From an uncultured virus (IMG/VR IMGVR_UViG_3300031784_002315) (Duplodnaviria > Heunggongvirae > Uroviricota > Caudoviricetes), in the IMG/VR virus record IMGVR_UViG_3300031784_002315, positions 1 through 64,000 of that record: a stretch of DNA of 64,000 bases; one strand, given 5' to 3'. The notes beneath the pieces were generated by a model. That model was not told the origin of the DNA. It made no database searches and saw nothing but the letters and a program-made list of their open reading frames with translations. Positions 1 through 64,000 of the stretch are shown here, piece by piece. Position 1 is the first letter of the stretch. Every line of letters starts with the position of its first letter. The translations under genes were made by a program, and so were the position numbers.

Positions 1-667
1 TAAACAACGCATCGACGAAGCAGGTGCAAGATATTGGGCTGGCGATAATATTTCGCAATTCATCAAAGAAGGCGAAAAGGACGAACTAATTAAAGAACTT
101 ACTGAAAAGTTTGAAGACGTTCTTGATAGTCTAGTAATTGATCGCAAGAATGATCCAAACAGCAAAGAAACTGGCAAGCGTCTTGCTAAAATGTACGTCA
201 ACGAACTAATGTCCGGACGTTACTTTCCTATGCCAAATGCAACAGCGTTTCCTAACCATACTGAGGAACGCTATGATGGTATGCTTGTAGTTCGTAGTGA
301 AATAACAAGTATGTGTAGTCATCATCACCAACCAGTAAAAGGTGTTGCCTATATTGGTATTATTGCTGCCGATACTCTAATCGGTCTTAGTAAGTATACT
401 CGTATTGCACAGTGGTGTGCAAGGCGTGGTACTCTACAAGAAGAACTAGCAATGGATATTGCAAAAGAAATCATGAGTGCTACAGGTAGTAAAGATGTAG
501 GCGTTTATATCCAGGCTACTCACGGTTGTTGTGAAAATCGCGGCATTATGGCACATTCAAGTTTAACTCAAACCACTGTACTCAAAGGTGTGTTTAAGTC
601 AGATGCTGGTGTTAAGAAAGAATTCTTTGACAATATTAAACTACAACAGGAGTTTGCACCAAAATGA
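1..667 (+). CDS. folE: GTP cyclohydrolase I (5' end outside window)
   Basis: Frame is open from position 2 (KQRIDEAGARYWAGDNIS...RLAKMY). Motifs SMCSHH, GLSK, RxxLQE and HGCCENRG are typical of FolE. Confidence 0.93.
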   Translation, partial: KQRIDEAGARYWAGDNISQFIKEGEKDELIKELTEKFEDVLDSLVIDRKNDPNSKETGKRLAKMYVNELMSGRYFPMPNATAFPNHTEERYDGMLVVRSEITSMCSHHHQPVKGVAYIGIIAADTLIGLSKYTRIAQWCARRGTLQEELAMDIAKEIMSATGSKDVGVYIQATHGCCENRGIMAHSSLTQTTVLKGVFKSDAGVKKEFFDNIKLQQEFAPK

Positions 668-936
668 AATTCTTAAAAAGAAAATTAAGAAACTGGCTAA
701 ACGATCACGATAAAGTAATAGGATTGTCAGCAAGAGACTTTCCAGATGAACGTTCTGTGCAAGATGATCCAGCATTGAGTTTCCGTATCTACAATGCTCA
801 AAATGGTAAAATTCTTGAATTTAGTCGTTATGACAGAAAGACCGATAGACAGGAACGGTCTGTTTACATCATAGAAAAAGACAAAGACGTTACTGAATAT
901 GTTGGCAAGTGCCTAAGCCTGGAGTTACTACGATAA
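664..936 (+). CDS. hypothetical protein
   Basis: 90-aa ORF, ATGA overlap with folE and TAATG overlap with queE. Confidence 0.7.
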   Translation: MKFLKRKLRNWLNDHDKVIGLSARDFPDERSVQDDPALSFRIYNAQNGKILEFSRYDRKTDRQERSVYIIEKDKDVTEYVGKCLSLELLR

Positions 937-1808
937 TGAAACTACGTTATAGTGAAGCATTTTACAGTGTACAAGGCGAAGGCAAGTTTGTAGGAGTACC
1001 CAGTGTATTCCTACGTACCTTTGGTTGTAACTTTCGCTGCATGAATTTTGGATTGCCACGTGATACCCCTAAAGGACGTTACAATATCGAAGTACAAAAA
1101 CTTATTGAAGACGGTGTTCACGAAACTACTAAAACATTTACTGACCTGCCGTTGGTGCATACTGGTTGCGATACATATGCAAGCATCTATCCTGAATTTA
1201 GACACCTTGTAATGGATAAAACTGTGGATGAAGTTGTTGAACATTTGCTAGGTTTACTGCCCGAAGGCAAGTGGACTATGGATAACGGTCAGGACGTTCA
1301 TCTTATTATGACAGGCGGCGAGCCACTGCTGGCATGGCAACGACTATACATCGAACTATTTGAACACCCAAAGATGGCGGATCTAAAAAATGTTACATTT
1401 GAAACAAATACTACACAATGGTTGCATGATGAGTTTAGAGAATACCTTGGAACTCGTGCAAGATTTAAAACAACGTTTAGTTGCAGTCCAAAGTTATCCG
1501 TTAGTGGAGAGTCTTGGACTGATGCTATTAAGCCTAGCGTTGCTCGTCAGTACTACGATATCACTGGCACTGAACTTTATCTTAAGTTTGTCGTGGCTGA
1601 TCACGTGGATGTTGAAGAAGTCGGTAGAGCAGTTGAAGCGTATCGTGCTGAGGGGGTGGAATGCCCTGTGTACCTTATGCCAGTTGGCGGACGTACAGAA
1701 GGTTATAACCTTACCGTTCAAGAGATTGCGCGGCTTGCTATGGCGAAAGGGTGGCGGTTTACACCAAGACTCCACATTAGCCTATTCGGAAATGCCTGGG
1801 GAACTTGA
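936..1808 (+). CDS. queE: 7-carboxy-7-deazaguanine synthase (QueE-like radical SAM)
   Basis: YSEAFYSVQGEG...VFLRTFGCNFRC...GCDT, TGGEP, FETN, SPKL and TPRLH motifs. Start reassigned to ATG 936 (TAATG overlap). Confidence 0.88.
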   Translation: MKLRYSEAFYSVQGEGKFVGVPSVFLRTFGCNFRCMNFGLPRDTPKGRYNIEVQKLIEDGVHETTKTFTDLPLVHTGCDTYASIYPEFRHLVMDKTVDEVVEHLLGLLPEGKWTMDNGQDVHLIMTGGEPLLAWQRLYIELFEHPKMADLKNVTFETNTTQWLHDEFREYLGTRARFKTTFSCSPKLSVSGESWTDAIKPSVARQYYDITGTELYLKFVVADHVDVEEVGRAVEAYRAEGVECPVYLMPVGGRTEGYNLTVQEIARLAMAKGWRFTPRLHISLFGNAWGT

Positions 1809-1878
1809 TAAAGTTGTACCTTACACAAAAGGCATACATACCGAAGAACAATTTAATAATTTAAGGAAAGATTTATGA
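1792..1878 (+). CDS. possible 28-aa small ORF (MPGELDKVVPYTKGIHTEEQFNNLRKDL)
   Basis: Bridges the queE-metK gap and ends in an ATGA overlap with metK. Confidence 0.3.
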   Translation: MPGELDKVVPYTKGIHTEEQFNNLRKDL

Positions 1879-2972
1879 ACTATATTTTTACTAGCGAAAG
1901 TGTTAGCGACGGACACCCGGATAAGGTTGCAGACCAAATCTCAGACGCACTCGTTGATGCTGGGTTAAAGGCAGGTGACACTACTACTCGTGTTGCAGTC
2001 GAAACACTTGTAACTACCAACCATGTTACGTTGGCGGGCGAAGTAAAGAACTTTAATCTAAACAAAGACGAAGTCAACGAAATTGTACGCAATAAGGTTC
2101 GAGAGATTGGCTATGAACAAGATGGGTTTCATTGGGATCGACTAAAGATCTACAATGAAATCCATAGTCAAAGTGCTGATATTGCTCTAGGCACAGACGA
2201 TTTTGGTGCCGGTGATCAAGGCATTATGTTTGGTTATGCTTGTAATCATACACCTAGCATGATGCCAGCACCTATTCATTACAGTCATGAAATTTTGAAA
2301 AAACTAAAAGCAATGCGACTAGATGGCTATAATTTCTTGTTGCCCGATGCTAAATCACAAGTAAGTGTTGAGTATAATGGTGCTAGGCGCGAAGGTATCA
2401 TTAAACGTATCGATCAAATTGTTGTTAGTCAACAGCACCGTGATGGGTTTAATCACAGTGTTAAGGCACCAATTCGTGATGCAGTAAAACAGGTATTGGG
2501 AGATTTAATTGATGAACGCACTGTTTGGCACATCAATCCTACTGGAAATTTTGTTATCGGTGGACCAGACGGCGATGCTGGTGTAACTGGACGTAAGATT
2601 ATTGTTGATACCTACGGTGGATTTGCTCCCCACGGTGGTGGTGCGTTTAGTGGCAAGGATCCTACCAAAGTAGACCGCAGTGCTGCATATATGGCTCGCT
2701 GGCTTGCTAAAAACGTAGTAGCAGATGAAATGGCAGATTGGTGTAACATTCAATTGAGTTATGCTATCGGTGTTAAACAGCCAACTAGTATTCTTATTGA
2801 CAGCAATGGTCATAATCGTAGTATTGAACGCTTTATTCGCAACGAAATCGATCTAAGTCCAAAAGGCATTATTGATAGATTTGATTTGTTTAACTTTCAC
2901 GAGTATAGCAAAAATTGTGTATATGGACACTTTGGAGACAAAGATGTACCTTGGGAGAAAATCGGATGGTAA
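1875..2972 (+). CDS. metK: S-adenosylmethionine synthetase
   Basis: FTSESVSDGHPDK, GAGDQG, GGPDGDAGVTGRKII and GGGAFSGKDPTKVDRS signatures. Confidence 0.97.
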   Translation: MNYIFTSESVSDGHPDKVADQISDALVDAGLKAGDTTTRVAVETLVTTNHVTLAGEVKNFNLNKDEVNEIVRNKVREIGYEQDGFHWDRLKIYNEIHSQSADIALGTDDFGAGDQGIMFGYACNHTPSMMPAPIHYSHEILKKLKAMRLDGYNFLLPDAKSQVSVEYNGARREGIIKRIDQIVVSQQHRDGFNHSVKAPIRDAVKQVLGDLIDERTVWHINPTGNFVIGGPDGDAGVTGRKIIVDTYGGFAPHGGGAFSGKDPTKVDRSAAYMARWLAKNVVADEMADWCNIQLSYAIGVKQPTSILIDSNGHNRSIERFIRNEIDLSPKGIIDRFDLFNFHEYSKNCVYGHFGDKDVPWEKIGW

Positions 2973-3418
2973 AAAATTGGCTCAAAAAAATAACAGGTGT
3001 TGCAGCCATTGAAGCCGCTGCTATCGAAGCAGAAACAAAACGAATAAAAGAAGAAGAAGAATTACAACGACTTACAGTTGAAAGAATAAAAGCCGAAGAA
3101 GAAGCAGAATTAGCACGTCTTTCTCCTAAAGATCGTGCAACTCGCAAAGAAGAGCCTTACGTTTCTGTTCTTGAAACCAAGATCAATCCAGAAAATATTC
3201 GCAACGGGTTTTTTGAACTAGACTGGAATGAATACTTTATTAAAGAATTAATGTTGTATGGGTATGGTACAGAAGCAGATCCTGAAGAAGAAATTGTAGA
3301 TCGTTGGTTTAGAGACATTGTTTTTCAAATGTTGAATGCAGAAGGACTTGACACACAGCGCGGTTCCGGCTATATTAATGTAGTACCCATTGCAAAAGGC
3401 AAATCAGAAGTATCATGA
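2966..3418 (+). CDS. hypothetical phage protein
   Basis: Likely start ATG 2966 (MVKNWLKK); contains GFFELDWN; coupled to neighbours. Confidence 0.7.
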   Translation: MVKNWLKKITGVAAIEAAAIEAETKRIKEEEELQRLTVERIKAEEEAELARLSPKDRATRKEEPYVSVLETKINPENIRNGFFELDWNEYFIKELMLYGYGTEADPEEEIVDRWFRDIVFQMLNAEGLDTQRGSGYINVVPIAKGKSEVS

Positions 3419-4401
3419 CAACTTACATTCTTGTAGACACTGCTAACACTTTTTTTCGTGCCCGACACGTTGTTCGTGGCGACATCGATACAAAAGTAGG
3501 CATGGCTCTACACATTACATTTAACAGCATTAAGAAAGCGTGGACAGACTTTAAAGCCGACCACGTTGTCTTTTGTCTTGAAGGTCGTAGTTGGCGCAAA
3601 GACTTTTATCAGCCATACAAGCGTAATCGTCAAGAAACTCGTAATGCTATGAGTCCGAGAGAAGCAGAAGAAGACAAAGTGTTTTGGGAAATCTTTGACG
3701 AGTTTAAAGACTTTGTTACTAATAAAACCAACTGTACTGTACTTCAGAATCCTGTGCTTGAAGCAGACGACCTTATTGCTGGATGGATCCAAAATCATCC
3801 CAATGACAGTCACGTGATTATTAGTACAGATGGCGACTTTGCACAGTTGATTTCACCTAAAGTGAAACAGTACAATGGCGTTCAAAATATGATTATCACG
3901 CACGAAGGCTTTTTTGACGACAAAGGTAAGCCAATTAAAGATAAAAAGACTGGCATTGTTAAAACTGCATCCGACCCAGAATGGATGCTGTTTGAAAAGT
4001 GTATGCGCGGCGACACCAGCGACAACGTATTCTCCGCATATCCCGGTGTACGTGTCAAAGGTACAAAAAACAAAGTAGGCCTTACCGAAGCATTTGCTGA
4101 TAAAAAAAGCAAAGGCTTTGCTTGGAATAATCTTATGTTGCAGCGTTGGGTAGATCACAACGGTGTCGAACACCGTGTTATCGATGACTATCAACGTAAC
4201 GTTATACTTTGTGATCTATCGGCACAGCCAACACATATTAGAGAAGTTATAAACACTAGTATTCATAGTGTTGAACCCAAGGACATCGGTCAAGTCGGTA
4301 TGAAACTTATGAAGTTTTGTGCTAAATGGAACATGCAAAAAATTGCAGATCAGGCCACACTCTATGCAGAGCCATTAAACGCTAGATACACCAAGGAATA
4401 A
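3415..4401 (+). CDS. 5'-3' exonuclease / flap endonuclease (T4 RNase H-like)
   Basis: LVDTAN, YKRNR, LEADDLI, ISTDGDFAQL and GDTSDNV motifs of the FEN/PIN 5' nuclease family. Confidence 0.88.
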   Translation: MTTYILVDTANTFFRARHVVRGDIDTKVGMALHITFNSIKKAWTDFKADHVVFCLEGRSWRKDFYQPYKRNRQETRNAMSPREAEEDKVFWEIFDEFKDFVTNKTNCTVLQNPVLEADDLIAGWIQNHPNDSHVIISTDGDFAQLISPKVKQYNGVQNMIITHEGFFDDKGKPIKDKKTGIVKTASDPEWMLFEKCMRGDTSDNVFSAYPGVRVKGTKNKVGLTEAFADKKSKGFAWNNLMLQRWVDHNGVEHRVIDDYQRNVILCDLSAQPTHIREVINTSIHSVEPKDIGQVGMKLMKFCAKWNMQKIADQATLYAEPLNARYTKE

Positions 4402-4403
4402 AA

Positions 4404-4886
4404 GTGAAACAACAAATTACAGCAAAAGAAGTTCTTGAGAATAGATTTTGGATAGTCGAAGATCAAGGTATGCGTGTAGGAACACTTACAAAGGATGAAA
4501 ATTCTTTTATCCTGTCACGCAAAGGTGAGATTAGTTTTTACAAAGATGAGAAGCAATTAAAAAAACAGTTTGGTAAAAACTTTCTTACTGCCAAAATTAC
4601 ACAAAACGAAAATTCAAAAACTGATACTAGTGTACACGGATATCCTACTCGCAGTATACCGTACAACAGTATGTACGACATTGTGCATAGATTACCTCTT
4701 TTTACAAAAAGTGAAAAGTCAAAAAGCGTTTATTGTGCTGGCTATTACTTGATCAAATTTAATGTTAACTGGCTTAAAAGTTTTTGTCCAAAACTGATTA
4801 CTATTGAAAGAAACGAATACCTCGGACCTTTCAAGACCGAACTAGAAATGAAGGCTGCATTGAGCAATGTCAACAGAACCAATTAA
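4404..4886 (+). CDS. hypothetical phage protein
   Basis: 160-aa ORF, GTG start after AAGGA, in operon. Confidence 0.7.
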   Translation: MKQQITAKEVLENRFWIVEDQGMRVGTLTKDENSFILSRKGEISFYKDEKQLKKQFGKNFLTAKITQNENSKTDTSVHGYPTRSIPYNSMYDIVHRLPLFTKSEKSKSVYCAGYYLIKFNVNWLKSFCPKLITIERNEYLGPFKTELEMKAALSNVNRTN

Positions 4887-5112
4887 CACAACACCTATAA
4901 CACAATTTATACAACAGGTTAAAGGTGCAGAATCCAGCAATGCAAGAGAAGTTCGATTAGATATTGCTGTTGCAAAAAGCCTTGCATTTACTTTGGGTAT
5001 TGTTATGAGTAGAATGAACGGCGATCTGGAAAAATTTGTAAAAGAATATTCCACTAAAACCTCCGACGAAACTATTACAATATCAATGGACGCCGGCGGT
5101 AACTGGTCATAA
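4867..5112 (+). CDS. hypothetical protein
   Basis: 81-aa ORF overlapping the previous gene. Confidence 0.65.
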   Translation: MSTEPINTTPITQFIQQVKGAESSNAREVRLDIAVAKSLAFTLGIVMSRMNGDLEKFVKEYSTKTSDETITISMDAGGNWS

Positions 5113-5116
5113 GTCA

Positions 5117-5122
5117 TAAATA
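5117..5122 (+). promoter_or_regulatory. TAAATA late-promoter-like box
   Basis: cATAAATA in the intergenic gap, followed by GGAG RBS and ATG 5148. Confidence 0.5.
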
Positions 5123-5147
5123 TATGCGTATATAATTGGAGTACGCA

Positions 5148-5438
5148 ATGAGCAGACCTAAACCGAATGTTCTTTTAGAGTATACAAATAGTAGAACTTA
5201 CAAGTGTGAACAAGTTCTAGATGCTGAAGCAGTATGGGCTGTCTTTTATAAAGGCAAGCCTTTTAATCTCAAAAGCTCTAATAGTCTAACAAGTTATCCT
5301 GGTCCAAAATATAAAAAAACAAGTTTTTCTAATCCTGGACATGCATTTAATTTAGCAAGTAAGTTAAATTTGATGTTTAAGACCGCAGATTTTGCAGTTT
5401 ATAAATTAACCACAGGCGAAGAAGTAGAAGATGAATAA
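5148..5438 (+). CDS. hypothetical phage protein
   Basis: MSRPKPNVLLEY...GPKYKKTSFSNPGHA; GGAG upstream of ATG 5148. Confidence 0.75.
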   Translation: MSRPKPNVLLEYTNSRTYKCEQVLDAEAVWAVFYKGKPFNLKSSNSLTSYPGPKYKKTSFSNPGHAFNLASKLNLMFKTADFAVYKLTTGEEVEDE

Positions 5439-5811
5439 AAAAGTCTACACCAAGTTATTTTTACAAGAACTTGGAAAAAGTACTTCTGATAATTCGATAA
5501 CTGAACATTTACCTCTGTGGTGGCAAAACACTCGTCAAAAAGACAACAGTGGTTTAAGATTAACAGACGACGGATTTGAAGTTATACAAAAAATTGATTT
5601 AAAAGTTTATGACATACCTTTTCCAAAAGATATGCCACTAACAACTCAAATAATTATTTTTTTAGACAAATTTATTGATTGCCCTTATTACTTAACAAAA
5701 GATGGCATACTTGTAACAAATGAAAAGAAAGCAGTAGAACTTGCATTGTTTAGTGGCGATGTACGCAAGTACGGATTAAACAAAGCATTAACACGTTCTA
5801 GAACATTATAG
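5431..5811 (+). CDS. hypothetical phage protein
   Basis: 126-aa ORF overlapping the previous gene. Confidence 0.7.
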   Translation: MNKKVYTKLFLQELGKSTSDNSITEHLPLWWQNTRQKDNSGLRLTDDGFEVIQKIDLKVYDIPFPKDMPLTTQIIIFLDKFIDCPYYLTKDGILVTNEKKAVELALFSGDVRKYGLNKALTRSRTL

Positions 5812-5824
5812 AACGAATTATCAA

Positions 5825-6376
5825 ATGGATGTATTAGTAAATAACGAAAAAAAGATGGTGTGTTGTGTTCTGCCAAGATGCGGAAGCAACCATGTAAGAA
5901 GTGTTTTAAAAACAGTAGGATGGGTGGAAAGAAGAAGAGTTACTAAAGAGTCTTTTGAAGATTACACAATTATAAAAATTGTTAGAGATCCGTACGAAAG
6001 ATGGGTAAGTTGGTTTTATTCTTTTGAGTGGGACGATATCCCACCTATAAAAAACTGGACTGTTGCTGATGCCAAACAGTGGTTAGAAAATTTTCGCGTA
6101 AGACACCATTATGACGAACACACTGCGTTGCAGTCAATGTTATATAATTTTAATAATGAATACATTTGCAACAACACTTGTTATGTTAGAATGGAATATG
6201 TGGATATGTATTTTGGATTCACCAATCAACGTCATCCGTCATTTGTTCAACATTTTGCAAGAATGGACGAAACACCTCTTGATGTACTTGAATACTTTAA
6301 ACACGCTATACCCAAATTATACAAGCCTGATTACATTTGGATGAAAAATCTCAACATATGGGAAAAAAGTAGTTGA
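5825..6376 (+). CDS. sulfotransferase-family-like protein
   Basis: LPRCGSN resembles the 5'-PSB loop (PKxGST); VRDPYERWVSW resembles the 3'-PB motif. Confidence 0.6.
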   Translation: MDVLVNNEKKMVCCVLPRCGSNHVRSVLKTVGWVERRRVTKESFEDYTIIKIVRDPYERWVSWFYSFEWDDIPPIKNWTVADAKQWLENFRVRHHYDEHTALQSMLYNFNNEYICNNTCYVRMEYVDMYFGFTNQRHPSFVQHFARMDETPLDVLEYFKHAIPKLYKPDYIWMKNLNIWEKSS

Positions 6377-6401
6377 CCTTCTGTGTTTCGTGCTGTATAA
6401 C
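6373..6401 (+). promoter_or_regulatory. sigma70-like promoter for the MoxR gene
   Basis: TTGACC-N17-TATAAC, then AAGGA RBS before ATG 6439. Confidence 0.65.
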
Positions 6402-6438
6402 TAACACATAGGCACTGAAACACAGAAAGGAATACTCC

Positions 6439-7518
6439 ATGTCAGAACTTACTCGTACTGTTAGCCCGAACAAGGCTAAAGCAAGCATTCGTCATGCAAT
6501 GCTTAAAAAGCGTCCGATCTTCCTCTGGGGTCCCCCGGGTATTGGTAAGTCGGACATTGTTCACCAGATTGCAGAGCAATTTAATGCTCCTGTTATCGAC
6601 GTTCGTCTTAGCCTTTGGGAACCCACTGATATTAAGGGTATTCCGTACTTTGATTCCAATACCAGCAAAATGGTTTGGGCTCCTCCAGGCGAACTGCCCG
6701 ACGCAGAGTTTGCAGCCAAGCATAAGAACGTTGTTCTTTTCCTCGACGAAATGAACAGTGCTGCTCCGGCTGTGCAGGCTGCTGCATACCAACTTATTCT
6801 TAACCGTAAGGTTGGTACTTATCGACTGCCTGATAACGTTATGATTGTTGCTGCTGGTAACCGTGAAGCAGATAAAGGTGTTACTTATCGTATGCCTGCT
6901 CCGCTTGCTAACCGCTTTGTCCACCTTGAAATGAAAGTCGACTTCGACGATTGGTTCCAGTGGGCAGTTAACAACAAAATCAACAAAGACGTTGTAGGTT
7001 TCCTTAACTTCTCGAAGAAGGACCTTTACGACTTTGATCCTAAGTCTCCTAGCCGTTCGTTTGCTACTCCACGTTCGTGGTCGTTTGTTAGCGAATTGCT
7101 CGAAGATAACCTTGACGATGGCACTACTACTGACCTGGTTGCAGGTGCAGTTGGCGAAGGTCTTGCTGTCAAGTTTATGGCTCACCGTAAGATTGCAAGT
7201 TCTATGCCCGATCCAACCGAAATCCTCGCTGGTAAGGTTAAAGAGATGAAGACTCGTGAAATCAGTGCCATGTATTCCTTGACTGTCTCGCTCTGCTACG
7301 AACTTAAAGAAGCATCTGACAAGAACGACAAGAAGTTCGACTTTATGGTCAATAACTTCATGCGGTTCTCGATGGATAACTTCGATACTGAATTGGTTGT
7401 TATGGGTATTAAACTCGCACTGACTCAGTATAATCTTCCGATTGATCCCGAAGCAATTGATTGCTTTGACGAGTTCCACGCTCGTTATGGCAAGTATATT
7501 AGTGCTGCTTCGGCCTAA
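6439..7518 (+). CDS. MoxR-like AAA+ ATPase
   Basis: Walker A GPPGIGKS, Walker B LFLDE, AAGN sensor, PLANRF, TPRSW. Confidence 0.9.
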   Translation: MSELTRTVSPNKAKASIRHAMLKKRPIFLWGPPGIGKSDIVHQIAEQFNAPVIDVRLSLWEPTDIKGIPYFDSNTSKMVWAPPGELPDAEFAAKHKNVVLFLDEMNSAAPAVQAAAYQLILNRKVGTYRLPDNVMIVAAGNREADKGVTYRMPAPLANRFVHLEMKVDFDDWFQWAVNNKINKDVVGFLNFSKKDLYDFDPKSPSRSFATPRSWSFVSELLEDNLDDGTTTDLVAGAVGEGLAVKFMAHRKIASSMPDPTEILAGKVKEMKTREISAMYSLTVSLCYELKEASDKNDKKFDFMVNNFMRFSMDNFDTELVVMGIKLALTQYNLPIDPEAIDCFDEFHARYGKYISAASA

Positions 7519-7530
7519 TACGGTGACACT

Positions 7531-7560
7531 AGAGTGGGCAGGTCAAACTGCCCACTCTTT
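7531..7560 (+). terminator. rho-independent terminator-like hairpin
   Basis: AGAGTGGGCAG-gtcaaa-CTGCCCACTCT (11-bp stem) followed by TT, just after the MoxR stop. Confidence 0.65.
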
Positions 7561-7571
7561 CTATCTAATGC

Positions 7572-7599
7572 TTGACAAAGCAAGTAAATATGTTATATT
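7572..7599 (+). promoter_or_regulatory. sigma70-like promoter for the VWA/peptidase gene
   Basis: TTGACA-N16-TATATT with TG extension; GAGG RBS before ATG 7630. Confidence 0.6.
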
Positions 7600-7629
7600 A
7601 CATTATAGGCACTGAACAAGAGGTTAACT

Positions 7630-8919
7630 ATGTCTGTCAAAAAGACTCAATCCAAGCGTAAAAAGAACTGGGCTCCAGATCCTAACATTACTCCCGAAGC
7701 ACTTGATCGTATGCGTGTAGACGTCCTCGATCGCATTATTGTTGCTCGTGTAGGCTTGCTTCTAAAGCATCCTTTTTTCGGTAGTATGGCTACTCGTCTG
7801 CGTGTTGAAAGTGCCGACGAATGGTGCATGACTGCGGCAACAGACGGTCGTCATCTTTACTTTAACACTCAGTTCTTTAATGCAATGAACAATAAAGAAA
7901 TTGAGTTTGTTATTGCACACGAAATCCTTCACTGTGTTTACGATCACCTTACTCGTCGTGAAGATCGTGATCCAATGCTTTACAACATCTCTGCAGACTA
8001 CATTGTTAACAACCTTCTTGTTCGTGACAAGATTGGTCAAAAGCCTCGTGTAGTTGATTGCTATCAAGACTTCAAGTATGATAAGTGGACTTCAGAAGAA
8101 GTCTATGACGATCTGTTCAAGAACGCTCATAAGATCGACTTTGATGCTCTTGGCGAACTGCTTGACGAACACATTGACTGGGAAGCAGGCGATGAAGAAG
8201 GTGATGGCAAAGAAGGCAATGGCTCGGGCAAAGGTCGTCCTAGACTGACCAAGGCCGAACTTGATGCAATCAAGGACGAAATCAAAGAAGCAATGATCAA
8301 TGCTGCACAGAGTGCAGGTGCTGGCAACACTCCTGGTGAGATCCAGCGTATGATCAAAGAACTAACTGAGCCTAAGATGAACTGGCGCGAACTTCTGCGT
8401 CAGCAAATCCAAAGCACTATTCGTAACGATTACACTTTTGCTCGTCCTAGTCGTAAAGGCTGGCACACTGGTGCTATTCTTCCTGGTATGAACTTTGACG
8501 AAACTATCGATATTACTGTTGCTATCGATATGTCAGGTTCTATTGGTAACGATCAGGCTCGTGACTTTTTGAGTGAGATCAAAGGCATTATGGACGAATA
8601 CAAGGACTATCGTATTAAACTGTGGTGTTTTGACACTAAGGTTTACAACGAACAGGACTTTAGTGCAGACGGCGGCGAATCGCTTATGGATTATGAAATC
8701 ATGGGCGGCGGCGGTACAGACTTCGACTGTAACTGGAAATACATGAAATCAAATGATGTCCAGCCTAAGAAGTTTGTTATGTTTACTGATGGATATCCGT
8801 TCGGTAGTTGGGGAGACGAGTCTTACTGTGATACTATTTTTATTATCCACAGTAACCACAACAAATCTTTGCAAGCACCGTTTGGCGTAACTGCCCACTA
8901 CGAGGAGTCACGTGGTTAA
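7630..8919 (+). CDS. metallopeptidase-like + VWA domain protein (MoxR partner)
   Basis: TAATDG, HEILH (HExxH), MIDAS DMSGS, GGGGTDF and FTDG; adjacent to MoxR. Confidence 0.85.
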   Translation: MSVKKTQSKRKKNWAPDPNITPEALDRMRVDVLDRIIVARVGLLLKHPFFGSMATRLRVESADEWCMTAATDGRHLYFNTQFFNAMNNKEIEFVIAHEILHCVYDHLTRREDRDPMLYNISADYIVNNLLVRDKIGQKPRVVDCYQDFKYDKWTSEEVYDDLFKNAHKIDFDALGELLDEHIDWEAGDEEGDGKEGNGSGKGRPRLTKAELDAIKDEIKEAMINAAQSAGAGNTPGEIQRMIKELTEPKMNWRELLRQQIQSTIRNDYTFARPSRKGWHTGAILPGMNFDETIDITVAIDMSGSIGNDQARDFLSEIKGIMDEYKDYRIKLWCFDTKVYNEQDFSADGGESLMDYEIMGGGGTDFDCNWKYMKSNDVQPKKFVMFTDGYPFGSWGDESYCDTIFIIHSNHNKSLQAPFGVTAHYEESRG

Positions 8920-9196
8920 GAAGAATAAAATTAATCCACTCAACGTGCTTGAGGTAAGGAGGGTAGAATTCTGCCCTCCTTATTTCGAAACGATTGTTAT
9001 TAATCCTACATACAATCTTTCCAAGGCATTAGAAGAGTGGATCTACGAAAACTGTTCCAGCCGATTCTACGTTGGTAACACTATCGAATTAGGCGAATCA
9101 ACACCATTTAAACAAAAAATTAAAATTGGTTTTGAAAATCCCTCGGAACTAAGTTATTTTATGATAGCTTGTCCACTTTTGAAATACAACAGATAA
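8912..9196 (+). CDS. hypothetical protein
   Basis: 94-aa ORF, GTG start after GAGGAG. Confidence 0.65.
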   Translation: MVKKNKINPLNVLEVRRVEFCPPYFETIVINPTYNLSKALEEWIYENCSSRFYVGNTIELGESTPFKQKIKIGFENPSELSYFMIACPLLKYNR

Positions 9197-9229
9197 ATCT
9201 ATAATATATATTAATACAAGGAGATTACT

Positions 9230-9469
9230 ATGTCTGAACAAACTCAACCAAACCCAATGGATCTAACTATTCAAGATTTAGCAATTATGAAACAAATCAT
9301 CGACATTGCTAGCGAACGTAGTGCTTTTAAACCAGCAGAAATGGCCGCTGTTGGAACAGTGTACACAAAGTTAGAACATTTTCTAAAAACTGTTGAAGAA
9401 CAACAAAAGGCAGCAAAAGCCGCACAGGCTGCAACACCTGCTGCAACAGAGGAAAACACCAATGCCTAA
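9230..9469 (+). CDS. hypothetical protein
   Basis: 79 aa, strong AGGAGA RBS. Confidence 0.75.
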   Translation: MSEQTQPNPMDLTIQDLAIMKQIIDIASERSAFKPAEMAAVGTVYTKLEHFLKTVEEQQKAAKAAQAATPAATEENTNA

Positions 9470-10085
9470 TATTAAACACGTAGGCAGAATCAAAAACAAT
9501 AAACGGAGAGCAATTGTTGCATATCGTACACTGCCAGGTGATCCGTATAATTGTTTAGTAGTTCTAACCGAATCACTTCCGTCAGATGAACACGATGTAC
9601 TAATCAAAGTAGTTGAGTCGCCTGCAGGTCAAGATGCATACGAGTTAGCAGAAGTAATGGCTAGGTCATATCTTCCTGACGGGCGTAACATGCTTTCTGG
9701 ATTTCATACTACTGGAAAATTAAGAAAAGTTCCAACCAACGAAATTGAAATGACTCCTGATAGCAAAACTGTTATCAGTCTTGACAAGTTAAATGAAGCC
9801 ATTGCTCAGCAACGTGGAATTTCGTTAGAAGATTTGGCTCTTAAACCTTCGGGTCAATCTGCCGAAACCCCACAGGTTATCAACGAAATGCCTCTAATGG
9901 CTGCTGAAACTGTTAACTCACAGATTACAGATGCTGTAACTACAATGCCGCCTACCGCAGAAGAAATGGCAGCACAATTGCGTAGTCAAGCAGATGCTAT
10001 GTTCAAGGAAGCAAAGAAAATGCGAGAAGTTGCAGAAACACTTGTTCCAACTGTAAAGAAAGTCAAAGCAGAAAAAAGTGCCTAA
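9462..10085 (+). CDS. hypothetical phage protein
   Basis: Start reassigned to ATG 9462 (MPNIKHVG) after GAGGA. Confidence 0.75.
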   Translation: MPNIKHVGRIKNNKRRAIVAYRTLPGDPYNCLVVLTESLPSDEHDVLIKVVESPAGQDAYELAEVMARSYLPDGRNMLSGFHTTGKLRKVPTNEIEMTPDSKTVISLDKLNEAIAQQRGISLEDLALKPSGQSAETPQVINEMPLMAAETVNSQITDAVTTMPPTAEEMAAQLRSQADAMFKEAKKMREVAETLVPTVKKVKAEKSA

Positions 10086-10395
10086 AAGAAAAGTTCATCC
10101 CGATCCTGAAACAGAAGAACACTGGCAAGAAATTTTTGATTCTGTCGAGATGGACTATCTTCCTCTAGAATATATTGACCGCATACTAATTACTTTTCAA
10201 GACGGTAGTGTATGGGACATTGATATAAAAGATAGTAAAAAAAAGCAACCTATCGAACAAATAGAAGATTCGTTAGATCAACTTTTTGAAGAATATGACG
10301 ACAACATCGAATCTATTGATTTTAGACTTGACTTAAAACGTGTTCAGACAGACGTTAGTAAGCGTGTTTATAAGTTCTTAAAATTAAACAGATAA
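10078..10395 (+). CDS. hypothetical acidic protein
   Basis: 105-aa ORF overlapping the previous gene. Confidence 0.7.
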   Translation: MPKRKVHPDPETEEHWQEIFDSVEMDYLPLEYIDRILITFQDGSVWDIDIKDSKKKQPIEQIEDSLDQLFEEYDDNIESIDFRLDLKRVQTDVSKRVYKFLKLNR

Positions 10396-10396
10396 T

Positions 10397-10447
10397 AAAT
10401 CTCCTAGAGTGATAAATATATAAAAGTATTATCACTCTAGGAGATTT
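10397..10447 (+). promoter_or_regulatory. 19-bp inverted repeat containing a TAAATA box and covering the RBS
   Basis: AAATCTCCTAGAGTGATAA (10397-10415) / TTATCACTCTAGGAGATTT (10429-10447). TAAATA at 10413-10418; AGGAGA lies in the right arm. Confidence 0.75.
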
Positions 10448-10452
10448 TCAAT

Positions 10453-12081
10453 ATGGCATTGCGATTAAGACGCGGGACTGAGGCAGAAAGAGGTTCTGTC
10501 ATCTTTCAAGAAGGCGAATTAGTTTATGTAACTGACACCAAAGACCTTTATGCCGGAGACGGGGTAACACCTGGAGGTATTAAAGTTTCTAATGTTGGAT
10601 CTCCAGATGCACTTACACAAAACTTAGACTTAGACGGATTCAACATTCTCGGAAGTGGTACTGTTACTGCAACTGCCTTTGTAGGCGACGGCAGCGGACT
10701 TACTAACTTACCTATCGGTGCAGGCGGTGTAGTCGAGGGTGTAAATTACAGAATTAATATTGTTGGAAACGATAGTAGTACTATTGTAAATTCTGCTACA
10801 AATACATTAACCGGTTTGTTTGTAGGCGACGGTAGCAATATTACCAACATCTTACTAGACCAACTCGACGATGCATTTATATCATTTCCTAGCAACGGAG
10901 AAGTGCTAACTTACACTGATGGCTTCTGGGTTAACGCACCCGCAACCGGTGGCGAAGGTATAGTTGCAGGTGGCGACTATCGAATCAATATTATCGGAAC
11001 CGATAGCACTAGAATAATTGATACTAATACAAATACAATAAGTGGACAGTTTGTTGGAGAACTTTCTGGTTCTGTATTTACAGACAACTCGTCAATAATT
11101 ATTGACGGCATTGACGGAACAATATATTCTGATAGTATAAAACATACAGGCGGTGCTCTAAAAGTAGAAAACGCTACTGTTGGGGTTAGAACTACTCTTA
11201 ATGTTAATAGTGTTGACGAACTTTCTAGAGTAACAATATCAAGAGAGTCAAACTCAACAATTAACGATAGTATGGTTTATGGTAGATTAGATTTTGTAAA
11301 AAACGATCCTGGCGGACTTGTCACTACTGCAACTGTTGGTGCTGATAACCTAGGATTATTTTTTGCTATTAACCCAACAGGAATTACTTCTAACGAACCT
11401 GAGTACGTTGTTTTTTCTGCAGATAATAATTTTGGAATAGGAGTTTTTGATCCGCAAACAAAACTTGAAATTAAAGACGGCAGTTTAAGATTCAACGAAT
11501 CAAGAAATCTTTTAGACATCTCTCCGGCTTCACTTTACGAACTAACTGTTGATATCAATAACAACACACTAGCGTTCTATGACGGTGTTGAATGGAGAAA
11601 TATTGTAGCATCCGGAAGCACAGCACTTGAAACAGTGTTACCTGGAGGTTTATTTATTGGAGCATATGATCAAGCCACTATAAATTCTTTTGGACTTGAC
11701 AGTGCAAACATTACCGGTTCTATAGTTTATAATTCAGATAGCGACAGATTTGAATTTTTCCAATCCGGTTCATGGATCCCGCTTGCAAATCAAGAACTCG
11801 AAGAAACATCTGATGTACGTTTTGCAAGTGTTACTGCCGATAGTTTCATTAGTACCGGAGCAGGAACTCCTACACTAGAAAGTGCTACAAACCTCGATCT
11901 ACAAGCAGGTAACGCTGTTAGAGTAATAGGTGCTCCATTTAGATTAGCAAATCTTACAACAACTCAACGAAATGCATTAACTGCTGCAAATGGCGATATG
12001 ATATACAACTCAACTGCAAACAGAATTCAGGCATATCAAAACGGTGCTTGGATTAATCTAGACGACGGAACTTCTGCATAA
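10453..12081 (+). CDS. tail fibre / virion structural protein (Mtd-N-like N-terminus)
   Basis: LRLRRGT..ER....GEL.Y.TDT..LY.GDG.T.GG N-terminus; F.GDGS.LTN repeats; G.I.YN......Y.G.W modules. Confidence 0.75.
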   Translation: MALRLRRGTEAERGSVIFQEGELVYVTDTKDLYAGDGVTPGGIKVSNVGSPDALTQNLDLDGFNILGSGTVTATAFVGDGSGLTNLPIGAGGVVEGVNYRINIVGNDSSTIVNSATNTLTGLFVGDGSNITNILLDQLDDAFISFPSNGEVLTYTDGFWVNAPATGGEGIVAGGDYRINIIGTDSTRIIDTNTNTISGQFVGELSGSVFTDNSSIIIDGIDGTIYSDSIKHTGGALKVENATVGVRTTLNVNSVDELSRVTISRESNSTINDSMVYGRLDFVKNDPGGLVTTATVGADNLGLFFAINPTGITSNEPEYVVFSADNNFGIGVFDPQTKLEIKDGSLRFNESRNLLDISPASLYELTVDINNNTLAFYDGVEWRNIVASGSTALETVLPGGLFIGAYDQATINSFGLDSANITGSIVYNSDSDRFEFFQSGSWIPLANQELEETSDVRFASVTADSFISTGAGTPTLESATNLDLQAGNAVRVIGAPFRLANLTTTQRNALTAANGDMIYNSTANRIQAYQNGAWINLDDGTSA

Positions 12082-13652
12082 TGGAAACCAAAGAATATAT
12101 CGTTAGCACAATACGTGGTATAGATATTGCAGATGTCGATACAGAGATGACTGCGTCAACTGGTAGTAGTACTATTCCAAATAGAAGTTGTGAAATCTGC
12201 AATAGTAGACCATTAAGTACTAGACAGACTCATTATCATTTAACTGATGCCGAAGCAGAAGCATTACGCAACGATCCTAGAATTTATTCTGTAGAAATTC
12301 CGCCAAATCAACGTGATGATATTTCTATTGGTCACAATGCTGTGCAAACTGGCAATTTTACTAAAACAAGTTCGGACTCGGGGAGTTTTATCAACTGGGG
12401 TTTAAAACGTTGTATTTCTGAAACTAATAATTACGGATCTGGAACTACTATTGATAACTTATTTTCCTACAGTGCTGATGGTTCAGGTGTTGACATTGTT
12501 ATACACGATTCAGGATTACAAGTTGATCATCCTGAATTCAACGATGCAAATGGTATTAGTAGAGTTCAACTAATCAATTGGTATACAGAAAGTGGCTTGG
12601 CAGGAACACAAAGTGTAAACCATTATAGAGACTACGACGGACACGGTACACACGTTGGAGGAATTGCTGCTGGCAAAACATTTGGGTGGGCCAAAAATGC
12701 AAGAATCTATGCTCTTAAGGTTAATGGTTTAGAAGGTGCTGGCGATAGCGGAACTGGAATTTCTATCACAGACTGTTTTGATGTTGTAAAAGGGTGGCAC
12801 CAAAACAAACCCATTGATCCAGCAACTGGATATAAACGACCAACTGTGGTAAATATGAGTTGGGGATATGGTACAACCTTTACAAATATCACCGGCGGGT
12901 CATATCGAGGTACTCCATGGGTAGGTACTAGTAGAGATACATCAAAAGGAATGATCGGTTCCTTTACCCTTTCTGGTTATAGACACGTTGTTAGAGTAGA
13001 TTCAGTAGATGTCGATTTACAAGAACTTATTGATGTAGGTGTGCATGTGTTTATTGCTGCTGGAAATACATACCAAAAAATTGATGTATCCGGCGGTCTC
13101 GACTACAACAACTATTATACTAAAACAGGTACCGGCGATGTTTATTATCACAGAGGTGGTTCACCCATAGACGACCAAGCGTTTATGGTTGGCAACATCG
13201 ATAGTACAGTGTTTAGTGCAACCACCGAATACAAAGCCAGCAGTAGCGAAAGTGGACCTGGCGTAGATATTTGGGCACCCGGTACAAATATTATGAGTTG
13301 CACTAGTACAACCAACGAATGGGGTGGCGGATCTCAAAATTACTATTTAGACAGTAATTATAGACAGACAAATATCGGTGGTACTAGTATGGCGTCACCA
13401 CAGGTTGCTGGTGTTGCAGCATGTTATTTGCAAATCAATCCGCAAATGACTCCTGCACAACTCAAAACAAAAATACTTGCTGACAGTAAACAAAACGTTG
13501 TTTATACAACAGGGTTAAGCAATGATTACACCAATGACCGAAGTATCGAAGGTGGCAATAATCTTTTCTTATACAATAAGTATAACCAAGCAACAGTTGG
13601 CGGAATTACCGGACCAATGTCAACAACAGTACTATTAAAAAATAAAAACTAA
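12081..13652 (+). CDS. subtilisin-family (S8) serine peptidase
   Basis: Triad motifs IHDSG, GHGTHVGG and GTSMASPQVAG; oxyanion AAGN. Confidence 0.92.
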   Translation: METKEYIVSTIRGIDIADVDTEMTASTGSSTIPNRSCEICNSRPLSTRQTHYHLTDAEAEALRNDPRIYSVEIPPNQRDDISIGHNAVQTGNFTKTSSDSGSFINWGLKRCISETNNYGSGTTIDNLFSYSADGSGVDIVIHDSGLQVDHPEFNDANGISRVQLINWYTESGLAGTQSVNHYRDYDGHGTHVGGIAAGKTFGWAKNARIYALKVNGLEGAGDSGTGISITDCFDVVKGWHQNKPIDPATGYKRPTVVNMSWGYGTTFTNITGGSYRGTPWVGTSRDTSKGMIGSFTLSGYRHVVRVDSVDVDLQELIDVGVHVFIAAGNTYQKIDVSGGLDYNNYYTKTGTGDVYYHRGGSPIDDQAFMVGNIDSTVFSATTEYKASSSESGPGVDIWAPGTNIMSCTSTTNEWGGGSQNYYLDSNYRQTNIGGTSMASPQVAGVAACYLQINPQMTPAQLKTKILADSKQNVVYTTGLSNDYTNDRSIEGGNNLFLYNKYNQATVGGITGPMSTTVLLKNKN

Positions 13653-13682
13653 ATTTAATCAAAAAAAATATATCTATGCAAT

Positions 13683-13716
13683 AAGTGTGCTAATTACAGT
13701 TAGCACACTTTCTTTT
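13683..13716 (+). terminator. hairpin terminator-like element (contains TAATTA)
   Basis: AAGTGTGCTAA-ttacag-TTAGCACACTT followed by TCTTTT. Confidence 0.6.
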
Positions 13717-13726
13717 AGAGGTTTTA

Positions 13727-14851
13727 ATGAATAAACTAGAAAACTATTGTCTTGCAACATCGGTATCTTCGCCTACCCTTGTAATTGATTTAAATATTGT
13801 AGAAGAGAATTTTAATATTTTTAAAAATTCTCTTCAAGATTATAAAATACACTATGCTGTTAAAGCTAACCCAAACCTCGATGTATTAAAACTGTTAGTA
13901 AAATTAGATAGTTATTTTGATGTTGCTAGTGGCAACGAAATTAAACAATGTCTTAAAGCAGGAGCCGATCCTAAAAAATTAAGTTTTGGTAGTACTATTA
14001 AAAGTATAAAGGATATAAAATACTCTTACAAAAACGGTGTAACACTGTTTGCTGCGGATTCAATCGAAGAATTAAAAAAAATAGAAACCTATGCACCCGG
14101 CAGCGATGTGTTTATTCGTGTACTACTTGGAGACACTGAAGCACTAAGACCGTTGAATAAAAAATTCGGCTGTAGTACCGACATGGCAGAACATCTATTC
14201 GAACAAGCAAAAAATTTAAATATTAATTTAGTAGGACTTAGTTTTCATGTTGGATCGCAAACATTACATCCACACATGTGGTTTGATAGTTTAGATATAG
14301 TATCAACACTTTGGAATAAATTAAAAAATAAAGGATATAATTTAACAGTCCTTAATATCGGGGGTGGATTTCCTTCTAAGTACGACGAAGATATCACCAA
14401 TGTGCCTATATATTGTAACGTAATTAAAAACACAATACAACAAAAATTTGGTGCTGTTGAAAATATTTTTGCAGAACCGGGTAGAGCGTTAGTTGCAAAT
14501 TCTGGTATTGTAATTGCAGAATCTATACTAGTGAGTAAAAAAGATATCAACGATACAGATACATGGCTGTATCTTAACATAGGAAGATTTGGAGGACTTT
14601 ATAGTACAGATGGAGAGATTTTTAAATATAAAATAACTGCACCCCACTCTAGTGGCGAAAATGTTCCATATATAGTTGCTGGTCCAACATTGCACAGTGC
14701 TGACATTTTATACGAAAAATATCGACCATTACTGCCAAAGGATATTAAAAGCGGAGATAAAATTTTAATATATAACACAGGATCATATACTAGTGTTTAT
14801 TCAACTAGATTTAACGGATTTAGTCCTATTAAAACGAAAGTGTTAAAATGA
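13727..14851 (+). CDS. fold-type III PLP ornithine/lysine decarboxylase-like
   Basis: YAVKAN (PLP Lys), DVAS, KFG, FHVGSQ, GGGF, EPGR, FNGF. Confidence 0.88.
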   Translation: MNKLENYCLATSVSSPTLVIDLNIVEENFNIFKNSLQDYKIHYAVKANPNLDVLKLLVKLDSYFDVASGNEIKQCLKAGADPKKLSFGSTIKSIKDIKYSYKNGVTLFAADSIEELKKIETYAPGSDVFIRVLLGDTEALRPLNKKFGCSTDMAEHLFEQAKNLNINLVGLSFHVGSQTLHPHMWFDSLDIVSTLWNKLKNKGYNLTVLNIGGGFPSKYDEDITNVPIYCNVIKNTIQQKFGAVENIFAEPGRALVANSGIVIAESILVSKKDINDTDTWLYLNIGRFGGLYSTDGEIFKYKITAPHSSGENVPYIVAGPTLHSADILYEKYRPLLPKDIKSGDKILIYNTGSYTSVYSTRFNGFSPIKTKVLK

Positions 14852-15420
14852 AGGTTGTTAATATTTTAAAATACGGAGAGATAACTGATCAGTATTTTTA
14901 TAAAAAATTTTTACTACTTTTAGAAGAATTGTCGTTGTCAGAAGATAAAAGAAAAGAAAATTATTCATTAAGATCTCTTGACCTTGAAAATCATATGACT
15001 TTCGATTTACTAGTTGATAACAAAAAGATTGTTTGCTTTAGCGGACTTTATAATAGACCAGCATGGGGCGAAGGTATATTTAGAAGTTCAAATAGAACCT
15101 TTGTCAATCCAGAATACAGAACCAAAGTATATAATTTTTTAAATCCACAATTTATTGTACCTTCGCAAGTTGAATTTCACAAAAACGAAATTAGTTTGGT
15201 TTTTAATTCAAGAGAACACTACAAAGCAGAGTTATATTTTAAAAAAGCAAAAGAAAAGATTGAGTTTTATAATGACTGGATAATACATCCCGGAATGGTA
15301 CATGTTGTACCAAGGTCAAATAAAAAATCTGCTTATCAAAAAATAATGTATAAAATGTTTAAGGGCGAAATACCATTTAACTTTATAAGCACAGAAGAAT
15401 GGAAATCCTTAAAAGAATGA
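14848..15420 (+). CDS. hypothetical protein, possibly GNAT-fold
   Basis: IVCFSGL...NRTFVNPEYR resembles GNAT motif A. Confidence 0.4.
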   Translation: MKVVNILKYGEITDQYFYKKFLLLLEELSLSEDKRKENYSLRSLDLENHMTFDLLVDNKKIVCFSGLYNRPAWGEGIFRSSNRTFVNPEYRTKVYNFLNPQFIVPSQVEFHKNEISLVFNSREHYKAELYFKKAKEKIEFYNDWIIHPGMVHVVPRSNKKSAYQKIMYKMFKGEIPFNFISTEEWKSLKE

Positions 15421-16817
15421 ATTCTGTCGTAGATTTTCTAAAGCATAATGCTGTTAATCATAAATCAAAAATTGCAATATTAGATGAAACAACTTCGTTA
15501 TCTAATTCCGAGTTTTTTATTAAAATTCAAACTGCTTCCGATATATTAAAAACAATTGGTGTTAAAAAATATCATAAAATTATGATGATAAGCAATAATT
15601 CTATTGACTTTTTTGTATTGTTTTTTGCTATAAAATTACTTGGAGGTATTCCTATATTAATTAGTACTGCAATAAACAACAAAGAATTAACAGTAATTGT
15701 TGAAAAATCAAATCCAAATTTTGTGTTTTTAGCAAGTCAAAAAATAGAAAGATTTTTTGACGAACAAATAATAGGAACTGTGTTAACTTTTAATTATATT
15801 AAAACAAAAAACCTCAACATAGACACATCATTAGATAAAACAGGTGTTATGCTACATACTTCAGGAACAAGTGGAAATATTAAAGTTGTAGCATTGTCTG
15901 AAGATAATTTAATTTCTGGAGCAATAAAGACAAAAAAGAATAGAGCCGTTACTGAACAAGACGTCTTATATTTAATTTTACCTGCTACTTTTGTATTTGG
16001 ATTAAATCTTACACTTGGTATATTTTACTCTTCGGGTTCTGTATTTGTGGCTAATAAATTTAAAAGATCACACGTAAAATCTTTTGAAAAAAATAAGATA
16101 TCCATGTTATCATCGACTCCAATTAGCCTGTCGAGAATCACTTCTATAATGGAGGAACAACAAATTTCTGCATCATCTATAAGATACATTTCTTACGGAG
16201 GCGATGCACTAACCGAAGAACGTAAAAACTATATAGAAAAATTCTTCAATCTAAAACTAGTAAACGGCTACGGCATGACAGAAACTACTGCTACCATTAG
16301 TATTAACGACGGAACTATGAAAGGCGTAGGAAAACTAATCAACGGGTTAGAATTAAAATTTATGTTAGACAACAAACAAACATCAACAGAAGGAATAGTA
16401 TATCTTCGTGGAGATACTATAGGACAAGGATATTATGAATCCAATACTAGCATTACTCCGTACACAGATAACGGATGGTTTAATACTGGCGATTATGGCA
16501 AACTTGTTGACGGTGATTTGGTTTTAATTGGTCGTTATAAAGATCTATTCCTATATAACAGTGTAGCATATAATCCAGTTAACATCGAAAACGAACTACA
16601 AAAAATTATTAACAAGACAGTTATTATAGTGCAAAACAAAGAAAACAATTATGTGTTTGTAAAAAGTGTTTCTGATAGCGATAAATACCGGATAGACAAC
16701 TATATGAAATTAGTGTATAATATAGACAGGTTGATATATTTAAATTTAAAAAAAATTCCTATGTCTTATAACGGAAAAATAAAAAGAAACGAACTTTTAA
16801 AGAAAGTACTTGTATAA
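15417..16817 (+). CDS. AMP-binding acyl-CoA synthetase / adenylating enzyme
   Basis: HTSGTSGNIK, GYGMTE, TGD, GR.KD and GKI motifs; start at ATGA overlap 15417. Confidence 0.88.
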   Translation: MNSVVDFLKHNAVNHKSKIAILDETTSLSNSEFFIKIQTASDILKTIGVKKYHKIMMISNNSIDFFVLFFAIKLLGGIPILISTAINNKELTVIVEKSNPNFVFLASQKIERFFDEQIIGTVLTFNYIKTKNLNIDTSLDKTGVMLHTSGTSGNIKVVALSEDNLISGAIKTKKNRAVTEQDVLYLILPATFVFGLNLTLGIFYSSGSVFVANKFKRSHVKSFEKNKISMLSSTPISLSRITSIMEEQQISASSIRYISYGGDALTEERKNYIEKFFNLKLVNGYGMTETTATISINDGTMKGVGKLINGLELKFMLDNKQTSTEGIVYLRGDTIGQGYYESNTSITPYTDNGWFNTGDYGKLVDGDLVLIGRYKDLFLYNSVAYNPVNIENELQKIINKTVIIVQNKENNYVFVKSVSDSDKYRIDNYMKLVYNIDRLIYLNLKKIPMSYNGKIKRNELLKKVLV

Positions 16818-17677
16818 TGATAGGTCATGATTATAGTAACGATGTGTCAATGATAACTCATATAGAAGATAATTGTTTGTTTGTAACAAACAATGACTAT
16901 ACTGATTACATGAAAGATTTTTTGTTTTACGAATTTACACTAGAAGAACTCGGACTACCGTCTGCTGAGACTATGTTAGAAAATATTTTACAATTAGAAA
17001 AAGAAGTTGGATTGTACAACTGGACTACTAAAAACTTCGAATTTGATGATTACAAAGGATTTTCGTTAACTTATAATAAAGACTATATAGGCGATCAAGG
17101 GCTGTATAATCAAACTATGGGTACCAAAGAAATGACTCAAGTTTACGGAATTAGAGGAGAAAAGAGTTTACCGGGTGTTATAAAAAATACCTATTATGAT
17201 ACATTCGGTTTTAGACATGTTCATCCGGTTGTAAGAAAGTACTTTAACAATTTGTTTAATAAATTTAATTGCGGATTGTCTAGATCAAGAGTAAGTTATT
17301 TTTATCCACATAAAACCAAATTACCCGATACTTCGGGTATTCATGTTGACGAGTTGCCACTTTATCTGCTAAGAGTTAATATTCCACTTAAGACTAACAG
17401 TAATCATATTTTAAAGGCCGAAGGCAAAGACAAGTACGGAAATAAATTATCTATCGAAAAACATCTCGAAGTCGGTAAAGCATATATTTGGAATACAATA
17501 ATTCCGCATCAAGTTACTGTAAAAGAAGAAACTACAGATACCGAACCGAGAATACATTTAGTGTTAGGTCTTACTCCGTGGTTAGATTATAATGAATCCA
17601 ACGATGAATGGAGATTTAATTCTAATTATAAAAAATCGTTAAAAGAAATTGTACAAAATAAACTTTTTGTAAAATGA
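16817..17677 (+). CDS. Fe(II)/2OG oxygenase-like (Asp/Asn hydroxylase-like)
   Basis: IHVDE...RVNIPL...WNT.IPH...RIHLV (HxD...H...R). Confidence 0.6.
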   Translation: MIGHDYSNDVSMITHIEDNCLFVTNNDYTDYMKDFLFYEFTLEELGLPSAETMLENILQLEKEVGLYNWTTKNFEFDDYKGFSLTYNKDYIGDQGLYNQTMGTKEMTQVYGIRGEKSLPGVIKNTYYDTFGFRHVHPVVRKYFNNLFNKFNCGLSRSRVSYFYPHKTKLPDTSGIHVDELPLYLLRVNIPLKTNSNHILKAEGKDKYGNKLSIEKHLEVGKAYIWNTIIPHQVTVKEETTDTEPRIHLVLGLTPWLDYNESNDEWRFNSNYKKSLKEIVQNKLFVK

Positions 17678-18945
17678 GTTCTATAAGCATTTCTGAAGTT
17701 GAGGGCTATTTAAAGTCAAAGTTAACAGCGCCTACGATTGCAAATCCGGCAATTTATATCAACTGCGGATCTATTGATTCCGGTATTATTCCCTATGATA
17801 TTGTTGATAAAAATTCATTTCCTCGATTCATCTCAAGTACTGAAAGTCATAAACATATAAAAGTGTTACTTGACCATAAAGAACACGATTACTATATTAT
17901 TAATAAAGATTATAAAACAGATAATCAATGTAAATTTTCAAAAAATAATCATTTAAGTTTTGGATATGGACTAACTGCATTACCAAAATTACCAAAACTA
18001 CCCTTTATTGAAAGATTTGCTATACCTGACAATACTGAAAATTTAATTTGGTGGGAAGAATGTAAAAAAAGTGCAATCGATATTAAATCCAAATATCGAG
18101 ATATATTCTTATGTTTTAGCGGTGGAATCGATTCAGAATTAATGGGTCTTGCATTTGTTGACGCAAACGTAGACTTTATAGGATTTTCATTAGTATACAA
18201 ACATAAAGATCATATATTAAATCACCACGATGTTATTAATGCTATTAACTTTTGTAAAAAATATAATATTAAACATATTACAAAAGAAATAAACATTCTC
18301 GAAGATCTTTATAACAATCGTCATAGAGATTATTTTATTAATGGAGTATATGAAACATATTTTCTAATTCCGGGATTATATACACAACAGTTAATGATCG
18401 AATACATAAACAGTATAGGTGCTGTTCCTGTTATGGCATCAGACCAAGTTGAGATAAAATTTAACAAAGATAAAGAGCCAGTAATAGGCGATTGCTCGTA
18501 CTCTATCGGATTATCTGCACCCACCTGGGCTCATATAACAAACAAAACCTGTATATATGATTTTTTTATGTATAGCCCAGAACAAATATATTCATTTCTC
18601 GATATTAACGATGTTAAAAACACCACTACAGTTGACTATGATTTTAAATTTAAAATTAGTAAAAAATATGGAAACCCTAATGTAAATTATTATAACAAAT
18701 TAACCGGTTACGAATTTATAAAAGAATACTTAAAAGAGTATTTTAATAAAGATCTACATGAACTTACTATGCAAACAATAGATGATATAGACTGGACTTT
18801 AAAACCAATGACACAATATATTCATCCCATCAAAGATATTTTAACAGAAAAAGCGTTTAACAATTGGCAAATTATTAGAACCACTTCAAACGACTTTTTA
18901 ACTAGAGGATTTGACGAAAATGACACAAGTTACTACGATTTTTAA
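17674..18945 (+). CDS. PP-loop (N-type ATP pyrophosphatase-like) protein
   Basis: LCFSGGIDSE motif. Confidence 0.55.
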   Translation: MSSISISEVEGYLKSKLTAPTIANPAIYINCGSIDSGIIPYDIVDKNSFPRFISSTESHKHIKVLLDHKEHDYYIINKDYKTDNQCKFSKNNHLSFGYGLTALPKLPKLPFIERFAIPDNTENLIWWEECKKSAIDIKSKYRDIFLCFSGGIDSELMGLAFVDANVDFIGFSLVYKHKDHILNHHDVINAINFCKKYNIKHITKEINILEDLYNNRHRDYFINGVYETYFLIPGLYTQQLMIEYINSIGAVPVMASDQVEIKFNKDKEPVIGDCSYSIGLSAPTWAHITNKTCIYDFFMYSPEQIYSFLDINDVKNTTTVDYDFKFKISKKYGNPNVNYYNKLTGYEFIKEYLKEYFNKDLHELTMQTIDDIDWTLKPMTQYIHPIKDILTEKAFNNWQIIRTTSNDFLTRGFDENDTSYYDF

Positions 18946-20305
18946 AGAATTTAATCATAATATAACTATTTTAGGTGCAGGAAGCATCTGTGTTGCATTG
19001 CTTCCTCTCTTAAAAAAACATATAAAGTCTAATAAAATAACAATTATATCCAACGACAGTCGAAATTGGAGTATAACTAACAAGTATGATGTCGAAAGAG
19101 TAATTGAAAATATTAGCATTGACAACTACAAAAACATTTTACAAAAATATACATCAAAAGGCGATATTGTTATTAATTTAACAGTAGATGTATCATCAAA
19201 AGATTTAGTTGAAGAATGTCAAAAAAACGATGTTATGTACATAGACACTTGTATTCAGCCGTGGCCAGGATTTTTTGATAACTTCGATATGGATCCTAGA
19301 GATAGAACAAACTACTCTCTAAGAGAAGACATGATAAAAAATAAAAAAACATCAAAAAATAAAGCAACAGCCGTTCTTTCACACGGTGCTAATCCTGGAT
19401 TAGTTAATCATTTAGTTAAAGATGCACTAATTGATATTGCAAAAAAACTTAATGTCAACGAAACTCCAACATCTCAACTAGACTGGGCAGATCTTGCTAA
19501 AAAAGTAGGTCTTAAAGTTATACATGTTTCCGAACGAGATTCACAATTTGATTTAGATAAGAAAAAACCAAACGAATTTGTAAACACATGGAGCGTAGAT
19601 GGTTTTATTGCTGAAGGTATCCTTCCTGCTGAACTCGGTTGGGGGTCACACGAACCCGAACTTCCGGATAACGGAGTGACTCATATACACGGAAGTAAAG
19701 CATCTATATTTTTAAACAATCCCGGATGTGCAACAAAAGTAAAATCTTGGGCTCCAAATGCTAAAGAATTTGAAGGATTTTTAATAACACACCAAGAATC
19801 TATAACTTTAGCAGAATTTTTGTCAATTAATGACGATCATTCTTTATACAGACCTACAGTTCATTATGCCTACCATCCTTGCGACCAAGCAGTTGAAAGT
19901 TTAAATGAACTTACACAAAACAATCTTAAAGGTCAAGCACAATCTAGAATTATAACAGATAGCATAGTAGGCGGAATGGACGAATTAGGCGTATTGTTAA
20001 TGGGAGAATTTGGCTCTTATTGGGTAGGTAGTCAATTGTCTATTGACGAAACTAGAAATTTAGTTGAAAACAATAATGCAACTAGTTTACAAGTTGTTGC
20101 TCCATTATGTAGTGCAATTTTATGGATGATGGATAATACACATAACGGAATTTTAGAACCCGATGACTTACCCTATAACTTTATAATTGAAAATTCAAAA
20201 CCATACTTAGGAAAATATGTTAAAGAATATTCAGATTGGTATCCAAATAGTTCAACAGAAAAAACTTGGGAGTTTAAACACTATCTTATCAAAAATAAAA
20301 TGTAA
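18920..20305 (+). CDS. hss: homospermidine synthase
   Basis: GAGSI NAD motif, HGANPGLV, NTWSVDGF, ELGWG, YRPTVHYAYHPC, NATSLQV; ATG 18920 after AGAGGA. Confidence 0.92.
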   Translation: MTQVTTIFKEFNHNITILGAGSICVALLPLLKKHIKSNKITIISNDSRNWSITNKYDVERVIENISIDNYKNILQKYTSKGDIVINLTVDVSSKDLVEECQKNDVMYIDTCIQPWPGFFDNFDMDPRDRTNYSLREDMIKNKKTSKNKATAVLSHGANPGLVNHLVKDALIDIAKKLNVNETPTSQLDWADLAKKVGLKVIHVSERDSQFDLDKKKPNEFVNTWSVDGFIAEGILPAELGWGSHEPELPDNGVTHIHGSKASIFLNNPGCATKVKSWAPNAKEFEGFLITHQESITLAEFLSINDDHSLYRPTVHYAYHPCDQAVESLNELTQNNLKGQAQSRIITDSIVGGMDELGVLLMGEFGSYWVGSQLSIDETRNLVENNNATSLQVVAPLCSAILWMMDNTHNGILEPDDLPYNFIIENSKPYLGKYVKEYSDWYPNSSTEKTWEFKHYLIKNKM

Positions 20306-20312
20306 AATAGAA

Positions 20313-20318
20313 TAAATA
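20313..20318 (+). promoter_or_regulatory. TAAATA box
   Basis: aATAAATA upstream of GGAG RBS and ATG 20339. Confidence 0.5.
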
Positions 20319-20338
20319 TTTTATATTGGAGTTATACT

Positions 20339-20992
20339 ATGAATCATATTGATATTAAACAATCTATTATACGCAGTCAACATTGTCAGCGTAATTGGGA
20401 TCTTTCAAAAGAAATACCCGAAGACGATCTAAATCTTCTAGTAACTGCTGGAACACAATGTCCAAGCAAACAAAATGTAGCGTTTTATCGACTTCATTTT
20501 ATAACCAACAGAAATATCATCGAAGAGATTCATGATAATACCAAAGGGTTTGTTGTTACATTAGAACCAACACCCGAGTACACTACAAATACACAAACTC
20601 TAGCAAATCTTTTAGTTGTTTTTGAAAAATACGAAAATCTAAACAATGACAAAGATTCAACAAGAAATGATCAAACTAGAGCAATAACCACTAATTCCGT
20701 TGATTCGTATCAAGCCACAAAGACGTTAGAAAGAGATAGAAATCTTGCTGTAGGTGTAGCCGCAGGATATTTAAATCTTACTGCTAGCATTTTAGGCTAT
20801 TCAACTGGGTGTTGTTCTTGTTTTAATCAAGATAAAGTTAAAGAGTATCTTAGTCTTGAAAATGATGTCTTACTTTTAATGGGTATAGGTTTTAAAAATC
20901 AAAGTCTTAATAGAAGAATATCACACGTTGATAACTCTTATATTTTTCCGACAAAGACAAAACAGCCTATTGAAGTAAAATTCATTAAATAA
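20339..20992 (+). CDS. nitroreductase-family flavoprotein
   Basis: QRNWD..KEIP, PSKQN, G.AAG.L.L.A..LGY.TG, MGIG. Confidence 0.8.
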   Translation: MNHIDIKQSIIRSQHCQRNWDLSKEIPEDDLNLLVTAGTQCPSKQNVAFYRLHFITNRNIIEEIHDNTKGFVVTLEPTPEYTTNTQTLANLLVVFEKYENLNNDKDSTRNDQTRAITTNSVDSYQATKTLERDRNLAVGVAAGYLNLTASILGYSTGCCSCFNQDKVKEYLSLENDVLLLMGIGFKNQSLNRRISHVDNSYIFPTKTKQPIEVKFIK

Positions 20993-20994
20993 AT

Positions 20995-22041
20995 TTAAGT
21001 TTTTAAAAAACTCAATTCTGGTATAAAGTCATTTATTGACTTTTGAAGCACATTGTCTTGACTTGCCGTAGTTTCAATTAATTTAGAGAGTAACTCAGTG
21101 TCGTGATTGTAATTTTTTAAAAATTCTTCAGTTTCTTTGCACATATGTTTTTCAATATACCATTGAGGTAAAGCATTTATCGAAAATTCCAAAGGATATG
21201 TAATAGGAAAAATATTATAGTATAATCCGTAATCTTGACATAATTTGTTTATATTTTCTATATCATGATAATTATAGGCTTGCAAAACTGTATGAACATA
21301 TCTTTCACTGTTATCGTTTCTTTTATTAATATAGTTTTCCCACTTATCTAGATTTCTTTTTATAGTTTCCCATTTGCTTCCATCTCTAATATATTCGTTT
21401 GTTAATCCAGTACCGTCAATACTATATCCAATTATAAAACTGTCTATATTTGTAAAATGTTTTAAATATTTTTCAGGAGGAACTGTTAAATTTGTGTTTA
21501 CATAAAAAGAAATTTTATTTTCTTTATTTTTTTCGATAAACTCAAATATATGAAACACTTCATCAGTTATTAATGGTTCTCCACCTAGATATTTTATAAT
21601 TTTAATATCTTTACTTTTTATCTTAGATAGAACGTTTTCTAAATTATAATAAGACACAGGTATATTGCTGCCTCCTAAAGTTTTTTGCCACAAACTACTA
21701 TGTCTAGAATCACACATTCTACATTGATTATTACATTTATTACTAACAGACAACTCTAACATTTCAAAAGTGTTTAAGTCAGATTTACAATAAAAATCAT
21801 AAGAATCTTTTACAGAATGTAATCCTAGTTCGATGTGTTTTTTACAGTTGTAGCAACCCGGATCCCATGAATTGCCCTCCATATTTTTTCTTATATTTGC
21901 TATATATTCGGAATGTAAAAAGTCATCCGGAGACATATCATTTACAGAAATTTTACTTATACCTTTGTACGAACAGCATGGTTTATAAAAACCACTGAGT
22001 TCTATACACACTTGATTATGAAGGGCTTTACAGATTGGCAT
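20995..22041 (-). CDS. radical SAM protein, N-terminal twitch-like type
   Basis: N-terminal C...PCC...CYNC; CNNQCRMC; GGEP; SIDG..YIR. Confidence 0.88.
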   Translation of the reverse strand: MPICKALHNQVCIELSGFYKPCCSYKGISKISVNDMSPDDFLHSEYIANIRKNMEGNSWDPGCYNCKKHIELGLHSVKDSYDFYCKSDLNTFEMLELSVSNKCNNQCRMCDSRHSSLWQKTLGGSNIPVSYYNLENVLSKIKSKDIKIIKYLGGEPLITDEVFHIFEFIEKNKENKISFYVNTNLTVPPEKYLKHFTNIDSFIIGYSIDGTGLTNEYIRDGSKWETIKRNLDKWENYINKRNDNSERYVHTVLQAYNYHDIENINKLCQDYGLYYNIFPITYPLEFSINALPQWYIEKHMCKETEEFLKNYNHDTELLSKLIETTASQDNVLQKSINDFIPELSFLKT

Positions 22042-23153
22042 TAGTGTTTTCTTTTTGGTATTTTACTGTCAGCCGAACTAACACAACTATCAGTTATACA
22101 GGGCATTGGATTAGAAAACAATTTAAATCCTGTTTCAATGTTTCCTAATGGAACATCTGAACAACTGTAACTACGTTTTATACTTCCGTCAGGTTCTCTG
22201 ATAATAATTCCTTGATACCCAGCATTGCAATTCCAGCCTTTAAATTTATTAAAATTAAAAGCATTAAATCTTTCGGCTTGATCCATGTACCATTTTTTTC
22301 CTGTAGAATCTAAAAATTCTACTTGAAAATGGCTAGGAACATTTGAATCATTATTAACTAAAGCGTGTTTAGGTAGTTCAAAATTAGGTCTAGGACGGTC
22401 GTTCCATTTACGCTTTGTTTCTGTATAAGCACGCTGCGGCATACCGTTGTGTAAACGTTTTAGATTGTCATCTGTGTATCCATCTACTACTCGGCTTGCT
22501 GTAGGGTCGCTTTGAGGCTTTAGCGTTACGTTTATGCCCTGCTCGTGGAAGAATAGTGCATTGTCCCAATCACGTTCAAACCATTCGGGTACCATAACCA
22601 TGTTGATAGTAACTTGAACATCGTGTTCTTGACATAATATCAGTTTGTCTGCAAAATCCTGCATCTTTGCTGTTGTATCTAAATGTTCAGTGTGCAAACT
22701 TGCTGTAATGCTTGCTCTGTGAAACGGCTTGACTTTTTCTACATAATCTTCAAACCAGCGCACAGGTCTACTACAATTCGATGTCATATGTACACTAGTA
22801 TAATTGGTATTGTCAACATCATCTGCTAGATGTTTTAGTATGTCTAAGTATCCAGGATGAAATGTAGGCTCACCACCACTTAACGAAAAGTGAAAACTAT
22901 TAAATCCATTGTCACGAGCCTGACGCTTTATTTCGTCGATGGTTTTGAGACATAACTCTGTAGGTCTATGATCTTTTCTGTCAGATCTTGCATAGGGCCA
23001 GCAGTATGAGCATCTGTAGTTGCAGTATCTTCCAAGGAGCCAAGATACAGTAAATAAGTCTCTATATAAGAGTGTCCGCTGGCCGACTTGTATAATGTCG
23101 TCAAACGGAATCTTGGTAAAATCATAATTACTCCATTTTAAATCTTCATTCAT
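22041..23153 (-). CDS. radical SAM protein with C-terminal Cys-rich (SPASM/twitch) region
   Basis: CNYRCSYC, GGEPT; C-terminal CNAG...C...LGNI...C..C. Confidence 0.88.
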   Translation of the reverse strand: MNEDLKWSNYDFTKIPFDDIIQVGQRTLLYRDLFTVSWLLGRYCNYRCSYCWPYARSDRKDHRPTELCLKTIDEIKRQARDNGFNSFHFSLSGGEPTFHPGYLDILKHLADDVDNTNYTSVHMTSNCSRPVRWFEDYVEKVKPFHRASITASLHTEHLDTTAKMQDFADKLILCQEHDVQVTINMVMVPEWFERDWDNALFFHEQGINVTLKPQSDPTASRVVDGYTDDNLKRLHNGMPQRAYTETKRKWNDRPRPNFELPKHALVNNDSNVPSHFQVEFLDSTGKKWYMDQAERFNAFNFNKFKGWNCNAGYQGIIIREPDGSIKRSYSCSDVPLGNIETGFKLFSNPMPCITDSCVSSADSKIPKRKH

Positions 23154-23158
23154 AATTT

Positions 23159-23186
23159 ATTATAACGTCTTTTTTTAAATAGTCAA
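23159..23186 (-). promoter_or_regulatory. sigma70-like promoter, 5 nt from ATG 23153
   Basis: Minus strand TTGACT-N16-TATAAT-aaatt-ATG. Confidence 0.5.
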
Positions 23187-24373
23187 TATGTGTAGTTTTC
23201 AATTTTCATTTCTTTAAAACTATGCTTCCATGATATGTTTCGTGCGGTGTCTAGGTCATTTAGATAAGAAATGAATGTTTTTCCGTATTCGTTCCATAAA
23301 TCTTTTTCAAACATGTGATTAACATAAAATTCTATTTTGTCTGTGTCATCAAAATTGTATCGATTTATTTTTTCTTTGATAATTTGTTTTAATTCTACGG
23401 GTAACACTTGAGCACTCATGTGAATCGGCCATTCTACATGATTACAAAGAATAAATTTTATATCTGGAAAATTAAATTTTATGTAATCATACGTCTCAAC
23501 TAGATAAAACATACTTATATTTGAGCAGGTCCACTGTACCCCAACATCAAAGTTACTATACTGTTTTGCATATTGTTGTATTAATTCGAGTTTCTTTTTA
23601 AATGTTTCCCATTTAATAGGAAATCTAAAATATTCTCCAGGAATATCAATAGCGTCAACACTTAATCTAATTACAACACTTTCAAATTTAGATAGTTGAT
23701 TAAGTATCTTTTCAGTTAACAATGTTCCGTTACTGACATAGTGAAGTGTTATTTTACTTGCGTGTTCTGTTTTTGAAATTTCTTCGATAAATTTATTGTG
23801 TTGTTTATTAGCAAATGGCTCTCCACCTAAAAAGTTAAACTTTTTTGTTTGATGTAGATTTTCTTTTATATTATCCCATATAAAACTATCTTGTTCTATC
23901 CACTTGTTATCTATGTTATACGATTCTGTATTAGGATATTTGTTTAATAGGGACTTGTCTTCGTTCCATTTGCTGCTAGCGCCGGTGCCGCAATGTATAC
24001 ACTTCAAATTACAAATTGTGCCAACACGAATATCAATATTAGGTGGGTAATACGGAACACTGCCATCGGATTTAGTTTCATTGATGAGATGTTTGTTTGT
24101 TTCGTAATGGTATTTGTTTTCTTCTAATCGTTTACTATGACCATTTAAACTTTCAACGTACTCGCAACGCTTACAGTTCTCTGGCCATTTTCCGTTTAAA
24201 AAATCTATACGTATTTTTTTAAAATAATCATTGTTCCATTCGTTTTCTATACTACTACCTTTTAACTTGACTTGTGCATCTTTTACAACTGCCTGATCTG
24301 CATAGCCGCAAGTTCGAGGACGACCGAATGTGTTGGTGCTAAAATTTATCCAAGGAAGTATGCAAGGTTTCAT
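23183..24373 (-). CDS. radical SAM protein, N-terminal twitch-like type
   Basis: CILPW...TC...CKRC; CNLKCIHC; GGEP. Confidence 0.88.
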   Translation of the reverse strand: MKPCILPWINFSTNTFGRPRTCGYADQAVVKDAQVKLKGSSIENEWNNDYFKKIRIDFLNGKWPENCKRCEYVESLNGHSKRLEENKYHYETNKHLINETKSDGSVPYYPPNIDIRVGTICNLKCIHCGTGASSKWNEDKSLLNKYPNTESYNIDNKWIEQDSFIWDNIKENLHQTKKFNFLGGEPFANKQHNKFIEEISKTEHASKITLHYVSNGTLLTEKILNQLSKFESVVIRLSVDAIDIPGEYFRFPIKWETFKKKLELIQQYAKQYSNFDVGVQWTCSNISMFYLVETYDYIKFNFPDIKFILCNHVEWPIHMSAQVLPVELKQIIKEKINRYNFDDTDKIEFYVNHMFEKDLWNEYGKTFISYLNDLDTARNISWKHSFKEMKIENYTY

Positions 24374-24412
24374 ATTGTTATTTAGTAGTTAACTACGCAT
24401 ATAAATATTTTC
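24374..24412. promoter_or_regulatory. back-to-back TAAATA boxes, each 5 nt from a start codon
   Basis: Minus: TAAATA 24384-24379 then ATG 24373. Plus: TATAAATA 24400-24407 then ATG 24413. Confidence 0.65.
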
Positions 24413-25258
24413 ATGAGAGATAACGTAACAAGAGAGTATACTAAAGAATGGTTACAAACTGACAGGCCGCAACCTATGTACAGTAATAAAATTAACGAGT
24501 TTTACGATAATTTTTATAAAGAAAATCCAGTACATACCGCAGATTTAGACTCGATTTTTAAAGAAACATTTGTTAATTGGCTTAAAAATCATCAGTATAG
24601 TAAATTTAAAGGTGTAGATGTTTTTAAAAGATTAGACATTATAAACGGCTGTACTCAATATATCGATGATCTTTATCAACGCTGCGGTTCGTTACAAACT
24701 TTTGAAAACGACTATAAGTATCATTATAGATTAAATCCTAATATAACTTATACTACTATTGATACATTAGATCCAAATAAAGAGTTGTTAATTTCAATGC
24801 CGTTTCCGTACTACGGTGATGTACATCCAGAAATGACAGAAATTTTAAATACTTGCTATAAACTAAAAATACCTGTACACATCGATGGTGCTTGGATAAG
24901 TTGTATTCGAGATATCGAATTCGACTTTGACCACCCTGCTATTCAAACATTTGGTATTAGTTTAAGCAAGGGAGGGCTAGGTGGAAATAGAATAGGGGTG
25001 CGGTTTGCAAGAAATACTCCACTAGGTGCAGTAACTATAATGAACGACTTTAATATGAATAGTCAAGCATTGGTTAGTATGGGTATTAAATTTATGGAAA
25101 CATTTGGCCCAGAATATTTTTGGAAAACATATAACGAAGAATATAAAAAAGTAATAACTGACTTTCAACTGTTGCCGACTAAATCTATACATTTAGCCAA
25201 AACTGCCGCTGGCAAACCTGTTGGTATTAGACCATTGTTAAGATTTTTGAAAAAATAG
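24413..25258 (+). CDS. small fold-type I PLP-dependent enzyme-like protein
   Basis: HIDGAW and SLSKG...RIG motifs (aminotransferase-like Asp and Lys). Confidence 0.6.
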   Translation: MRDNVTREYTKEWLQTDRPQPMYSNKINEFYDNFYKENPVHTADLDSIFKETFVNWLKNHQYSKFKGVDVFKRLDIINGCTQYIDDLYQRCGSLQTFENDYKYHYRLNPNITYTTIDTLDPNKELLISMPFPYYGDVHPEMTEILNTCYKLKIPVHIDGAWISCIRDIEFDFDHPAIQTFGISLSKGGLGGNRIGVRFARNTPLGAVTIMNDFNMNSQALVSMGIKFMETFGPEYFWKTYNEEYKKVITDFQLLPTKSIHLAKTAAGKPVGIRPLLRFLKK

Positions 25259-26321
25259 GATCAAGGTCTAATAAATTTGTATTTCTTATGTTGTCATGCC
25301 AACTGTTGAATTCTTTGTATCGTATAAGTTCATTTATATTAAATTTGTAATTTTTAAATCTATCAACTAATTTATCCGATATAGGATGTTTTAAAGATTG
25401 CAAATATTCTATTTTTTGTTCTCTAATATCGTCAGGTATGCAGTCAACCTTTCCTGGAACTGCTCCAAACATAGGATTCATGTGTACTTTATCAGAATCA
25501 AACTGAAAAAAGTATTCTATCCAGTCTTCAACTAGCACAAAATTTACCATTTGAATACACATGTTAATACTGTAATTATTTGCAGATTTTATTATTTTAT
25601 GAATGTTTTTTTCAACATTATACCATTTTGCACCTGTTCTTATATACTCATAAGATTTTCCAGCGCCGTCTAAACTTAAATTTATGTTGACCTCTTTAAA
25701 TTGTTTCACTCGACTCATCCACGGGTTATTAACACTTGTACAATTAGTTGTATACTGCAAGCGAACAGTTTCTGTCATACCGGTCTCTATAAAATAATCT
25801 AAAATAGGAAAGAGATTTTTGTTAACTGTTGGTTCGCCACCTAATATAGCAAGATGTCTTAAACTAGATAAATCAAAGTCTAACACGTCATTGGTATCTC
25901 TTTTTTCAATAGGCTTTATCAAATTATGTAAAACTCGTTCTTCTTCGATGAGGCTGCTACTACTCGGGCTACACATTCTACATTTTAAATTACACAAATT
26001 ATCCGGCCTATAATCTAATTTGTTTATTTTTCCTATTTCATACTTATTATTTTTTACGTTTTTATCAATAAAATTTCTAGCCGACAAGATGCCATGTGAC
26101 TCAGTATTAATACATTCTTGACAACTAAAAGCAATAAAACTTGTATCGTGTGTTTCCATTGCAAGTTTTATTTTATCCAAATATTCACTATCTTGGTAAT
26201 CTTTAACTTTTCCTTTATATTTTTCTCCCCTCCATTCACAACACGGAGACGTTCCGCCGCCACTATATACTCCACTGTATTGGATTGTTGTCCAAGGTGC
26301 ATAGCAAAAAGGTTTATTCAT
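25227..26321 (-). CDS. radical SAM protein, N-terminal twitch-like type
   Basis: FCYAPW...PCC...CQEC; CNLKCRMC; GGEP; start at ATGA overlap 26321. Confidence 0.88.
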   Translation of the reverse strand: MNKPFCYAPWTTIQYSGVYSGGGTSPCCEWRGEKYKGKVKDYQDSEYLDKIKLAMETHDTSFIAFSCQECINTESHGILSARNFIDKNVKNNKYEIGKINKLDYRPDNLCNLKCRMCSPSSSSLIEEERVLHNLIKPIEKRDTNDVLDFDLSSLRHLAILGGEPTVNKNLFPILDYFIETGMTETVRLQYTTNCTSVNNPWMSRVKQFKEVNINLSLDGAGKSYEYIRTGAKWYNVEKNIHKIIKSANNYSINMCIQMVNFVLVEDWIEYFFQFDSDKVHMNPMFGAVPGKVDCIPDDIREQKIEYLQSLKHPISDKLVDRFKNYKFNINELIRYKEFNSWHDNIRNTNLLDLDPIFSKILTMV

Positions 26322-27469
26322 ATCTCTTCTAATTTCCATCCAACAACATCCCATGTGTTACAATTTCTATAAGAATCAGTCATTGCAACATGAGATTTTA
26401 ATAAATTTAATTCTTTAGGGTTGTTTGCGTTCTTTAAAATAAAAATTAATTCGTTAATCTGTTCTATCTCTACGTCAGTGTAATCTACAAATATAGTACT
26501 TTCTATATCTGCTATAGCCTTATCTCTTGCCCGTTTCGGAGTATTATCAATACTATACCAAGGTGCTCCGTTAAGCCAACTAAATCCTATCTTAAATCTA
26601 GTATCGTAATTTGTATATTCTTTAAACCAAATGATACTTTCACTTAAATTTAAAACGTTTAAGTTATGAGGAACTATAACAAATTCGCAAGTTATCCACG
26701 GATACTTTTTAAGAATATCAATTTTTGATAAGACGTCATTCCATTTTAAGGGCCATCTTAAATATTCGTAAAAATCTTTTCCTACTCCGTCGATACTAAA
26801 GTTTATATGTACATGCTCGAATTCTTTTAGCTTAACAATTTGTTCCTCTGTAAAACTTCCGTTAGTTGTTATATTAAGTCCTGGCAATTTTTTACCAGAC
26901 TCAATTAAACCATCTATAAGTTTATCAAAATGAACATTTATAAAAGGTTCGCCACCACTGATTTCAATTTTTCGAATAGTGTCTGCGATTGAAATTATAT
27001 CATTGTTTATATTACGATACCAAGTCTTTGTTTTATTCCATACATGTTTTTTACTTATTAAATTCAAAAGTTCTTGATCAGTAACGTTATCTTTCATTTC
27101 TCTATACTGTTTTTCAATTAAACTACTTCTACTCGAGTTGCATATACGACATGCAGTATTGCATTGATTGCCGTAAGTAATCATAATATGTTCTATTCCG
27201 TTGTTGGGTTTATTTTCATAGTATGCATTTCTTTTTTCACGCATACTTTTAGATCCATTGTTTTCTTGTTTCCAACAAAAATTGCATCCACTTGTTTTAT
27301 GATTGTTGTTTAACTGGTTTTTTAAATTTTTTAACCAATCACTATTTAAGTATTCATTAAAACTTGTCATTTCTGGTCTAATACCTACATATTGACAACA
27401 CGGTCCCAAGTTTCCTCTACTATCGAAATGTATTTGTTTATAAGGTTCGCTACAAAATGTGTGTGACAT
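26318..27469 (-). CDS. radical SAM protein, N-terminal twitch-like type
   Basis: FCSEPY...PCC...CNFC; CNTACRIC; GGEP. Confidence 0.88.
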   Translation of the reverse strand: MSHTFCSEPYKQIHFDSRGNLGPCCQYVGIRPEMTSFNEYLNSDWLKNLKNQLNNNHKTSGCNFCWKQENNGSKSMREKRNAYYENKPNNGIEHIMITYGNQCNTACRICNSSRSSLIEKQYREMKDNVTDQELLNLISKKHVWNKTKTWYRNINNDIISIADTIRKIEISGGEPFINVHFDKLIDGLIESGKKLPGLNITTNGSFTEEQIVKLKEFEHVHINFSIDGVGKDFYEYLRWPLKWNDVLSKIDILKKYPWITCEFVIVPHNLNVLNLSESIIWFKEYTNYDTRFKIGFSWLNGAPWYSIDNTPKRARDKAIADIESTIFVDYTDVEIEQINELIFILKNANNPKELNLLKSHVAMTDSYRNCNTWDVVGWKLEEI

Positions 27470-27471
27470 GA

Positions 27472-28176
27472 TTAATCTTTAAATTGTAAATATTCTGCTT
27501 GTTTATTATATATGTTGTAATCATTTCTAAAAGAAATCTTTTTAAATTTTTCTTTATATGTAAGACAGTGTTGATATAAATTGTCAACATCAAATTGTGG
27601 TTTAGCTAATACTACTGTCTCGTCTGCTGTTAAAATTATTTTTAATTTATTTTTTTCTATAAAACTTAGTACATCAAACAGTCTATTAAAGGCACCATTG
27701 GGTCTAATGTCATCTATTAAAATAACTAAATTATCAAAACTATTAGTTAATATTGTGTCTATAGTGTCTTGTGTGTTTAATAAATCACAATCAATTCTAA
27801 TTACTTCTACATTTTTAAGACTTTCTTTAAAATTTGAAATGTCACCATCAAATATTTTGTAATTTATATTACTGTTTGTACTTTTTATAAAACTTTCTAA
27901 ATCCTTAATATTTTTTGGCCAATAATAATCAACAAATAATTTATCGTAACCGTGTTTGCACCAAGAAAAATCTTCAACTAAATTATAACGTGTGTTATTA
28001 TTAGAAAATTCATGTAATCCAAGGCACCACGACCCTCGGCCGGCTCCTAATTCCCAAACAGACATAGGATTTAGATAATTCAATAATAGAAGATGTGTTT
28101 TAAAATCACAATTACCTGTCATAATTTTATACTTGTTTATAGTGTAACTTATTTTATTTTTAGAAAGATCTAGCAT
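27472..28176 (-). CDS. class I SAM-methyltransferase-like
   Basis: WELGAGRG motif I; RIDCD; LIDD. Confidence 0.6.
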   Translation of the reverse strand: MLDLSKNKISYTINKYKIMTGNCDFKTHLLLLNYLNPMSVWELGAGRGSWCLGLHEFSNNNTRYNLVEDFSWCKHGYDKLFVDYYWPKNIKDLESFIKSTNSNINYKIFDGDISNFKESLKNVEVIRIDCDLLNTQDTIDTILTNSFDNLVILIDDIRPNGAFNRLFDVLSFIEKNKLKIILTADETVVLAKPQFDVDNLYQHCLTYKEKFKKISFRNDYNIYNKQAEYLQFKD

Positions 28177-28267
28177 AATATAATCCTGTCGTTTTTGTTA
28201 TTGTCTAAGAAAATTAAGCAATATCTATAAAACAATTACATACTTAACTTGTTGTTTATAGATATCG

Positions 28268-28867
28268 TCATATGTCTATTCGTTTCATTACCCAAAATCT
28301 AGCATCAGGATCTGTATATAATTTATAATTATTAAAATTTTTAGAATAAAATTTACATATTGCTTTTAGAACTCCGGGTTGACTTTGGGCAAAGTCATCT
28401 CCACATATTACAGGAATTCCATTAAAATAATTTAATTCGTTTAATACGTTTTCTTGACTATGATCATCATCTAAATAAACAATATCATAAGATTTTGGTG
28501 CGGCTAAATACTTGCCTGTATAAATGTGTTTTAATTTTTTAAAATTTTTGTTTTGTTTTAAATTATACAACAATATTTCTTTTTGATTATAATCGGGAAA
28601 AATCTGTCCTATGTGATTATAATAATTTTCATCATAAATTTTAATTTTGCTATATCTCCTTGAGTACGCCCAATTATCTAAAATTTCTAAAGAGCCGTCG
28701 TTGGTATCAGTTATACAATCTAACCATGCCCACGATCCTCTACCCCACGCACATCCAATTTCTAAAATTTTAGGTTTATAATAAAACCAATTAACAATTT
28801 TTTGATACCACTCATGTTGAAGTTCGGTTGTTTCTCCGGGTATATCCATTGCTTTTGTTATTATCAT
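28268..28867 (-). CDS. class I SAM-methyltransferase-like
   Basis: LEIGCAWGRGS, YLDDDHS, CGDD; likely start ATG 28867. Confidence 0.7.
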   Translation of the reverse strand: MIITKAMDIPGETTELQHEWYQKIVNWFYYKPKILEIGCAWGRGSWAWLDCITDTNDGSLEILDNWAYSRRYSKIKIYDENYYNHIGQIFPDYNQKEILLYNLKQNKNFKKLKHIYTGKYLAAPKSYDIVYLDDDHSQENVLNELNYFNGIPVICGDDFAQSQPGVLKAICKFYSKNFNNYKLYTDPDARFWVMKRIDI

Positions 28868-28869
28868 GT

Positions 28870-29763
28870 TTACATCTTCTCTTGTTCTTTGCGCCATTCT
28901 ATTAATAGATCCTCATCCAATTCGATCATAAACATCATAAGTAGACCCATTTTACTGTTCCATGTCTTTTTATGTTCGCCGCCTTTGGTGCCTTCGTTTG
29001 TTGCGTGTAATTGCACAGCATCAAATATACACGGAGATCCCGGGGTCCAATCAAATACTGATTCAGGGTTTAAACCTTGTAATCTACGATAAGGAGTATT
29101 CATATACTTGTTATAAAAATCTTTGTCAAACGGCTCGTCGGACTGCGGTATAGGGTTGCCATCTCTGTCATAAAATTGAAGGTGTTTATAGTCGGTTACA
29201 ATTTCGTAAATACTGGCAATATTTTTAGTTTCGGCACCGCCGTTGTAAACTTTAGCCCATCCTATATCACGTTCTTCGAAGAAGACTATCTGTCCGCCGT
29301 CTATTGTATCAAGATGTGTTCCTATCCATAATGGTGTAATAATATTTTTCCACGTGGTATATTTTCTTTGAGGATGGTTTAAAGGCACATGCTCTAGCAT
29401 GTTTTTATAACCTTTTTCACGCATTGCATCTTGGTGCAACCCATACTGCTGGGGAGTAATAAAATAGTTGCCGCCAATTACTGGAGTTTTTTCAGCAGTT
29501 GTGCCTAATGCTGCATCAAACTTTTCTTTATAACGCTGATATATTTTGCTCATATCAACATCAATGATTACTGTCCCATTTTTGTTTAATCTAGGAACAT
29601 TGTAGTCTGCTGTAAAAGCATTTTTCCAAAGCCAATCAAGTTCTTTTTCATCCCACATATTTTCAATACATGCGGCTTTGCTCGAATGTCTACGAACATT
29701 TTCTATAGCAATAGGATGGTCCATCGGTAGTTGATAATATCCCGGTTCGTCAATTCGACTCAT
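28870..29763 (-). CDS. Fe(II)/2OG oxygenase-like
   Basis: LHQD...GG.IVF...FDAVQLHA...K. Confidence 0.6.
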   Translation of the reverse strand: MSRIDEPGYYQLPMDHPIAIENVRRHSSKAACIENMWDEKELDWLWKNAFTADYNVPRLNKNGTVIIDVDMSKIYQRYKEKFDAALGTTAEKTPVIGGNYFITPQQYGLHQDAMREKGYKNMLEHVPLNHPQRKYTTWKNIITPLWIGTHLDTIDGGQIVFFEERDIGWAKVYNGGAETKNIASIYEIVTDYKHLQFYDRDGNPIPQSDEPFDKDFYNKYMNTPYRRLQGLNPESVFDWTPGSPCIFDAVQLHATNEGTKGGEHKKTWNSKMGLLMMFMIELDEDLLIEWRKEQEKM

Positions 29764-30814
29764 TGTTATTCTCCATAAAATTATACAATAATGGCACTAC
29801 GTTTTTTAAATGCAATCCAGTAATGTTATCTATCGTCTTTGTAAATTTAGTCAATTCTGCAAATTTATTATTGTTTTTAATACTTTTAAAATATTTTTGA
29901 TTGTAATTATCTTTGATAATTTCTAAATAGTCCAACGGTAACGTGTGTACACTTAAAAATTCAGGAACTACTAGCAAACTACTGTAATGTTTTAAAGATA
30001 GACTATTTGCGAGTTCTTTAACATTTTTCATGTCATGTAAGTTATATGCTTGTACAGTACTATAAACATTTACATCGTAATCTGTTTTAGACCACTTTAT
30101 AATATTTTTTTCAATAGTATTCCACATCTTTCCGTATCTAATATAATCGTTAACTAATCCAACACCGTCGATGCTAAGTTCTATTGTTACTTTTTTAAAT
30201 TTATCTAAGTAATGTAACCATTTTGTAGGAAAAAGTGTACAGTTGGTATTACATTCAAATTCAATGTTTTGTATTATTCCTTTTATTTCTAAAAATTCAA
30301 ACAGTTCTTTTATTTCTGGAGTTATAAATGGTTCTCCTCCTAGGTATTTAATTTTTTTTAACTTAGACAAATCAATCGTTGAAAATATTTTTTCTACACT
30401 AATAGTTGGTTGAATAGTTGTAGTATAATAATCATTTAATACTTGGTTGTCAGTTACTAATTTATTCCAAAAAGTACTGTAAGTAGGAGAACACATCTTA
30501 CAAGCAAGATTGCAGTTATTACTTAAACTAATCTCAACATATTCAATATCCGAACTACCTGATAAAGTTTTATTTAACACTTCTCGTAAACTTGTTTGTC
30601 CTCGCTCTTCTTCTTCTTTGCATTTTTTACAACCAGACGACCATCCGGAAAACATATCTGATTTAATAGATTTATAAAAATCACTGTCTTGATATGATTT
30701 AAAATCGACTTGGTTTATATCCACCAAAGGAAAATTATTAAACCGACAACAGGGCCGCCAACTTGCTGCTACTGTAATACACATATGATTTGTCAACGCA
30801 TTACAAAATGGCAT
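29750..30814 (-). CDS. radical SAM protein, N-terminal twitch-like type
   Basis: FC...PCC...CKKC; CNLACKMC; GGEP. Confidence 0.88.
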   Translation of the reverse strand: MPFCNALTNHMCITVAASWRPCCRFNNFPLVDINQVDFKSYQDSDFYKSIKSDMFSGWSSGCKKCKEEEERGQTSLREVLNKTLSGSSDIEYVEISLSNNCNLACKMCSPTYSTFWNKLVTDNQVLNDYYTTTIQPTISVEKIFSTIDLSKLKKIKYLGGEPFITPEIKELFEFLEIKGIIQNIEFECNTNCTLFPTKWLHYLDKFKKVTIELSIDGVGLVNDYIRYGKMWNTIEKNIIKWSKTDYDVNVYSTVQAYNLHDMKNVKELANSLSLKHYSSLLVVPEFLSVHTLPLDYLEIIKDNYNQKYFKSIKNNNKFAELTKFTKTIDNITGLHLKNVVPLLYNFMENNNESN

Positions 30815-32277
30815 TATCCAAAACTTTTCTTTATCATTTCAATTTTTTTACGCACCATCCACGATTTTTCTTGCTCTGCAAATTTAGATAAAAAGTCGTT
30901 TGCTTCTTCAAGACGTTTGAGTCTTACTTCAAGTGTATTATCTCTAAATTTCCAATTCCAGTCGTTGTACCAATATTCAAGTTCATCTTTTACTTTATTC
31001 CATACTGGAGTATCATCAGATAACATCATAGTATTTGCCATACTAACATACATAAGTTTTTTTTCATTAACTCTTTTTGTGGAATAGCCTTTTTCATATA
31101 ATTTTTTAATAGTATCTAAAGTTATTTGATGGTCTATGTCGGTTTCAAAAGGATGACCAACAAACATTAACAGTGTGTGGTGTATTTCGTATTTTTGCAA
31201 CATTTCAAAGCACCACCACATATCTTCATCTGTAAACTTTTTTCCTAGTTCAAACCTGACTGCTTGACTAAAACTTTCAACACCAACGTCGAGTGCATAG
31301 CAGCCACTTTCTTTCATAAGACAGTAGTCTTCTTCTGGACTTTGTCTAAAGTTTCTTACTATCCATTGACTATGCCATCTAATTTTTTCATCTTCGGTAT
31401 TTCTTGTATTGTTAAAATCTGCTAAAATATGAAGCATTTCTCTAAACGCTTTCATACTACCATTTATAAGACTATCTGTAAATTTAAAAGTAGTTCTGTT
31501 ATACTTTTGTTTAACTTGAATAATTTCGTTAGCAATACTTTCGCCACTTCTAAAAACATATTTTGGCCATATTTCATAAACATTGCAAAAATCACAACGT
31601 TTAACACACCCTCTGCTTCCGGTAATATATACTGGTTCGGGTTGATTAATAAATGGATATTCGTTCCAAGTAATGTCATTATAGTTTGGAACTAGTACAC
31701 TGTTTATATCGATTAATTGATAAGGAGGTCTATCATCAATGCCATCGTTATCTATTTCTCCCTTTAACAAATTAATGATCGGAACTTCGCCGTCACCGCT
31801 GATCCAATGATCAATTAGTCCGTGTTCAAAGTATTTTTTAGTACGTCCTCTTGTAACTTCGGCGCCGCCCCATATTATCTTTGTTTCTGGTAAGTTTTCT
31901 CTAATAAGTTGACTAAGTTTTATTGCAACTGCACTACTCATTACTGTTAATAAACTTAACCCTATCCACTTAGGATTTTTTTCTTTGAAAAGGTTGATCC
32001 ATTCGTCAAAAACATATTTGTATTTTTTATAATTTTCACCAAACACTTCGTCGACTTTTTCAATATCTCGACATCTAAATGCACTATCTTTATCAAAAAA
32101 CTGATCTTCATCTCCGTGTTGTTTAAATTCGTTATATAATTTAATATTTAAATCTATAACTTCGCAAGAAAATCCGGCAGATTCTATATGAGACTTTAAT
32201 ACTGCTGGACCAACTGTTGGAGCATCTGGAAAAATTTTAGGTACAATGCATATTAATATATCAAGACGTTTGTTCAT
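30814..32277 (-). CDS. cobalamin-dependent (class B) radical SAM protein
   Basis: N-terminal B12-binding-like region (IGLS, WGG, GDGE); SRGCVKRCDFC; GVES; GHP.ET. Confidence 0.85.
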   Translation of the reverse strand: MNKRLDILICIVPKIFPDAPTVGPAVLKSHIESAGFSCEVIDLNIKLYNEFKQHGDEDQFFDKDSAFRCRDIEKVDEVFGENYKKYKYVFDEWINLFKEKNPKWIGLSLLTVMSSAVAIKLSQLIRENLPETKIIWGGAEVTRGRTKKYFEHGLIDHWISGDGEVPIINLLKGEIDNDGIDDRPPYQLIDINSVLVPNYNDITWNEYPFINQPEPVYITGSRGCVKRCDFCNVYEIWPKYVFRSGESIANEIIQVKQKYNRTTFKFTDSLINGSMKAFREMLHILADFNNTRNTEDEKIRWHSQWIVRNFRQSPEEDYCLMKESGCYALDVGVESFSQAVRFELGKKFTDEDMWWCFEMLQKYEIHHTLLMFVGHPFETDIDHQITLDTIKKLYEKGYSTKRVNEKKLMYVSMANTMMLSDDTPVWNKVKDELEYWYNDWNWKFRDNTLEVRLKRLEEANDFLSKFAEQEKSWMVRKKIEMIKKSFG

Positions 32278-33676
32278 TGTCAAAGATGCCCTTCATTTCA
32301 GGAAATACATTTGAAAAATTAATATTTCTTTGTTTGTCACAAAGATTTAAAAATTCTTTCATTTCAGGAAGTCGTTGACTCCAGTCTTCACTTTCCATGA
32401 AGCTAAGTATTCCATTTAGTCTTTTAATACCATATTCGGCATTGCGCCATTGCTCAAAGTTTACATTACCGTTATGCCAACTAGGAATTCCTTTTTCCCA
32501 ATTTGCTTCCCACCACGGATACCATGACTCGTATTTGCGTCTGCATTCTTCTTTGAACCATTTGGGCAAAACTTTTACATTTAGATGAGCAGGCCAATAT
32601 ACAAAGTGTTGACTTATGCCGCCTGCTCCAAAGGGCCACATATTGATTTTTTTAAAACCTTTTTCTAATTTCCATTGTATAAAATCAGGCAAGTAATAAA
32701 CATTTAGTGCTTGCACTGCACAAGCAATAGTAATTTCTACATTATCACTAGTTTCATTGTCTAAAATGTGAAATACTTCTTCTTGTCTATTCCACTTACT
32801 AGGATAACGAATATAATCGTTCATTTGTTCTATGCTGTCTATGCTATAGTGAAAACGTACAAGTTTAAATTCTTTCCATAAATCAAATAGATCTTCTCTC
32901 CATTCAACTCCATTTGAATTATATCGTAGTTCTAGATTTTTTGCATAACCCTGTTTGATACATTCTTCAAGAATTTCGTAATGTTCTTCGATAATAAGAC
33001 TTTCACCGCCTGCAAAATAAATTTGTTGCATATTTGGAATTTGTTCATAAAATTGTTTCCAAAATTTAGGATTTTGCTTATGCCAATTATAACTACTTCC
33101 GTTGGTGCTACCTTTATTATCCCATTGCATAATTTCTTTAAGACTAGCATTTTCTACCGCAGGAAATATTGCTTTGTAGTCTTTAATCCAACCACTGCTA
33201 TCGTGTGGACTGCACATTACACAAGCAAGTTGGCATTTGGTACCAAATCTAAGATCGATGTATGCCAACTGTGGCGGAACACTTCCGTCGTCCGCAGTTT
33301 CAGATAAAATTTTATCTAAATCAACACGTTGTTTCCAATAAGATGTTTCCCATTGACGTTTACTACAATGACCTGCTGCCTCTTCTTTATAGCATTTAAG
33401 ACAACTAGGAGGTTTTTCACCATTTAACATTTGCTTACGAACATTTTTCATGTAAGTACTGTTCCAACTAGATAAAAAATCACTTACATTTAAATTACTA
33501 GGCTTTCCATCTTCAGTTCGTAAAATTCCAACCTGGCCGCCGTATTCTTTATCATTTGTTGCACCTACACTGCTTGCATTTGCTGTACAGCACACTCTCA
33601 TAGATCCGTCAGGTCTAGTGCTTAGGTGAACCCACGGCAATATACAGAATGTTTCAGATGGTAATTTATCAGTCAT
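32261..33676 (-). CDS. radical SAM protein, N-terminal twitch-like type
   Basis: FCILPW...VCC...CLKC; CQLACVMC; AGGE; SIDS..YIR. Confidence 0.9.
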   Translation of the reverse strand: MTDKLPSETFCILPWVHLSTRPDGSMRVCCTANASSVGATNDKEYGGQVGILRTEDGKPSNLNVSDFLSSWNSTYMKNVRKQMLNGEKPPSCLKCYKEEAAGHCSKRQWETSYWKQRVDLDKILSETADDGSVPPQLAYIDLRFGTKCQLACVMCSPHDSSGWIKDYKAIFPAVENASLKEIMQWDNKGSTNGSSYNWHKQNPKFWKQFYEQIPNMQQIYFAGGESLIIEEHYEILEECIKQGYAKNLELRYNSNGVEWREDLFDLWKEFKLVRFHYSIDSIEQMNDYIRYPSKWNRQEEVFHILDNETSDNVEITIACAVQALNVYYLPDFIQWKLEKGFKKINMWPFGAGGISQHFVYWPAHLNVKVLPKWFKEECRRKYESWYPWWEANWEKGIPSWHNGNVNFEQWRNAEYGIKRLNGILSFMESEDWSQRLPEMKEFLNLCDKQRNINFSNVFPEMKGIFDNEQTS

Positions 33677-33680
33677 GCAA

Positions 33681-33686
33681 TATTTA
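33681..33686 (-). promoter_or_regulatory. TAAATA box 4 nt from ATG 33676
   Basis: Minus strand aATAAATA-ttgc-ATG, no RBS. Confidence 0.55.
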
Positions 33687-33718
33687 TTACTCGGTTATTT
33701 TTGTTTTTTATTATTGAA

Positions 33719-34666
33719 TCAGTGTGCTATTTTAGTAATCTCAATGTCACTACCACAAGTGCATTCTTTGTATTTGCAAATAACACTTTCTGTAAGTAAT
33801 TTAATACTTTCCGGATCATTTTTTATATTTCCTAGTATTATATTATTATTGCAAGCATTTGCCGGTATTATGTTTCCGTTAGGCTTTATAACAAGCAAAT
33901 CCTGACCAATGTTACATTTCCAATTATAAAAATTATTTAAGCCTTTTTGTATTAATTCGTGATTACCCTGTCTTATCACAGTACCATCGTCATAGAAACA
34001 ATTAATTCCTAGGCTGGTTTTGTTTCTTTTTGATGCTGGTCTTCCGGAGGTTTGTAAGTGCAATTCCATCATTAGTTTTTTTTGATCTTCTGTATACAGC
34101 ATCCACTGATGTTTTCCAAACTCGATTTGTAATTTTTTTATTTGAATCGGAACGTCTGTGTTATCTCTAAATGTTTCAAAAATTTTAACACATTTATCAA
34201 AATAATTTATATCCATTAATATTTGAATATTTGTTTGGCAATCAGTTTTTATATTATTAACTACGTCAATAATATGATCAACATTTGCATTTTCATGATG
34301 AAAACTTATCGATACTTTATCTAGAAAAGGTTTTGTTTTATTCCACCAATTCATAGTCCTTGATCCATTTGTTAAAATGTTTACCATGCTATTTGGATCA
34401 TTTTCTTTTATTAGTTGTGCTAATTTAGTAAAATTTTTCCAAACCGTAGGCTCTCCTCCTAATATAGTATAAATTCTATGATCGTGCTTACTCTGTTCTG
34501 TTATTTTTTTTATTGCTATTTCGCAATTTTCTATATCTGGCCAATATTGATCGCCGCCGTTGCTGTCGGGGCCGCAATAACTGCACTTGTAATTACATAC
34601 ATTAGACAATATCCAGTCTACTACTAAAATATTGTTTACTGTTTCTATCTTATAAAGTTTACTCAT
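33719..34666 (-). CDS. radical SAM protein with C-terminal Cys-rich region
   Basis: CNYKCSYC, GGEPT; CNIG...C...LGNI...C...CTC. Confidence 0.88.
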   Translation of the reverse strand: MSKLYKIETVNNILVVDWILSNVCNYKCSYCGPDSNGGDQYWPDIENCEIAIKKITEQSKHDHRIYTILGGEPTVWKNFTKLAQLIKENDPNSMVNILTNGSRTMNWWNKTKPFLDKVSISFHHENANVDHIIDVVNNIKTDCQTNIQILMDINYFDKCVKIFETFRDNTDVPIQIKKLQIEFGKHQWMLYTEDQKKLMMELHLQTSGRPASKRNKTSLGINCFYDDGTVIRQGNHELIQKGLNNFYNWKCNIGQDLLVIKPNGNIIPANACNNNIILGNIKNDPESIKLLTESVICKYKECTCGSDIEITKIAH

Positions 34667-35783
34667 TTATTAAGTTTTCTGCCCATGTATATGATTCTAG
34701 AAATTGTTTGTTTGTTCGATAATCCCAAATACCAATATAATGTTTTAAAAGTTGTTTATCTTCTTTAGACAAAGTTTTTTCTTCGTACATCAAAGTTTCT
34801 TGAAACTGTAGCCAATTGCTTTGTGCATTTTTAAATTTTATATTTTTAAATCTACTTATAAAGTCTTGTCTATGCTCAATCGGAATTAATCTAAAATCCA
34901 TAAACGGTTTGTCAACTTCGTTATAAAAAACCTTTGATTTAGGAAATTGATTAGCCCAATTAAAAAATTTATCTAAAGTTAAATATGTAAGAAAACTAAC
35001 ACACGGGGTTATGTTCACATGAAGATTACTATTATAAAATTTTATAAAGTTTTTTTCAACTGATGACCACTTTGCAGGATATCGTTGATACTCAAATTCA
35101 TCGGCTATTCCATCTATACTGCAACCCAACACCACTCTTTTAAATTTTTCTAACTTGTTGATTACTTTTGTTCTTGCACTTGTACAATTAGTTATAAATT
35201 CAATTTCAAGATGTGTCATATCATTTTCAATTAATCTTGACAAAAATTCGTCAACTTCTTCCATTATAAAAGGTTCGCCGCCTGCAAAACGGATTGTTTT
35301 AAGTGTTTTAACATTTAAAAAGCTATTTAAAAAACTCGATAAGTTATGATGGTCTTGTAAACGAGTTTTTGAAAAATTTAGCAATATAGGATCCTTTAAT
35401 TCGTATGCCAGTTTTTCAATTTGACTACTTTCAGACGCAGAACACATTCGACATTGTAAATTACATTTGTTACTAAGTCTTAAATCCAAGTGCTGTAACT
35501 CGGGCTCTTTTATTATCTCGCCGTTGTTTATTCGTTGCCTTTTGCTTATAATACCAGAATTCTCAGCATTCCAGCATTGTTGACATGCTAAATTTCTTAT
35601 ATTTTGATGATTTAAATCTTGTCTTATTTCTGATAAACGCGGATCTTCTTTGTAAAATTTATTTACGTCGCTATCGTTGTTCCATTTTAAATCGTGCCTG
35701 TTTTTTTGTATACAACAGTGCCCTACTTCTCCTCTTGTAGAAACATAAAGCCCAGTGTTTACTAAATTACAATATGTGTTCAT
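34659..35783 (-). CDS. radical SAM protein, N-terminal twitch-like type
   Basis: YC...HCC...CQQC; CNLQCRMC; GGEP. Confidence 0.88.
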   Translation of the reverse strand: MNTYCNLVNTGLYVSTRGEVGHCCIQKNRHDLKWNNDSDVNKFYKEDPRLSEIRQDLNHQNIRNLACQQCWNAENSGIISKRQRINNGEIIKEPELQHLDLRLSNKCNLQCRMCSASESSQIEKLAYELKDPILLNFSKTRLQDHHNLSSFLNSFLNVKTLKTIRFAGGEPFIMEEVDEFLSRLIENDMTHLEIEFITNCTSARTKVINKLEKFKRVVLGCSIDGIADEFEYQRYPAKWSSVEKNFIKFYNSNLHVNITPCVSFLTYLTLDKFFNWANQFPKSKVFYNEVDKPFMDFRLIPIEHRQDFISRFKNIKFKNAQSNWLQFQETLMYEEKTLSKEDKQLLKHYIGIWDYRTNKQFLESYTWAENLINE

Positions 35784-35785
35784 TA

Positions 35786-36805
35786 TTAATATACCGGTGT
35801 TGGTTTTTTAATTCCTGAACAATTATTACACAAGTCAATCGACTGTTTGCTCCAAGAATTATATAAATCGTCTTTGAAGAAATCTAGTATCTCTTTAAGA
35901 CTCGATGTTAATATATTGTTTTTTCCAATATATTTAGTATAGTTAAAATTAGTTTTTTTATCTACTTGTCTGCCACTTATATAGCAACAAGGCCACAGAT
36001 TTCCCCATGGATCAACTTGTATCATTCCTTCTGATGCATAAGGACATGGTATTTTTTCTGTAATTACAAATTCTGCATCAGTAGTTGGTGTATTGACTTG
36101 TTTCTTAAATACATCTTTTCTTTTATAATTTTCATTAAATTCGTTTAGAGTAGGGGAAGTTAGTGTCATCTTAGGAAAACTTTTATATTCGTCCATGTCA
36201 AGCGGAATCGATCTATTACGGTTTGTTTGAAAAGCCATGCATCCTATACTGTTTGCAAAACTACTAATAGTATCTAATTGATCAATGTTATAATCAAACA
36301 CAATACATTTCCATATACTATTGCCGCCGTGTTTATTAAATGTTTTTAAATTTTCAATCCGCTTTTTCCAATCAATTCCCCTACGATATAGATCATGAGT
36401 ATCTTCTAATCCATCTATGCCAAACTTAACATCGTGTTTGGAAAATTTTTGTAAAACAATTGCCAAGTTAGTCCAAAAAGAATTGTCTCTTGCACCTCCA
36501 TTTGTATGTAAGTTAACATAGATATCTTTTTTAGTATCAACTAAATGTTCTAGCATTTCTATAAATTTTGGATGCATACTAAAATCACCAAAATTTCCAT
36601 TAAAAATTATTTCGTTAACAAATTGTAAATTTTCTTTGGTGATTAATTTATGCCAAGTTTCTAAAGATAAATTTGTTAAATTTAAATTATTTACAGTTTT
36701 TCCACCATTTATATTTCTATCACAAGCACCGCAAAATGCATTGCAGAAAGAAGTACAGTCAATTTCAATCTTTTTTATTGTTTCAAACTTGTAAAGATTT
36801 ATCAT
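35786..36805 (-). CDS. radical SAM protein (GNxGD subfamily, C-terminal twitch)
   Basis: CNAFCGAC-DRN..GG; GNFGD; IDGL..T...YRR; C...PCC...C..C. Confidence 0.85.
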   Translation of the reverse strand: MINLYKFETIKKIEIDCTSFCNAFCGACDRNINGGKTVNNLNLTNLSLETWHKLITKENLQFVNEIIFNGNFGDFSMHPKFIEMLEHLVDTKKDIYVNLHTNGGARDNSFWTNLAIVLQKFSKHDVKFGIDGLEDTHDLYRRGIDWKKRIENLKTFNKHGGNSIWKCIVFDYNIDQLDTISSFANSIGCMAFQTNRNRSIPLDMDEYKSFPKMTLTSPTLNEFNENYKRKDVFKKQVNTPTTDAEFVITEKIPCPYASEGMIQVDPWGNLWPCCYISGRQVDKKTNFNYTKYIGKNNILTSSLKEILDFFKDDLYNSWSKQSIDLCNNCSGIKKPTPVY

Positions 36806-36810
36806 AATTC

Positions 36811-37830
36811 TTAATTATATCTAATAGCAGAATTTGTTCTACTTGAGCATGTATTGCAAATTGCATTTTCATTCTTTTTCCAATCTTTGTAGAGCGTTTG
36901 TTGTATAAACTGTAAAATTTGTTTTAAGTCTTTAGTGTTTATATTGTTTTTATCGTTCCATATGTCCCATGGAAATGCCGCATATCGATTAAGATAATTA
37001 CTATATATGTGGCAGCATGGCCATATATTTCCAACAACATCCATAGATACTAATCTTTGTTGTCCAAAAGGACAATTATATGTTTTATCATATATTTCAT
37101 CAATCTCTGTTCTATTATAAATGTTTTTAAATTGCTTGTATAGTTTATATCTTTTTATAAATTCATCACGGGTTGGAGATGTAATAATTCCGCCAGGGAG
37201 CTTTTTGTATGATTGAAGAGTTATCGGTGTTACTCTATTTCGTTCTGTTCTAAATGATGAAAATCCTAATTTTTGCGCTAAGTTTAACATATCATTTATT
37301 TGGTGTTTGTTATGACCAAATATAATGCATCTCCAAGCAGATATACTCTGAGGATCTTCGTTAAAAGCGGTTACATTTTCTATAAGTTTTTCCCAATTTA
37401 CATTTCTTCTATAAATATGATTTGTATCCTTTAGTCCATCGATTGCAAATGTTACTTGATGATCATCAAATCTTTTTAAAACTGTAGAAAGTTCTTTCCA
37501 AAATTGTATATTTCTTGCACCGCCGTTTGTTGCTACTTTTAAAAACATGTCCGGCTTAACGTCTGCAAGTTTGTTGAGCATGTTAATTAAATTCGGATGC
37601 ATACTAGCATCGCCGACATTACCGTCGAGTGTTATTTTTTTAATGTTATGTAAATTGACAGTAGAAATCAATGAATTCCATGTATCATCAGTCATATGAA
37701 TTAATTTAAGATTTTGTCGTACTTCACCGCCATCGACATTTCTGTCACATGCTCCGCAAGATGCATTACAAAAATTTGTTATTTCGATATCAATAAAATT
37801 TATATCATTATACTCATAATATTTTGTCAT
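36811..37830 (-). CDS. radical SAM protein (GNxGD subfamily)
   Basis: CNASCGAC-DRN; GNVGD; PCC; paralogue of both neighbours. Confidence 0.85.
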   Translation of the reverse strand: MTKYYEYNDINFIDIEITNFCNASCGACDRNVDGGEVRQNLKLIHMTDDTWNSLISTVNLHNIKKITLDGNVGDASMHPNLINMLNKLADVKPDMFLKVATNGGARNIQFWKELSTVLKRFDDHQVTFAIDGLKDTNHIYRRNVNWEKLIENVTAFNEDPQSISAWRCIIFGHNKHQINDMLNLAQKLGFSSFRTERNRVTPITLQSYKKLPGGIITSPTRDEFIKRYKLYKQFKNIYNRTEIDEIYDKTYNCPFGQQRLVSMDVVGNIWPCCHIYSNYLNRYAAFPWDIWNDKNNINTKDLKQILQFIQQTLYKDWKKNENAICNTCSSRTNSAIRYN

Positions 37831-37840
37831 CAATCATCTC

Positions 37841-38920
37841 TTATTTAAATTGTTCTGCAAATGGGTCAAACTCGATTCCACATTTCATTGCACATACTTT
37901 AAGTCTGCCCGATTCATAACTAGTTTCTTGCCACGAATCTTCTATAAGAGTGAATATCTCTGTTTTAAATACACGTTCTAACCCATGAATTTTAGCATTG
38001 ATAGCATCCTTGCCACCTGCAAACTCTATAAATTTCCATATCTGTTCTTGTTTAGGATCTTTGTTCCACCACTTGTACATACGCCCGGCAGTCCAACAGC
38101 AAGGCAAGGCTAATCCTTCGGCAGTAATAAACAAACTACCTTCGTCTTTAACTTTACAACGAATAGGAGTTTGTTCATAGTAATTATCCATGCTACCGTA
38201 TTTTATTTCTAACATTGTTTGCTTTTTCAAAGCACTGTTAACATATTTTTCTTCAGGCTTTTTAAGTTCTGTTGTTTGATTGCCTTTGCGATCTACTGCT
38301 TGATGGGTTTCTTTCTTTTCGCTGTTAGCACTTATAAATCTTCCAGTTTTTTTAGCAACAAACTTTTCAAACCCCATTGTTTGCGAAAGTTCTTTTGCCT
38401 CATCTACTTGGTGCTGATTGTGCTCAAATATAAGGAAGTCCCAACGAGCTCTGCCGCCGGCAGCGATAAATGCTTTCATACTACGATAAACATTGTCCCA
38501 GTTTACTCCCTGACGATATATATGATTTGTATCTTTTAATCCGTCAACACTGAATATAACTGCACCATTTGTTCCTAGAGTTTTAGCAAGTGCATGCCAC
38601 CATGCAGGAGTTTTTGCACCAGCATTGGTATTCATGCTCAACCACATATTAGGATTGTGTTCTCTAAAATATGTAAAGATTTCTAAAGTATCTCGAGCAA
38701 CAATAGGATCTCCTAGATTGCCGCACATATACATAGTATTTAACTGTGCAATAAACTCGGGTGTAAATATACGTTTGACATCACCAATTGTAAGTTCATC
38801 TAAATTAATGTGAGGATTTAATGCGCCACCGTTTTGATTACGATCGCACATAGGACAACTTGCTTGACAATTCTGTGTGACTTCTAAGTGTATTGTTCTT
38901 ATATCTTTATATTCATACAT
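37841..38920 (-). CDS. radical SAM protein (GNxGD subfamily)
   Basis: CQASCPMC-DRN..GG; GNLGDP; PCC; C..KC. Confidence 0.87.
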   Translation of the reverse strand: MYEYKDIRTIHLEVTQNCQASCPMCDRNQNGGALNPHINLDELTIGDVKRIFTPEFIAQLNTMYMCGNLGDPIVARDTLEIFTYFREHNPNMWLSMNTNAGAKTPAWWHALAKTLGTNGAVIFSVDGLKDTNHIYRQGVNWDNVYRSMKAFIAAGGRARWDFLIFEHNQHQVDEAKELSQTMGFEKFVAKKTGRFISANSEKKETHQAVDRKGNQTTELKKPEEKYVNSALKKQTMLEIKYGSMDNYYEQTPIRCKVKDEGSLFITAEGLALPCCWTAGRMYKWWNKDPKQEQIWKFIEFAGGKDAINAKIHGLERVFKTEIFTLIEDSWQETSYESGRLKVCAMKCGIEFDPFAEQFK

Positions 38921-39137
38921 CGTGTATTAACGTTACGTCCTTCCCAGGTCCTGTTTTACTAGGTAAATCGCCATATTGTTCGACATACCAAGTTATAACT
39001 GCTCGATACCAACGTTGACTATCGTGATGTGCTACTTTATTAAATTGAGTTATATTGTTATTTGTTGCTTGCATTGTACTTAGTGCTCTTGCACACTCTG
39101 TTTGCAGTTCTCGTAAACTTAACTTATCTAAATCCAA
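38913..39137 (-). CDS. small hypothetical protein (74 aa)
   Basis: Overlaps both neighbours on the same strand. Confidence 0.65.
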   Translation of the reverse strand: MDLDKLSLRELQTECARALSTMQATNNNITQFNKVAHHDSQRWYRAVITWYVEQYGDLPSKTGPGKDVTLIHDV

Positions 39138-40041
39138 TTTTCATAAACCTTTTATATTTAGGCAATTCTAATTCGCCTTCGTAGAGTGTTTTTGTCATAG
39201 GAGATTTATTACTAAATTCTTGGAGATTACTTGAACAATTAACGTGTTCTAAGATTTCAAAATAATTATTTCCTTGTAACACAACTAGTTTTCCTAGAGG
39301 TATTTTATTATACCATTCTGCATAATTTTCTATATGTTCACAACTAGTATTAATGATAGTATTTGGCGTATCAGTTATAGGATAACTCATTCTATTATTA
39401 GTGTTACTCCAATATTGCCATGTATGCTCTTTGTAATCAATATCGTGAATATTATTTATTAAGGCTTTATAACACCATTGATCTGTGAACCACGGCTTGT
39501 TAAATGTTTCTGCTATATCAACAGTTGTAGTATCTATGTCAAAACTACGAATTTTTTCAACTTTTATACCGCTTTCAAATAGCATCACTGCTAGTGTTCC
39601 ATACCAACCTGCACATAAAAATACTGTGCCTAAATCTACGTCACACTTTTTTAGTTGTTCAACTAACCATAATTTACTTTGAAGTTGTCCTCTACTAAAA
39701 CAATCGGGGTCAATTTTTATATTGTTAACAAAAAAGTTTTTAAATGCAGCAACAAACTGTGTATCAACATATCTTTCAAGAATAGGCCATAGTTTCCATA
39801 CATTGTCTTCGATAACTAATTTACGTAAATCTTCGTCATCAACAAGTCTAAAGATACTGTGTAGATTTTTTTCTAACACTGCTTTTCGTAAATCGTCGAT
39901 ATCACCAGATACTGTATTAGGCAATAATCTAAAAATACTGGTTAAATCACGATCGATATAAGATCTACGTAAGTCAGATAGTTTTGTATTATATGGATAC
40001 AGTAATTCAAATCTATCTAGTAATTCATATATTTCTAGCAT
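39124..40041 (-). CDS. methyltransferase-fold protein
   Basis: FLCAGWYG, SFDID, INTSCEH; N-terminal internal repeat (L.SIFRL, DLRK). Confidence 0.6.
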   Translation of the reverse strand: MLEIYELLDRFELLYPYNTKLSDLRRSYIDRDLTSIFRLLPNTVSGDIDDLRKAVLEKNLHSIFRLVDDEDLRKLVIEDNVWKLWPILERYVDTQFVAAFKNFFVNNIKIDPDCFSRGQLQSKLWLVEQLKKCDVDLGTVFLCAGWYGTLAVMLFESGIKVEKIRSFDIDTTTVDIAETFNKPWFTDQWCYKALINNIHDIDYKEHTWQYWSNTNNRMSYPITDTPNTIINTSCEHIENYAEWYNKIPLGKLVVLQGNNYFEILEHVNCSSNLQEFSNKSPMTKTLYEGELELPKYKRFMKIGFR

Positions 40042-41668
40042 CAAACTGTTCCTTTAACCAATCAAAATCGTTGATATTTTTTAACATTTCGAGATTGCCT
40101 TTATTTCTTGCACCAAATACTGCACCCAACTTAGCACCATCAATTGCATATTTGCCAAATGGACGATCTGCACCTTTTGTACACCACGTCTGTAATCTAG
40201 TCTGTGTTTCGTCGTCCTTTTGACGATCAATAACTCTACTACTTAGTTTAACACATTCTCTAAATGCACTTTTCCAAGTATTAAATGAATCTGTATTAAA
40301 ACCGGTAACATTTGATATTTCCTGTACTGCTTTAAACTTACTGCTAATACTGGTTGTCATGTCGGGCTTGCTTGTATCCATATTTAAAGTCAATTCTGTT
40401 GGAAACAGTTTTACACCACCGTATCCGTATACTAGGTCATTGATAGGGTTAACCGACCTCCATACATGCACTGTGTCGCGGTCCCATCTTGCAACTTGAT
40501 AGTCGAATTTAAAATTCGAGTCAATCAAAGCATCTCCGTCCACAATCCAAAACATATCAGTATCGCATAGTTTTGCTGCCTCGATATGTGCTTGATGAAT
40601 TCCTTTTACACCGTGAACTCGTTTTGCATGTGGAAATCTATTCGCTAGATACCGGTAGTATTCATCAGCACTAGGTTCTTGATAACTGATAAACACAATA
40701 TCATAAGGCTTAGGTGTTGATATAATAATGTTGATTTCTTTTTTATTTGCAATAAACTTATAATCAAACTCTCGTTTGCTAAATTTTGCATATTTACTGC
40801 ACAGTAAAATACCGTCATGATATTTTCCGTTTAAAAATGTATGATTTATCTTGCGTTCGAATTCTTGATCGTGTGTAAAATACGTATCGTACTTGAATCT
40901 TTCTGTTGGATTTACATAGTCTGGTACGATCCAAAACATTTCAGTATGCGAAGTATTTAATGCTGTTAGATAATCATCATAATTTTTAACATTAAAAATA
41001 TCGTACTTTATAGGACCACTTCCTACAATATCCCATTCTTTTCTATTAACTACATGTCTATAGTCAACTTCTTTTTGCGTAAGTGGGGCATATTTGCTGC
41101 ACAAAAATAACCCATTATAGTATTTTACATCATCAACTAAATGTACAAACGCATGATTTTGTTTGCGATCGATTTGTTCGTGATGCGATATATAAAAATT
41201 GTGGATTAAGTTGTTGTCTACTAGTATGTTAGGAGAACTGACCCAAAACAGTTCTGTAGTGGATTTTTCTAATGCAGTTAAGTAATCACTGTATGTTTCA
41301 ACTTCATAATAGTCAAAGTTTTTAGGACTAGACGCTTGTAAATCTATTTCTTTTTTCTTGATAAAAAATCTATGTTTAATTTCGTTGTTGGTAATACTAA
41401 CATTCTTTGAGACTAGAATTATTCCATCACGATGTTCGGCATTTTTAAATACATGGACATAATTTTCGCTCCACTGATCTGGAATGTAGTCAAAATTAAA
41501 TTGTTCCGAAATAACTAAGTCATCCCACACTATCCAAAAAAATTTTGTTAATGCTAATTCTTTAGCATCTGCAAAACTTGTTACACGCTTGGCTATAGGA
41601 AATCTAGATTTTAGTTTTTTCCAATTCGAAAGATTATCAGAAGACTGTACATAGAATATATCAAACAT
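40025..41668 (-). CDS. glycosyltransferase-like (GT-A) protein with four tandem related domains
   Basis: Four FW(I/V) units; the last has FWIVDGD (DxD) and YGGVKL. Start reassigned to ATG 41668. Confidence 0.65.
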   Translation of the reverse strand: MFDIFYVQSSDNLSNWKKLKSRFPIAKRVTSFADAKELALTKFFWIVWDDLVISEQFNFDYIPDQWSENYVHVFKNAEHRDGIILVSKNVSITNNEIKHRFFIKKKEIDLQASSPKNFDYYEVETYSDYLTALEKSTTELFWVSSPNILVDNNLIHNFYISHHEQIDRKQNHAFVHLVDDVKYYNGLFLCSKYAPLTQKEVDYRHVVNRKEWDIVGSGPIKYDIFNVKNYDDYLTALNTSHTEMFWIVPDYVNPTERFKYDTYFTHDQEFERKINHTFLNGKYHDGILLCSKYAKFSKREFDYKFIANKKEINIIISTPKPYDIVFISYQEPSADEYYRYLANRFPHAKRVHGVKGIHQAHIEAAKLCDTDMFWIVDGDALIDSNFKFDYQVARWDRDTVHVWRSVNPINDLVYGYGGVKLFPTELTLNMDTSKPDMTTSISSKFKAVQEISNVTGFNTDSFNTWKSAFRECVKLSSRVIDRQKDDETQTRLQTWCTKGADRPFGKYAIDGAKLGAVFGARNKGNLEMLKNINDFDWLKEQFDARNI

Positions 41669-41675
41669 ATTGTAT

Positions 41676-41704
41676 ATAGTAACATAAAAAACTATTGATG
41701 TCAA
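41676..41704 (-). promoter_or_regulatory. sigma70-like promoter, 7 nt from ATG 41668
   Basis: Minus strand TTGACA-N17-TACTAT-atacaat-ATG. Confidence 0.6.
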
Positions 41705-41737
41705 ATATCAAATAAATAAAGTGTCTAGGAGAGAAAC

Positions 41738-43183
41738 ATGGAACTTTACGATGGTGCGTCATATAGAATTAATATTGAAGGTATGGACAGTACTCTTATA
41801 GTAGATAGCTTTAGAGGTATTATCAAAGCCAACATAGTCGATGTTGACGATTACATCATAGTTGACTACGAAAACAAAACTTTCCACGGAAATTTTGTTG
41901 GAAATGTAATCGACGACTTAGGAAATGTAGTTCTTAATATTTCAGAAAAAACATTCTACGGTAATGTTACCGGTAATGTTCTTGACGACTCAGGAAATAT
42001 AGTCATCGACAACTCACAACAAATATTCTACGGTAATGTTCTTGGAAATATTGTTGATGATATTGGAAATTTGGTTGTCGACAAGAATGAAAAATTATTC
42101 CATGGTAATGTTGTTGGAAACGTAGTTGACGAATTTGGAAATATAATTGTTGATAAAAATCAAAGAATATTTTTTGGAAATGTTGCTGACGAAAACGGAA
42201 CCATGGTACTTGATTCGGAAAACAAAATATTCATTGGTAATTTTTTAGGCAATATTGTTGATCACGCAGGCGATACTGTTTATGATTCAAATAGCAACAG
42301 TTTACGGTTAGATGATCTCGAAGTAAATAACCTCATCTACGGAAATGTCAAAGGCAATGTTTATAATGCAAATGGGAATCTTATGTACGATTCTTTTACT
42401 AACTCTGCAGAGTTAAACGAACTAGTTGTTAAAAAAATCAATGCTGAAGATATTGTAGTAACTGATTCTATCGTCGGCGAGTTTGTAGGAACGTTTGCAG
42501 GAAATGTTTATAACAATCTCGGTGAAGTTATTTTAGATACTGATATACAGATTATTAAAGCAAACTTGTTATCCGAAACCAACGGAATTAGTTACGATTA
42601 TCAAACTAATACGTTTTATGGAAATTTTTTCGGAAACGTTGTATCGGATATTCAAAGATTTAATAACTTTCAAGTAGGTGATAAAGATGTTGGAAGTAGC
42701 GGTACTGCATTATTTGTTTCAGACAAAGACATCAACGACGATTACGGCCCGTTGACTATTTGTGTGTCAAAAGACAGTAATCTCCCAGGAACTCTTGCTC
42801 TTATTAAAACTAGAGGATCTATTTCTAACCCAGAGCCTGTACAACCCGGAGACGGAATACAAAGTATTATATTTGGTGCTCAAAGTGGCACTAATTATAG
42901 TATTTCGTGTGTACCAGTTGCTTTAATCGAAACGTCTGTTTCTAGCAATGCAATTGTTTCGTCAGGAAAGGTACCGGGTCATTTTTCAATAAAAGTTTCT
43001 AACAATGCAGGCGAATTAACCGAAGCATTGTCTATAAATTCAGATGGGCATTTAAAAAGTGTAATTAAAGATGTTACTGTTGTAGGAGAAACTTCTAAAT
43101 CTCCTGCTAATACATCAAACCCAGACAGTTGGTTGGAAGTAAATGTCAACGGAATAACAAAATTTATTCCGCTGTATTCATAA
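41738..43183 (+). CDS. repeat-rich virion/fibre-like protein
   Basis: 24-aa repeats F.GN..GNV.D..GN.V.D; shares YRINI.G.DS motif with 10453-12081; TAAATA and AGGAGA upstream. Confidence 0.7.
   Translation: MELYDGASYRINIEGMDSTLIVDSFRGIIKANIVDVDDYIIVDYENKTFHGNFVGNVIDDLGNVVLNISEKTFYGNVTGNVLDDSGNIVIDNSQQIFYGNVLGNIVDDIGNLVVDKNEKLFHGNVVGNVVDEFGNIIVDKNQRIFFGNVADENGTMVLDSENKIFIGNFLGNIVDHAGDTVYDSNSNSLRLDDLEVNNLIYGNVKGNVYNANGNLMYDSFTNSAELNELVVKKINAEDIVVTDSIVGEFVGTFAGNVYNNLGEVILDTDIQIIKANLLSETNGISYDYQTNTFYGNFFGNVVSDIQRFNNFQVGDKDVGSSGTALFVSDKDINDDYGPLTICVSKDSNLPGTLALIKTRGSISNPEPVQPGDGIQSIIFGAQSGTNYSISCVPVALIETSVSSNAIVSSGKVPGHFSIKVSNNAGELTEALSINSDGHLKSVIKDVTVVGETSKSPANTSNPDSWLEVNVNGITKFIPLYS
41876..42295 (+). 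repeat. degenerate 72-bp (24-aa) coding tandem repeat, about 6 units
   Basis: KTFHGNFVGNVIDDLGNVVLNISE / KTFYGNVTGNVLDDSGNIVIDNSQ / QIFYGNVLGNIVDDIGNLVVDKNE / KLFHGNVVGNVVDEFGNIIVDKNQ, plus 2 more. Confidence 0.85.
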
Positions 43184-45025
43184 CTTTGTTATTTTTGCTA
43201 CACTAAAACCACTTCTGTTTTTATAGAACAATTTTTCTTTAAAGTCTATATCTGTGTCCCAAGGTATAGATATATCAAATCTATATGTTGTTTTATTTTG
43301 TATTAACTTGTCGTTAAAATTACAAAACTCGTTTAAATTATAATTAAACTCACCACTTATAGCATGTTTTCGTGAAATGTCTGTTGTGTATGATTTATTA
43401 AAATTGAGTAGGTCGTTTAACAAATTGTTGTCAACTGTAGAAAAGTATTTTTTAGCCCACTGTTCAATTTTAGTTTGAACCGTGTTTCTATTTTTATGCC
43501 ATTCAATTTGAGTGTAATTAACTGTAACATTGTCATTAACAAAAACGTCTGTAATTTTTTTATTCCAAAAGAATTCTTCTAAATCGGTTTTTTGTTTATT
43601 ATACAGTGATAGAAAAAAATCTTCTTTTAAAATACAATTATTAAAAAAGTTTTCATAAAAGTCAATATAATCAATACCAAGATGTTTGTTTGCAAATTTA
43701 GCCAATACTTGCGTCCAGTTATAATTATGAAAGTTCATTATTAACCAATACCACAACCAAGAATCAATGTAATCCGATTTGTTCATGTATTTTGTTGCAA
43801 TTACGTAGTTGTGAATTTCTGGAATGTTAGTCAACTGACCATTAAACACTGTGTAATATGTTTCCACTGCCATTTCGTGATCAAGTACTTCAGTGGCCAT
43901 CTCACTGTTTTTAAGTATTTCTAAGGGAAACACATCTAAGAAATAATGACATCCTGCTTGTATGGCTTCGCAAAGACCTTCTCTCCAACTTTGTTTAGTT
44001 TCGTATGGCATACCCAAAATAAACTCTGTATAATATGTCACACCTTGTTTGTCACATTCTTTGTACATCTGTGATAACTGAGATATTTCCATATTTTTAC
44101 GTTTAATGTTTGTTAACGTATCGTCATTCATACTTTGAACACTTAATGTAAGACCTCTATTAAGTCCTACACTGTGCAGTATTTTAACTAATTCAATAGT
44201 TTTTTCAGCACTGTTTTTATACCAAGTAGCAGTAACTCCGTGAGGATAGCCTGTTTCTGTTTTTAACTTGGCTAGATATTCTACAATAAGTTTGTCACGT
44301 TCATAAAAAACACCAAAGTTAGCATCAGCAATATAAATGTATTCTATTTTATTTTTTGCAACCCAATCTAACTCAGCAAATACTTTTTCTAAATTAAATT
44401 TTTTAATTTTACTTTGAGTTAGACTACCCCAGTCACAGAATGTACAAGCAAAAGGACAGCCTCTATTTGTTTCTATGGTTGTTGAAAATTTTACATTTTT
44501 ATTTTCTTGGACTAACTTGTTTAAAATGTTGCTGTTTATATAAGGACTTGGCATTTCTTCAACATCAACACGTTGATGCAATTGATATGTTTCTTTAACT
44601 ATTCCAGTAGTAATGTAGTCAGTTAATAACGAATACAAAGACTTTTCGCCTTCGTTAATTATAATACTATCTATAAACTTTTTTTGTAAAAGTTTGTGTC
44701 CTGCTTTTTCGCCAACCTGCGGGCCGCCAAACACAATTAAACAGTTTGGCCATTTATCTTTTATTTTTTTTGCCAATTGAAAATTGTATTGTTCGTTCCA
44801 AATATAGTTACTAAAGAGACAAATTTCTGGATCATGTATTTTAGTGATAACCAAATCAACAGGTTCACGTTTAAAAAAACAATCCTTTACATCAAAGTTT
44901 TGTTTTACTATATCAAACTGTTCTGCATATGACCAGACCGCAGCAATACTATATGGTAAACTTTGACTAGAAAAGTTTCCGTAACCCATTTGATAATTTA
45001 CTTGAAACAAATACACACTTTTCAT
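43178..45025 (-). CDS. cobalamin-dependent radical SAM protein
   Basis: FSNYIWN, GGPQ, NEGE; NRGCPFACTFCDWG; DANFG; LGMP.ET. Confidence 0.88.
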   Translation of the reverse strand: MKSVYLFQVNYQMGYGNFSSQSLPYSIAAVWSYAEQFDIVKQNFDVKDCFFKREPVDLVITKIHDPEICLFSNYIWNEQYNFQLAKKIKDKWPNCLIVFGGPQVGEKAGHKLLQKKFIDSIIINEGEKSLYSLLTDYITTGIVKETYQLHQRVDVEEMPSPYINSNILNKLVQENKNVKFSTTIETNRGCPFACTFCDWGSLTQSKIKKFNLEKVFAELDWVAKNKIEYIYIADANFGVFYERDKLIVEYLAKLKTETGYPHGVTATWYKNSAEKTIELVKILHSVGLNRGLTLSVQSMNDDTLTNIKRKNMEISQLSQMYKECDKQGVTYYTEFILGMPYETKQSWREGLCEAIQAGCHYFLDVFPLEILKNSEMATEVLDHEMAVETYYTVFNGQLTNIPEIHNYVIATKYMNKSDYIDSWLWYWLIMNFHNYNWTQVLAKFANKHLGIDYIDFYENFFNNCILKEDFFLSLYNKQKTDLEEFFWNKKITDVFVNDNVTVNYTQIEWHKNRNTVQTKIEQWAKKYFSTVDNNLLNDLLNFNKSYTTDISRKHAISGEFNYNLNEFCNFNDKLIQNKTTYRFDISIPWDTDIDFKEKLFYKNRSGFSVAKITKL

Positions 45026-46086
45026 TAAAAATAGTCCTCTAGTGTTCCTTTACGTTTTGTATCTAATGTAACACAATGAAAGCCACCGCTTAATGTTCTT
45101 GCTTGTCTCATTGGCAAACCAATACTTTCAATTCCCCATGTTTTGTCTAATTCTTTCATCAGTTCTTGTTGATTTTCATCTACAATAATGAGTTCAGGAT
45201 TTACACTTAACAAGTTTAGTCCAATATAAGGTGAGCACGGTGAGATACCGTTTGATAAATTTGTAGGTATTTTACCAATTTTTTCGCCAGGCCAAAAAAT
45301 CTTATCCCAACTTTTAAAAATAGGCGGGTACCAGTCTTCATTTAATCTGTCACCGTTGAACAAAACCAATCCAGGACGAAGAGGAATTACTGTGCTGTCA
45401 AAATGCGAAAAACTATAATACTTTTCTGCAATATGAAATCTGTATCCTTTTGGTTCGAGAATAGTTTTTAGCCATTCAAACCCAAGTTGATTTCCACTGT
45501 TGCTTACTTGGCAAAGTAAATCTCTTCCTAATCTAACGATATTTGGTGCATCAAATACAATTTCGTGATTTAGTAAGGTTGCTTCTTTTATATCATCTAG
45601 TTGATAACTTTCATCTAATAGTATCGGCTTTGGAGCACAGATCCATTGCGAACCTTCCTTCATCCATTTATATAAATGATTGTAATATGCACGAGTTTCA
45701 AAGTATCGAGACCGCATAGGACTAGGACACTCGATAATCATGTTGTCCAAAGGTAACAACAAGTCTCTGGGACAATAAGTATGCCACCCTGTAGTTTCCC
45801 AATCGGGCGTACTAAATTTTTGTCTATGATCAATTACATCAGGTCTTAATACATTAACACCTAAACTTTTTAAAGTATCTGACAATCCATCTAAGTCTTC
45901 ATTTGCTTCGTCAATGACTTGTTGATTGTGTAAAATTCCGTTAAGATGTTTAATTTCGTCATATGTGTTTGCTGCATAAGAAAAACTATGAGTACTTTTA
46001 TCAAGAGTTGGAAGCATTGCATGATCGGCTATACCAACTACAATCTCTTCTAAAGGATCCCAATCATTGTTTGTTTGAATTGGCAT
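45025..46086 (-). CDS. amidinotransferase (glycine / inosamine-phosphate amidinotransferase family)
   Basis: NDWDPLEEIVVG, CPRD, FDA, HFDS and GGFHCVTLD (Asp-His-Cys triad). Confidence 0.9.
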   Translation of the reverse strand: MPIQTNNDWDPLEEIVVGIADHAMLPTLDKSTHSFSYAANTYDEIKHLNGILHNQQVIDEANEDLDGLSDTLKSLGVNVLRPDVIDHRQKFSTPDWETTGWHTYCPRDLLLPLDNMIIECPSPMRSRYFETRAYYNHLYKWMKEGSQWICAPKPILLDESYQLDDIKEATLLNHEIVFDAPNIVRLGRDLLCQVSNSGNQLGFEWLKTILEPKGYRFHIAEKYYSFSHFDSTVIPLRPGLVLFNGDRLNEDWYPPIFKSWDKIFWPGEKIGKIPTNLSNGISPCSPYIGLNLLSVNPELIIVDENQQELMKELDKTWGIESIGLPMRQARTLSGGFHCVTLDTKRKGTLEDYF

Positions 46087-46969
46087 ATAATATCTCTTTC
46101 ATTTGTAAATTGTTTAAAATTAGCAAGTCTTGAAGACTTAGTCTATTGGTATTAGTGCCTCTGTTATATTGATTGTATTTTTTAAAGTTGTCTACGCCAA
46201 ATAAAACTGTATTACTTGGCGTAATATTTAAAACACTACAACACTCGAGTTGTTTACTTTTATATTTATTGTATACAAAATCTGGTGAAAAGTTTTGTAA
46301 AAGATTTAATCCTAAGTGAGAACCAAGTCTGTTATTGTAATTCATCTTATCATATACAAACATAAGGTCGTCGTCATCTGTTTTTGTAAATCTTATTCCA
46401 ATTCTTGCATTTGCAACAGGAAATGTTTTACTTAAACTAAAAACAACATCAGTAATACAATTAAAAGATAAATCAAAATTTATATTATTACAAATTCCAA
46501 AATATATACAATCAATTAACACTGGAATCTGTAATCGATCGCATATCTCTAAAACACTGTCCATCTCAACATGCTTGTTTCCGGTGTCACTAAACGGTAA
46601 ACTAATTACTACTGCATCATTAAATTCTAAAGGTGAATCCTCTATAAATGTCCAGTCGTTCCAATTATTTCTCCAGGCTAGTTTGTGATAAACATATTCG
46701 CCCTTAAAACATCTAAAACGTCTATTTTTATTTTTAATATAAAACATATCAAACGCTTGAGACGCACCGTTGCTATAAATTGCATATGTGAAGTTATTTA
46801 AACCTATAAAATTATTGTCGGCAGAACTTAAAATCCAATTTTTGTAAGCATTACAAAAATTTTTAGTAACACTATTATCCCATAATGCTTCTGAAAAATC
46901 AATGTGTTTTATAAAGTCTACTATTTCAGGATCTTGTATAGCATAAGAATTTTTAAAAATATTGTGCAT
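46064..46969 (-). CDS. small fold-type I PLP-dependent enzyme-like protein
   Basis: LIDCIY, FSLSKTF...RIGIR; paralogue of 24413-25258. Confidence 0.6.
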   Translation of the reverse strand: MHNIFKNSYAIQDPEIVDFIKHIDFSEALWDNSVTKNFCNAYKNWILSSADNNFIGLNNFTYAIYSNGASQAFDMFYIKNKNRRFRCFKGEYVYHKLAWRNNWNDWTFIEDSPLEFNDAVVISLPFSDTGNKHVEMDSVLEICDRLQIPVLIDCIYFGICNNINFDLSFNCITDVVFSLSKTFPVANARIGIRFTKTDDDDLMFVYDKMNYNNRLGSHLGLNLLQNFSPDFVYNKYKSKQLECCSVLNITPSNTVLFGVDNFKKYNQYNRGTNTNRLSLQDLLILNNLQMKEILYANSNKQ

Positions 46970-48067
46970 TTATACATTTCCTTTTACATAAGGTTGTAAT
47001 TCTTTTGTAGCATTTTGTTTAAGCATACCGTATTTACTACATTGATTTGCACAACGCTCTATTCTATTTTCGCTAATCCAGTTTTGTTGTATAGCGTGAA
47101 ACACTTTACTGTTTGCAATTTCGTCCAATGAAAAATGATGCAAACTAATAGTGTTTAGACCGCCGTTTAGGTCAATCAACTCAAATAATTTTTTTCTATC
47201 TTTGTGCTTTTCGGTTTCAAACCCATAAAATCTATCAGCAAGCCATCCGCAAGGCAAAACGTACCCTTCGGCTGAAATATAAATTAAATTACTGTGTTGT
47301 GCAGTACAAAATATTTTAGATTTTTGCAAATAGTTTTCATAAGATCCGAACTCTTTTATAATTTTTTCGTAGTTATTATAGCCATTGTTTAGATATTTCT
47401 TTTCATCAGGCATTTCTAAATATCTATTAAGATTATTATTTTTGTCAAACACTGGAGTTTTATCAACTAGATTATGTTGTTTATCGATAAATCTAGTTGT
47501 CAACTTACAAGAAAACCCATCAAATCCGAGTTTGTTGCTTAATTGTCTTGCAGCATCTACTTGATGTTCGTTGTGTTTAAAAACAATGTAACTCCATATT
47601 GCTGATCCGCCAGCAGATATAAATGCTTTTGCATTATTGATTATTTTTTTAAAGTTTGTGTTAACTCTATACAAATGGTTTGTGTCATCTAAACCATCTA
47701 TTCCGAAAATAACTCTATCATCTTTTTTTAAAACGTTAGCAAGATCTTTCCACCATTTTGTTGTACGTAAACTACCGTTTGTATTAATAGTAAGTTGTGC
47801 AGAAGTTTTTGAATTTAAATATTTGACTAACTCTATCAAATCTTGATAGATACAGGGATCACCATAAGTTCCGCAAATACGAATTTCTATCAAGTCTTTT
47901 AAAATTGAATCTGGTATTTTTGTTTTAATTAATTCCAAGTCAATGTCGACCATGGGCAATGTTGGCCATGTTTTTCCACCGTAAAAATTACGTACACACT
48001 GAGGACAAGATGCGTTGCATCTTGTTGTAAGTTCAAGTTCGAGTTGAGTAATTTTTTGATAAAACAT
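46970..48067 (-). CDS. radical SAM protein (GNxGD-like subfamily)
   Basis: CNASCPQC-VRN..GG; GTYGDP; IDGL..T...YR; LPC; C..QC. Confidence 0.87.
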   Translation of the reverse strand: MFYQKITQLELELTTRCNASCPQCVRNFYGGKTWPTLPMVDIDLELIKTKIPDSILKDLIEIRICGTYGDPCIYQDLIELVKYLNSKTSAQLTINTNGSLRTTKWWKDLANVLKKDDRVIFGIDGLDDTNHLYRVNTNFKKIINNAKAFISAGGSAIWSYIVFKHNEHQVDAARQLSNKLGFDGFSCKLTTRFIDKQHNLVDKTPVFDKNNNLNRYLEMPDEKKYLNNGYNNYEKIIKEFGSYENYLQKSKIFCTAQHSNLIYISAEGYVLPCGWLADRFYGFETEKHKDRKKLFELIDLNGGLNTISLHHFSLDEIANSKVFHAIQQNWISENRIERCANQCSKYGMLKQNATKELQPYVKGNV

Positions 48068-49209
48068 TAGGGTTTTCTTATTAGGTGCTCAAGACCTTTA
48101 CGATTAAAGAAAAACTCAATTTCTTCTTTACTAGCATTGTACTTTGTTTCTAAATACTTTAAAAATTCATCTTGCTTTTTAAAATAATAATACAATAACT
48201 TTGTATTAAAGTCAACGTCTTGTTTGACTTTTTGATAATCGCTGTTGTTTAAAAAATATTTTACATTTTGTACTATTGCTTCAAGACGCTGTTCTTCATC
48301 TTCGATTAAACCGTACTCTTTGATTAAGAAATTCTCGTCAAATGTCTTAAATCCTAGATTTTTCAATTCTTTGTATTGTTCTACATAGCCCGATAAAATT
48401 ACTGGCTTCTTCATTAATAATTCTCTATAAGTTTTATCAGTAAGATAATACCGGTCGTTACTCCATTCCCAGTATATCGGCCCTTCACTTATTACTGTTA
48501 ACTTTACATCGTTATAGTGATGCAAATCTATAAATGACGGATTGTGTATGTAGGGTTCTTTTACAATATCGTGCCAGTTGTCGCCTTCGTAAACTCCTAA
48601 AAAACTTTTACAAGAGTTGTATTCGTTATCGCTATCTAAAGATCTATTACAGTTTTTTAAAAACTCGTTATATTCTTTATCTGTATATTTTGACAAATAG
48701 TTTCGGCACCATTTGTTATCTATTTCGTTCCAAGGAGGAAAAAATGACCAAGTGCTATTTTTTAACATATTTTCGTCGTAAAATTTACTCATTAGTCCAA
48801 TACGATTTGGACGAGCAGAACGACCTGTTAAAAATAAAAACTTGTCAGCATCGTTATTATAATCTTTGATTTGATTATCATAATCTTTGTATGCATTTTT
48901 TACAACACTCATATTCCAGTCATAAAAGTAGTGTGTGTGTTTTAAACCATACTCATATGTTTTTCCAGCACCAGATATAAAAATTATCTCTTGTATACCT
49001 AATTTTTTACAAGCATTGTCGAGTTTGTCAATCAGTGGGATCCAATATTTAGGATCCCACGCCACAAATCCGTCCATCAGTGCAAGAAAAATAATTACGT
49101 TGCATTTTTCTCGCACTGCTTGATCAATTTCGATCATTATCAAATCGTAATGATCTTGATCAACAAATAACCATTCGATGTTGATTAACTTTGTTTTTAT
49201 ATCAGACAT
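48067..49209 (-). CDS. hypothetical protein, possibly glycosyltransferase-related
   Basis: C-terminal VISE...LTDKT....KP.I.G...L..LGFKTF pattern. Confidence 0.4.
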   Translation of the reverse strand: MSDIKTKLINIEWLFVDQDHYDLIMIEIDQAVREKCNVIIFLALMDGFVAWDPKYWIPLIDKLDNACKKLGIQEIIFISGAGKTYEYGLKHTHYFYDWNMSVVKNAYKDYDNQIKDYNNDADKFLFLTGRSARPNRIGLMSKFYDENMLKNSTWSFFPPWNEIDNKWCRNYLSKYTDKEYNEFLKNCNRSLDSDNEYNSCKSFLGVYEGDNWHDIVKEPYIHNPSFIDLHHYNDVKLTVISEGPIYWEWSNDRYYLTDKTYRELLMKKPVILSGYVEQYKELKNLGFKTFDENFLIKEYGLIEDEEQRLEAIVQNVKYFLNNSDYQKVKQDVDFNTKLLYYYFKKQDEFLKYLETKYNASKEEIEFFFNRKGLEHLIRKP

Positions 49210-49216
49210 TTTAAAA

Positions 49217-50287
49217 TTATGGAAATTTTAAATCTAACTCTAGGATATTCATCAACTCTAGCATTTCATCTTGATGATAGTTGTAAAAATGCTGTTGATG
49301 ATATGGATGCCACGATTGTTTTATTAAACTATCAGGATAATATTGCAATCTAAATGCAAGTCTGTTCGGATTTCCAGGATGCTTTCTTCTATGTAATGTT
49401 ATCGAATTATCAAATAAACAAATCTCATTGTCTTGTAAGTACATGTGATCGTAAATATATTTTTCAGTTAACAATTCTCGGTCAATTTCTGCAAAAACTT
49501 TATCGCTATCATATTTACTCATACCTTTAATTCCAACAACAGAATTAAGTGTATAATGCAGTCCTTTGATTCCGCCCGGACTTGTAATTACCAAGGGTAC
49601 TTCAGCCCCGTCAACTGGTGCAAATTCTTTTCTTATGTTTTCTCCAAAACTTGGATCATCTTTTTCGAGTTCATTAATCCCTCCAGGAATGTATGCGTGA
49701 ACTAAAATCATTTCGTTAAGTTCGCTTCTAAAACTTTCAGAGATTGACTGATAATAATCAGCAGTTTGTAGAAATCCTGTAGAACTACCTACCATATACT
49801 CTCCGCCCATCAATGCAACTCCGGGAGTAAAGTTAATTACAGACGATTCGTTACTGTGCCAATATAACTCGCCAGATGAAAAGTTGCCCATTGGGTTACC
49901 GTATTCATCTCTTTTGCCACAAACTCGTGTTAATGTATTACCATGTTCAGTATGTTCAATATAAAACTGTTTCATTTTAATATAACGTTCGTCTTCTGAT
50001 GATACATTAAATTTTTTGTAATGTTCTTGAATTCTACCATCAAAATCTTGACCGTATTTTTTTTGAAAGTGCTTGCGAGACATTGTTGCACCGATAAAAG
50101 GACCCCATTGCCGAATTCTGTTATAGTACTGATCTTTAGTAATTTTAACGTTTCTTAGAATAGTTACTAAATCAGTTAAATGAAATTTTCCAATTTCTGC
50201 CCATTCTTCATCTGTGATATTATCAAAGTCTAAGTCGTCAATATAATGTCCATATGAACCTAAACCGGGAATTTTTGATACTTTCAT
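49217..50287 (-). CDS. TauD/TfdA-like dioxygenase
   Basis: WHSNE, T.F, FDNSITLHRR, R; start ATG 50287 after AGGAGA, TAAATA at 50319-50314. Confidence 0.75.
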   Translation of the reverse strand: MKVSKIPGLGSYGHYIDDLDFDNITDEEWAEIGKFHLTDLVTILRNVKITKDQYYNRIRQWGPFIGATMSRKHFQKKYGQDFDGRIQEHYKKFNVSSEDERYIKMKQFYIEHTEHGNTLTRVCGKRDEYGNPMGNFSSGELYWHSNESSVINFTPGVALMGGEYMVGSSTGFLQTADYYQSISESFRSELNEMILVHAYIPGGINELEKDDPSFGENIRKEFAPVDGAEVPLVITSPGGIKGLHYTLNSVVGIKGMSKYDSDKVFAEIDRELLTEKYIYDHMYLQDNEICLFDNSITLHRRKHPGNPNRLAFRLQYYPDSLIKQSWHPYHQQHFYNYHQDEMLELMNILELDLKFP

Positions 50288-50368
50288 TTTATCTCCTGTG
50301 GTATTATTTCTAATATTTACTGCAAACAAAAACATAGTTACTCAATTGTGATACTACTAAATATTACA

Positions 50369-51349
50369 ATGAGTCAACCATACCTGAGATTTTTAGATAT
50401 TTACTGCGGTGCTTATTGTAACTTAGCCTGCAATCATTGTGATGCAAGAAGCCATGTGTTGCAAACAAAAAACTATGATCCAACATTGGATGACATATTA
50501 ACAGGCATTAAATTAGTCAAAGAAAAATTTGATATAATCTATTATGGTACTTCAGGTGGTGAACCGTTACTGTATTTAGATCGAATTACAGAAATATTTA
50601 AATTTATAAAAAGCATAGATCCAGATGCTGTACTTTTACTACCAACCAATGGAACACTTATTGATAAAAAACTCAATGAACTAGTTGCGTTAATAAAACA
50701 GTTTGATGTTAGTGTTTTTGTATGTGACCATTTTTCAGGATTTGAAGATAAAACACTTTCAAATAAAGTTAAACAAAATTTTAAACTTTTAGCAGATGCT
50801 GTGAATTTGCCCAGTGGAAATGTGTCCGATTTTTATAAAAATCTATTCGATATAGAAAATAAAAAAAACGATATCTTGTATCAAGAGTGGTTAGACAAAA
50901 GACAAAACTTTTATGATTACATTGAAGATACTGAACAGGTATTTTATAATAAAACGTTTGTTCATTACAGAGAGCAAAGCACATTTAAACAAAATTATCA
51001 ATTAATTGATAATATTCCTAAACCCTTTAAAACAAACAATCCTGCCGAATCTTATCAAAACGGCTGCACCAGTGATATGTGTAGTTTTTTGATTGATAAA
51101 AAATTATACAAGTGTTCTTCTTTGGGTACATTAAATAGATTTTTAAATCATCATAATTTATTAAACGACCCAGATTGGCAAAAATATTTAAATTATAAAC
51201 CTATAAATTTAGAAAATTATAACAACGACGAAATTGATTTTTTTGATGAAACAAAATACTGCGAAATAGGAGAATGCGACATGTGTTCTGACAAAGACAC
51301 TAGTTTTTTAAAAACACCAGAATATGTTTTAAAAAAATATACAAATTAA
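50369..51349 (+). CDS. radical SAM protein with C-terminal Cys residues
   Basis: CNLACNHC, GGEP, PTNG; C...C...LYKC...CDMC; start reassigned to ATG 50369 (TAAATA 5 nt upstream). Confidence 0.85.
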   Translation: MSQPYLRFLDIYCGAYCNLACNHCDARSHVLQTKNYDPTLDDILTGIKLVKEKFDIIYYGTSGGEPLLYLDRITEIFKFIKSIDPDAVLLLPTNGTLIDKKLNELVALIKQFDVSVFVCDHFSGFEDKTLSNKVKQNFKLLADAVNLPSGNVSDFYKNLFDIENKKNDILYQEWLDKRQNFYDYIEDTEQVFYNKTFVHYREQSTFKQNYQLIDNIPKPFKTNNPAESYQNGCTSDMCSFLIDKKLYKCSSLGTLNRFLNHHNLLNDPDWQKYLNYKPINLENYNNDEIDFFDETKYCEIGECDMCSDKDTSFLKTPEYVLKKYTN

Positions 51350-52494
51350 TCTCTTGATCCACGAATTTCGTTAATCATATTTTTGTAATACTTTTTGGTT
51401 TCTTCTTCGTAAATGTCAGTATTATTATTTTTAATATAATTTAACAAAATGTTGTTCTCAGTAAAATCTTCATTTCTTATTTTATTAAGTTTATAATGAG
51501 AATATAAAAAATGTTTAAATAAATCTTTGCCACTGTCGTACATATAAGATATCAACGGTTCTTCCTTGATATACTCTTTGTAGATATCTTTTAAGTTAGT
51601 TGGCATGTGTCTTATACTTAAATATTCTGGATACTGTATTACATCGTAACCCCAATTAAACTTTGGATAATTTAAACTAAAATAGTTTTTAATATCTTCG
51701 ACATAGATAGCATTGTAAATTCCAACTGTAGTCAAAACATTTACTGAAATTTTATCTGACAATAATCTATAATAAAAATCTAAATTATTTTTTATTTCAT
51801 CAAAATTACTGTTTTTTCTAATAAAGTCGTTTAATTTTCCTATTGCATCTATGCTAATAGTAATTGTTACTTTTTTAAACTCTTTTAATATACTAAGAAT
51901 TTCTTCAGTGGGCTGTATTGTTCCATTAGTAAAAAAATCAATATAAATTTGGCTTGTATCTGCATCTTCTTTTAATTTTTTTAAGAAAGGAATAAAATGA
52001 GGACTATAAAGTGGTTCCCCGCCTGTAAGATTAATTTCTTTAATGTTTTTTAAATTTACTTCTTTATAAAATGTATTTTGAAAATATTTGCTAGAAGAAA
52101 ATGCCTCTCCGTATAACTCTTTTTCTTCTACGTGCCATAAATGACTGTTTGAACTTGCACACATTCTACATTTTAAATTGCATAGATTATCAAACATAAT
52201 ATGCAAATCTTGTAAATCTATTGTTGTTACAATTCCGTATTTGTCTAACGCTCTAGTACGCATACTATCTAAATTGTTGTTTTCTTGATCATAGCATTGT
52301 TCGCAACCTTTGATAGTTTTACCAGCAAGCATATCTGCCCGAAGTTGATCCATTTCGTTGTCAAAATACAATTTTTCAAATACGGATGTTTTATTGAACC
52401 TTCCGCCGTCCATAAATCCACAACAAGGAAGTATAGTATTTCCATTTTGCCAACTCGAGTGTACCCATGGCAACGGACAATATGTTTTACTCAT
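51346..52494 (-). CDS. radical SAM protein, N-terminal twitch-like type
   Basis: YCPLPW...PCC...CEQC; CNLKCRMC; GGEP. Confidence 0.88.
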   Translation of the reverse strand: MSKTYCPLPWVHSSWQNGNTILPCCGFMDGGRFNKTSVFEKLYFDNEMDQLRADMLAGKTIKGCEQCYDQENNNLDSMRTRALDKYGIVTTIDLQDLHIMFDNLCNLKCRMCASSNSHLWHVEEKELYGEAFSSSKYFQNTFYKEVNLKNIKEINLTGGEPLYSPHFIPFLKKLKEDADTSQIYIDFFTNGTIQPTEEILSILKEFKKVTITISIDAIGKLNDFIRKNSNFDEIKNNLDFYYRLLSDKISVNVLTTVGIYNAIYVEDIKNYFSLNYPKFNWGYDVIQYPEYLSIRHMPTNLKDIYKEYIKEEPLISYMYDSGKDLFKHFLYSHYKLNKIRNEDFTENNILLNYIKNNNTDIYEEETKKYYKNMINEIRGSRD

Positions 52495-52981
52495 ATTCAG
52501 TGACCTGCAACACTACTCTTGGCATATGTCCTATATTGGCGGCGCCATGAATATCTTGACTGTTAATGTATTCATATACGTCGCCAGCAGAATACTTTGT
52601 TAATACTAAATTTCCGTATACAAACAAATGCCCGGGTTGATAGTCTTGTAATGGCACCCAATATCGTTTACAAGTTTCATAATGTGTAAATGGGTCTGTG
52701 TGCATCGGCATAAATTGACCAGGCATTAACTTTGTGATCCACCATTCAGTTTTTCCAGTACACCAAGGCGGACTTATTTTAATATTTAAATCGTGTTCTT
52801 CGTATACCCACCAGTGCGTTGCTGTTAAATCGTATCCTGCATCTCGAGCCTTGCAATATTCAGCACTTTCAACGGCAGTTTCCGGAGGCCAATCTCTGGG
52901 TCTTGCTTGTCCTACTGTGTTTAGGACAAGTTCTCTCCACGTAGGATTGATCCAGTTTGCAAAATTACCTCGATAAATCAA
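52487..52981 (-). CDS. small Fe(II)/2OG oxygenase-like
   Basis: PMHTD...HGAAN...R. Confidence 0.7.
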   Translation of the reverse strand: MIYRGNFANWINPTWRELVLNTVGQARPRDWPPETAVESAEYCKARDAGYDLTATHWWVYEEHDLNIKISPPWCTGKTEWWITKLMPGQFMPMHTDPFTHYETCKRYWVPLQDYQPGHLFVYGNLVLTKYSAGDVYEYINSQDIHGAANIGHMPRVVLQVTEYE

Positions 52982-53793
52982 TAGTGCTCCAAATGATCAA
53001 TACCCAATTGTTCGCGAAATGAATTGCTAAACTTACAGTCAATTCTCATTCCATACTCAATTTCTTTGCTTTCTTCTCCGCCGTGCCAGTCTTGATCATT
53101 CCAAAATGCAGCATTAGCGTTTATATAATATTTGTTTTCTGTATCCGGATCCCAAATATAGAATCCACGCTTTGTTCTATAACGAATGTGAATAAATTCA
53201 TTGTTGTGTGGAGTATATTGATGATCGCCTAACACACCGTTACGTGCGTCCAAGTCTCTATGCTCAAATGCTCTGCCGTTGTGATCGCAATGAAAAAATA
53301 TTACTCTTCCGATTCTGTCGATGATTCCTGTGTGCTGTAATTCTTCCACCCATTTAACAACACCCGGAAAGTACTTCGACTCTACAGTTTTTTGGCGTTC
53401 AGCATTGCGTTCATTCCAATCACCCTGATCCCATAAAAAATAATAAGTGTAAGGGTCATTTGCACCCATTGTGGTTTTTAAGTAACGTGTAAAAATGTTG
53501 CGATTTCTAAAATCTTTTAAATCTGTAAAATACATAGGATCGCCTGTGACACGTATAGGATGTGTTTCTGGTAGTGCTAGATATTCTTCAACTGCACTAT
53601 AAATTGGTTTCCAGTTGACAATATAACTTGCATCTTTCCAATCAAACCCAGGAGTCATCCATGTGCCTTCTTTTGCATAGTCTCTTGCTAGTGCAAAACC
53701 CTTGGCAATTTCTGGATGCAGATTTTTAAATCCTTCTATATCCAAGTAAGGATCCAAGTCGATATACGGTTTTGTGCCAATTCCTCTAATCAT
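52978..53793 (-). CDS. Fe(II)/2OG oxygenase-like
   Basis: EHRD...WHGG...R; likely start ATG 53793. Confidence 0.6.
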   Translation of the reverse strand: MIRGIGTKPYIDLDPYLDIEGFKNLHPEIAKGFALARDYAKEGTWMTPGFDWKDASYIVNWKPIYSAVEEYLALPETHPIRVTGDPMYFTDLKDFRNRNIFTRYLKTTMGANDPYTYYFLWDQGDWNERNAERQKTVESKYFPGVVKWVEELQHTGIIDRIGRVIFFHCDHNGRAFEHRDLDARNGVLGDHQYTPHNNEFIHIRYRTKRGFYIWDPDTENKYYINANAAFWNDQDWHGGEESKEIEYGMRIDCKFSNSFREQLGIDHLEHY

Positions 53794-53819
53794 AAACATA
53801 CTTATCGCTAATTATTGTT
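53794..53819. promoter_or_regulatory. divergent TAAGTA / TAATTA boxes, each 5 nt from a start codon
   Basis: Minus: TAAGTA 53804-53799 then ATG 53793. Plus: TAATTA 53809-53814 then ATG 53820. Confidence 0.55.
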
Positions 53820-54530
53820 ATGAATACACAGTTTGAGTACTATTATAATAATGTACCAGGAAAAGGATTGTGCAGAAACAATCTTATATACACTAGCCTA
53901 ATTTCAAAAGATCGCAAAACTTTTTGTCAATGGTATTACAACGACGAGAATTATCACAGCGGACACAATGAAGTTGTTGATCCACGGTTAATGGAAGAAA
54001 AGTGGCACAGAGAAATTAAATTTTTAACTATTATGGCCAGACATTATCCCCAGCATGTTCCAACAATCGACACTGTAGATCACATAAACAAAAAAATATA
54101 CTTTGATATAGATGGGACGGATTTTTGGGAACAAGCACAGTGTTCTCAAAATAATTATGATAAAGTTTTACCCAACTGGCAAGAACAAATGTTGGAAATT
54201 ATTCAAGCACATGCCAGTCTCGGAATTTACAAATACAGTATGCACCCAAGCAGTTACTTTGTTGTAGACGGAAAACTAAAAAGCATTAATTATTTTTTTG
54301 CGTATGACAAAAATGACAAAACAATTAGTTTGACAGATGTAATGAGTCATATTAGTATTAATAGAAGAAATGACCTGTTACCAAAAATGACTAGGTTAGG
54401 TATTGATGTAGACAAACCTACTTCTTTTTTTGATATACAAATGTTAGCATTTGAAAGTTTTAAAACAGACTTTCCTGCCGATGCAATGGATGAAGCATGT
54501 TCCATATACAAACATACAACAACGATTTAG
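53820..54530 (+). CDS. hypothetical protein with protein-kinase-like fold features
   Basis: REIKFL...VP.I..D...IY; YKYSMHPSSY...LKSINYF at the catalytic-loop/DFG positions. Confidence 0.45.
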   Translation: MNTQFEYYYNNVPGKGLCRNNLIYTSLISKDRKTFCQWYYNDENYHSGHNEVVDPRLMEEKWHREIKFLTIMARHYPQHVPTIDTVDHINKKIYFDIDGTDFWEQAQCSQNNYDKVLPNWQEQMLEIIQAHASLGIYKYSMHPSSYFVVDGKLKSINYFFAYDKNDKTISLTDVMSHISINRRNDLLPKMTRLGIDVDKPTSFFDIQMLAFESFKTDFPADAMDEACSIYKHTTTI

Positions 54531-55105
54531 ATTTAACTGATTATTATAGTCTTGCTCGCGAAAGAGGATTTTATAATAACGACAGTAAAGAAAAACTAGT
54601 TGACACTTGGTTACATATGGACCGTTGGCAAGTATGGATCCTTTACTACAACGATCAAGTTGTAGGCTCAATTGCTGCACACAGTTTAGAAGAACTAGGA
54701 GTACTAGGTGATGCATATCGTATTGCTGCTAGAACTTGTACCTTTGACGATTTAACTGGGCAACGTAAAACTTTAAGAACAGCAAATACTATTATTGCAC
54801 GGCATCAAAATTTAACAGCACAGTTGCTATTACCATTGTGCGTCGAGTGGGCAGGCAAAGACAAAGACCTATACATAAGTTCAAACGAAAACGATACAGG
54901 AACACAAAAGTACGTTCATAGACTGTATTGCCCAGGGCTTAAAAAAGCGGGCGTATTAGAAGAACCCGTTGACTTAGAATACAGAGGTGCTATTCAAAGT
55001 TTTTGGCGTATGAATGTTGATGAATTTTATCGTCAGATGGACGAACATTGGTGGCCCGAAGCAAGAACAGCACTAGACGACTATAGATCTAAAACTTCTC
55101 TATAA
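54497..55105 (+). CDS. hypothetical protein, possibly GNAT-fold
   Basis: VVGSIAAH...YRIAARTC; co-oriented with and overlapping the previous gene. Confidence 0.45.
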   Translation: MFHIQTYNNDLDLTDYYSLARERGFYNNDSKEKLVDTWLHMDRWQVWILYYNDQVVGSIAAHSLEELGVLGDAYRIAARTCTFDDLTGQRKTLRTANTIIARHQNLTAQLLLPLCVEWAGKDKDLYISSNENDTGTQKYVHRLYCPGLKKAGVLEEPVDLEYRGAIQSFWRMNVDEFYRQMDEHWWPEARTALDDYRSKTSL

Positions 55106-55692
55106 AGTTTGTCAAGTTCTGTATGATCTGGATTTGCTCGTTTTAATTGGTCATAAACAAATGGCGTTAATTTCCAAACAAATTCCATCTGTCTAATTTT
55201 AGGATTATGCAACCAAAAATCAACGGCAGAAACTATTTCCGTATACTTAATAAAGTTGTCGCTTGTAAAAGTTAACGGATCGTTTAGATTAACATTTGTT
55301 GATTCAACAAAACTTAAATCAAGATGTAAAATATTAGCAACTCCGTCTGGTGCTAAACTTAACATCTTGCAACGCTCTGCTAATGCTTGCTTGTCATGTA
55401 CATAATCTGTTAAAATAAGTTCAGGATAGAATCTACTTACAGATCCGCAAACAACTATTCTATGAACATGCTTGTACAAGCCGTTTAGCAGTTCTAATTG
55501 TTTCCCGTCTCTATATGCATTGTTAATGAAAATATCACAGTCTTTTGCGTTTTCAATTATGCTGTCAACCGACGTTTCTAAGTCGTAGCCGTTGCTGCGA
55601 CTCATGCCAATTACTTCGGCATTTTTTCTACTAAAATAATTGTATAATTCTTTTCCAATGCCTGCGGTGTGTCCAGTAATTGCTACTTTCAT
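55081..55692 (-). CDS. short-chain dehydrogenase-like
   Basis: ITGHTAGIG, INNA, GS, YVHDK (YxxxK). Confidence 0.75.
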   Translation of the reverse strand: MKVAITGHTAGIGKELYNYFSRKNAEVIGMSRSNGYDLETSVDSIIENAKDCDIFINNAYRDGKQLELLNGLYKHVHRIVVCGSVSRFYPELILTDYVHDKQALAERCKMLSLAPDGVANILHLDLSFVESTNVNLNDPLTFTSDNFIKYTEIVSAVDFWLHNPKIRQMEFVWKLTPFVYDQLKRANPDHTELDKLYREVLDL

Positions 55693-56159
55693 AATGCACT
55701 GTAACCTATTGTGGTAATTCTAGGATTTGCTAACCAAATCTTTATACTATCGTAAACAAGTTTGTAATCATTGTAGGATGTACCTGTGAGTCTTAGATAT
55801 AGCATAGGGTGTTTAGGTTCTGCAGAAATCTTATTAAAATACAATTCTAATGTGTTTTTGTGCTGACTATAAACTAAATCGTCTGGGTCGGGGTATATAG
55901 ATGCAATACTGCCCATAACTACAATGTTTGCATGAGAATTTTCTAACGATTTTAAATAGTCAATTTGTGTTCCGTTTGCATATGCATTTAAGATAACAAT
56001 ATCATCGACTTCTACTTGAAAACAAATCTTAGCAATATCTTTTTCTAAATCATAACCATTGGATCTACTATAACCTCTAACATCGTGCATATCTGTTGTA
56101 AATGCACGATAGAGGTATTCACCTAAGCCTCGACTATGTCCTACAACGTGTACTGTCAT
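55689..56159 (-). CDS. short-chain dehydrogenase-like (minimal)
   Basis: VGHSRGLG, SRSNGYDL shared with neighbour, GS, YSQHK. Confidence 0.7.
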   Translation of the reverse strand: MTVHVVGHSRGLGEYLYRAFTTDMHDVRGYSRSNGYDLEKDIAKICFQVEVDDIVILNAYANGTQIDYLKSLENSHANIVVMGSIASIYPDPDDLVYSQHKNTLELYFNKISAEPKHPMLYLRLTGTSYNDYKLVYDSIKIWLANPRITTIGYSAL

Positions 56160-56335
56160 CCTACTAAGTCATCTAAGTTATTAAAAAAGTCGTCGCCTAA
56201 ATAAGTTTCAATAGTTGCTCTGAGATCTTCATTTTCTTTAATATTGTGTAATTTTCTCCACAGCACCACATTTGCTTGTTGTAACTGCATGAACTTTTTT
56301 AAATAAAACTCGTCTGTAATAACCGGTTCGCTCAT
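56156..56335 (-). CDS. 59-aa hypothetical protein (absent from the ORF track)
   Basis: MSEPVITDEFYLKKFMQLQQANVVLWRKLHNIKENEDLRATIETYLGDDFFNNLDDLVG; ATGA overlaps at both ends. Confidence 0.75.
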   Translation of the reverse strand: MSEPVITDEFYLKKFMQLQQANVVLWRKLHNIKENEDLRATIETYLGDDFFNNLDDLVG

Positions 56336-57207
56336 TTTTCTAACTCCGTACGAGAATTATAACCTACTCTAGGCTGATCAGAAAAGAAACATGCCGACAC
56401 CCACTTTGTTCCTTCTGTGATAATTTTACTTTCGTGTATTGTGCTCCAATTGGTTTCTTCATCGTAACACTGTTTAAAATATAAGAACGAGCCTGCTTTT
56501 GGTGTTACCGATACACCCAATTTAGGAAAGTTTGTTTCTCCGCCAACAAAGTTATCGTTGAGATAAAATACTCCGGATCCTACTCTATCGCCGCCGTGCT
56601 TGTAATAATTAATCTGTCTTGGATCATACGGATAATCGTGATGAAGATCCAAAAACTGTCCAGTTTCATAATTGTAAATATCACAGGCTTCAATATGGCT
56701 AAAAGGTATTTCAGCATATTTTACAATTGTACTTGCAACTATATCATAATGTCGAGGATCCATGCCTAAACTAATTCCACGTTGCTCAACTAATTCAGTT
56801 ACTTGTGCAAAACTTTCACGACGTGATTCTGCTCCACTGTTTGGATTCATTTTATCTCGTTCATGTTTTGCAATAATCGCATTGCAAATTTCAACTGGCA
56901 ACGCATTTTCAAAAACCACAATACTAGGAATATCAAGATATGTTACTACATTTACATCGGTACCTAAATCTTCAAGGAACTCTTTTGGGTTTCTGTCTGT
57001 TTTTCCAATAACTTTAACATCTTTAGCAATTGCACCATACTCGGCGTCTTGCTCTCTATTGAACTCAACAGTTTGCATTTCAAATAACACCTGCGGTTCG
57101 TGCTGTATGCTATCTTGTTCAACAATAACTAAAGCGTTGTCATTGTCTGCTACAATAAACCCATAACGCTTTGCATCGTTATACCATTTAATTACACCTG
57201 TTTCCAT
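56332..57207 (-). CDS. cold-shock domain fused to a prolyl-4-hydroxylase-like 2OG-Fe(II) oxygenase
   Basis: N-terminal TGVIKWYNDAKRYGFI; C-terminal LHHD...YLND..GGET.FP...HE..I..G.KW. Confidence 0.8.
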   Translation of the reverse strand: METGVIKWYNDAKRYGFIVADNDNALVIVEQDSIQHEPQVLFEMQTVEFNREQDAEYGAIAKDVKVIGKTDRNPKEFLEDLGTDVNVVTYLDIPSIVVFENALPVEICNAIIAKHERDKMNPNSGAESRRESFAQVTELVEQRGISLGMDPRHYDIVASTIVKYAEIPFSHIEACDIYNYETGQFLDLHHDYPYDPRQINYYKHGGDRVGSGVFYLNDNFVGGETNFPKLGVSVTPKAGSFLYFKQCYDEETNWSTIHESKIITEGTKWVSACFFSDQPRVGYNSRTELEK

Positions 57208-57211
57208 CGGT

Positions 57212-57748
57212 TCACCACAAATTTAAAAGATACTTAGGAGTTATTCCGCAGTTGGTTCCGGCATGCCAATATCTCCTGCTATCCCAACGATAGGTTGATC
57301 CTTGTTCTTCATTATAAAAACACTTTTTGTCGGCGATAAACACATGCCCCCACTCCGGCTTACCAATATGACAGTGATATCTACAGGTATCGCCTAATGT
57401 TGCTTCGTCGTCATGTACATCCCAGTGTATCGGAGCAAACCTTCCAATGTTAATTCTGCTAATCCACGCAGTTTTGTAATTTGGAATTTCAAAAAATTCA
57501 ACAAACTTATCAATTACACTTTGATCAAATTGCTGCCCAGGTAAAAACATATCCCACCCAACAGTACCACCTTCTGCTACAGTTTTATACTCTGCTGCAT
57601 CCCACATATCTAATATTACATCAAGGTCAGGCAGATTGTCACCACGTTTATGGCTAGGTCCTACGTATGCAGGAGTTGTATTTGCACAATCTTCAATCAC
57701 CACATCCCAATTGATATGTTTACAATTTCCTATGTAATTTACAGTCAT
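57212..57748 (-). CDS. small Fe(II)/2OG oxygenase-like
   Basis: IHWD...WHAGTN. Confidence 0.7.
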   Translation of the reverse strand: MTVNYIGNCKHINWDVVIEDCANTTPAYVGPSHKRGDNLPDLDVILDMWDAAEYKTVAEGGTVGWDMFLPGQQFDQSVIDKFVEFFEIPNYKTAWISRINIGRFAPIHWDVHDDEATLGDTCRYHCHIGKPEWGHVFIADKKCFYNEEQGSTYRWDSRRYWHAGTNCGITPKYLLNLW

Positions 57749-58314
57749 CTCGGTCTTCCTACAAAATGAAATAGATATTGTGGATGTATTCCGCAGTTAG
57801 TTCCGGCATGCCAACTTCTATAATGGTCCCATTTATAAATTTTATGTTGCGGAATATCGTGAAACGCAGTATCTTCCAAAATTAGAACACTTCCCCAACG
57901 TGGTTTGTCTATAAAACAGACCCAACGTTCAATAGCACCTTGCTCTAGCCATTCTTGCTCGTGATCTTCTACATCCCAATGATACGGAACATTGCGACCT
58001 GGCAGTACCTCACTTACAAAAACACGAAGCGGATCTGCATTTACTAAATCAGCAAAGTTATCTTGAACGCTGATATCAAAATGATGTCCTGGATAATAAT
58101 CACTCCAAACAATTTCATCTAAATTGTATCCAGCGTTAATCCACACCCCTAATACTTCGTGATAGTTGTCTAGTAAAAATCCTTCTGCTTCGGACTCGCT
58201 TCTAGCAATAACAGCACTTGGTGTATTTCTGTCACCGTCGTTGCTGTTTATACAAAGTTCAACAACACTGTCCCAATCGATAATGCCTTCTGTTGTTCCA
58301 AAATAACTAGCCAT
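57745..58314 (-). CDS. small Fe(II)/2OG oxygenase-like
   Basis: YHWD...WHAGTN; paralogue of the previous gene. Confidence 0.7.
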   Translation of the reverse strand: MASYFGTTEGIIDWDSVVELCINSNDGDRNTPSAVIARSESEAEGFLLDNYHEVLGVWINAGYNLDEIVWSDYYPGHHFDISVQDNFADLVNADPLRVFVSEVLPGRNVPYHWDVEDHEQEWLEQGAIERWVCFIDKPRWGSVLILEDTAFHDIPQHKIYKWDHYRSWHAGTNCGIHPQYLFHFVGRPR

Positions 58315-58987
58315 TAAAAATTTCCTTGTATATGTAACTCATGTTGCTTTTACCCCAAAGTACATGAGTTTCTAAACTGCGTTTAAACATTATAGATAAA
58401 TCTATAAGATTATCTTTTGTTTCCCCGGTTTCCTCTAGTCTAAAACGTGCAGAGTCATGAATAATTGCTTGCATGTATCGTTCTTCTATGTATGGACGAT
58501 CAATCGGAACAACTCCATACCAGTCTATTGCTCTCATATTATCGTGATTGTCAATATAGTGACAGTGAGGGTACATTGTTAATTTATAATAACCTGTGTT
58601 GTATTGATCCGTAACAATATCTTTTATCATATCATACCATTGTAAATCTAAACGCATATCACCGTATATAGAATGATTACAATTATTATTATACCATTTT
58701 ATAAAAATGCGTTTATGTTTTTCATCAATGTCTACAACCTCTGGTGCGTATGGTTTACTGCTAAAAAGATTTATATATTTTACTTCTTGTTCAAAAAAAT
58801 AATCACACACTTCTTTTGTATATAATGGTCTTTCTGAATTCATACGTTGATATCGATTACGCCAATCGTAGTTTGCACAAAATGTTTTACCGTCTGGACT
58901 TATTAATGGTTCGTATGTTTGTTGAGCCATTCCTAGTTGTCCGTCGTGATATTTTAAAAACGGTCTCCAATTAATAATCGAAGTCAT
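58307..58987 (-). CDS. hypothetical protein with protein-kinase-like fold features
   Basis: QEVKY...APEV.D.D...IF; YKLTMYPH...RAIDWY; related to 53820-54530. Confidence 0.45.
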   Translation of the reverse strand: MTSIINWRPFLKYHDGQLGMAQQTYEPLISPDGKTFCANYDWRNRYQRMNSERPLYTKEVCDYFFEQEVKYINLFSSKPYAPEVVDIDEKHKRIFIKWYNNNCNHSIYGDMRLDLQWYDMIKDIVTDQYNTGYYKLTMYPHCHYIDNHDNMRAIDWYGVVPIDRPYIEERYMQAIIHDSARFRLEETGETKDNLIDLSIMFKRSLETHVLWGKSNMSYIYKEIFNG

Positions 58988-59633
58988 ATTCAAACTCTTC
59001 AGGAATTATTTTTTCTAACTCGCTGCTAAATTCTTCTTCGACTTTTAAATAGACTTTTGATAGACTATGTTCAAAGTCGGTTATAATACCTCTTTTATTT
59101 GCACGGTTAAGCCAAGGACTAATTGTATTGTCAAAAACAAATCTTGCATTTTTTCCTGTTGCTCTAATAAAAACATTTATAGGTATTTTTAATTTATTTT
59201 TTGTTAATAACTTTCTTACAACCAACTGCTTACGATCATGTTGTCCAAAGTTTACTGCCGAATGTAAAGATCCAGCGTCCATGTCATACCAAATTCCGTC
59301 TGGTTTTAAAAAATATGACTGTTGTGTTTCGATGTTAATTAATGCTGCACAATCGCCTGTTAAGTTTAAATGATACCTGTCATCAATATCACTATGCGAA
59401 AAGTAGCAACGTCCACTTTCAAGTGTAATAATACGTGCTTCTCCAATGTCGTCGGGTAACAAGTTTAGTGCCGCTTCAAACGGTGTTCCAATAAATTCAG
59501 GTTTAATACGCCAAGGATCGTAAAAAAAATCTCCAGTTGGCTCATTGATGACCACTTTCATTTCATCGCCGTCGAAACTTGCCATCTTTTCTATTAATTC
59601 TTGTCTTACAATTAAATTTGTTGGTTGTATCAT
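58971..59633 (-). CDS. Asp/Asn beta-hydroxylase-like oxygenase
   Basis: SHSDIDDRYHL...HSAVNFG..R. Confidence 0.7.
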   Translation of the reverse strand: MIQPTNLIVRQELIEKMASFDGDEMKVVINEPTGDFFYDPWRIKPEFIGTPFEAALNLLPDDIGEARIITLESGRCYFSHSDIDDRYHLNLTGDCAALINIETQQSYFLKPDGIWYDMDAGSLHSAVNFGQHDRKQLVVRKLLTKNKLKIPINVFIRATGKNARFVFDNTISPWLNRANKRGIITDFEHSLSKVYLKVEEEFSSELEKIIPEEFEYDFDY

Positions 59634-59678
59634 AAAGATATTTAGTGTATACTATTTTAGCGCAAGGTTAAATAGAGT
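59634..59678. promoter_or_regulatory. divergent TAAATA boxes next to start codons
   Basis: Minus: TAAATA 59644-59639, 5 nt to ATG 59633. Plus: TAAATA 59669-59674, 4 nt to ATG 59679. Confidence 0.6.
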
Positions 59679-60374
59679 ATGATCGTAGATGGTGTGGAAA
59701 TACCTTTAAATAAAGATTGGCAAAGGATTGGTATTAGTTTAAGCGGTGGTGCAGATAGCGCACTACTTGCTTATTTCATAATGGAAAATACATCTGCTGA
59801 TATTTACTTTACTACACAAATACGAATGTGGAAAACTAGACCGTGGCAAGAATATATTGCACGAGACGTAGTACACTGGTTTCAACGCCGCTATACCAAT
59901 CGTATTGAACATTTAACAAACTTTGTACCACCAGAATTAGAAGAACCTGTTAGTCCATTAATTCCAGACGAATATGGAAAATTAAAATCAGGTAACAGAA
60001 TAATACTTAGAGCATATAACGAATACATAGCACACAAATACAAACTAGATGCATGGTATGCTGGTGTTAATTTAAATCCTAGCGAAATATTCAACGGTGC
60101 TCTTCCAGAGAGAAATATTCCAGTCATACCTCCCGTTTTAATACATATGGGTATTCCTGTACACCATCCATTTATAAATGTTCAAAAAGACTGGATAGTT
60201 CGAAGATATGCAGAAAACGGAATAGTAGATTTATTTGATATAACTAGAAGTTGCGAAGGCGAGTTTGAAGATTTAAATTATACTAATTATAAACCCTATC
60301 AATCTGTTCCTATTTGCGGTAATTGTTTTTGGTGTTTAGAAAGAGCCTGGGGATTAAAACATGCACTCAAGTAA
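59679..60374 (+). CDS. QueC-like PP-loop ATPase
   Basis: SLSGGADS; P....K..I; TRSC...CGNCFWC.ER zinc motif. Confidence 0.7.
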   Translation: MIVDGVEIPLNKDWQRIGISLSGGADSALLAYFIMENTSADIYFTTQIRMWKTRPWQEYIARDVVHWFQRRYTNRIEHLTNFVPPELEEPVSPLIPDEYGKLKSGNRIILRAYNEYIAHKYKLDAWYAGVNLNPSEIFNGALPERNIPVIPPVLIHMGIPVHHPFINVQKDWIVRRYAENGIVDLFDITRSCEGEFEDLNYTNYKPYQSVPICGNCFWCLERAWGLKHALK

Positions 60375-61626
60375 AACATTTTGTATGCATCCGTTTACAG
60401 GATTAGCCACCAGAGAAGACGGTGCTGTTAAAGTTTGCTGTCGCAGTCAACCAGTTGGATGGATTCAAAACGAAAGTTTAGAAGAAATATGGAACAACGA
60501 TCAAATGCGAGAAGTAAGACGCCAGGTGCTAAACAATGAACGTCCTACTGTTTGCGTACCTTGTTTTGATTTAGAAGATCAGGGTGTAGAAAGTCTAAGA
60601 CAGCGACACATTAAAAATACGTTTCCAGACAGTAGAGTTAATCTTTATCCAACTGCACTTGATAGTTTGCATGACGATTATTCAATGCCTTTTGAACTTC
60701 CTACTATCGAAATTAAAATTAACAATCTTTGTAATTTAAAATGCAGAATGTGCAATCCTCTCGACAGCACACAGTGGAAGGATTGGAGCAGTGTCGTTGA
60801 GTTTTATCGAGAAGAAAACAACTACCTAGTCGATGCTGTTGCTAAACTAGGATTAGATAAGCGTCCGCATATTGATTTGTTTGTTGAGCGTGAAGATTTT
60901 TGGGCTAACTTAGAAAAACTGTTACCTTATTTTAGACGAGTAGAATTTGCAGGTGGCGAACCACTAATGGACCCAAGCCATTATCGTATACTTGATATGC
61001 TTGCTCCGTATGGTGAAAACATTGAATTAAAATATGCAACCAACGGTACTGTACTAGGAATCAAAGGCGGAAGAACTATTCACGATTATTGGCCTCGGTT
61101 TAAAAGTGTAAAAGTAAACGTTTCTATTGACGGTATACATGATGTATATGATTATATCAGAAGCAACGGCGATTTTAAAACAGTAGAAGAAAATATTAAG
61201 ATTATTAAAAGTATGCCCAACGTTCCGTATGTTGTTGGAGCATTTACAGTTCAGGCAGGCAATGTAATGCAACTAGACAGTGCAATACCTTATTTTTTAA
61301 ATGAAATGGGTATTGTGTTTTATAGTCATCGTGTAAATTATCCCAATGTGTTGTCTGCACAATGCATACCTGTTGAACTAAAAACTGTTGTTATAAATAA
61401 ATTAGAAATATTAAAAGATGAAATTGCTGCATATCCAATAATGAATATGCATCCTACTATACTTTCAATTACTAAACAACAAATCAACGATAACATAAAT
61501 TTCTTAAAAGGCAAAGACCTAAGTCATTTGTGGCCAAAAACTGTTGACTTTAATAGACGTTTAGATTCAAATAGGAATCAAGGACCATTTGAAAAGGTAA
61601 TTCCAGAATATGCACCATATGTTTGA
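60361..61626 (+). CDS. radical SAM protein, N-terminal twitch-like type
   Basis: FCMHPF...VCC...CVPC; CNLKCRMC; GGEP. Confidence 0.9.
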   Translation: MHSSKTFCMHPFTGLATREDGAVKVCCRSQPVGWIQNESLEEIWNNDQMREVRRQVLNNERPTVCVPCFDLEDQGVESLRQRHIKNTFPDSRVNLYPTALDSLHDDYSMPFELPTIEIKINNLCNLKCRMCNPLDSTQWKDWSSVVEFYREENNYLVDAVAKLGLDKRPHIDLFVEREDFWANLEKLLPYFRRVEFAGGEPLMDPSHYRILDMLAPYGENIELKYATNGTVLGIKGGRTIHDYWPRFKSVKVNVSIDGIHDVYDYIRSNGDFKTVEENIKIIKSMPNVPYVVGAFTVQAGNVMQLDSAIPYFLNEMGIVFYSHRVNYPNVLSAQCIPVELKTVVINKLEILKDEIAAYPIMNMHPTILSITKQQINDNINFLKGKDLSHLWPKTVDFNRRLDSNRNQGPFEKVIPEYAPYV

Positions 61627-62449
61627 ATTGGTTTTAGGAAATGATCAAAGTAAAAAAAGTTTGTTTTTTAAAATATTTGAAACAGATATAGCACAACTAT
61701 GGGCAAATGAAATAAAAAAAGAATATTTGTTATACGAAAATGATCGCTTTACACAATGGCCTGGATCTAACAAAGACGAAAACTACTATCAATCTAGTTT
61801 AAAACATCACATAGATATAATCAACAGTTATGATAAAATTATCGATCTAGAAAAATATAATCAACAAACGTTTTTAAATATTTTACACAAACATTTTGAA
61901 GATCTTAGAGGTCATGTTGTTTACGGTACTGATTGGTATGCAACTGCTCCGGTTAATGTACAACAGAGTGTTGATAAATTAAATGTATTAATTCACGAAT
62001 ACGAAAATTATTTAAATGAAAAAGACAGCACACATCTAAATCCTACTATTGTATGTACGTTCAAAGATAGACCCACGTATAATTTAAAAAACGAACATTA
62101 TAAGTACTTTACTCATAAATGGGAATTTGGAACTGTTTATATAAACTATTGCGAAGTAGGAAAACCGTTGTTAGATGTTTTTAAAGACAACGACGAAAAT
62201 GTTGGCAAAGATGCTATAAGACCACAGAGTACATATAGTGCTGATTTTATGGTAAAGTTTGGAATTGATGTACCCGATCAGTTTGTTATAGATAAAGAGA
62301 ACAAATTTTGGATTTGGGCTAACTCTAAAAATATAAATGTTGATCCATCTAAAGCAGCACTTGGAATGATTCCAGTTGCTAAGATTGTAGAAAAAATAGA
62401 CATTAACAAATTAAAAGATTTTAATAAGGTAATAAAATGCACAGTGTAG
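61610..62449 (+). CDS. hypothetical protein
   Basis: 279-aa ORF between radical SAM genes (LN.LH..FE, LN.LIHE.E, Y.EVGK). Confidence 0.7.
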   Translation: MHHMFELVLGNDQSKKSLFFKIFETDIAQLWANEIKKEYLLYENDRFTQWPGSNKDENYYQSSLKHHIDIINSYDKIIDLEKYNQQTFLNILHKHFEDLRGHVVYGTDWYATAPVNVQQSVDKLNVLIHEYENYLNEKDSTHLNPTIVCTFKDRPTYNLKNEHYKYFTHKWEFGTVYINYCEVGKPLLDVFKDNDENVGKDAIRPQSTYSADFMVKFGIDVPDQFVIDKENKFWIWANSKNINVDPSKAALGMIPVAKIVEKIDINKLKDFNKVIKCTV

Positions 62450-63333
62450 AAAATCTATACCCACATTATAAAGATAGCATTAAAATAGAATGGAACCTAG
62501 GCAAACGTTGCAACTACGATTGTAGTTATTGTCCCAGCGAAATACATGACAACAGTTCAACACACACAGACTTGCGTGTATTAGAACGTGCAATTGACGA
62601 AATTGCAAAACTGAAAAATCCACGTATTAGTTTTACAGGCGGCGAACCTACTGTGCATCCACAATTTAAAAAAATTCTTTCTTATGCACAAAGACGTGTA
62701 AAATGGATTAGTGTTACAACAAATGGAACACGAACTGTAGATTTTTATAGAGATATATGTAGTGAATACATTGACTATCTTGTGTTTAGTTTACACTTTG
62801 AATACAACTGGGAGAGAGTACTAGGAACAATACTAAGCACTGCTGTTCCGTTTTATAAAAACAAAGTTCTTGTGCATATTATGATGCTTCCGGGAAAACT
62901 CAACGAAGCAAAACATGCAATCGAATATCTATCAAAGCACGAAATAAAATTTGCACTGCGTCCTATACGTTGGACAGAAACCCACGATGTGTTTGACGAC
63001 ACCGGTCGTTATAGTTTAGATGAACGTGAATTTTTAAAAACAGTAAATCACAATCCGCCTGCAAACACATTAATAGACAAAACAATTGAGTGCAATGTTA
63101 ACGATCTGTTAGTAAACAAAAACAATCAGTTTAAAGATTGGATTTGTCGTGCAGGTTTAGAAAGTTTAATGATTAACTGGGACGGCGAAATACATCGTGC
63201 AACTTGTAGAGTAGGTGGAAGTTTAGGTAACATTTATAAACAAGAGTTTGCTGTTCCAACAGAAGAAATAACGTGTACTAGAGAATGGTGTACTTGCGCC
63301 GCAGATATAAACATTACAAAATGGAAAAAGTAA
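62437..63333 (+). CDS. radical SAM protein with C-terminal Cys-rich region
   Basis: CNYDCSYC, GGEPT; CRAG...C...LGNI...C...CTC. Confidence 0.88.
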   Translation: MHSVENLYPHYKDSIKIEWNLGKRCNYDCSYCPSEIHDNSSTHTDLRVLERAIDEIAKLKNPRISFTGGEPTVHPQFKKILSYAQRRVKWISVTTNGTRTVDFYRDICSEYIDYLVFSLHFEYNWERVLGTILSTAVPFYKNKVLVHIMMLPGKLNEAKHAIEYLSKHEIKFALRPIRWTETHDVFDDTGRYSLDEREFLKTVNHNPPANTLIDKTIECNVNDLLVNKNNQFKDWICRAGLESLMINWDGEIHRATCRVGGSLGNIYKQEFAVPTEEITCTREWCTCAADINITKWKK

Positions 63334-64000
63334 ACGCTATAAATTTAACAAAGCCCGAACCGTTTTTAGTCACATGGGATATCGGAAGACGTTGCAATTT
63401 TGATTGTAGTTATTGCGAAAGCACTAGACACAATACGTATAGCCCGCCTACAGACTATAATCAACTTATAAAGACATTTGAATTTATAAAAGAATATGTC
63501 TCGGTTTACGACTTTAAAGAAGTTAATATAAATTTTACTGGAGGAGAACCTACAGTAAATCCACGTTTCTGGGACTTGATTTCTTACATTAAAACAAACA
63601 GTAACTTCGGTGTAGGCATTACTACAAACGGAACATGGCATCCAAAGCATACAGATTTTATATTAAAAAATTGCAACGGAGTAACTGTAAGTTGGCACAC
63701 CGAAGCAGATGAAAAATTACGTGAACGTGCAATACAAAATGCCATTGCATTACACAATGCAGGGTTATGGGTGTCTGTCAATGTAATGCTGCACACAGAC
63801 TACTGGGATATTGCTGTAGATGCATACAATCGTTTAAAAAGTGCAGGAGTAAATGCTGTACCAACTCCACTCGGTGACGGTGTTAAAGAACGTACCGATT
63901 GGTTTGAAGATAGCGAAGGTGTATTACGCAGAACTGGGCACCAATATACACCGGAACAATATGCATGGTATTGGAATACTCAAGGAATTGCCAAAGAAAC
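63321..64000 (+). CDS. radical SAM protein (runs off the window end; absent from the ORF track)
   Basis: MEKVNAINLTKPEPFLVTWDIGRRCNFDCSYC...FTGGEPT...TTNG; paralogue of 62437-63333. Confidence 0.85.
   Translation, partial: MEKVNAINLTKPEPFLVTWDIGRRCNFDCSYCESTRHNTYSPPTDYNQLIKTFEFIKEYVSVYDFKEVNINFTGGEPTVNPRFWDLISYIKTNSNFGVGITTNGTWHPKHTDFILKNCNGVTVSWHTEADEKLRERAIQNAIALHNAGLWVSVNVMLHTDYWDIAVDAYNRLKSAGVNAVPTPLGDGVKERTDWFEDSEGVLRRTGHQYTPEQYAWYWNTQGIAKE

Follow-up and report, generated by a model that had tools for sequence, protein, structure and literature searches.

SPASM and twitch radical SAM (rSAM) enzymes are familiar above all from peptide maturation, and proteusin pathways combine rSAM and B12-rSAM enzymes with 2OG oxygenases and methyltransferases. 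In the biosynthesis of aminoglycosides and deoxysugars, rSAMs, some of them with a twitch or B12 domain, lie beside DegT/StrS proteins, 4,6-dehydratases, methyltransferases and the StrB1 amidinotransferase, and BtrN, DesII, AprD4 and GenK functionalize unactivated C-H bonds. T4-type phages commonly glycosylate their DNA, thymidine hypermodification is known to involve rSAM and PLP enzymes, and the virus-encoded glycan systems considered here are not known to be dominated by rSAM enzymes. Mycobacteriophage virion glycosylation and DNA glycosylation by phage glycosyltransferases are known systems (cited in PMC12619734). In the passages that treat it, TARA_ERS488813_N000010, a marine T4-like uncultured phage of 183 kb, has 12 rSAM genes, whose products are noted as viral proteins that depend on Fe-S (Nishimura et al., 2017; PMC5332604).

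The freshwater giant phage analysed here has about two dozen rSAM genes packed among sugar-modifying genes (Table 1). The window comprises the first 64,000 nucleotides of the 76,348 b IMG/VR record IMGVR_UViG_3300031784_002315. A sequence-only reading had listed 20 ORFs with CxxxCxxC as rSAM genes, in an array continuing past the window. All 20 match Pfam Radical_SAM (PF04055), 19 of them above the 29.5-bit cut-off in hmmscan (37841, the twentieth, passes it in a six-frame search), and the array does continue: the six-frame search of the whole record gives 24 PF04055 matches from 20995 to 70763, within 50 kb. Each rSAM ORF has one CxxxCxxC, and of 78 contig ORFs exactly these 24 contain the motif. 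The start codons of two ORFs differ slightly from those given earlier (50348 versus 50369, 63285 versus 63321), and several ORFs within 52487-59633 match nothing.

Table 1. Features of the window and of the remainder of the contig. ORFs are named in the text by their left coordinate.
Feature	Coordinates	Strand	Evidence or remark
GTP cyclohydrolase I (FolE), flank, outside array	2..667	+	PF01227 E 2e-39; phrog_2197
QueE-like rSAM without canonical CxxxCxxC, flank	909..1808	+	phrog_2076 E 1e-48
S-adenosylmethionine synthetase MetK	1875..2972	+	S-AdoMet_synt E 1e-32 to 1e-56
rSAM group A	20995..22041	-	NF033640 205 bits
rSAM group C, core	22041..23153	-	CxxxCxxC near N-terminus; PF04055 55.6 bits
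rSAM group A	23183..24373	-	NF033640 294 bits
PLP-enzyme-like	24413..25258	+	Valine-pyruvate transaminase, weak, E 2e-7, under cut-off
rSAM group A	25227..26354	-	NF033640 217 bits
rSAM group A	26318..27469	-	NF033640 215 bits
Methyltransferase-like (weak)	28268..28897	-	Methyltransf_24 E 3.5e-4, under cut-off
rSAM group A	29750..30814	-	NF033640 227 bits
B12-binding-type rSAM (group D), class-B methylase-like	30814..32283	-	PF04055 58.6 bits
rSAM group A, core, search anchor	32261..33676	-	NF033640 423 bits
rSAM group C	33719..34666	-	PF04055 49.1 bits; grouped by paralogue comparison
rSAM group A	34659..35783	-	NF033640 220 bits
rSAM group B, N-terminal CxxxCxxC, C-terminal SPASM-like cysteines	35786..36805	-	PF04055 39.1 bits; SPASM E 8e-4
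rSAM group B	36811..37833	-	PF04055 32.2 bits; 40% identity to 35786
rSAM group B, core	37841..38920	-	PF04055 28.0 bits (hmmscan), 29.9 bits (six-frame search)
74-aa ORF, newly noticed, core	38913..39137	-	TTG start; overlaps both neighbours by a few bases
Class-I SAM methyltransferase fold, N-terminal helical domain, core	39124..40044	-	AF2 pLDDT 91.7
GT-like protein, core	40025..41704	-	Three degenerate repeats and one intact GT-A-like domain (residues 335-559)
481-aa protein, repeats of ~25 aa	41738..43183	+	Strand opposite to core; in only 9 related loci
B12-type rSAM (group D), KedN5-like C-methyltransferase-like	43178..45025	-	PF04055 48.9 bits
Amidinotransferase	45025..46086	-	Closest: inosamine-phosphate amidinotransferase StrB1 (PDB 1bwd), full length
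PLP-enzyme-like (weak)	46064..46969	-	Aminotran_1_2 E 0.022
rSAM group B	46970..48067	-	PF04055 45.1 bits
Protein without assigned family	48067..49209	-	Distant paralogue of contig ORFs 73459 and 74587
TauD/TfdA-family Fe(II)/2OG dioxygenase	49217..50335	-	PF02668 55.1 bits; phrog_24590 E 1e-83
rSAM, loosely group C	50348..51349	+	PF04055 47.3 bits
rSAM group A	51346..52494	-	NF033640 248 bits
Cold-shock domain-2OG-Fe(II) oxygenase fusion	56332..57207	-	PF00313 and PF13640
QueC-like (weak)	59679..60374	+	PF06508 E 2e-4; phrog_1550 E 4e-7
rSAM group A	60361..61626	+	NF033640 319 bits
rSAM group C	62437..63333	+	PF04055 56.7 bits
rSAM group C	63285..64000	+	Continues to contig 64373
Four further rSAMs, past window	contig 64355, 67335, 68392, 69369		
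Asp/Asn hydroxylase, past window	contig 65410-66186		
NDP-sugar 4,6-dehydratase/epimerase, past window	72482-73393		dTDP-glucose/LegB-like, PF01370 E 1.6e-39
DegT-like protein, past window, contig right end	75654-76241		

The 24 rSAMs form four old paralogue groups: ten with an N-terminal twitch domain (A), five with a C-terminal SPASM-like domain (B), seven short (C) and two B12-type (D). Paralogues share only 20-44% identity, and the ten N-twitch copies occupy eight separate places in a tree that intermingles phage and bacterial genes; an expansion of the array was first supposed, but neither finding supports a recent one. The group A proteins score 205-423 bits against NF033640 (cut-off 170 bits), and the N-terminal cysteines of rSAMs of this type are conserved. 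No other NCBIfam cut-off is reached by any of the 24, so that not one of them corresponds to a housekeeping equivalog. A weak lead is the alignment of the group A N-terminal domain to the BtrN twitch domain (E 2.8e-4), and the group A profile matches also include BlsE cytosylglucuronate decarboxylase. In group D, ORF 30814 scores 31.4 bits for B12-binding, just below the cut-off of 32.1, and 73.7 against the PhpK-family model (cut-off 600), and ORF 43178 scores 205.6 bits against NF033712 (cut-off 700). The C-terminal cysteines of 37841 are invariant in alignment.

A core of co-directional minus-strand genes consists of one rSAM each from groups A, B and C, a GT-A-fold transferase, a class-I SAM methyltransferase and the 74-aa ORF. 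Relatives of the anchor rSAM (32261) are encoded by 211 IMG/VR stretches, of which 80 were kept, at 75-100%. The core persists over these ~80 related phage loci and the remaining repertoire differs from phage to phage, in keeping with the variable toolkit originally proposed. Among 79 related loci, identity of at least 50% is found for the anchor in 79, 37841 in 66, 22041 in 46 and 39124 in 31, counts that are lower bounds, many loci being incomplete. In five large relatives 22041 has 73-84% identity.

The GT-A-like domain of 40025 has a conserved DxD (DGD) motif, and Foldseek identifies GT-A glycosyltransferases as the best matches to its model (AF2 pLDDT 93.3), with the chlorovirus protein PBCV-1 A64R among the fold matches. 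The predicted fold is that of a GT-A / nucleotide-diphospho-sugar transferase. In VIA it reaches Z 9-10.8 with both IspD and GT-A folds, and since IspD-type cytidylyltransferases score as high as glycosyltransferases there, its reading as a glycosyltransferase is tentative. In relatives the domain is found as a stand-alone protein of ~226 aa, and in some the GT-like and methyltransferase-like genes are fused. The closest Foldseek matches to 39124 are PsoF, SgvM, DnrK and SibL (prob 1.00), and a paralogue lies at contig 70760-71365. The 74-aa ORF, which immediately precedes the gene for the core SPASM-like rSAM, is 68-80% identical in its top phage-locus matches (67 match rows). Across 21 aligned sequences mean column identity is 83%, conservation is even over the full length, and differences per codon position are 0.21/0.10/0.44; the ORF is under purifying selection. 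It has no match in PHROG, PADLOC or Atlas.

Gene order in the left flank (MetK, exonuclease, MoxR, VWA) is shared with contigs of 246-342 kb that encode the T4-type capsid protein Gp23, which bears out the suspected phage origin. Because related contigs of 236-342 kb pair this capsid gene with 7-20 rSAM genes apiece, we place the locus in a Rak2/GAP32-like jumbo phage. MetK, correctly recognized as lying nearby, has three S-AdoMet_synt domains and 78% identity to a homologue adjoining the array of one relative (G004), and is a plausible source of SAM for the array. The QueE-like protein of the flank is below the cut-off of all NCBIfam QueE models.

Among the accessory genes the amidinotransferase is as first read, matching StrB1 with E 1.6e-86. 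Two of eight proposed 2OG oxygenases have family support in the window, and the other candidates matched nothing. The three methyltransferase-like genes reduce to 39124 by its fold and 28268 weakly, with no match for 27472. The two PLP proteins (24413 and 46064, paralogues of one another), the SDR-like 55081 and 55689 and the QueC-like 59679 have weak matches, the last over its C-terminal 70 residues only, with matches in 36 related loci and a counterpart in a Bdellovibrionota locus (L121). There is a weak hint from sequence comparison that 48067 might be GT-like: contig ORF 71355, tied to it only via 74587, matches Glyco_transf_10 (E 3.7e-4, for 71355 alone). The repeat protein 41738-43183, which matches nothing in the phage database or PDB, is possibly a fibre-like structural protein. 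The array of relative G004 encodes DegT, an NDP-hexose C-methyltransferase (Methyltransf_13/14), a TylF-like O-methyltransferase, nucleotidyltransferases, three UDPG/GDP-mannose dehydrogenase-type ORFs and an epimerase/dehydratase; that of G002 encodes an epimerase, UDPG dehydrogenase, DegT and a TctA transporter.

The core minus the 74-aa ORF, that is three rSAMs with GT-like and methyltransferase-like genes, is also present in chromosomes of Bdellovibrionota (predatory Bdellovibrio-like bacteria), where identity to the phage proteins is ~60% for the anchor, 65-68% for 22041 and 47-63% for 37841. These loci are flanked by housekeeping genes of the same G+C; the arrays (L103, L105, L107, L121, L128) hold 4-12 rSAMs per 21 kb, with GT-like and methyltransferase-like genes in L105 and L107, and NeuB, a CMP-type cytidylyltransferase and a carbamoyltransferase in L128. 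NF033640 occurs above its cut-off in 2-14 copies per large phage relative and in 31 of 151 sampled Bdellovibrionota genomes, some with 11 or more copies. Among cultured bacteria, a member adjoins two DegT genes and a GT2 gene in Halobacteriovorax (five rSAMs in the locus) and an NDP-hexose 2,3-dehydratase in Poseidonocella.

Because the accessory genes here and in relatives are nucleotide-sugar enzymes, amino- or nucleotide-sugar tailoring is indicated, and we give an even chance to the array being a flexible set of enzymes for the tailoring of an amino-sugar or glycan. A nucleotide-activated sugar from the host pool would be dehydrated and aminated, and the rSAMs would then functionalize unactivated C-H bonds by oxidation, epimerization, dehydration or C-methylation; every chemistry suggested for NF033640 and the other two core types is drawn from gene context. 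The product would next be methylated and amidinated, and lastly the GT-A enzyme would move it onto an acceptor, most likely a macromolecule of the virion or cell envelope, while phage MetK would restock SAM. As in O-antigen loci, the differing repertoires of related phages and Bdellovibrionota would yield different glycan structures. Against this count the reputation of SPASM/twitch rSAMs as peptide maturases, with many weak NCBIfam matches to such enzymes; the very conserved 74-aa ORF of the phage core, whose product might serve as a peptide substrate; the equal VIA scores of IspD-type cytidylyltransferases and glycosyltransferases; the accessory ORFs within 52487-59633 that match nothing; the minimal bacterial cluster L103, in which four rSAMs and a GNAT are found with no recognized sugar enzyme, no clear GT-like and no recognized methyltransferase-like gene; and the lack of a visible flippase, polymerase or acceptor gene in the 76 kb. 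An anti-defence role, also proposed earlier, is not borne out: the only PADLOC matches were partial, viperin-like ones that cover the generic rSAM core.

The same chemistry could instead serve a free small molecule (aminoglycoside-/aminocyclitol-like or nucleoside-antibiotic-like), made in the infected cell, unattached to a macromolecule, and released or acting inside. The amidinotransferase is nearer to streptomycin StrB1 than to AGAT, SxtG or HsvA, all weaker matches, and DegT/StrS-family proteins, B12-type rSAMs, the TylF-like and sugar C-methyltransferases of relatives, TctA within the G002 array and the BtrN (weak) and BlsE matches of group A are of a piece with this. We consider it unlikely, however, since Pfam scans of the 76-kb contig find no scaffold enzyme of the 2-deoxy-scyllo-inosose or inositol-phosphate synthase type, the universal part is a transferase, a methyltransferase and three rSAMs with no scaffold pathway, no resistance or export gene is seen in the window, and the very unlike repertoires of close relatives are more readily understood as surface diversity than as the making of one bioactive compound.

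Quite unlikely, in our judgement, is RiPP-like or virion-protein maturation, in which the rSAMs would act on the 74-aa protein, or else on a structural one (41738-43183, for instance), with glycosylation afterwards. The twitch/SPASM architectures, many sub-threshold matches to maturases (PapB, WgkB, YhhB and SkfB, the last also among PDB profile matches), the enzyme mix shared with proteusin pathways, the glycocin S-glycosyltransferases SunS and ThuS among the fold matches of the GT-like domain and the position of the selected 74-aa ORF, overlapping the core SPASM-like rSAM gene, would all suit it. Typical RiPP precursors have a leader and a variable core, however, whereas 29 of the 74 columns of this ORF are invariant; true Bdellovibrionota loci keep the rest of the core without it, Pfam and PHROG scans detect no RRE/PqqD, protease or exporter family, and the neighbours are nucleotide-sugar enzymes. 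Hypermodification of phage DNA (glycosylated, aminated or 7-deazaguanine-derived bases evading restriction), one of the targets first considered, is very unlikely: DNA glycosylation in T4-type phages, rSAM and PLP enzymes in thymidine hypermodification, the FolE, QueE-like and weak QueC-like genes and the presence of a transferase and SAM-dependent enzymes speak for it, but TGT/DpdA families match none of five large relatives (one 92% complete) versus 14 of 14 control genomes, and nothing in the window, no base-hydroxymethylating enzyme is seen on the contig, and bacterial chromosomes carry this core among housekeeping genes of equal G+C.

Several known systems resemble the array in part. TARA_ERS488813_N000010 is likewise a T4-like uncultured phage with unusually many rSAM genes, but its 12 are discussed as Fe-S clients only, against 24 in 50 kb here, and the passages concerned describe neither a core nor a family assignment, and mention no sugar context and no counterpart in bacteria (PMC5332604). 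NF033640, 'twitch domain-containing radical SAM protein', to which 10 of the 24 rSAMs belong, is a family named without function, and literature searches turned up no account of its massive multiplication in jumbo phages and Bdellovibrionota. Aminoglycoside and deoxysugar rSAM tailoring (BtrN, AprD4, GenK, DesII) shares the same types of partner enzyme; however, those pathways have one to three rSAMs rather than dozens, here in a phage with no cyclitol scaffold enzyme found, the twitch domain is C-terminal in BtrN and N-terminal here, and none of the corresponding NCBIfam models is reached (AprD4 model, 17.6-33.9 bits; cut-off 500). With the glycan machinery of viruses such as chlorovirus PBCV-1 (capsid glycosyltransferase A64R) the locus has in common its own GT-A transferase and sugar-nucleotide enzymes. 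The Bdellovibrionota arrays lack the 74-aa ORF and match their flanks in G+C, whereas the phage island lies ~8 points below its own left flank; they resemble it in that each of the three core rSAMs has an orthologue there (47-68% identity).

Of the 44 ORFs that lie between 20995 and 64000, a Pfam scan assigned 20 to Radical_SAM, exactly the 20 ORFs that the sequence-only reading had named as radical-SAM (rSAM) enzymes. Nineteen exceed the PF04055 gathering score in hmmscan; ORF 37841 (ORFs are named by their left co-ordinates) scores 28.0 against a cut-off of 29.5 there and 29.9 in a six-frame search. The six-frame search finds 24 PF04055 matches on the contig, all above cut-off, between 20995 and 70763 of the 76,348-b record; the array does run past the window, as had been supposed. 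CxxxCxxC occurs in all 24 rSAM ORFs and in no other of the 78 ORFs on the contig; a QueE-like rSAM in the left flank does not have the canonical motif. The island is densely packed, with just three gaps of more than 60 b across 20995-73393.

All-against-all BLASTP together with NCBIfam models divides the rSAMs into four groups. Group A (10 members) matches NF033640 with 205-423 bits (cut-off 170), and its alignment has a GGE motif and four invariant N-terminal cysteines ahead of CxxxCxxC, at positions 11, 29, 92 and 95 of the anchor rSAM 32261. In 60361 and 69369 the N-terminus gives a Pfam SPASM match. Group B (five members) has CxxxCxxC near residue 20 and conserved C-terminal cysteines, group C (seven members, one of them loosely) consists of short proteins with the motif near residue 25-45, and the two members of group D have a B12-type architecture. 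The remaining 14 rSAMs score 23-58 bits against NF033640 and are non-members. None of the 24 meets the cut-off of any other NCBIfam model, so none is a recognisable housekeeping enzyme. ORF 30814 combines PF04055 with a B12-binding score of 31.4 bits (cut-off 32.1), and 43178 reaches 205.6 bits against a KedN5-family model with a cut-off of 700. Their architecture makes both candidate class-B (cobalamin-dependent) rSAM methyltransferases, although neither attains the cut-off of a characterised subfamily. An identity as prokaryotic viperin (pVip) was rejected: the best rSAM scores 58.6 bits against NF038283 (cut-off 180), matching over the N-terminal rSAM core only, and PADLOC pVip matches never span the whole model, being mostly confined to the first 100-180 positions of a 257-262-position profile, with 25-65 bits. 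PADLOC gives one candidate-family match, PDC-M51A, to a B12-type rSAM. Orthologous NF033640 genes in two large related phage contigs each contain one in-frame TGA, which could mark a pseudogene or a selenocysteine codon.

By Pfam and PHROG, the left flank encodes FolE, a QueE-like protein, MetK, a 5'-3' exonuclease, a MoxR ATPase, a DUF2201/VWA protein, an Mtd_N-domain protein and a subtilase. The nearest relatives of the VWA protein, at 38-43% identity, are encoded by jumbo phages (Phosso, the PA5oct group, SCTP-2, Atu_ph07 and large coliphages). The anchor is the best-conserved rSAM, with relatives in 211 IMG/VR stretches; among the 80 retained, identity is 75-100%, and several belong to contigs of 236-342 kb. 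Five such large relatives (among them G001, G002, G004 and G005) carry 7-20 PF04055 matches each, and all five have a T4-type Gp23 capsid gene that is 65-70% identical to Phosso, Vibrio phage 2.275.O, GAP32 and CBB-like phages (350-470 kb). After the G004 array come homologues of VWA, MoxR, exonuclease and MetK (45-78% identity), the genes that also flank the array in the window. The proposed phage origin is therefore borne out, and because the window's flank genes also border the G004 array and the relatives carry Gp23, the contig represents part of a jumbo phage of the Rak2/GAP32 type. CheckV rates the 76-kb record as 4% complete, which disagrees with the relatives: judged by them, including G001 (342 kb, 92% complete), the whole genome would measure about 370 kb and the record would cover about 20% of it. 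In the linear 342-kb record of G001 (locus L074), the rSAM array occupies either end (319-342 kb and 3-31 kb), which suggests that this record is a circularly permuted, essentially complete genome.

The island is not a one-off. Besides the related loci, DNA nearly identical to the contig's turns up in 20 DNA runs (14 studies) whose labels read lake water, freshwater or, oddly, 'fungus' metagenome, 15 of the 20 being flagged as possible sources of the contig itself. No RNA run is listed among the holders of DNA matching window 30001-40000. Megablast of window 1-20000 and 21000-45000 finds no match in cultured phages, where tblastn of the anchor retrieves three records at about 22% identity. A search for AmoC, known from published amoC jumbo phages, matched none of the five large relatives, and the control likewise matched nowhere.

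To assess conservation, every protein of the contig was searched with tblastn in 79 related phage loci and in the five large relatives' arrays. The core comprises three rSAMs, a GT-like protein (40025), an MT-like protein (39124) and an ORF of 74 aa, which was absent from an ORF list with a 100-aa minimum. Non-core genes show mostly paralogue-level similarity, or have orthologues in a handful of the 79 loci. The 48 full-length related loci contain a median of 10 rSAM-like genes per 21 kb (range 5-13); rSAM-rich arrays are the norm for this phage lineage.

Features of the contig and its relatives, with numbers of matching loci for core genes (out of 79 related phage loci, many of them incomplete)
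Feature	Co-ordinates	Strand	Remarks	Loci at >=50% identity	Loci with any match
FolE, QueE-like rSAM and MetK genes	2-2972		together		
QueE-like rSAM	909-1808				
Low-GC block	13727-20992		upstream of array		
22041	22041 (left)		rSAM, group C	46	64
ORF without PDB match (phmmer)	28870-29763				
32261 (anchor)	32261-33676		rSAM, group A	79	79
37841	37841-38920		rSAM, group B	66	79
74-aa ORF	38913-39137	-	TTG start; between 39124 and 37841		
39124	39124 (left)		MT-like	31	71
40025	40025-41704	-	GT-like	19	69
Repeat protein	41738-43183	+	481 aa		
Fused oxygenase	56332-57207	-	cold-shock domain plus 2OG-Fe(II) oxygenase		
Weak QueC-like gene	59679-60374		within array		
NF033640 genes with in-frame TGA	G002:C1:223219-224286; G005:C1:33266-34327				
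TctA and redoxin/AhpC-type genes in relatives' arrays	L088 15613-16902, 5597-6184; L083 428-955				
GT-like homologue of Ralstonia phage RsoM2USA	MG752970.1 216629-217330		cultured jumbo phage		

The conserved part of 40025 is its C-terminal 225 residues. Relatives carry this unit stand-alone (about 226 aa), preceded by one to several degenerate self-copies (up to 1127 aa) or, in some phages, fused to a 39124-type methyltransferase-fold protein; such self-copies and fusions were noted in loci L009-L019, L062, L068 and L081. The fold predicted with 25 homologues (pLDDT 93.3) has the GT-A/nucleotide-diphospho-sugar transferase architecture in all Foldseek matches listed at E <= 1e-3. These are nearly all glycosyltransferases, including RmlT, WrtF, polypeptide GalNAc-transferases, SunS, ThuS, ArnC, TarS and PBCV-1 A64R. 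In the DxD motif (DGD), D55 is nearly invariant and D57 invariant among 25 sequences. By predicted fold and motif the domain is of the GT-A type, with glycosyl transfer as one candidate activity: VIA alignment gives Z-scores of 9-10.8 to glycosyltransferases and IspD-type cytidylyltransferases alike. Among cultured phages tblastn finds the protein in RsoM2USA only (43% over 220 aa), where a stand-alone homologue, annotated as hypothetical like all its neighbours, offers a possible experimental handle. The 39124 protein (pLDDT 91.7) is, according to its model, a class-I SAM methyltransferase with an N-terminal helical domain. Its best fold matches are the small-molecule methyltransferases PsoF, SgvM, DnrK and SibL, and the SAM-aminobutyryl transferases NAS and CntL also match; in the Atlas it meets only viral hypothetical clusters with a methyltransferase hint.

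Scanning the group-A alignment against one genome per species returned 66 cellular loci, 55 of them labelled as Bdellovibrionota lineages. About 16, whose contigs reach up to 0.9 Mb, hold a 32261 orthologue (55-63% identity) together with orthologues of 22041 (65-68%) and 37841 (47-50%), the GT-like domain (32-48%) and the MT-like protein (33-43%). NF033640 exceeds its cut-off in 31 of 151 sampled Bdellovibrionota genomes, with up to 11 or more copies each, and in none of 14 controls. One chromosomal cluster (L103) sits among rpoD, dnaG, yqeY, a deaminase gene and mscL and does not differ from its surroundings in G+C; in the phage, G+C is 0.31 for the island and 0.395 for the left flank. Two others contain nine (L105) and seven (L107) rSAMs, and L128 additionally encodes NeuB, a cytidylyltransferase of the CMP type and a carbamoyltransferase. 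Cultured NF033640 carriers are Halobacteriovorax marinus (five rSAMs, two DegT genes, GT2), Poseidonocella (NDP-hexose 2,3-dehydratase, B12-type rSAM) and Paenibacillus (ketosynthases, AMP ligase, GT2). Two MAG contigs labelled Neisseriaceae (L116, 13 kb) and Gammaproteobacteria (L130, 108 kb) carry phage-type core genes at 60-85% identity, the 74-aa ORF included, and are probably phage DNA binned into MAGs.

A FastTree phylogeny of 207 group-A proteins requires 23 switches between virus and bacterium labels, of which well-supported branches force 15 or more, and the window's 10 group-A paralogues occupy eight separate places in it. The tree is an indication and not proof, because it has many long branches and no bootstrap. 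The rSAM paralogues are only 20-44% identical, and the duplications are therefore old; expansion of the array as a recent tandem burst is not borne out. The tree suggests instead that the group-A paralogues are old subfamilies common to, and exchanged between, phages and Bdellovibrionota. Window 1-20000 matches 300 of 401 Bdellovibrionota genomes at the DNA level, all matches listed lying in the metK region (68-81% identity) and none being spacer-like or near-identical; these matches say nothing about the phage host.

The island may tailor a nucleotide-activated amino-sugar, or a glycan derived from it, and move the product to an acceptor, a reading that we regard as standing about evenly between true and false. 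The rSAMs would supply the radical steps of sugar tailoring, MetK would supply SAM, and the tailored sugar would be transferred to a virion protein, the host envelope or another acceptor. The contig encodes an NDP-sugar 4,6-dehydratase/epimerase (best models dTDP-glucose dehydratase and LegB, both below cut-off) and, by Pfam, a TauD dioxygenase, a CSD-2OG fusion and an Asp/Asn hydroxylase. The array of G004 contains DegT, an NDP-hexose C-methyltransferase, a TylF-type O-methyltransferase, three UDPG/GDP-mannose dehydrogenase-type ORFs, an epimerase/dehydratase and nucleotidyltransferases; that of G002 has an epimerase, UDPG dehydrogenase, DegT, a 2OG oxygenase, B12-type rSAMs, a redoxin and a TctA transporter. 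Pfam finds no flippase, polymerase or transporter family of the Wzx/Wzy or ABC surface-polysaccharide type in the contig. No more than a hint of the acceptor comes from the fibre-like repeat protein, which lies mid-array on the opposite strand and is found in only nine related loci; tblastn finds no match in cultured phages, and PDB phmmer gives only chance-level matches.

Several further genes were observed. The repeat protein has about 10 repeats in tandem, each of about 25 aa and rich in glycine and asparagine, followed by a C-terminal domain of different character. The fused cold-shock (nucleic-acid-binding) domain of 56332 suggests a nucleic-acid-directed oxygenase apart from the sugar theme. 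A TctA tricarboxylate-transporter subunit and redoxin/AhpC-type proteins occur in relatives' arrays, where the redoxins may supply reductant to Fe-S enzymes. The low-GC block encodes a DAP/ornithine-decarboxylase-like PLP enzyme, an AMP-binding ligase, a saccharopine-dehydrogenase-like protein and a nitroreductase; of these genes, only the nitroreductase and 16817-17677 have matches in related phage loci. The block may be a polyamine or amino-acid-conjugate module.

A StrB1-type amidinotransferase and an StrS/DegT aminotransferase, as in aminoglycoside clusters, are both present on the contig. The former is a full-length homologue of the inosamine-phosphate amidinotransferase StrB1 (1bwd, E 1.6e-86); the DegT-like protein is short (195 aa; PF01041, E 5e-15). 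The StrB1-like enzyme would fit a free aminoglycoside-like product, but this is unlikely, for no scaffold synthase is found in 76 kb: Pfam detects none of the cyclitol type (2-deoxy-scyllo-inosose or inositol-phosphate) among the 78 ORFs of the contig fragment.

A peptide or protein substrate, slightly more doubtful still, is argued for mainly by the 74-aa ORF, which adjoins the core SPASM-like rSAM gene 37841. The ORF is among the island's most conserved genes, with 68-80% identity in its best phage-locus matches (67 match rows) and a mean column identity of 83% among 21 sequences. Differences of 0.21, 0.10 and 0.44 at the three codon positions identify it as a real gene under purifying selection. 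It belongs to no known family, and an Atlas search gives no usable match. However, it is not found in the bacterial clusters, and Pfam and PHROG scans detect no RRE family (RRE/PqqD-like element).

DNA hypermodification is improbable, since the core also sits in bacterial chromosomes and DpdA (TGT family, PF01702) is found in none of the five large relatives or the window, against 14 of 14 controls, although a very divergent DpdA could escape. Genes of the deazapurine type nevertheless lie on the contig: FolE, the QueE-like rSAM and the weak QueC-like gene. What likelihood remains falls to a lipid, a cofactor or something unforeseen.

With sugar tailoring as the preferred reading, we propose, tentatively and as the less likely case, that the module of GT-A transferase, SAM methyltransferase and three rSAM types, with its swarm of NF033640 enzymes, is an undescribed radical hypermodified-sugar system exchanged between freshwater jumbo phages and predatory Bdellovibrionota. 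If that exchange is real, these phages of about 350 kb would infect Bdellovibrionota, for which we know of no jumbo phage, and would alter or imitate the glycan code on the predator's surface; NF033640 would constitute a novel class of rSAM enzymes that modify sugars through many different reactions. The Bdellovibrionota link brings up the subject of phages preying on predatory bacteria. If the product is a glycan of the virion or a surface, it would give phages a new way to diversify glycans. Because the three core rSAM types have no known reaction, the island concentrates much new radical enzymology in one place, and because the core is compact and conserved, the system can be tested by heterologous expression.

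The openly accessible literature yielded no published description of the core module or the 74-aa gene, nor of NF033640 multiplication in phages or its Bdellovibrionota counterpart. For rSAM arrays of jumbo phages or Bdellovibrionota, the same literature yielded only Nishimura et al. (2017); a moraphage paper and an amoC-phage preprint deal with different subjects. The island appears to be kin to virus- or bacterium-encoded sugar-tailoring islands. Bdellovibrionota genomes of 3-4.5 Mb contain 32-46 rSAM genes each, against 24-25 on this one 76-kb phage fragment. The T4-like marine genome of Nishimura et al. (2017; PMC5332604) has 12 rSAM genes in 183 kb, noted in an Fe-S protein context, compared with 24 on the 76-kb contig described here.
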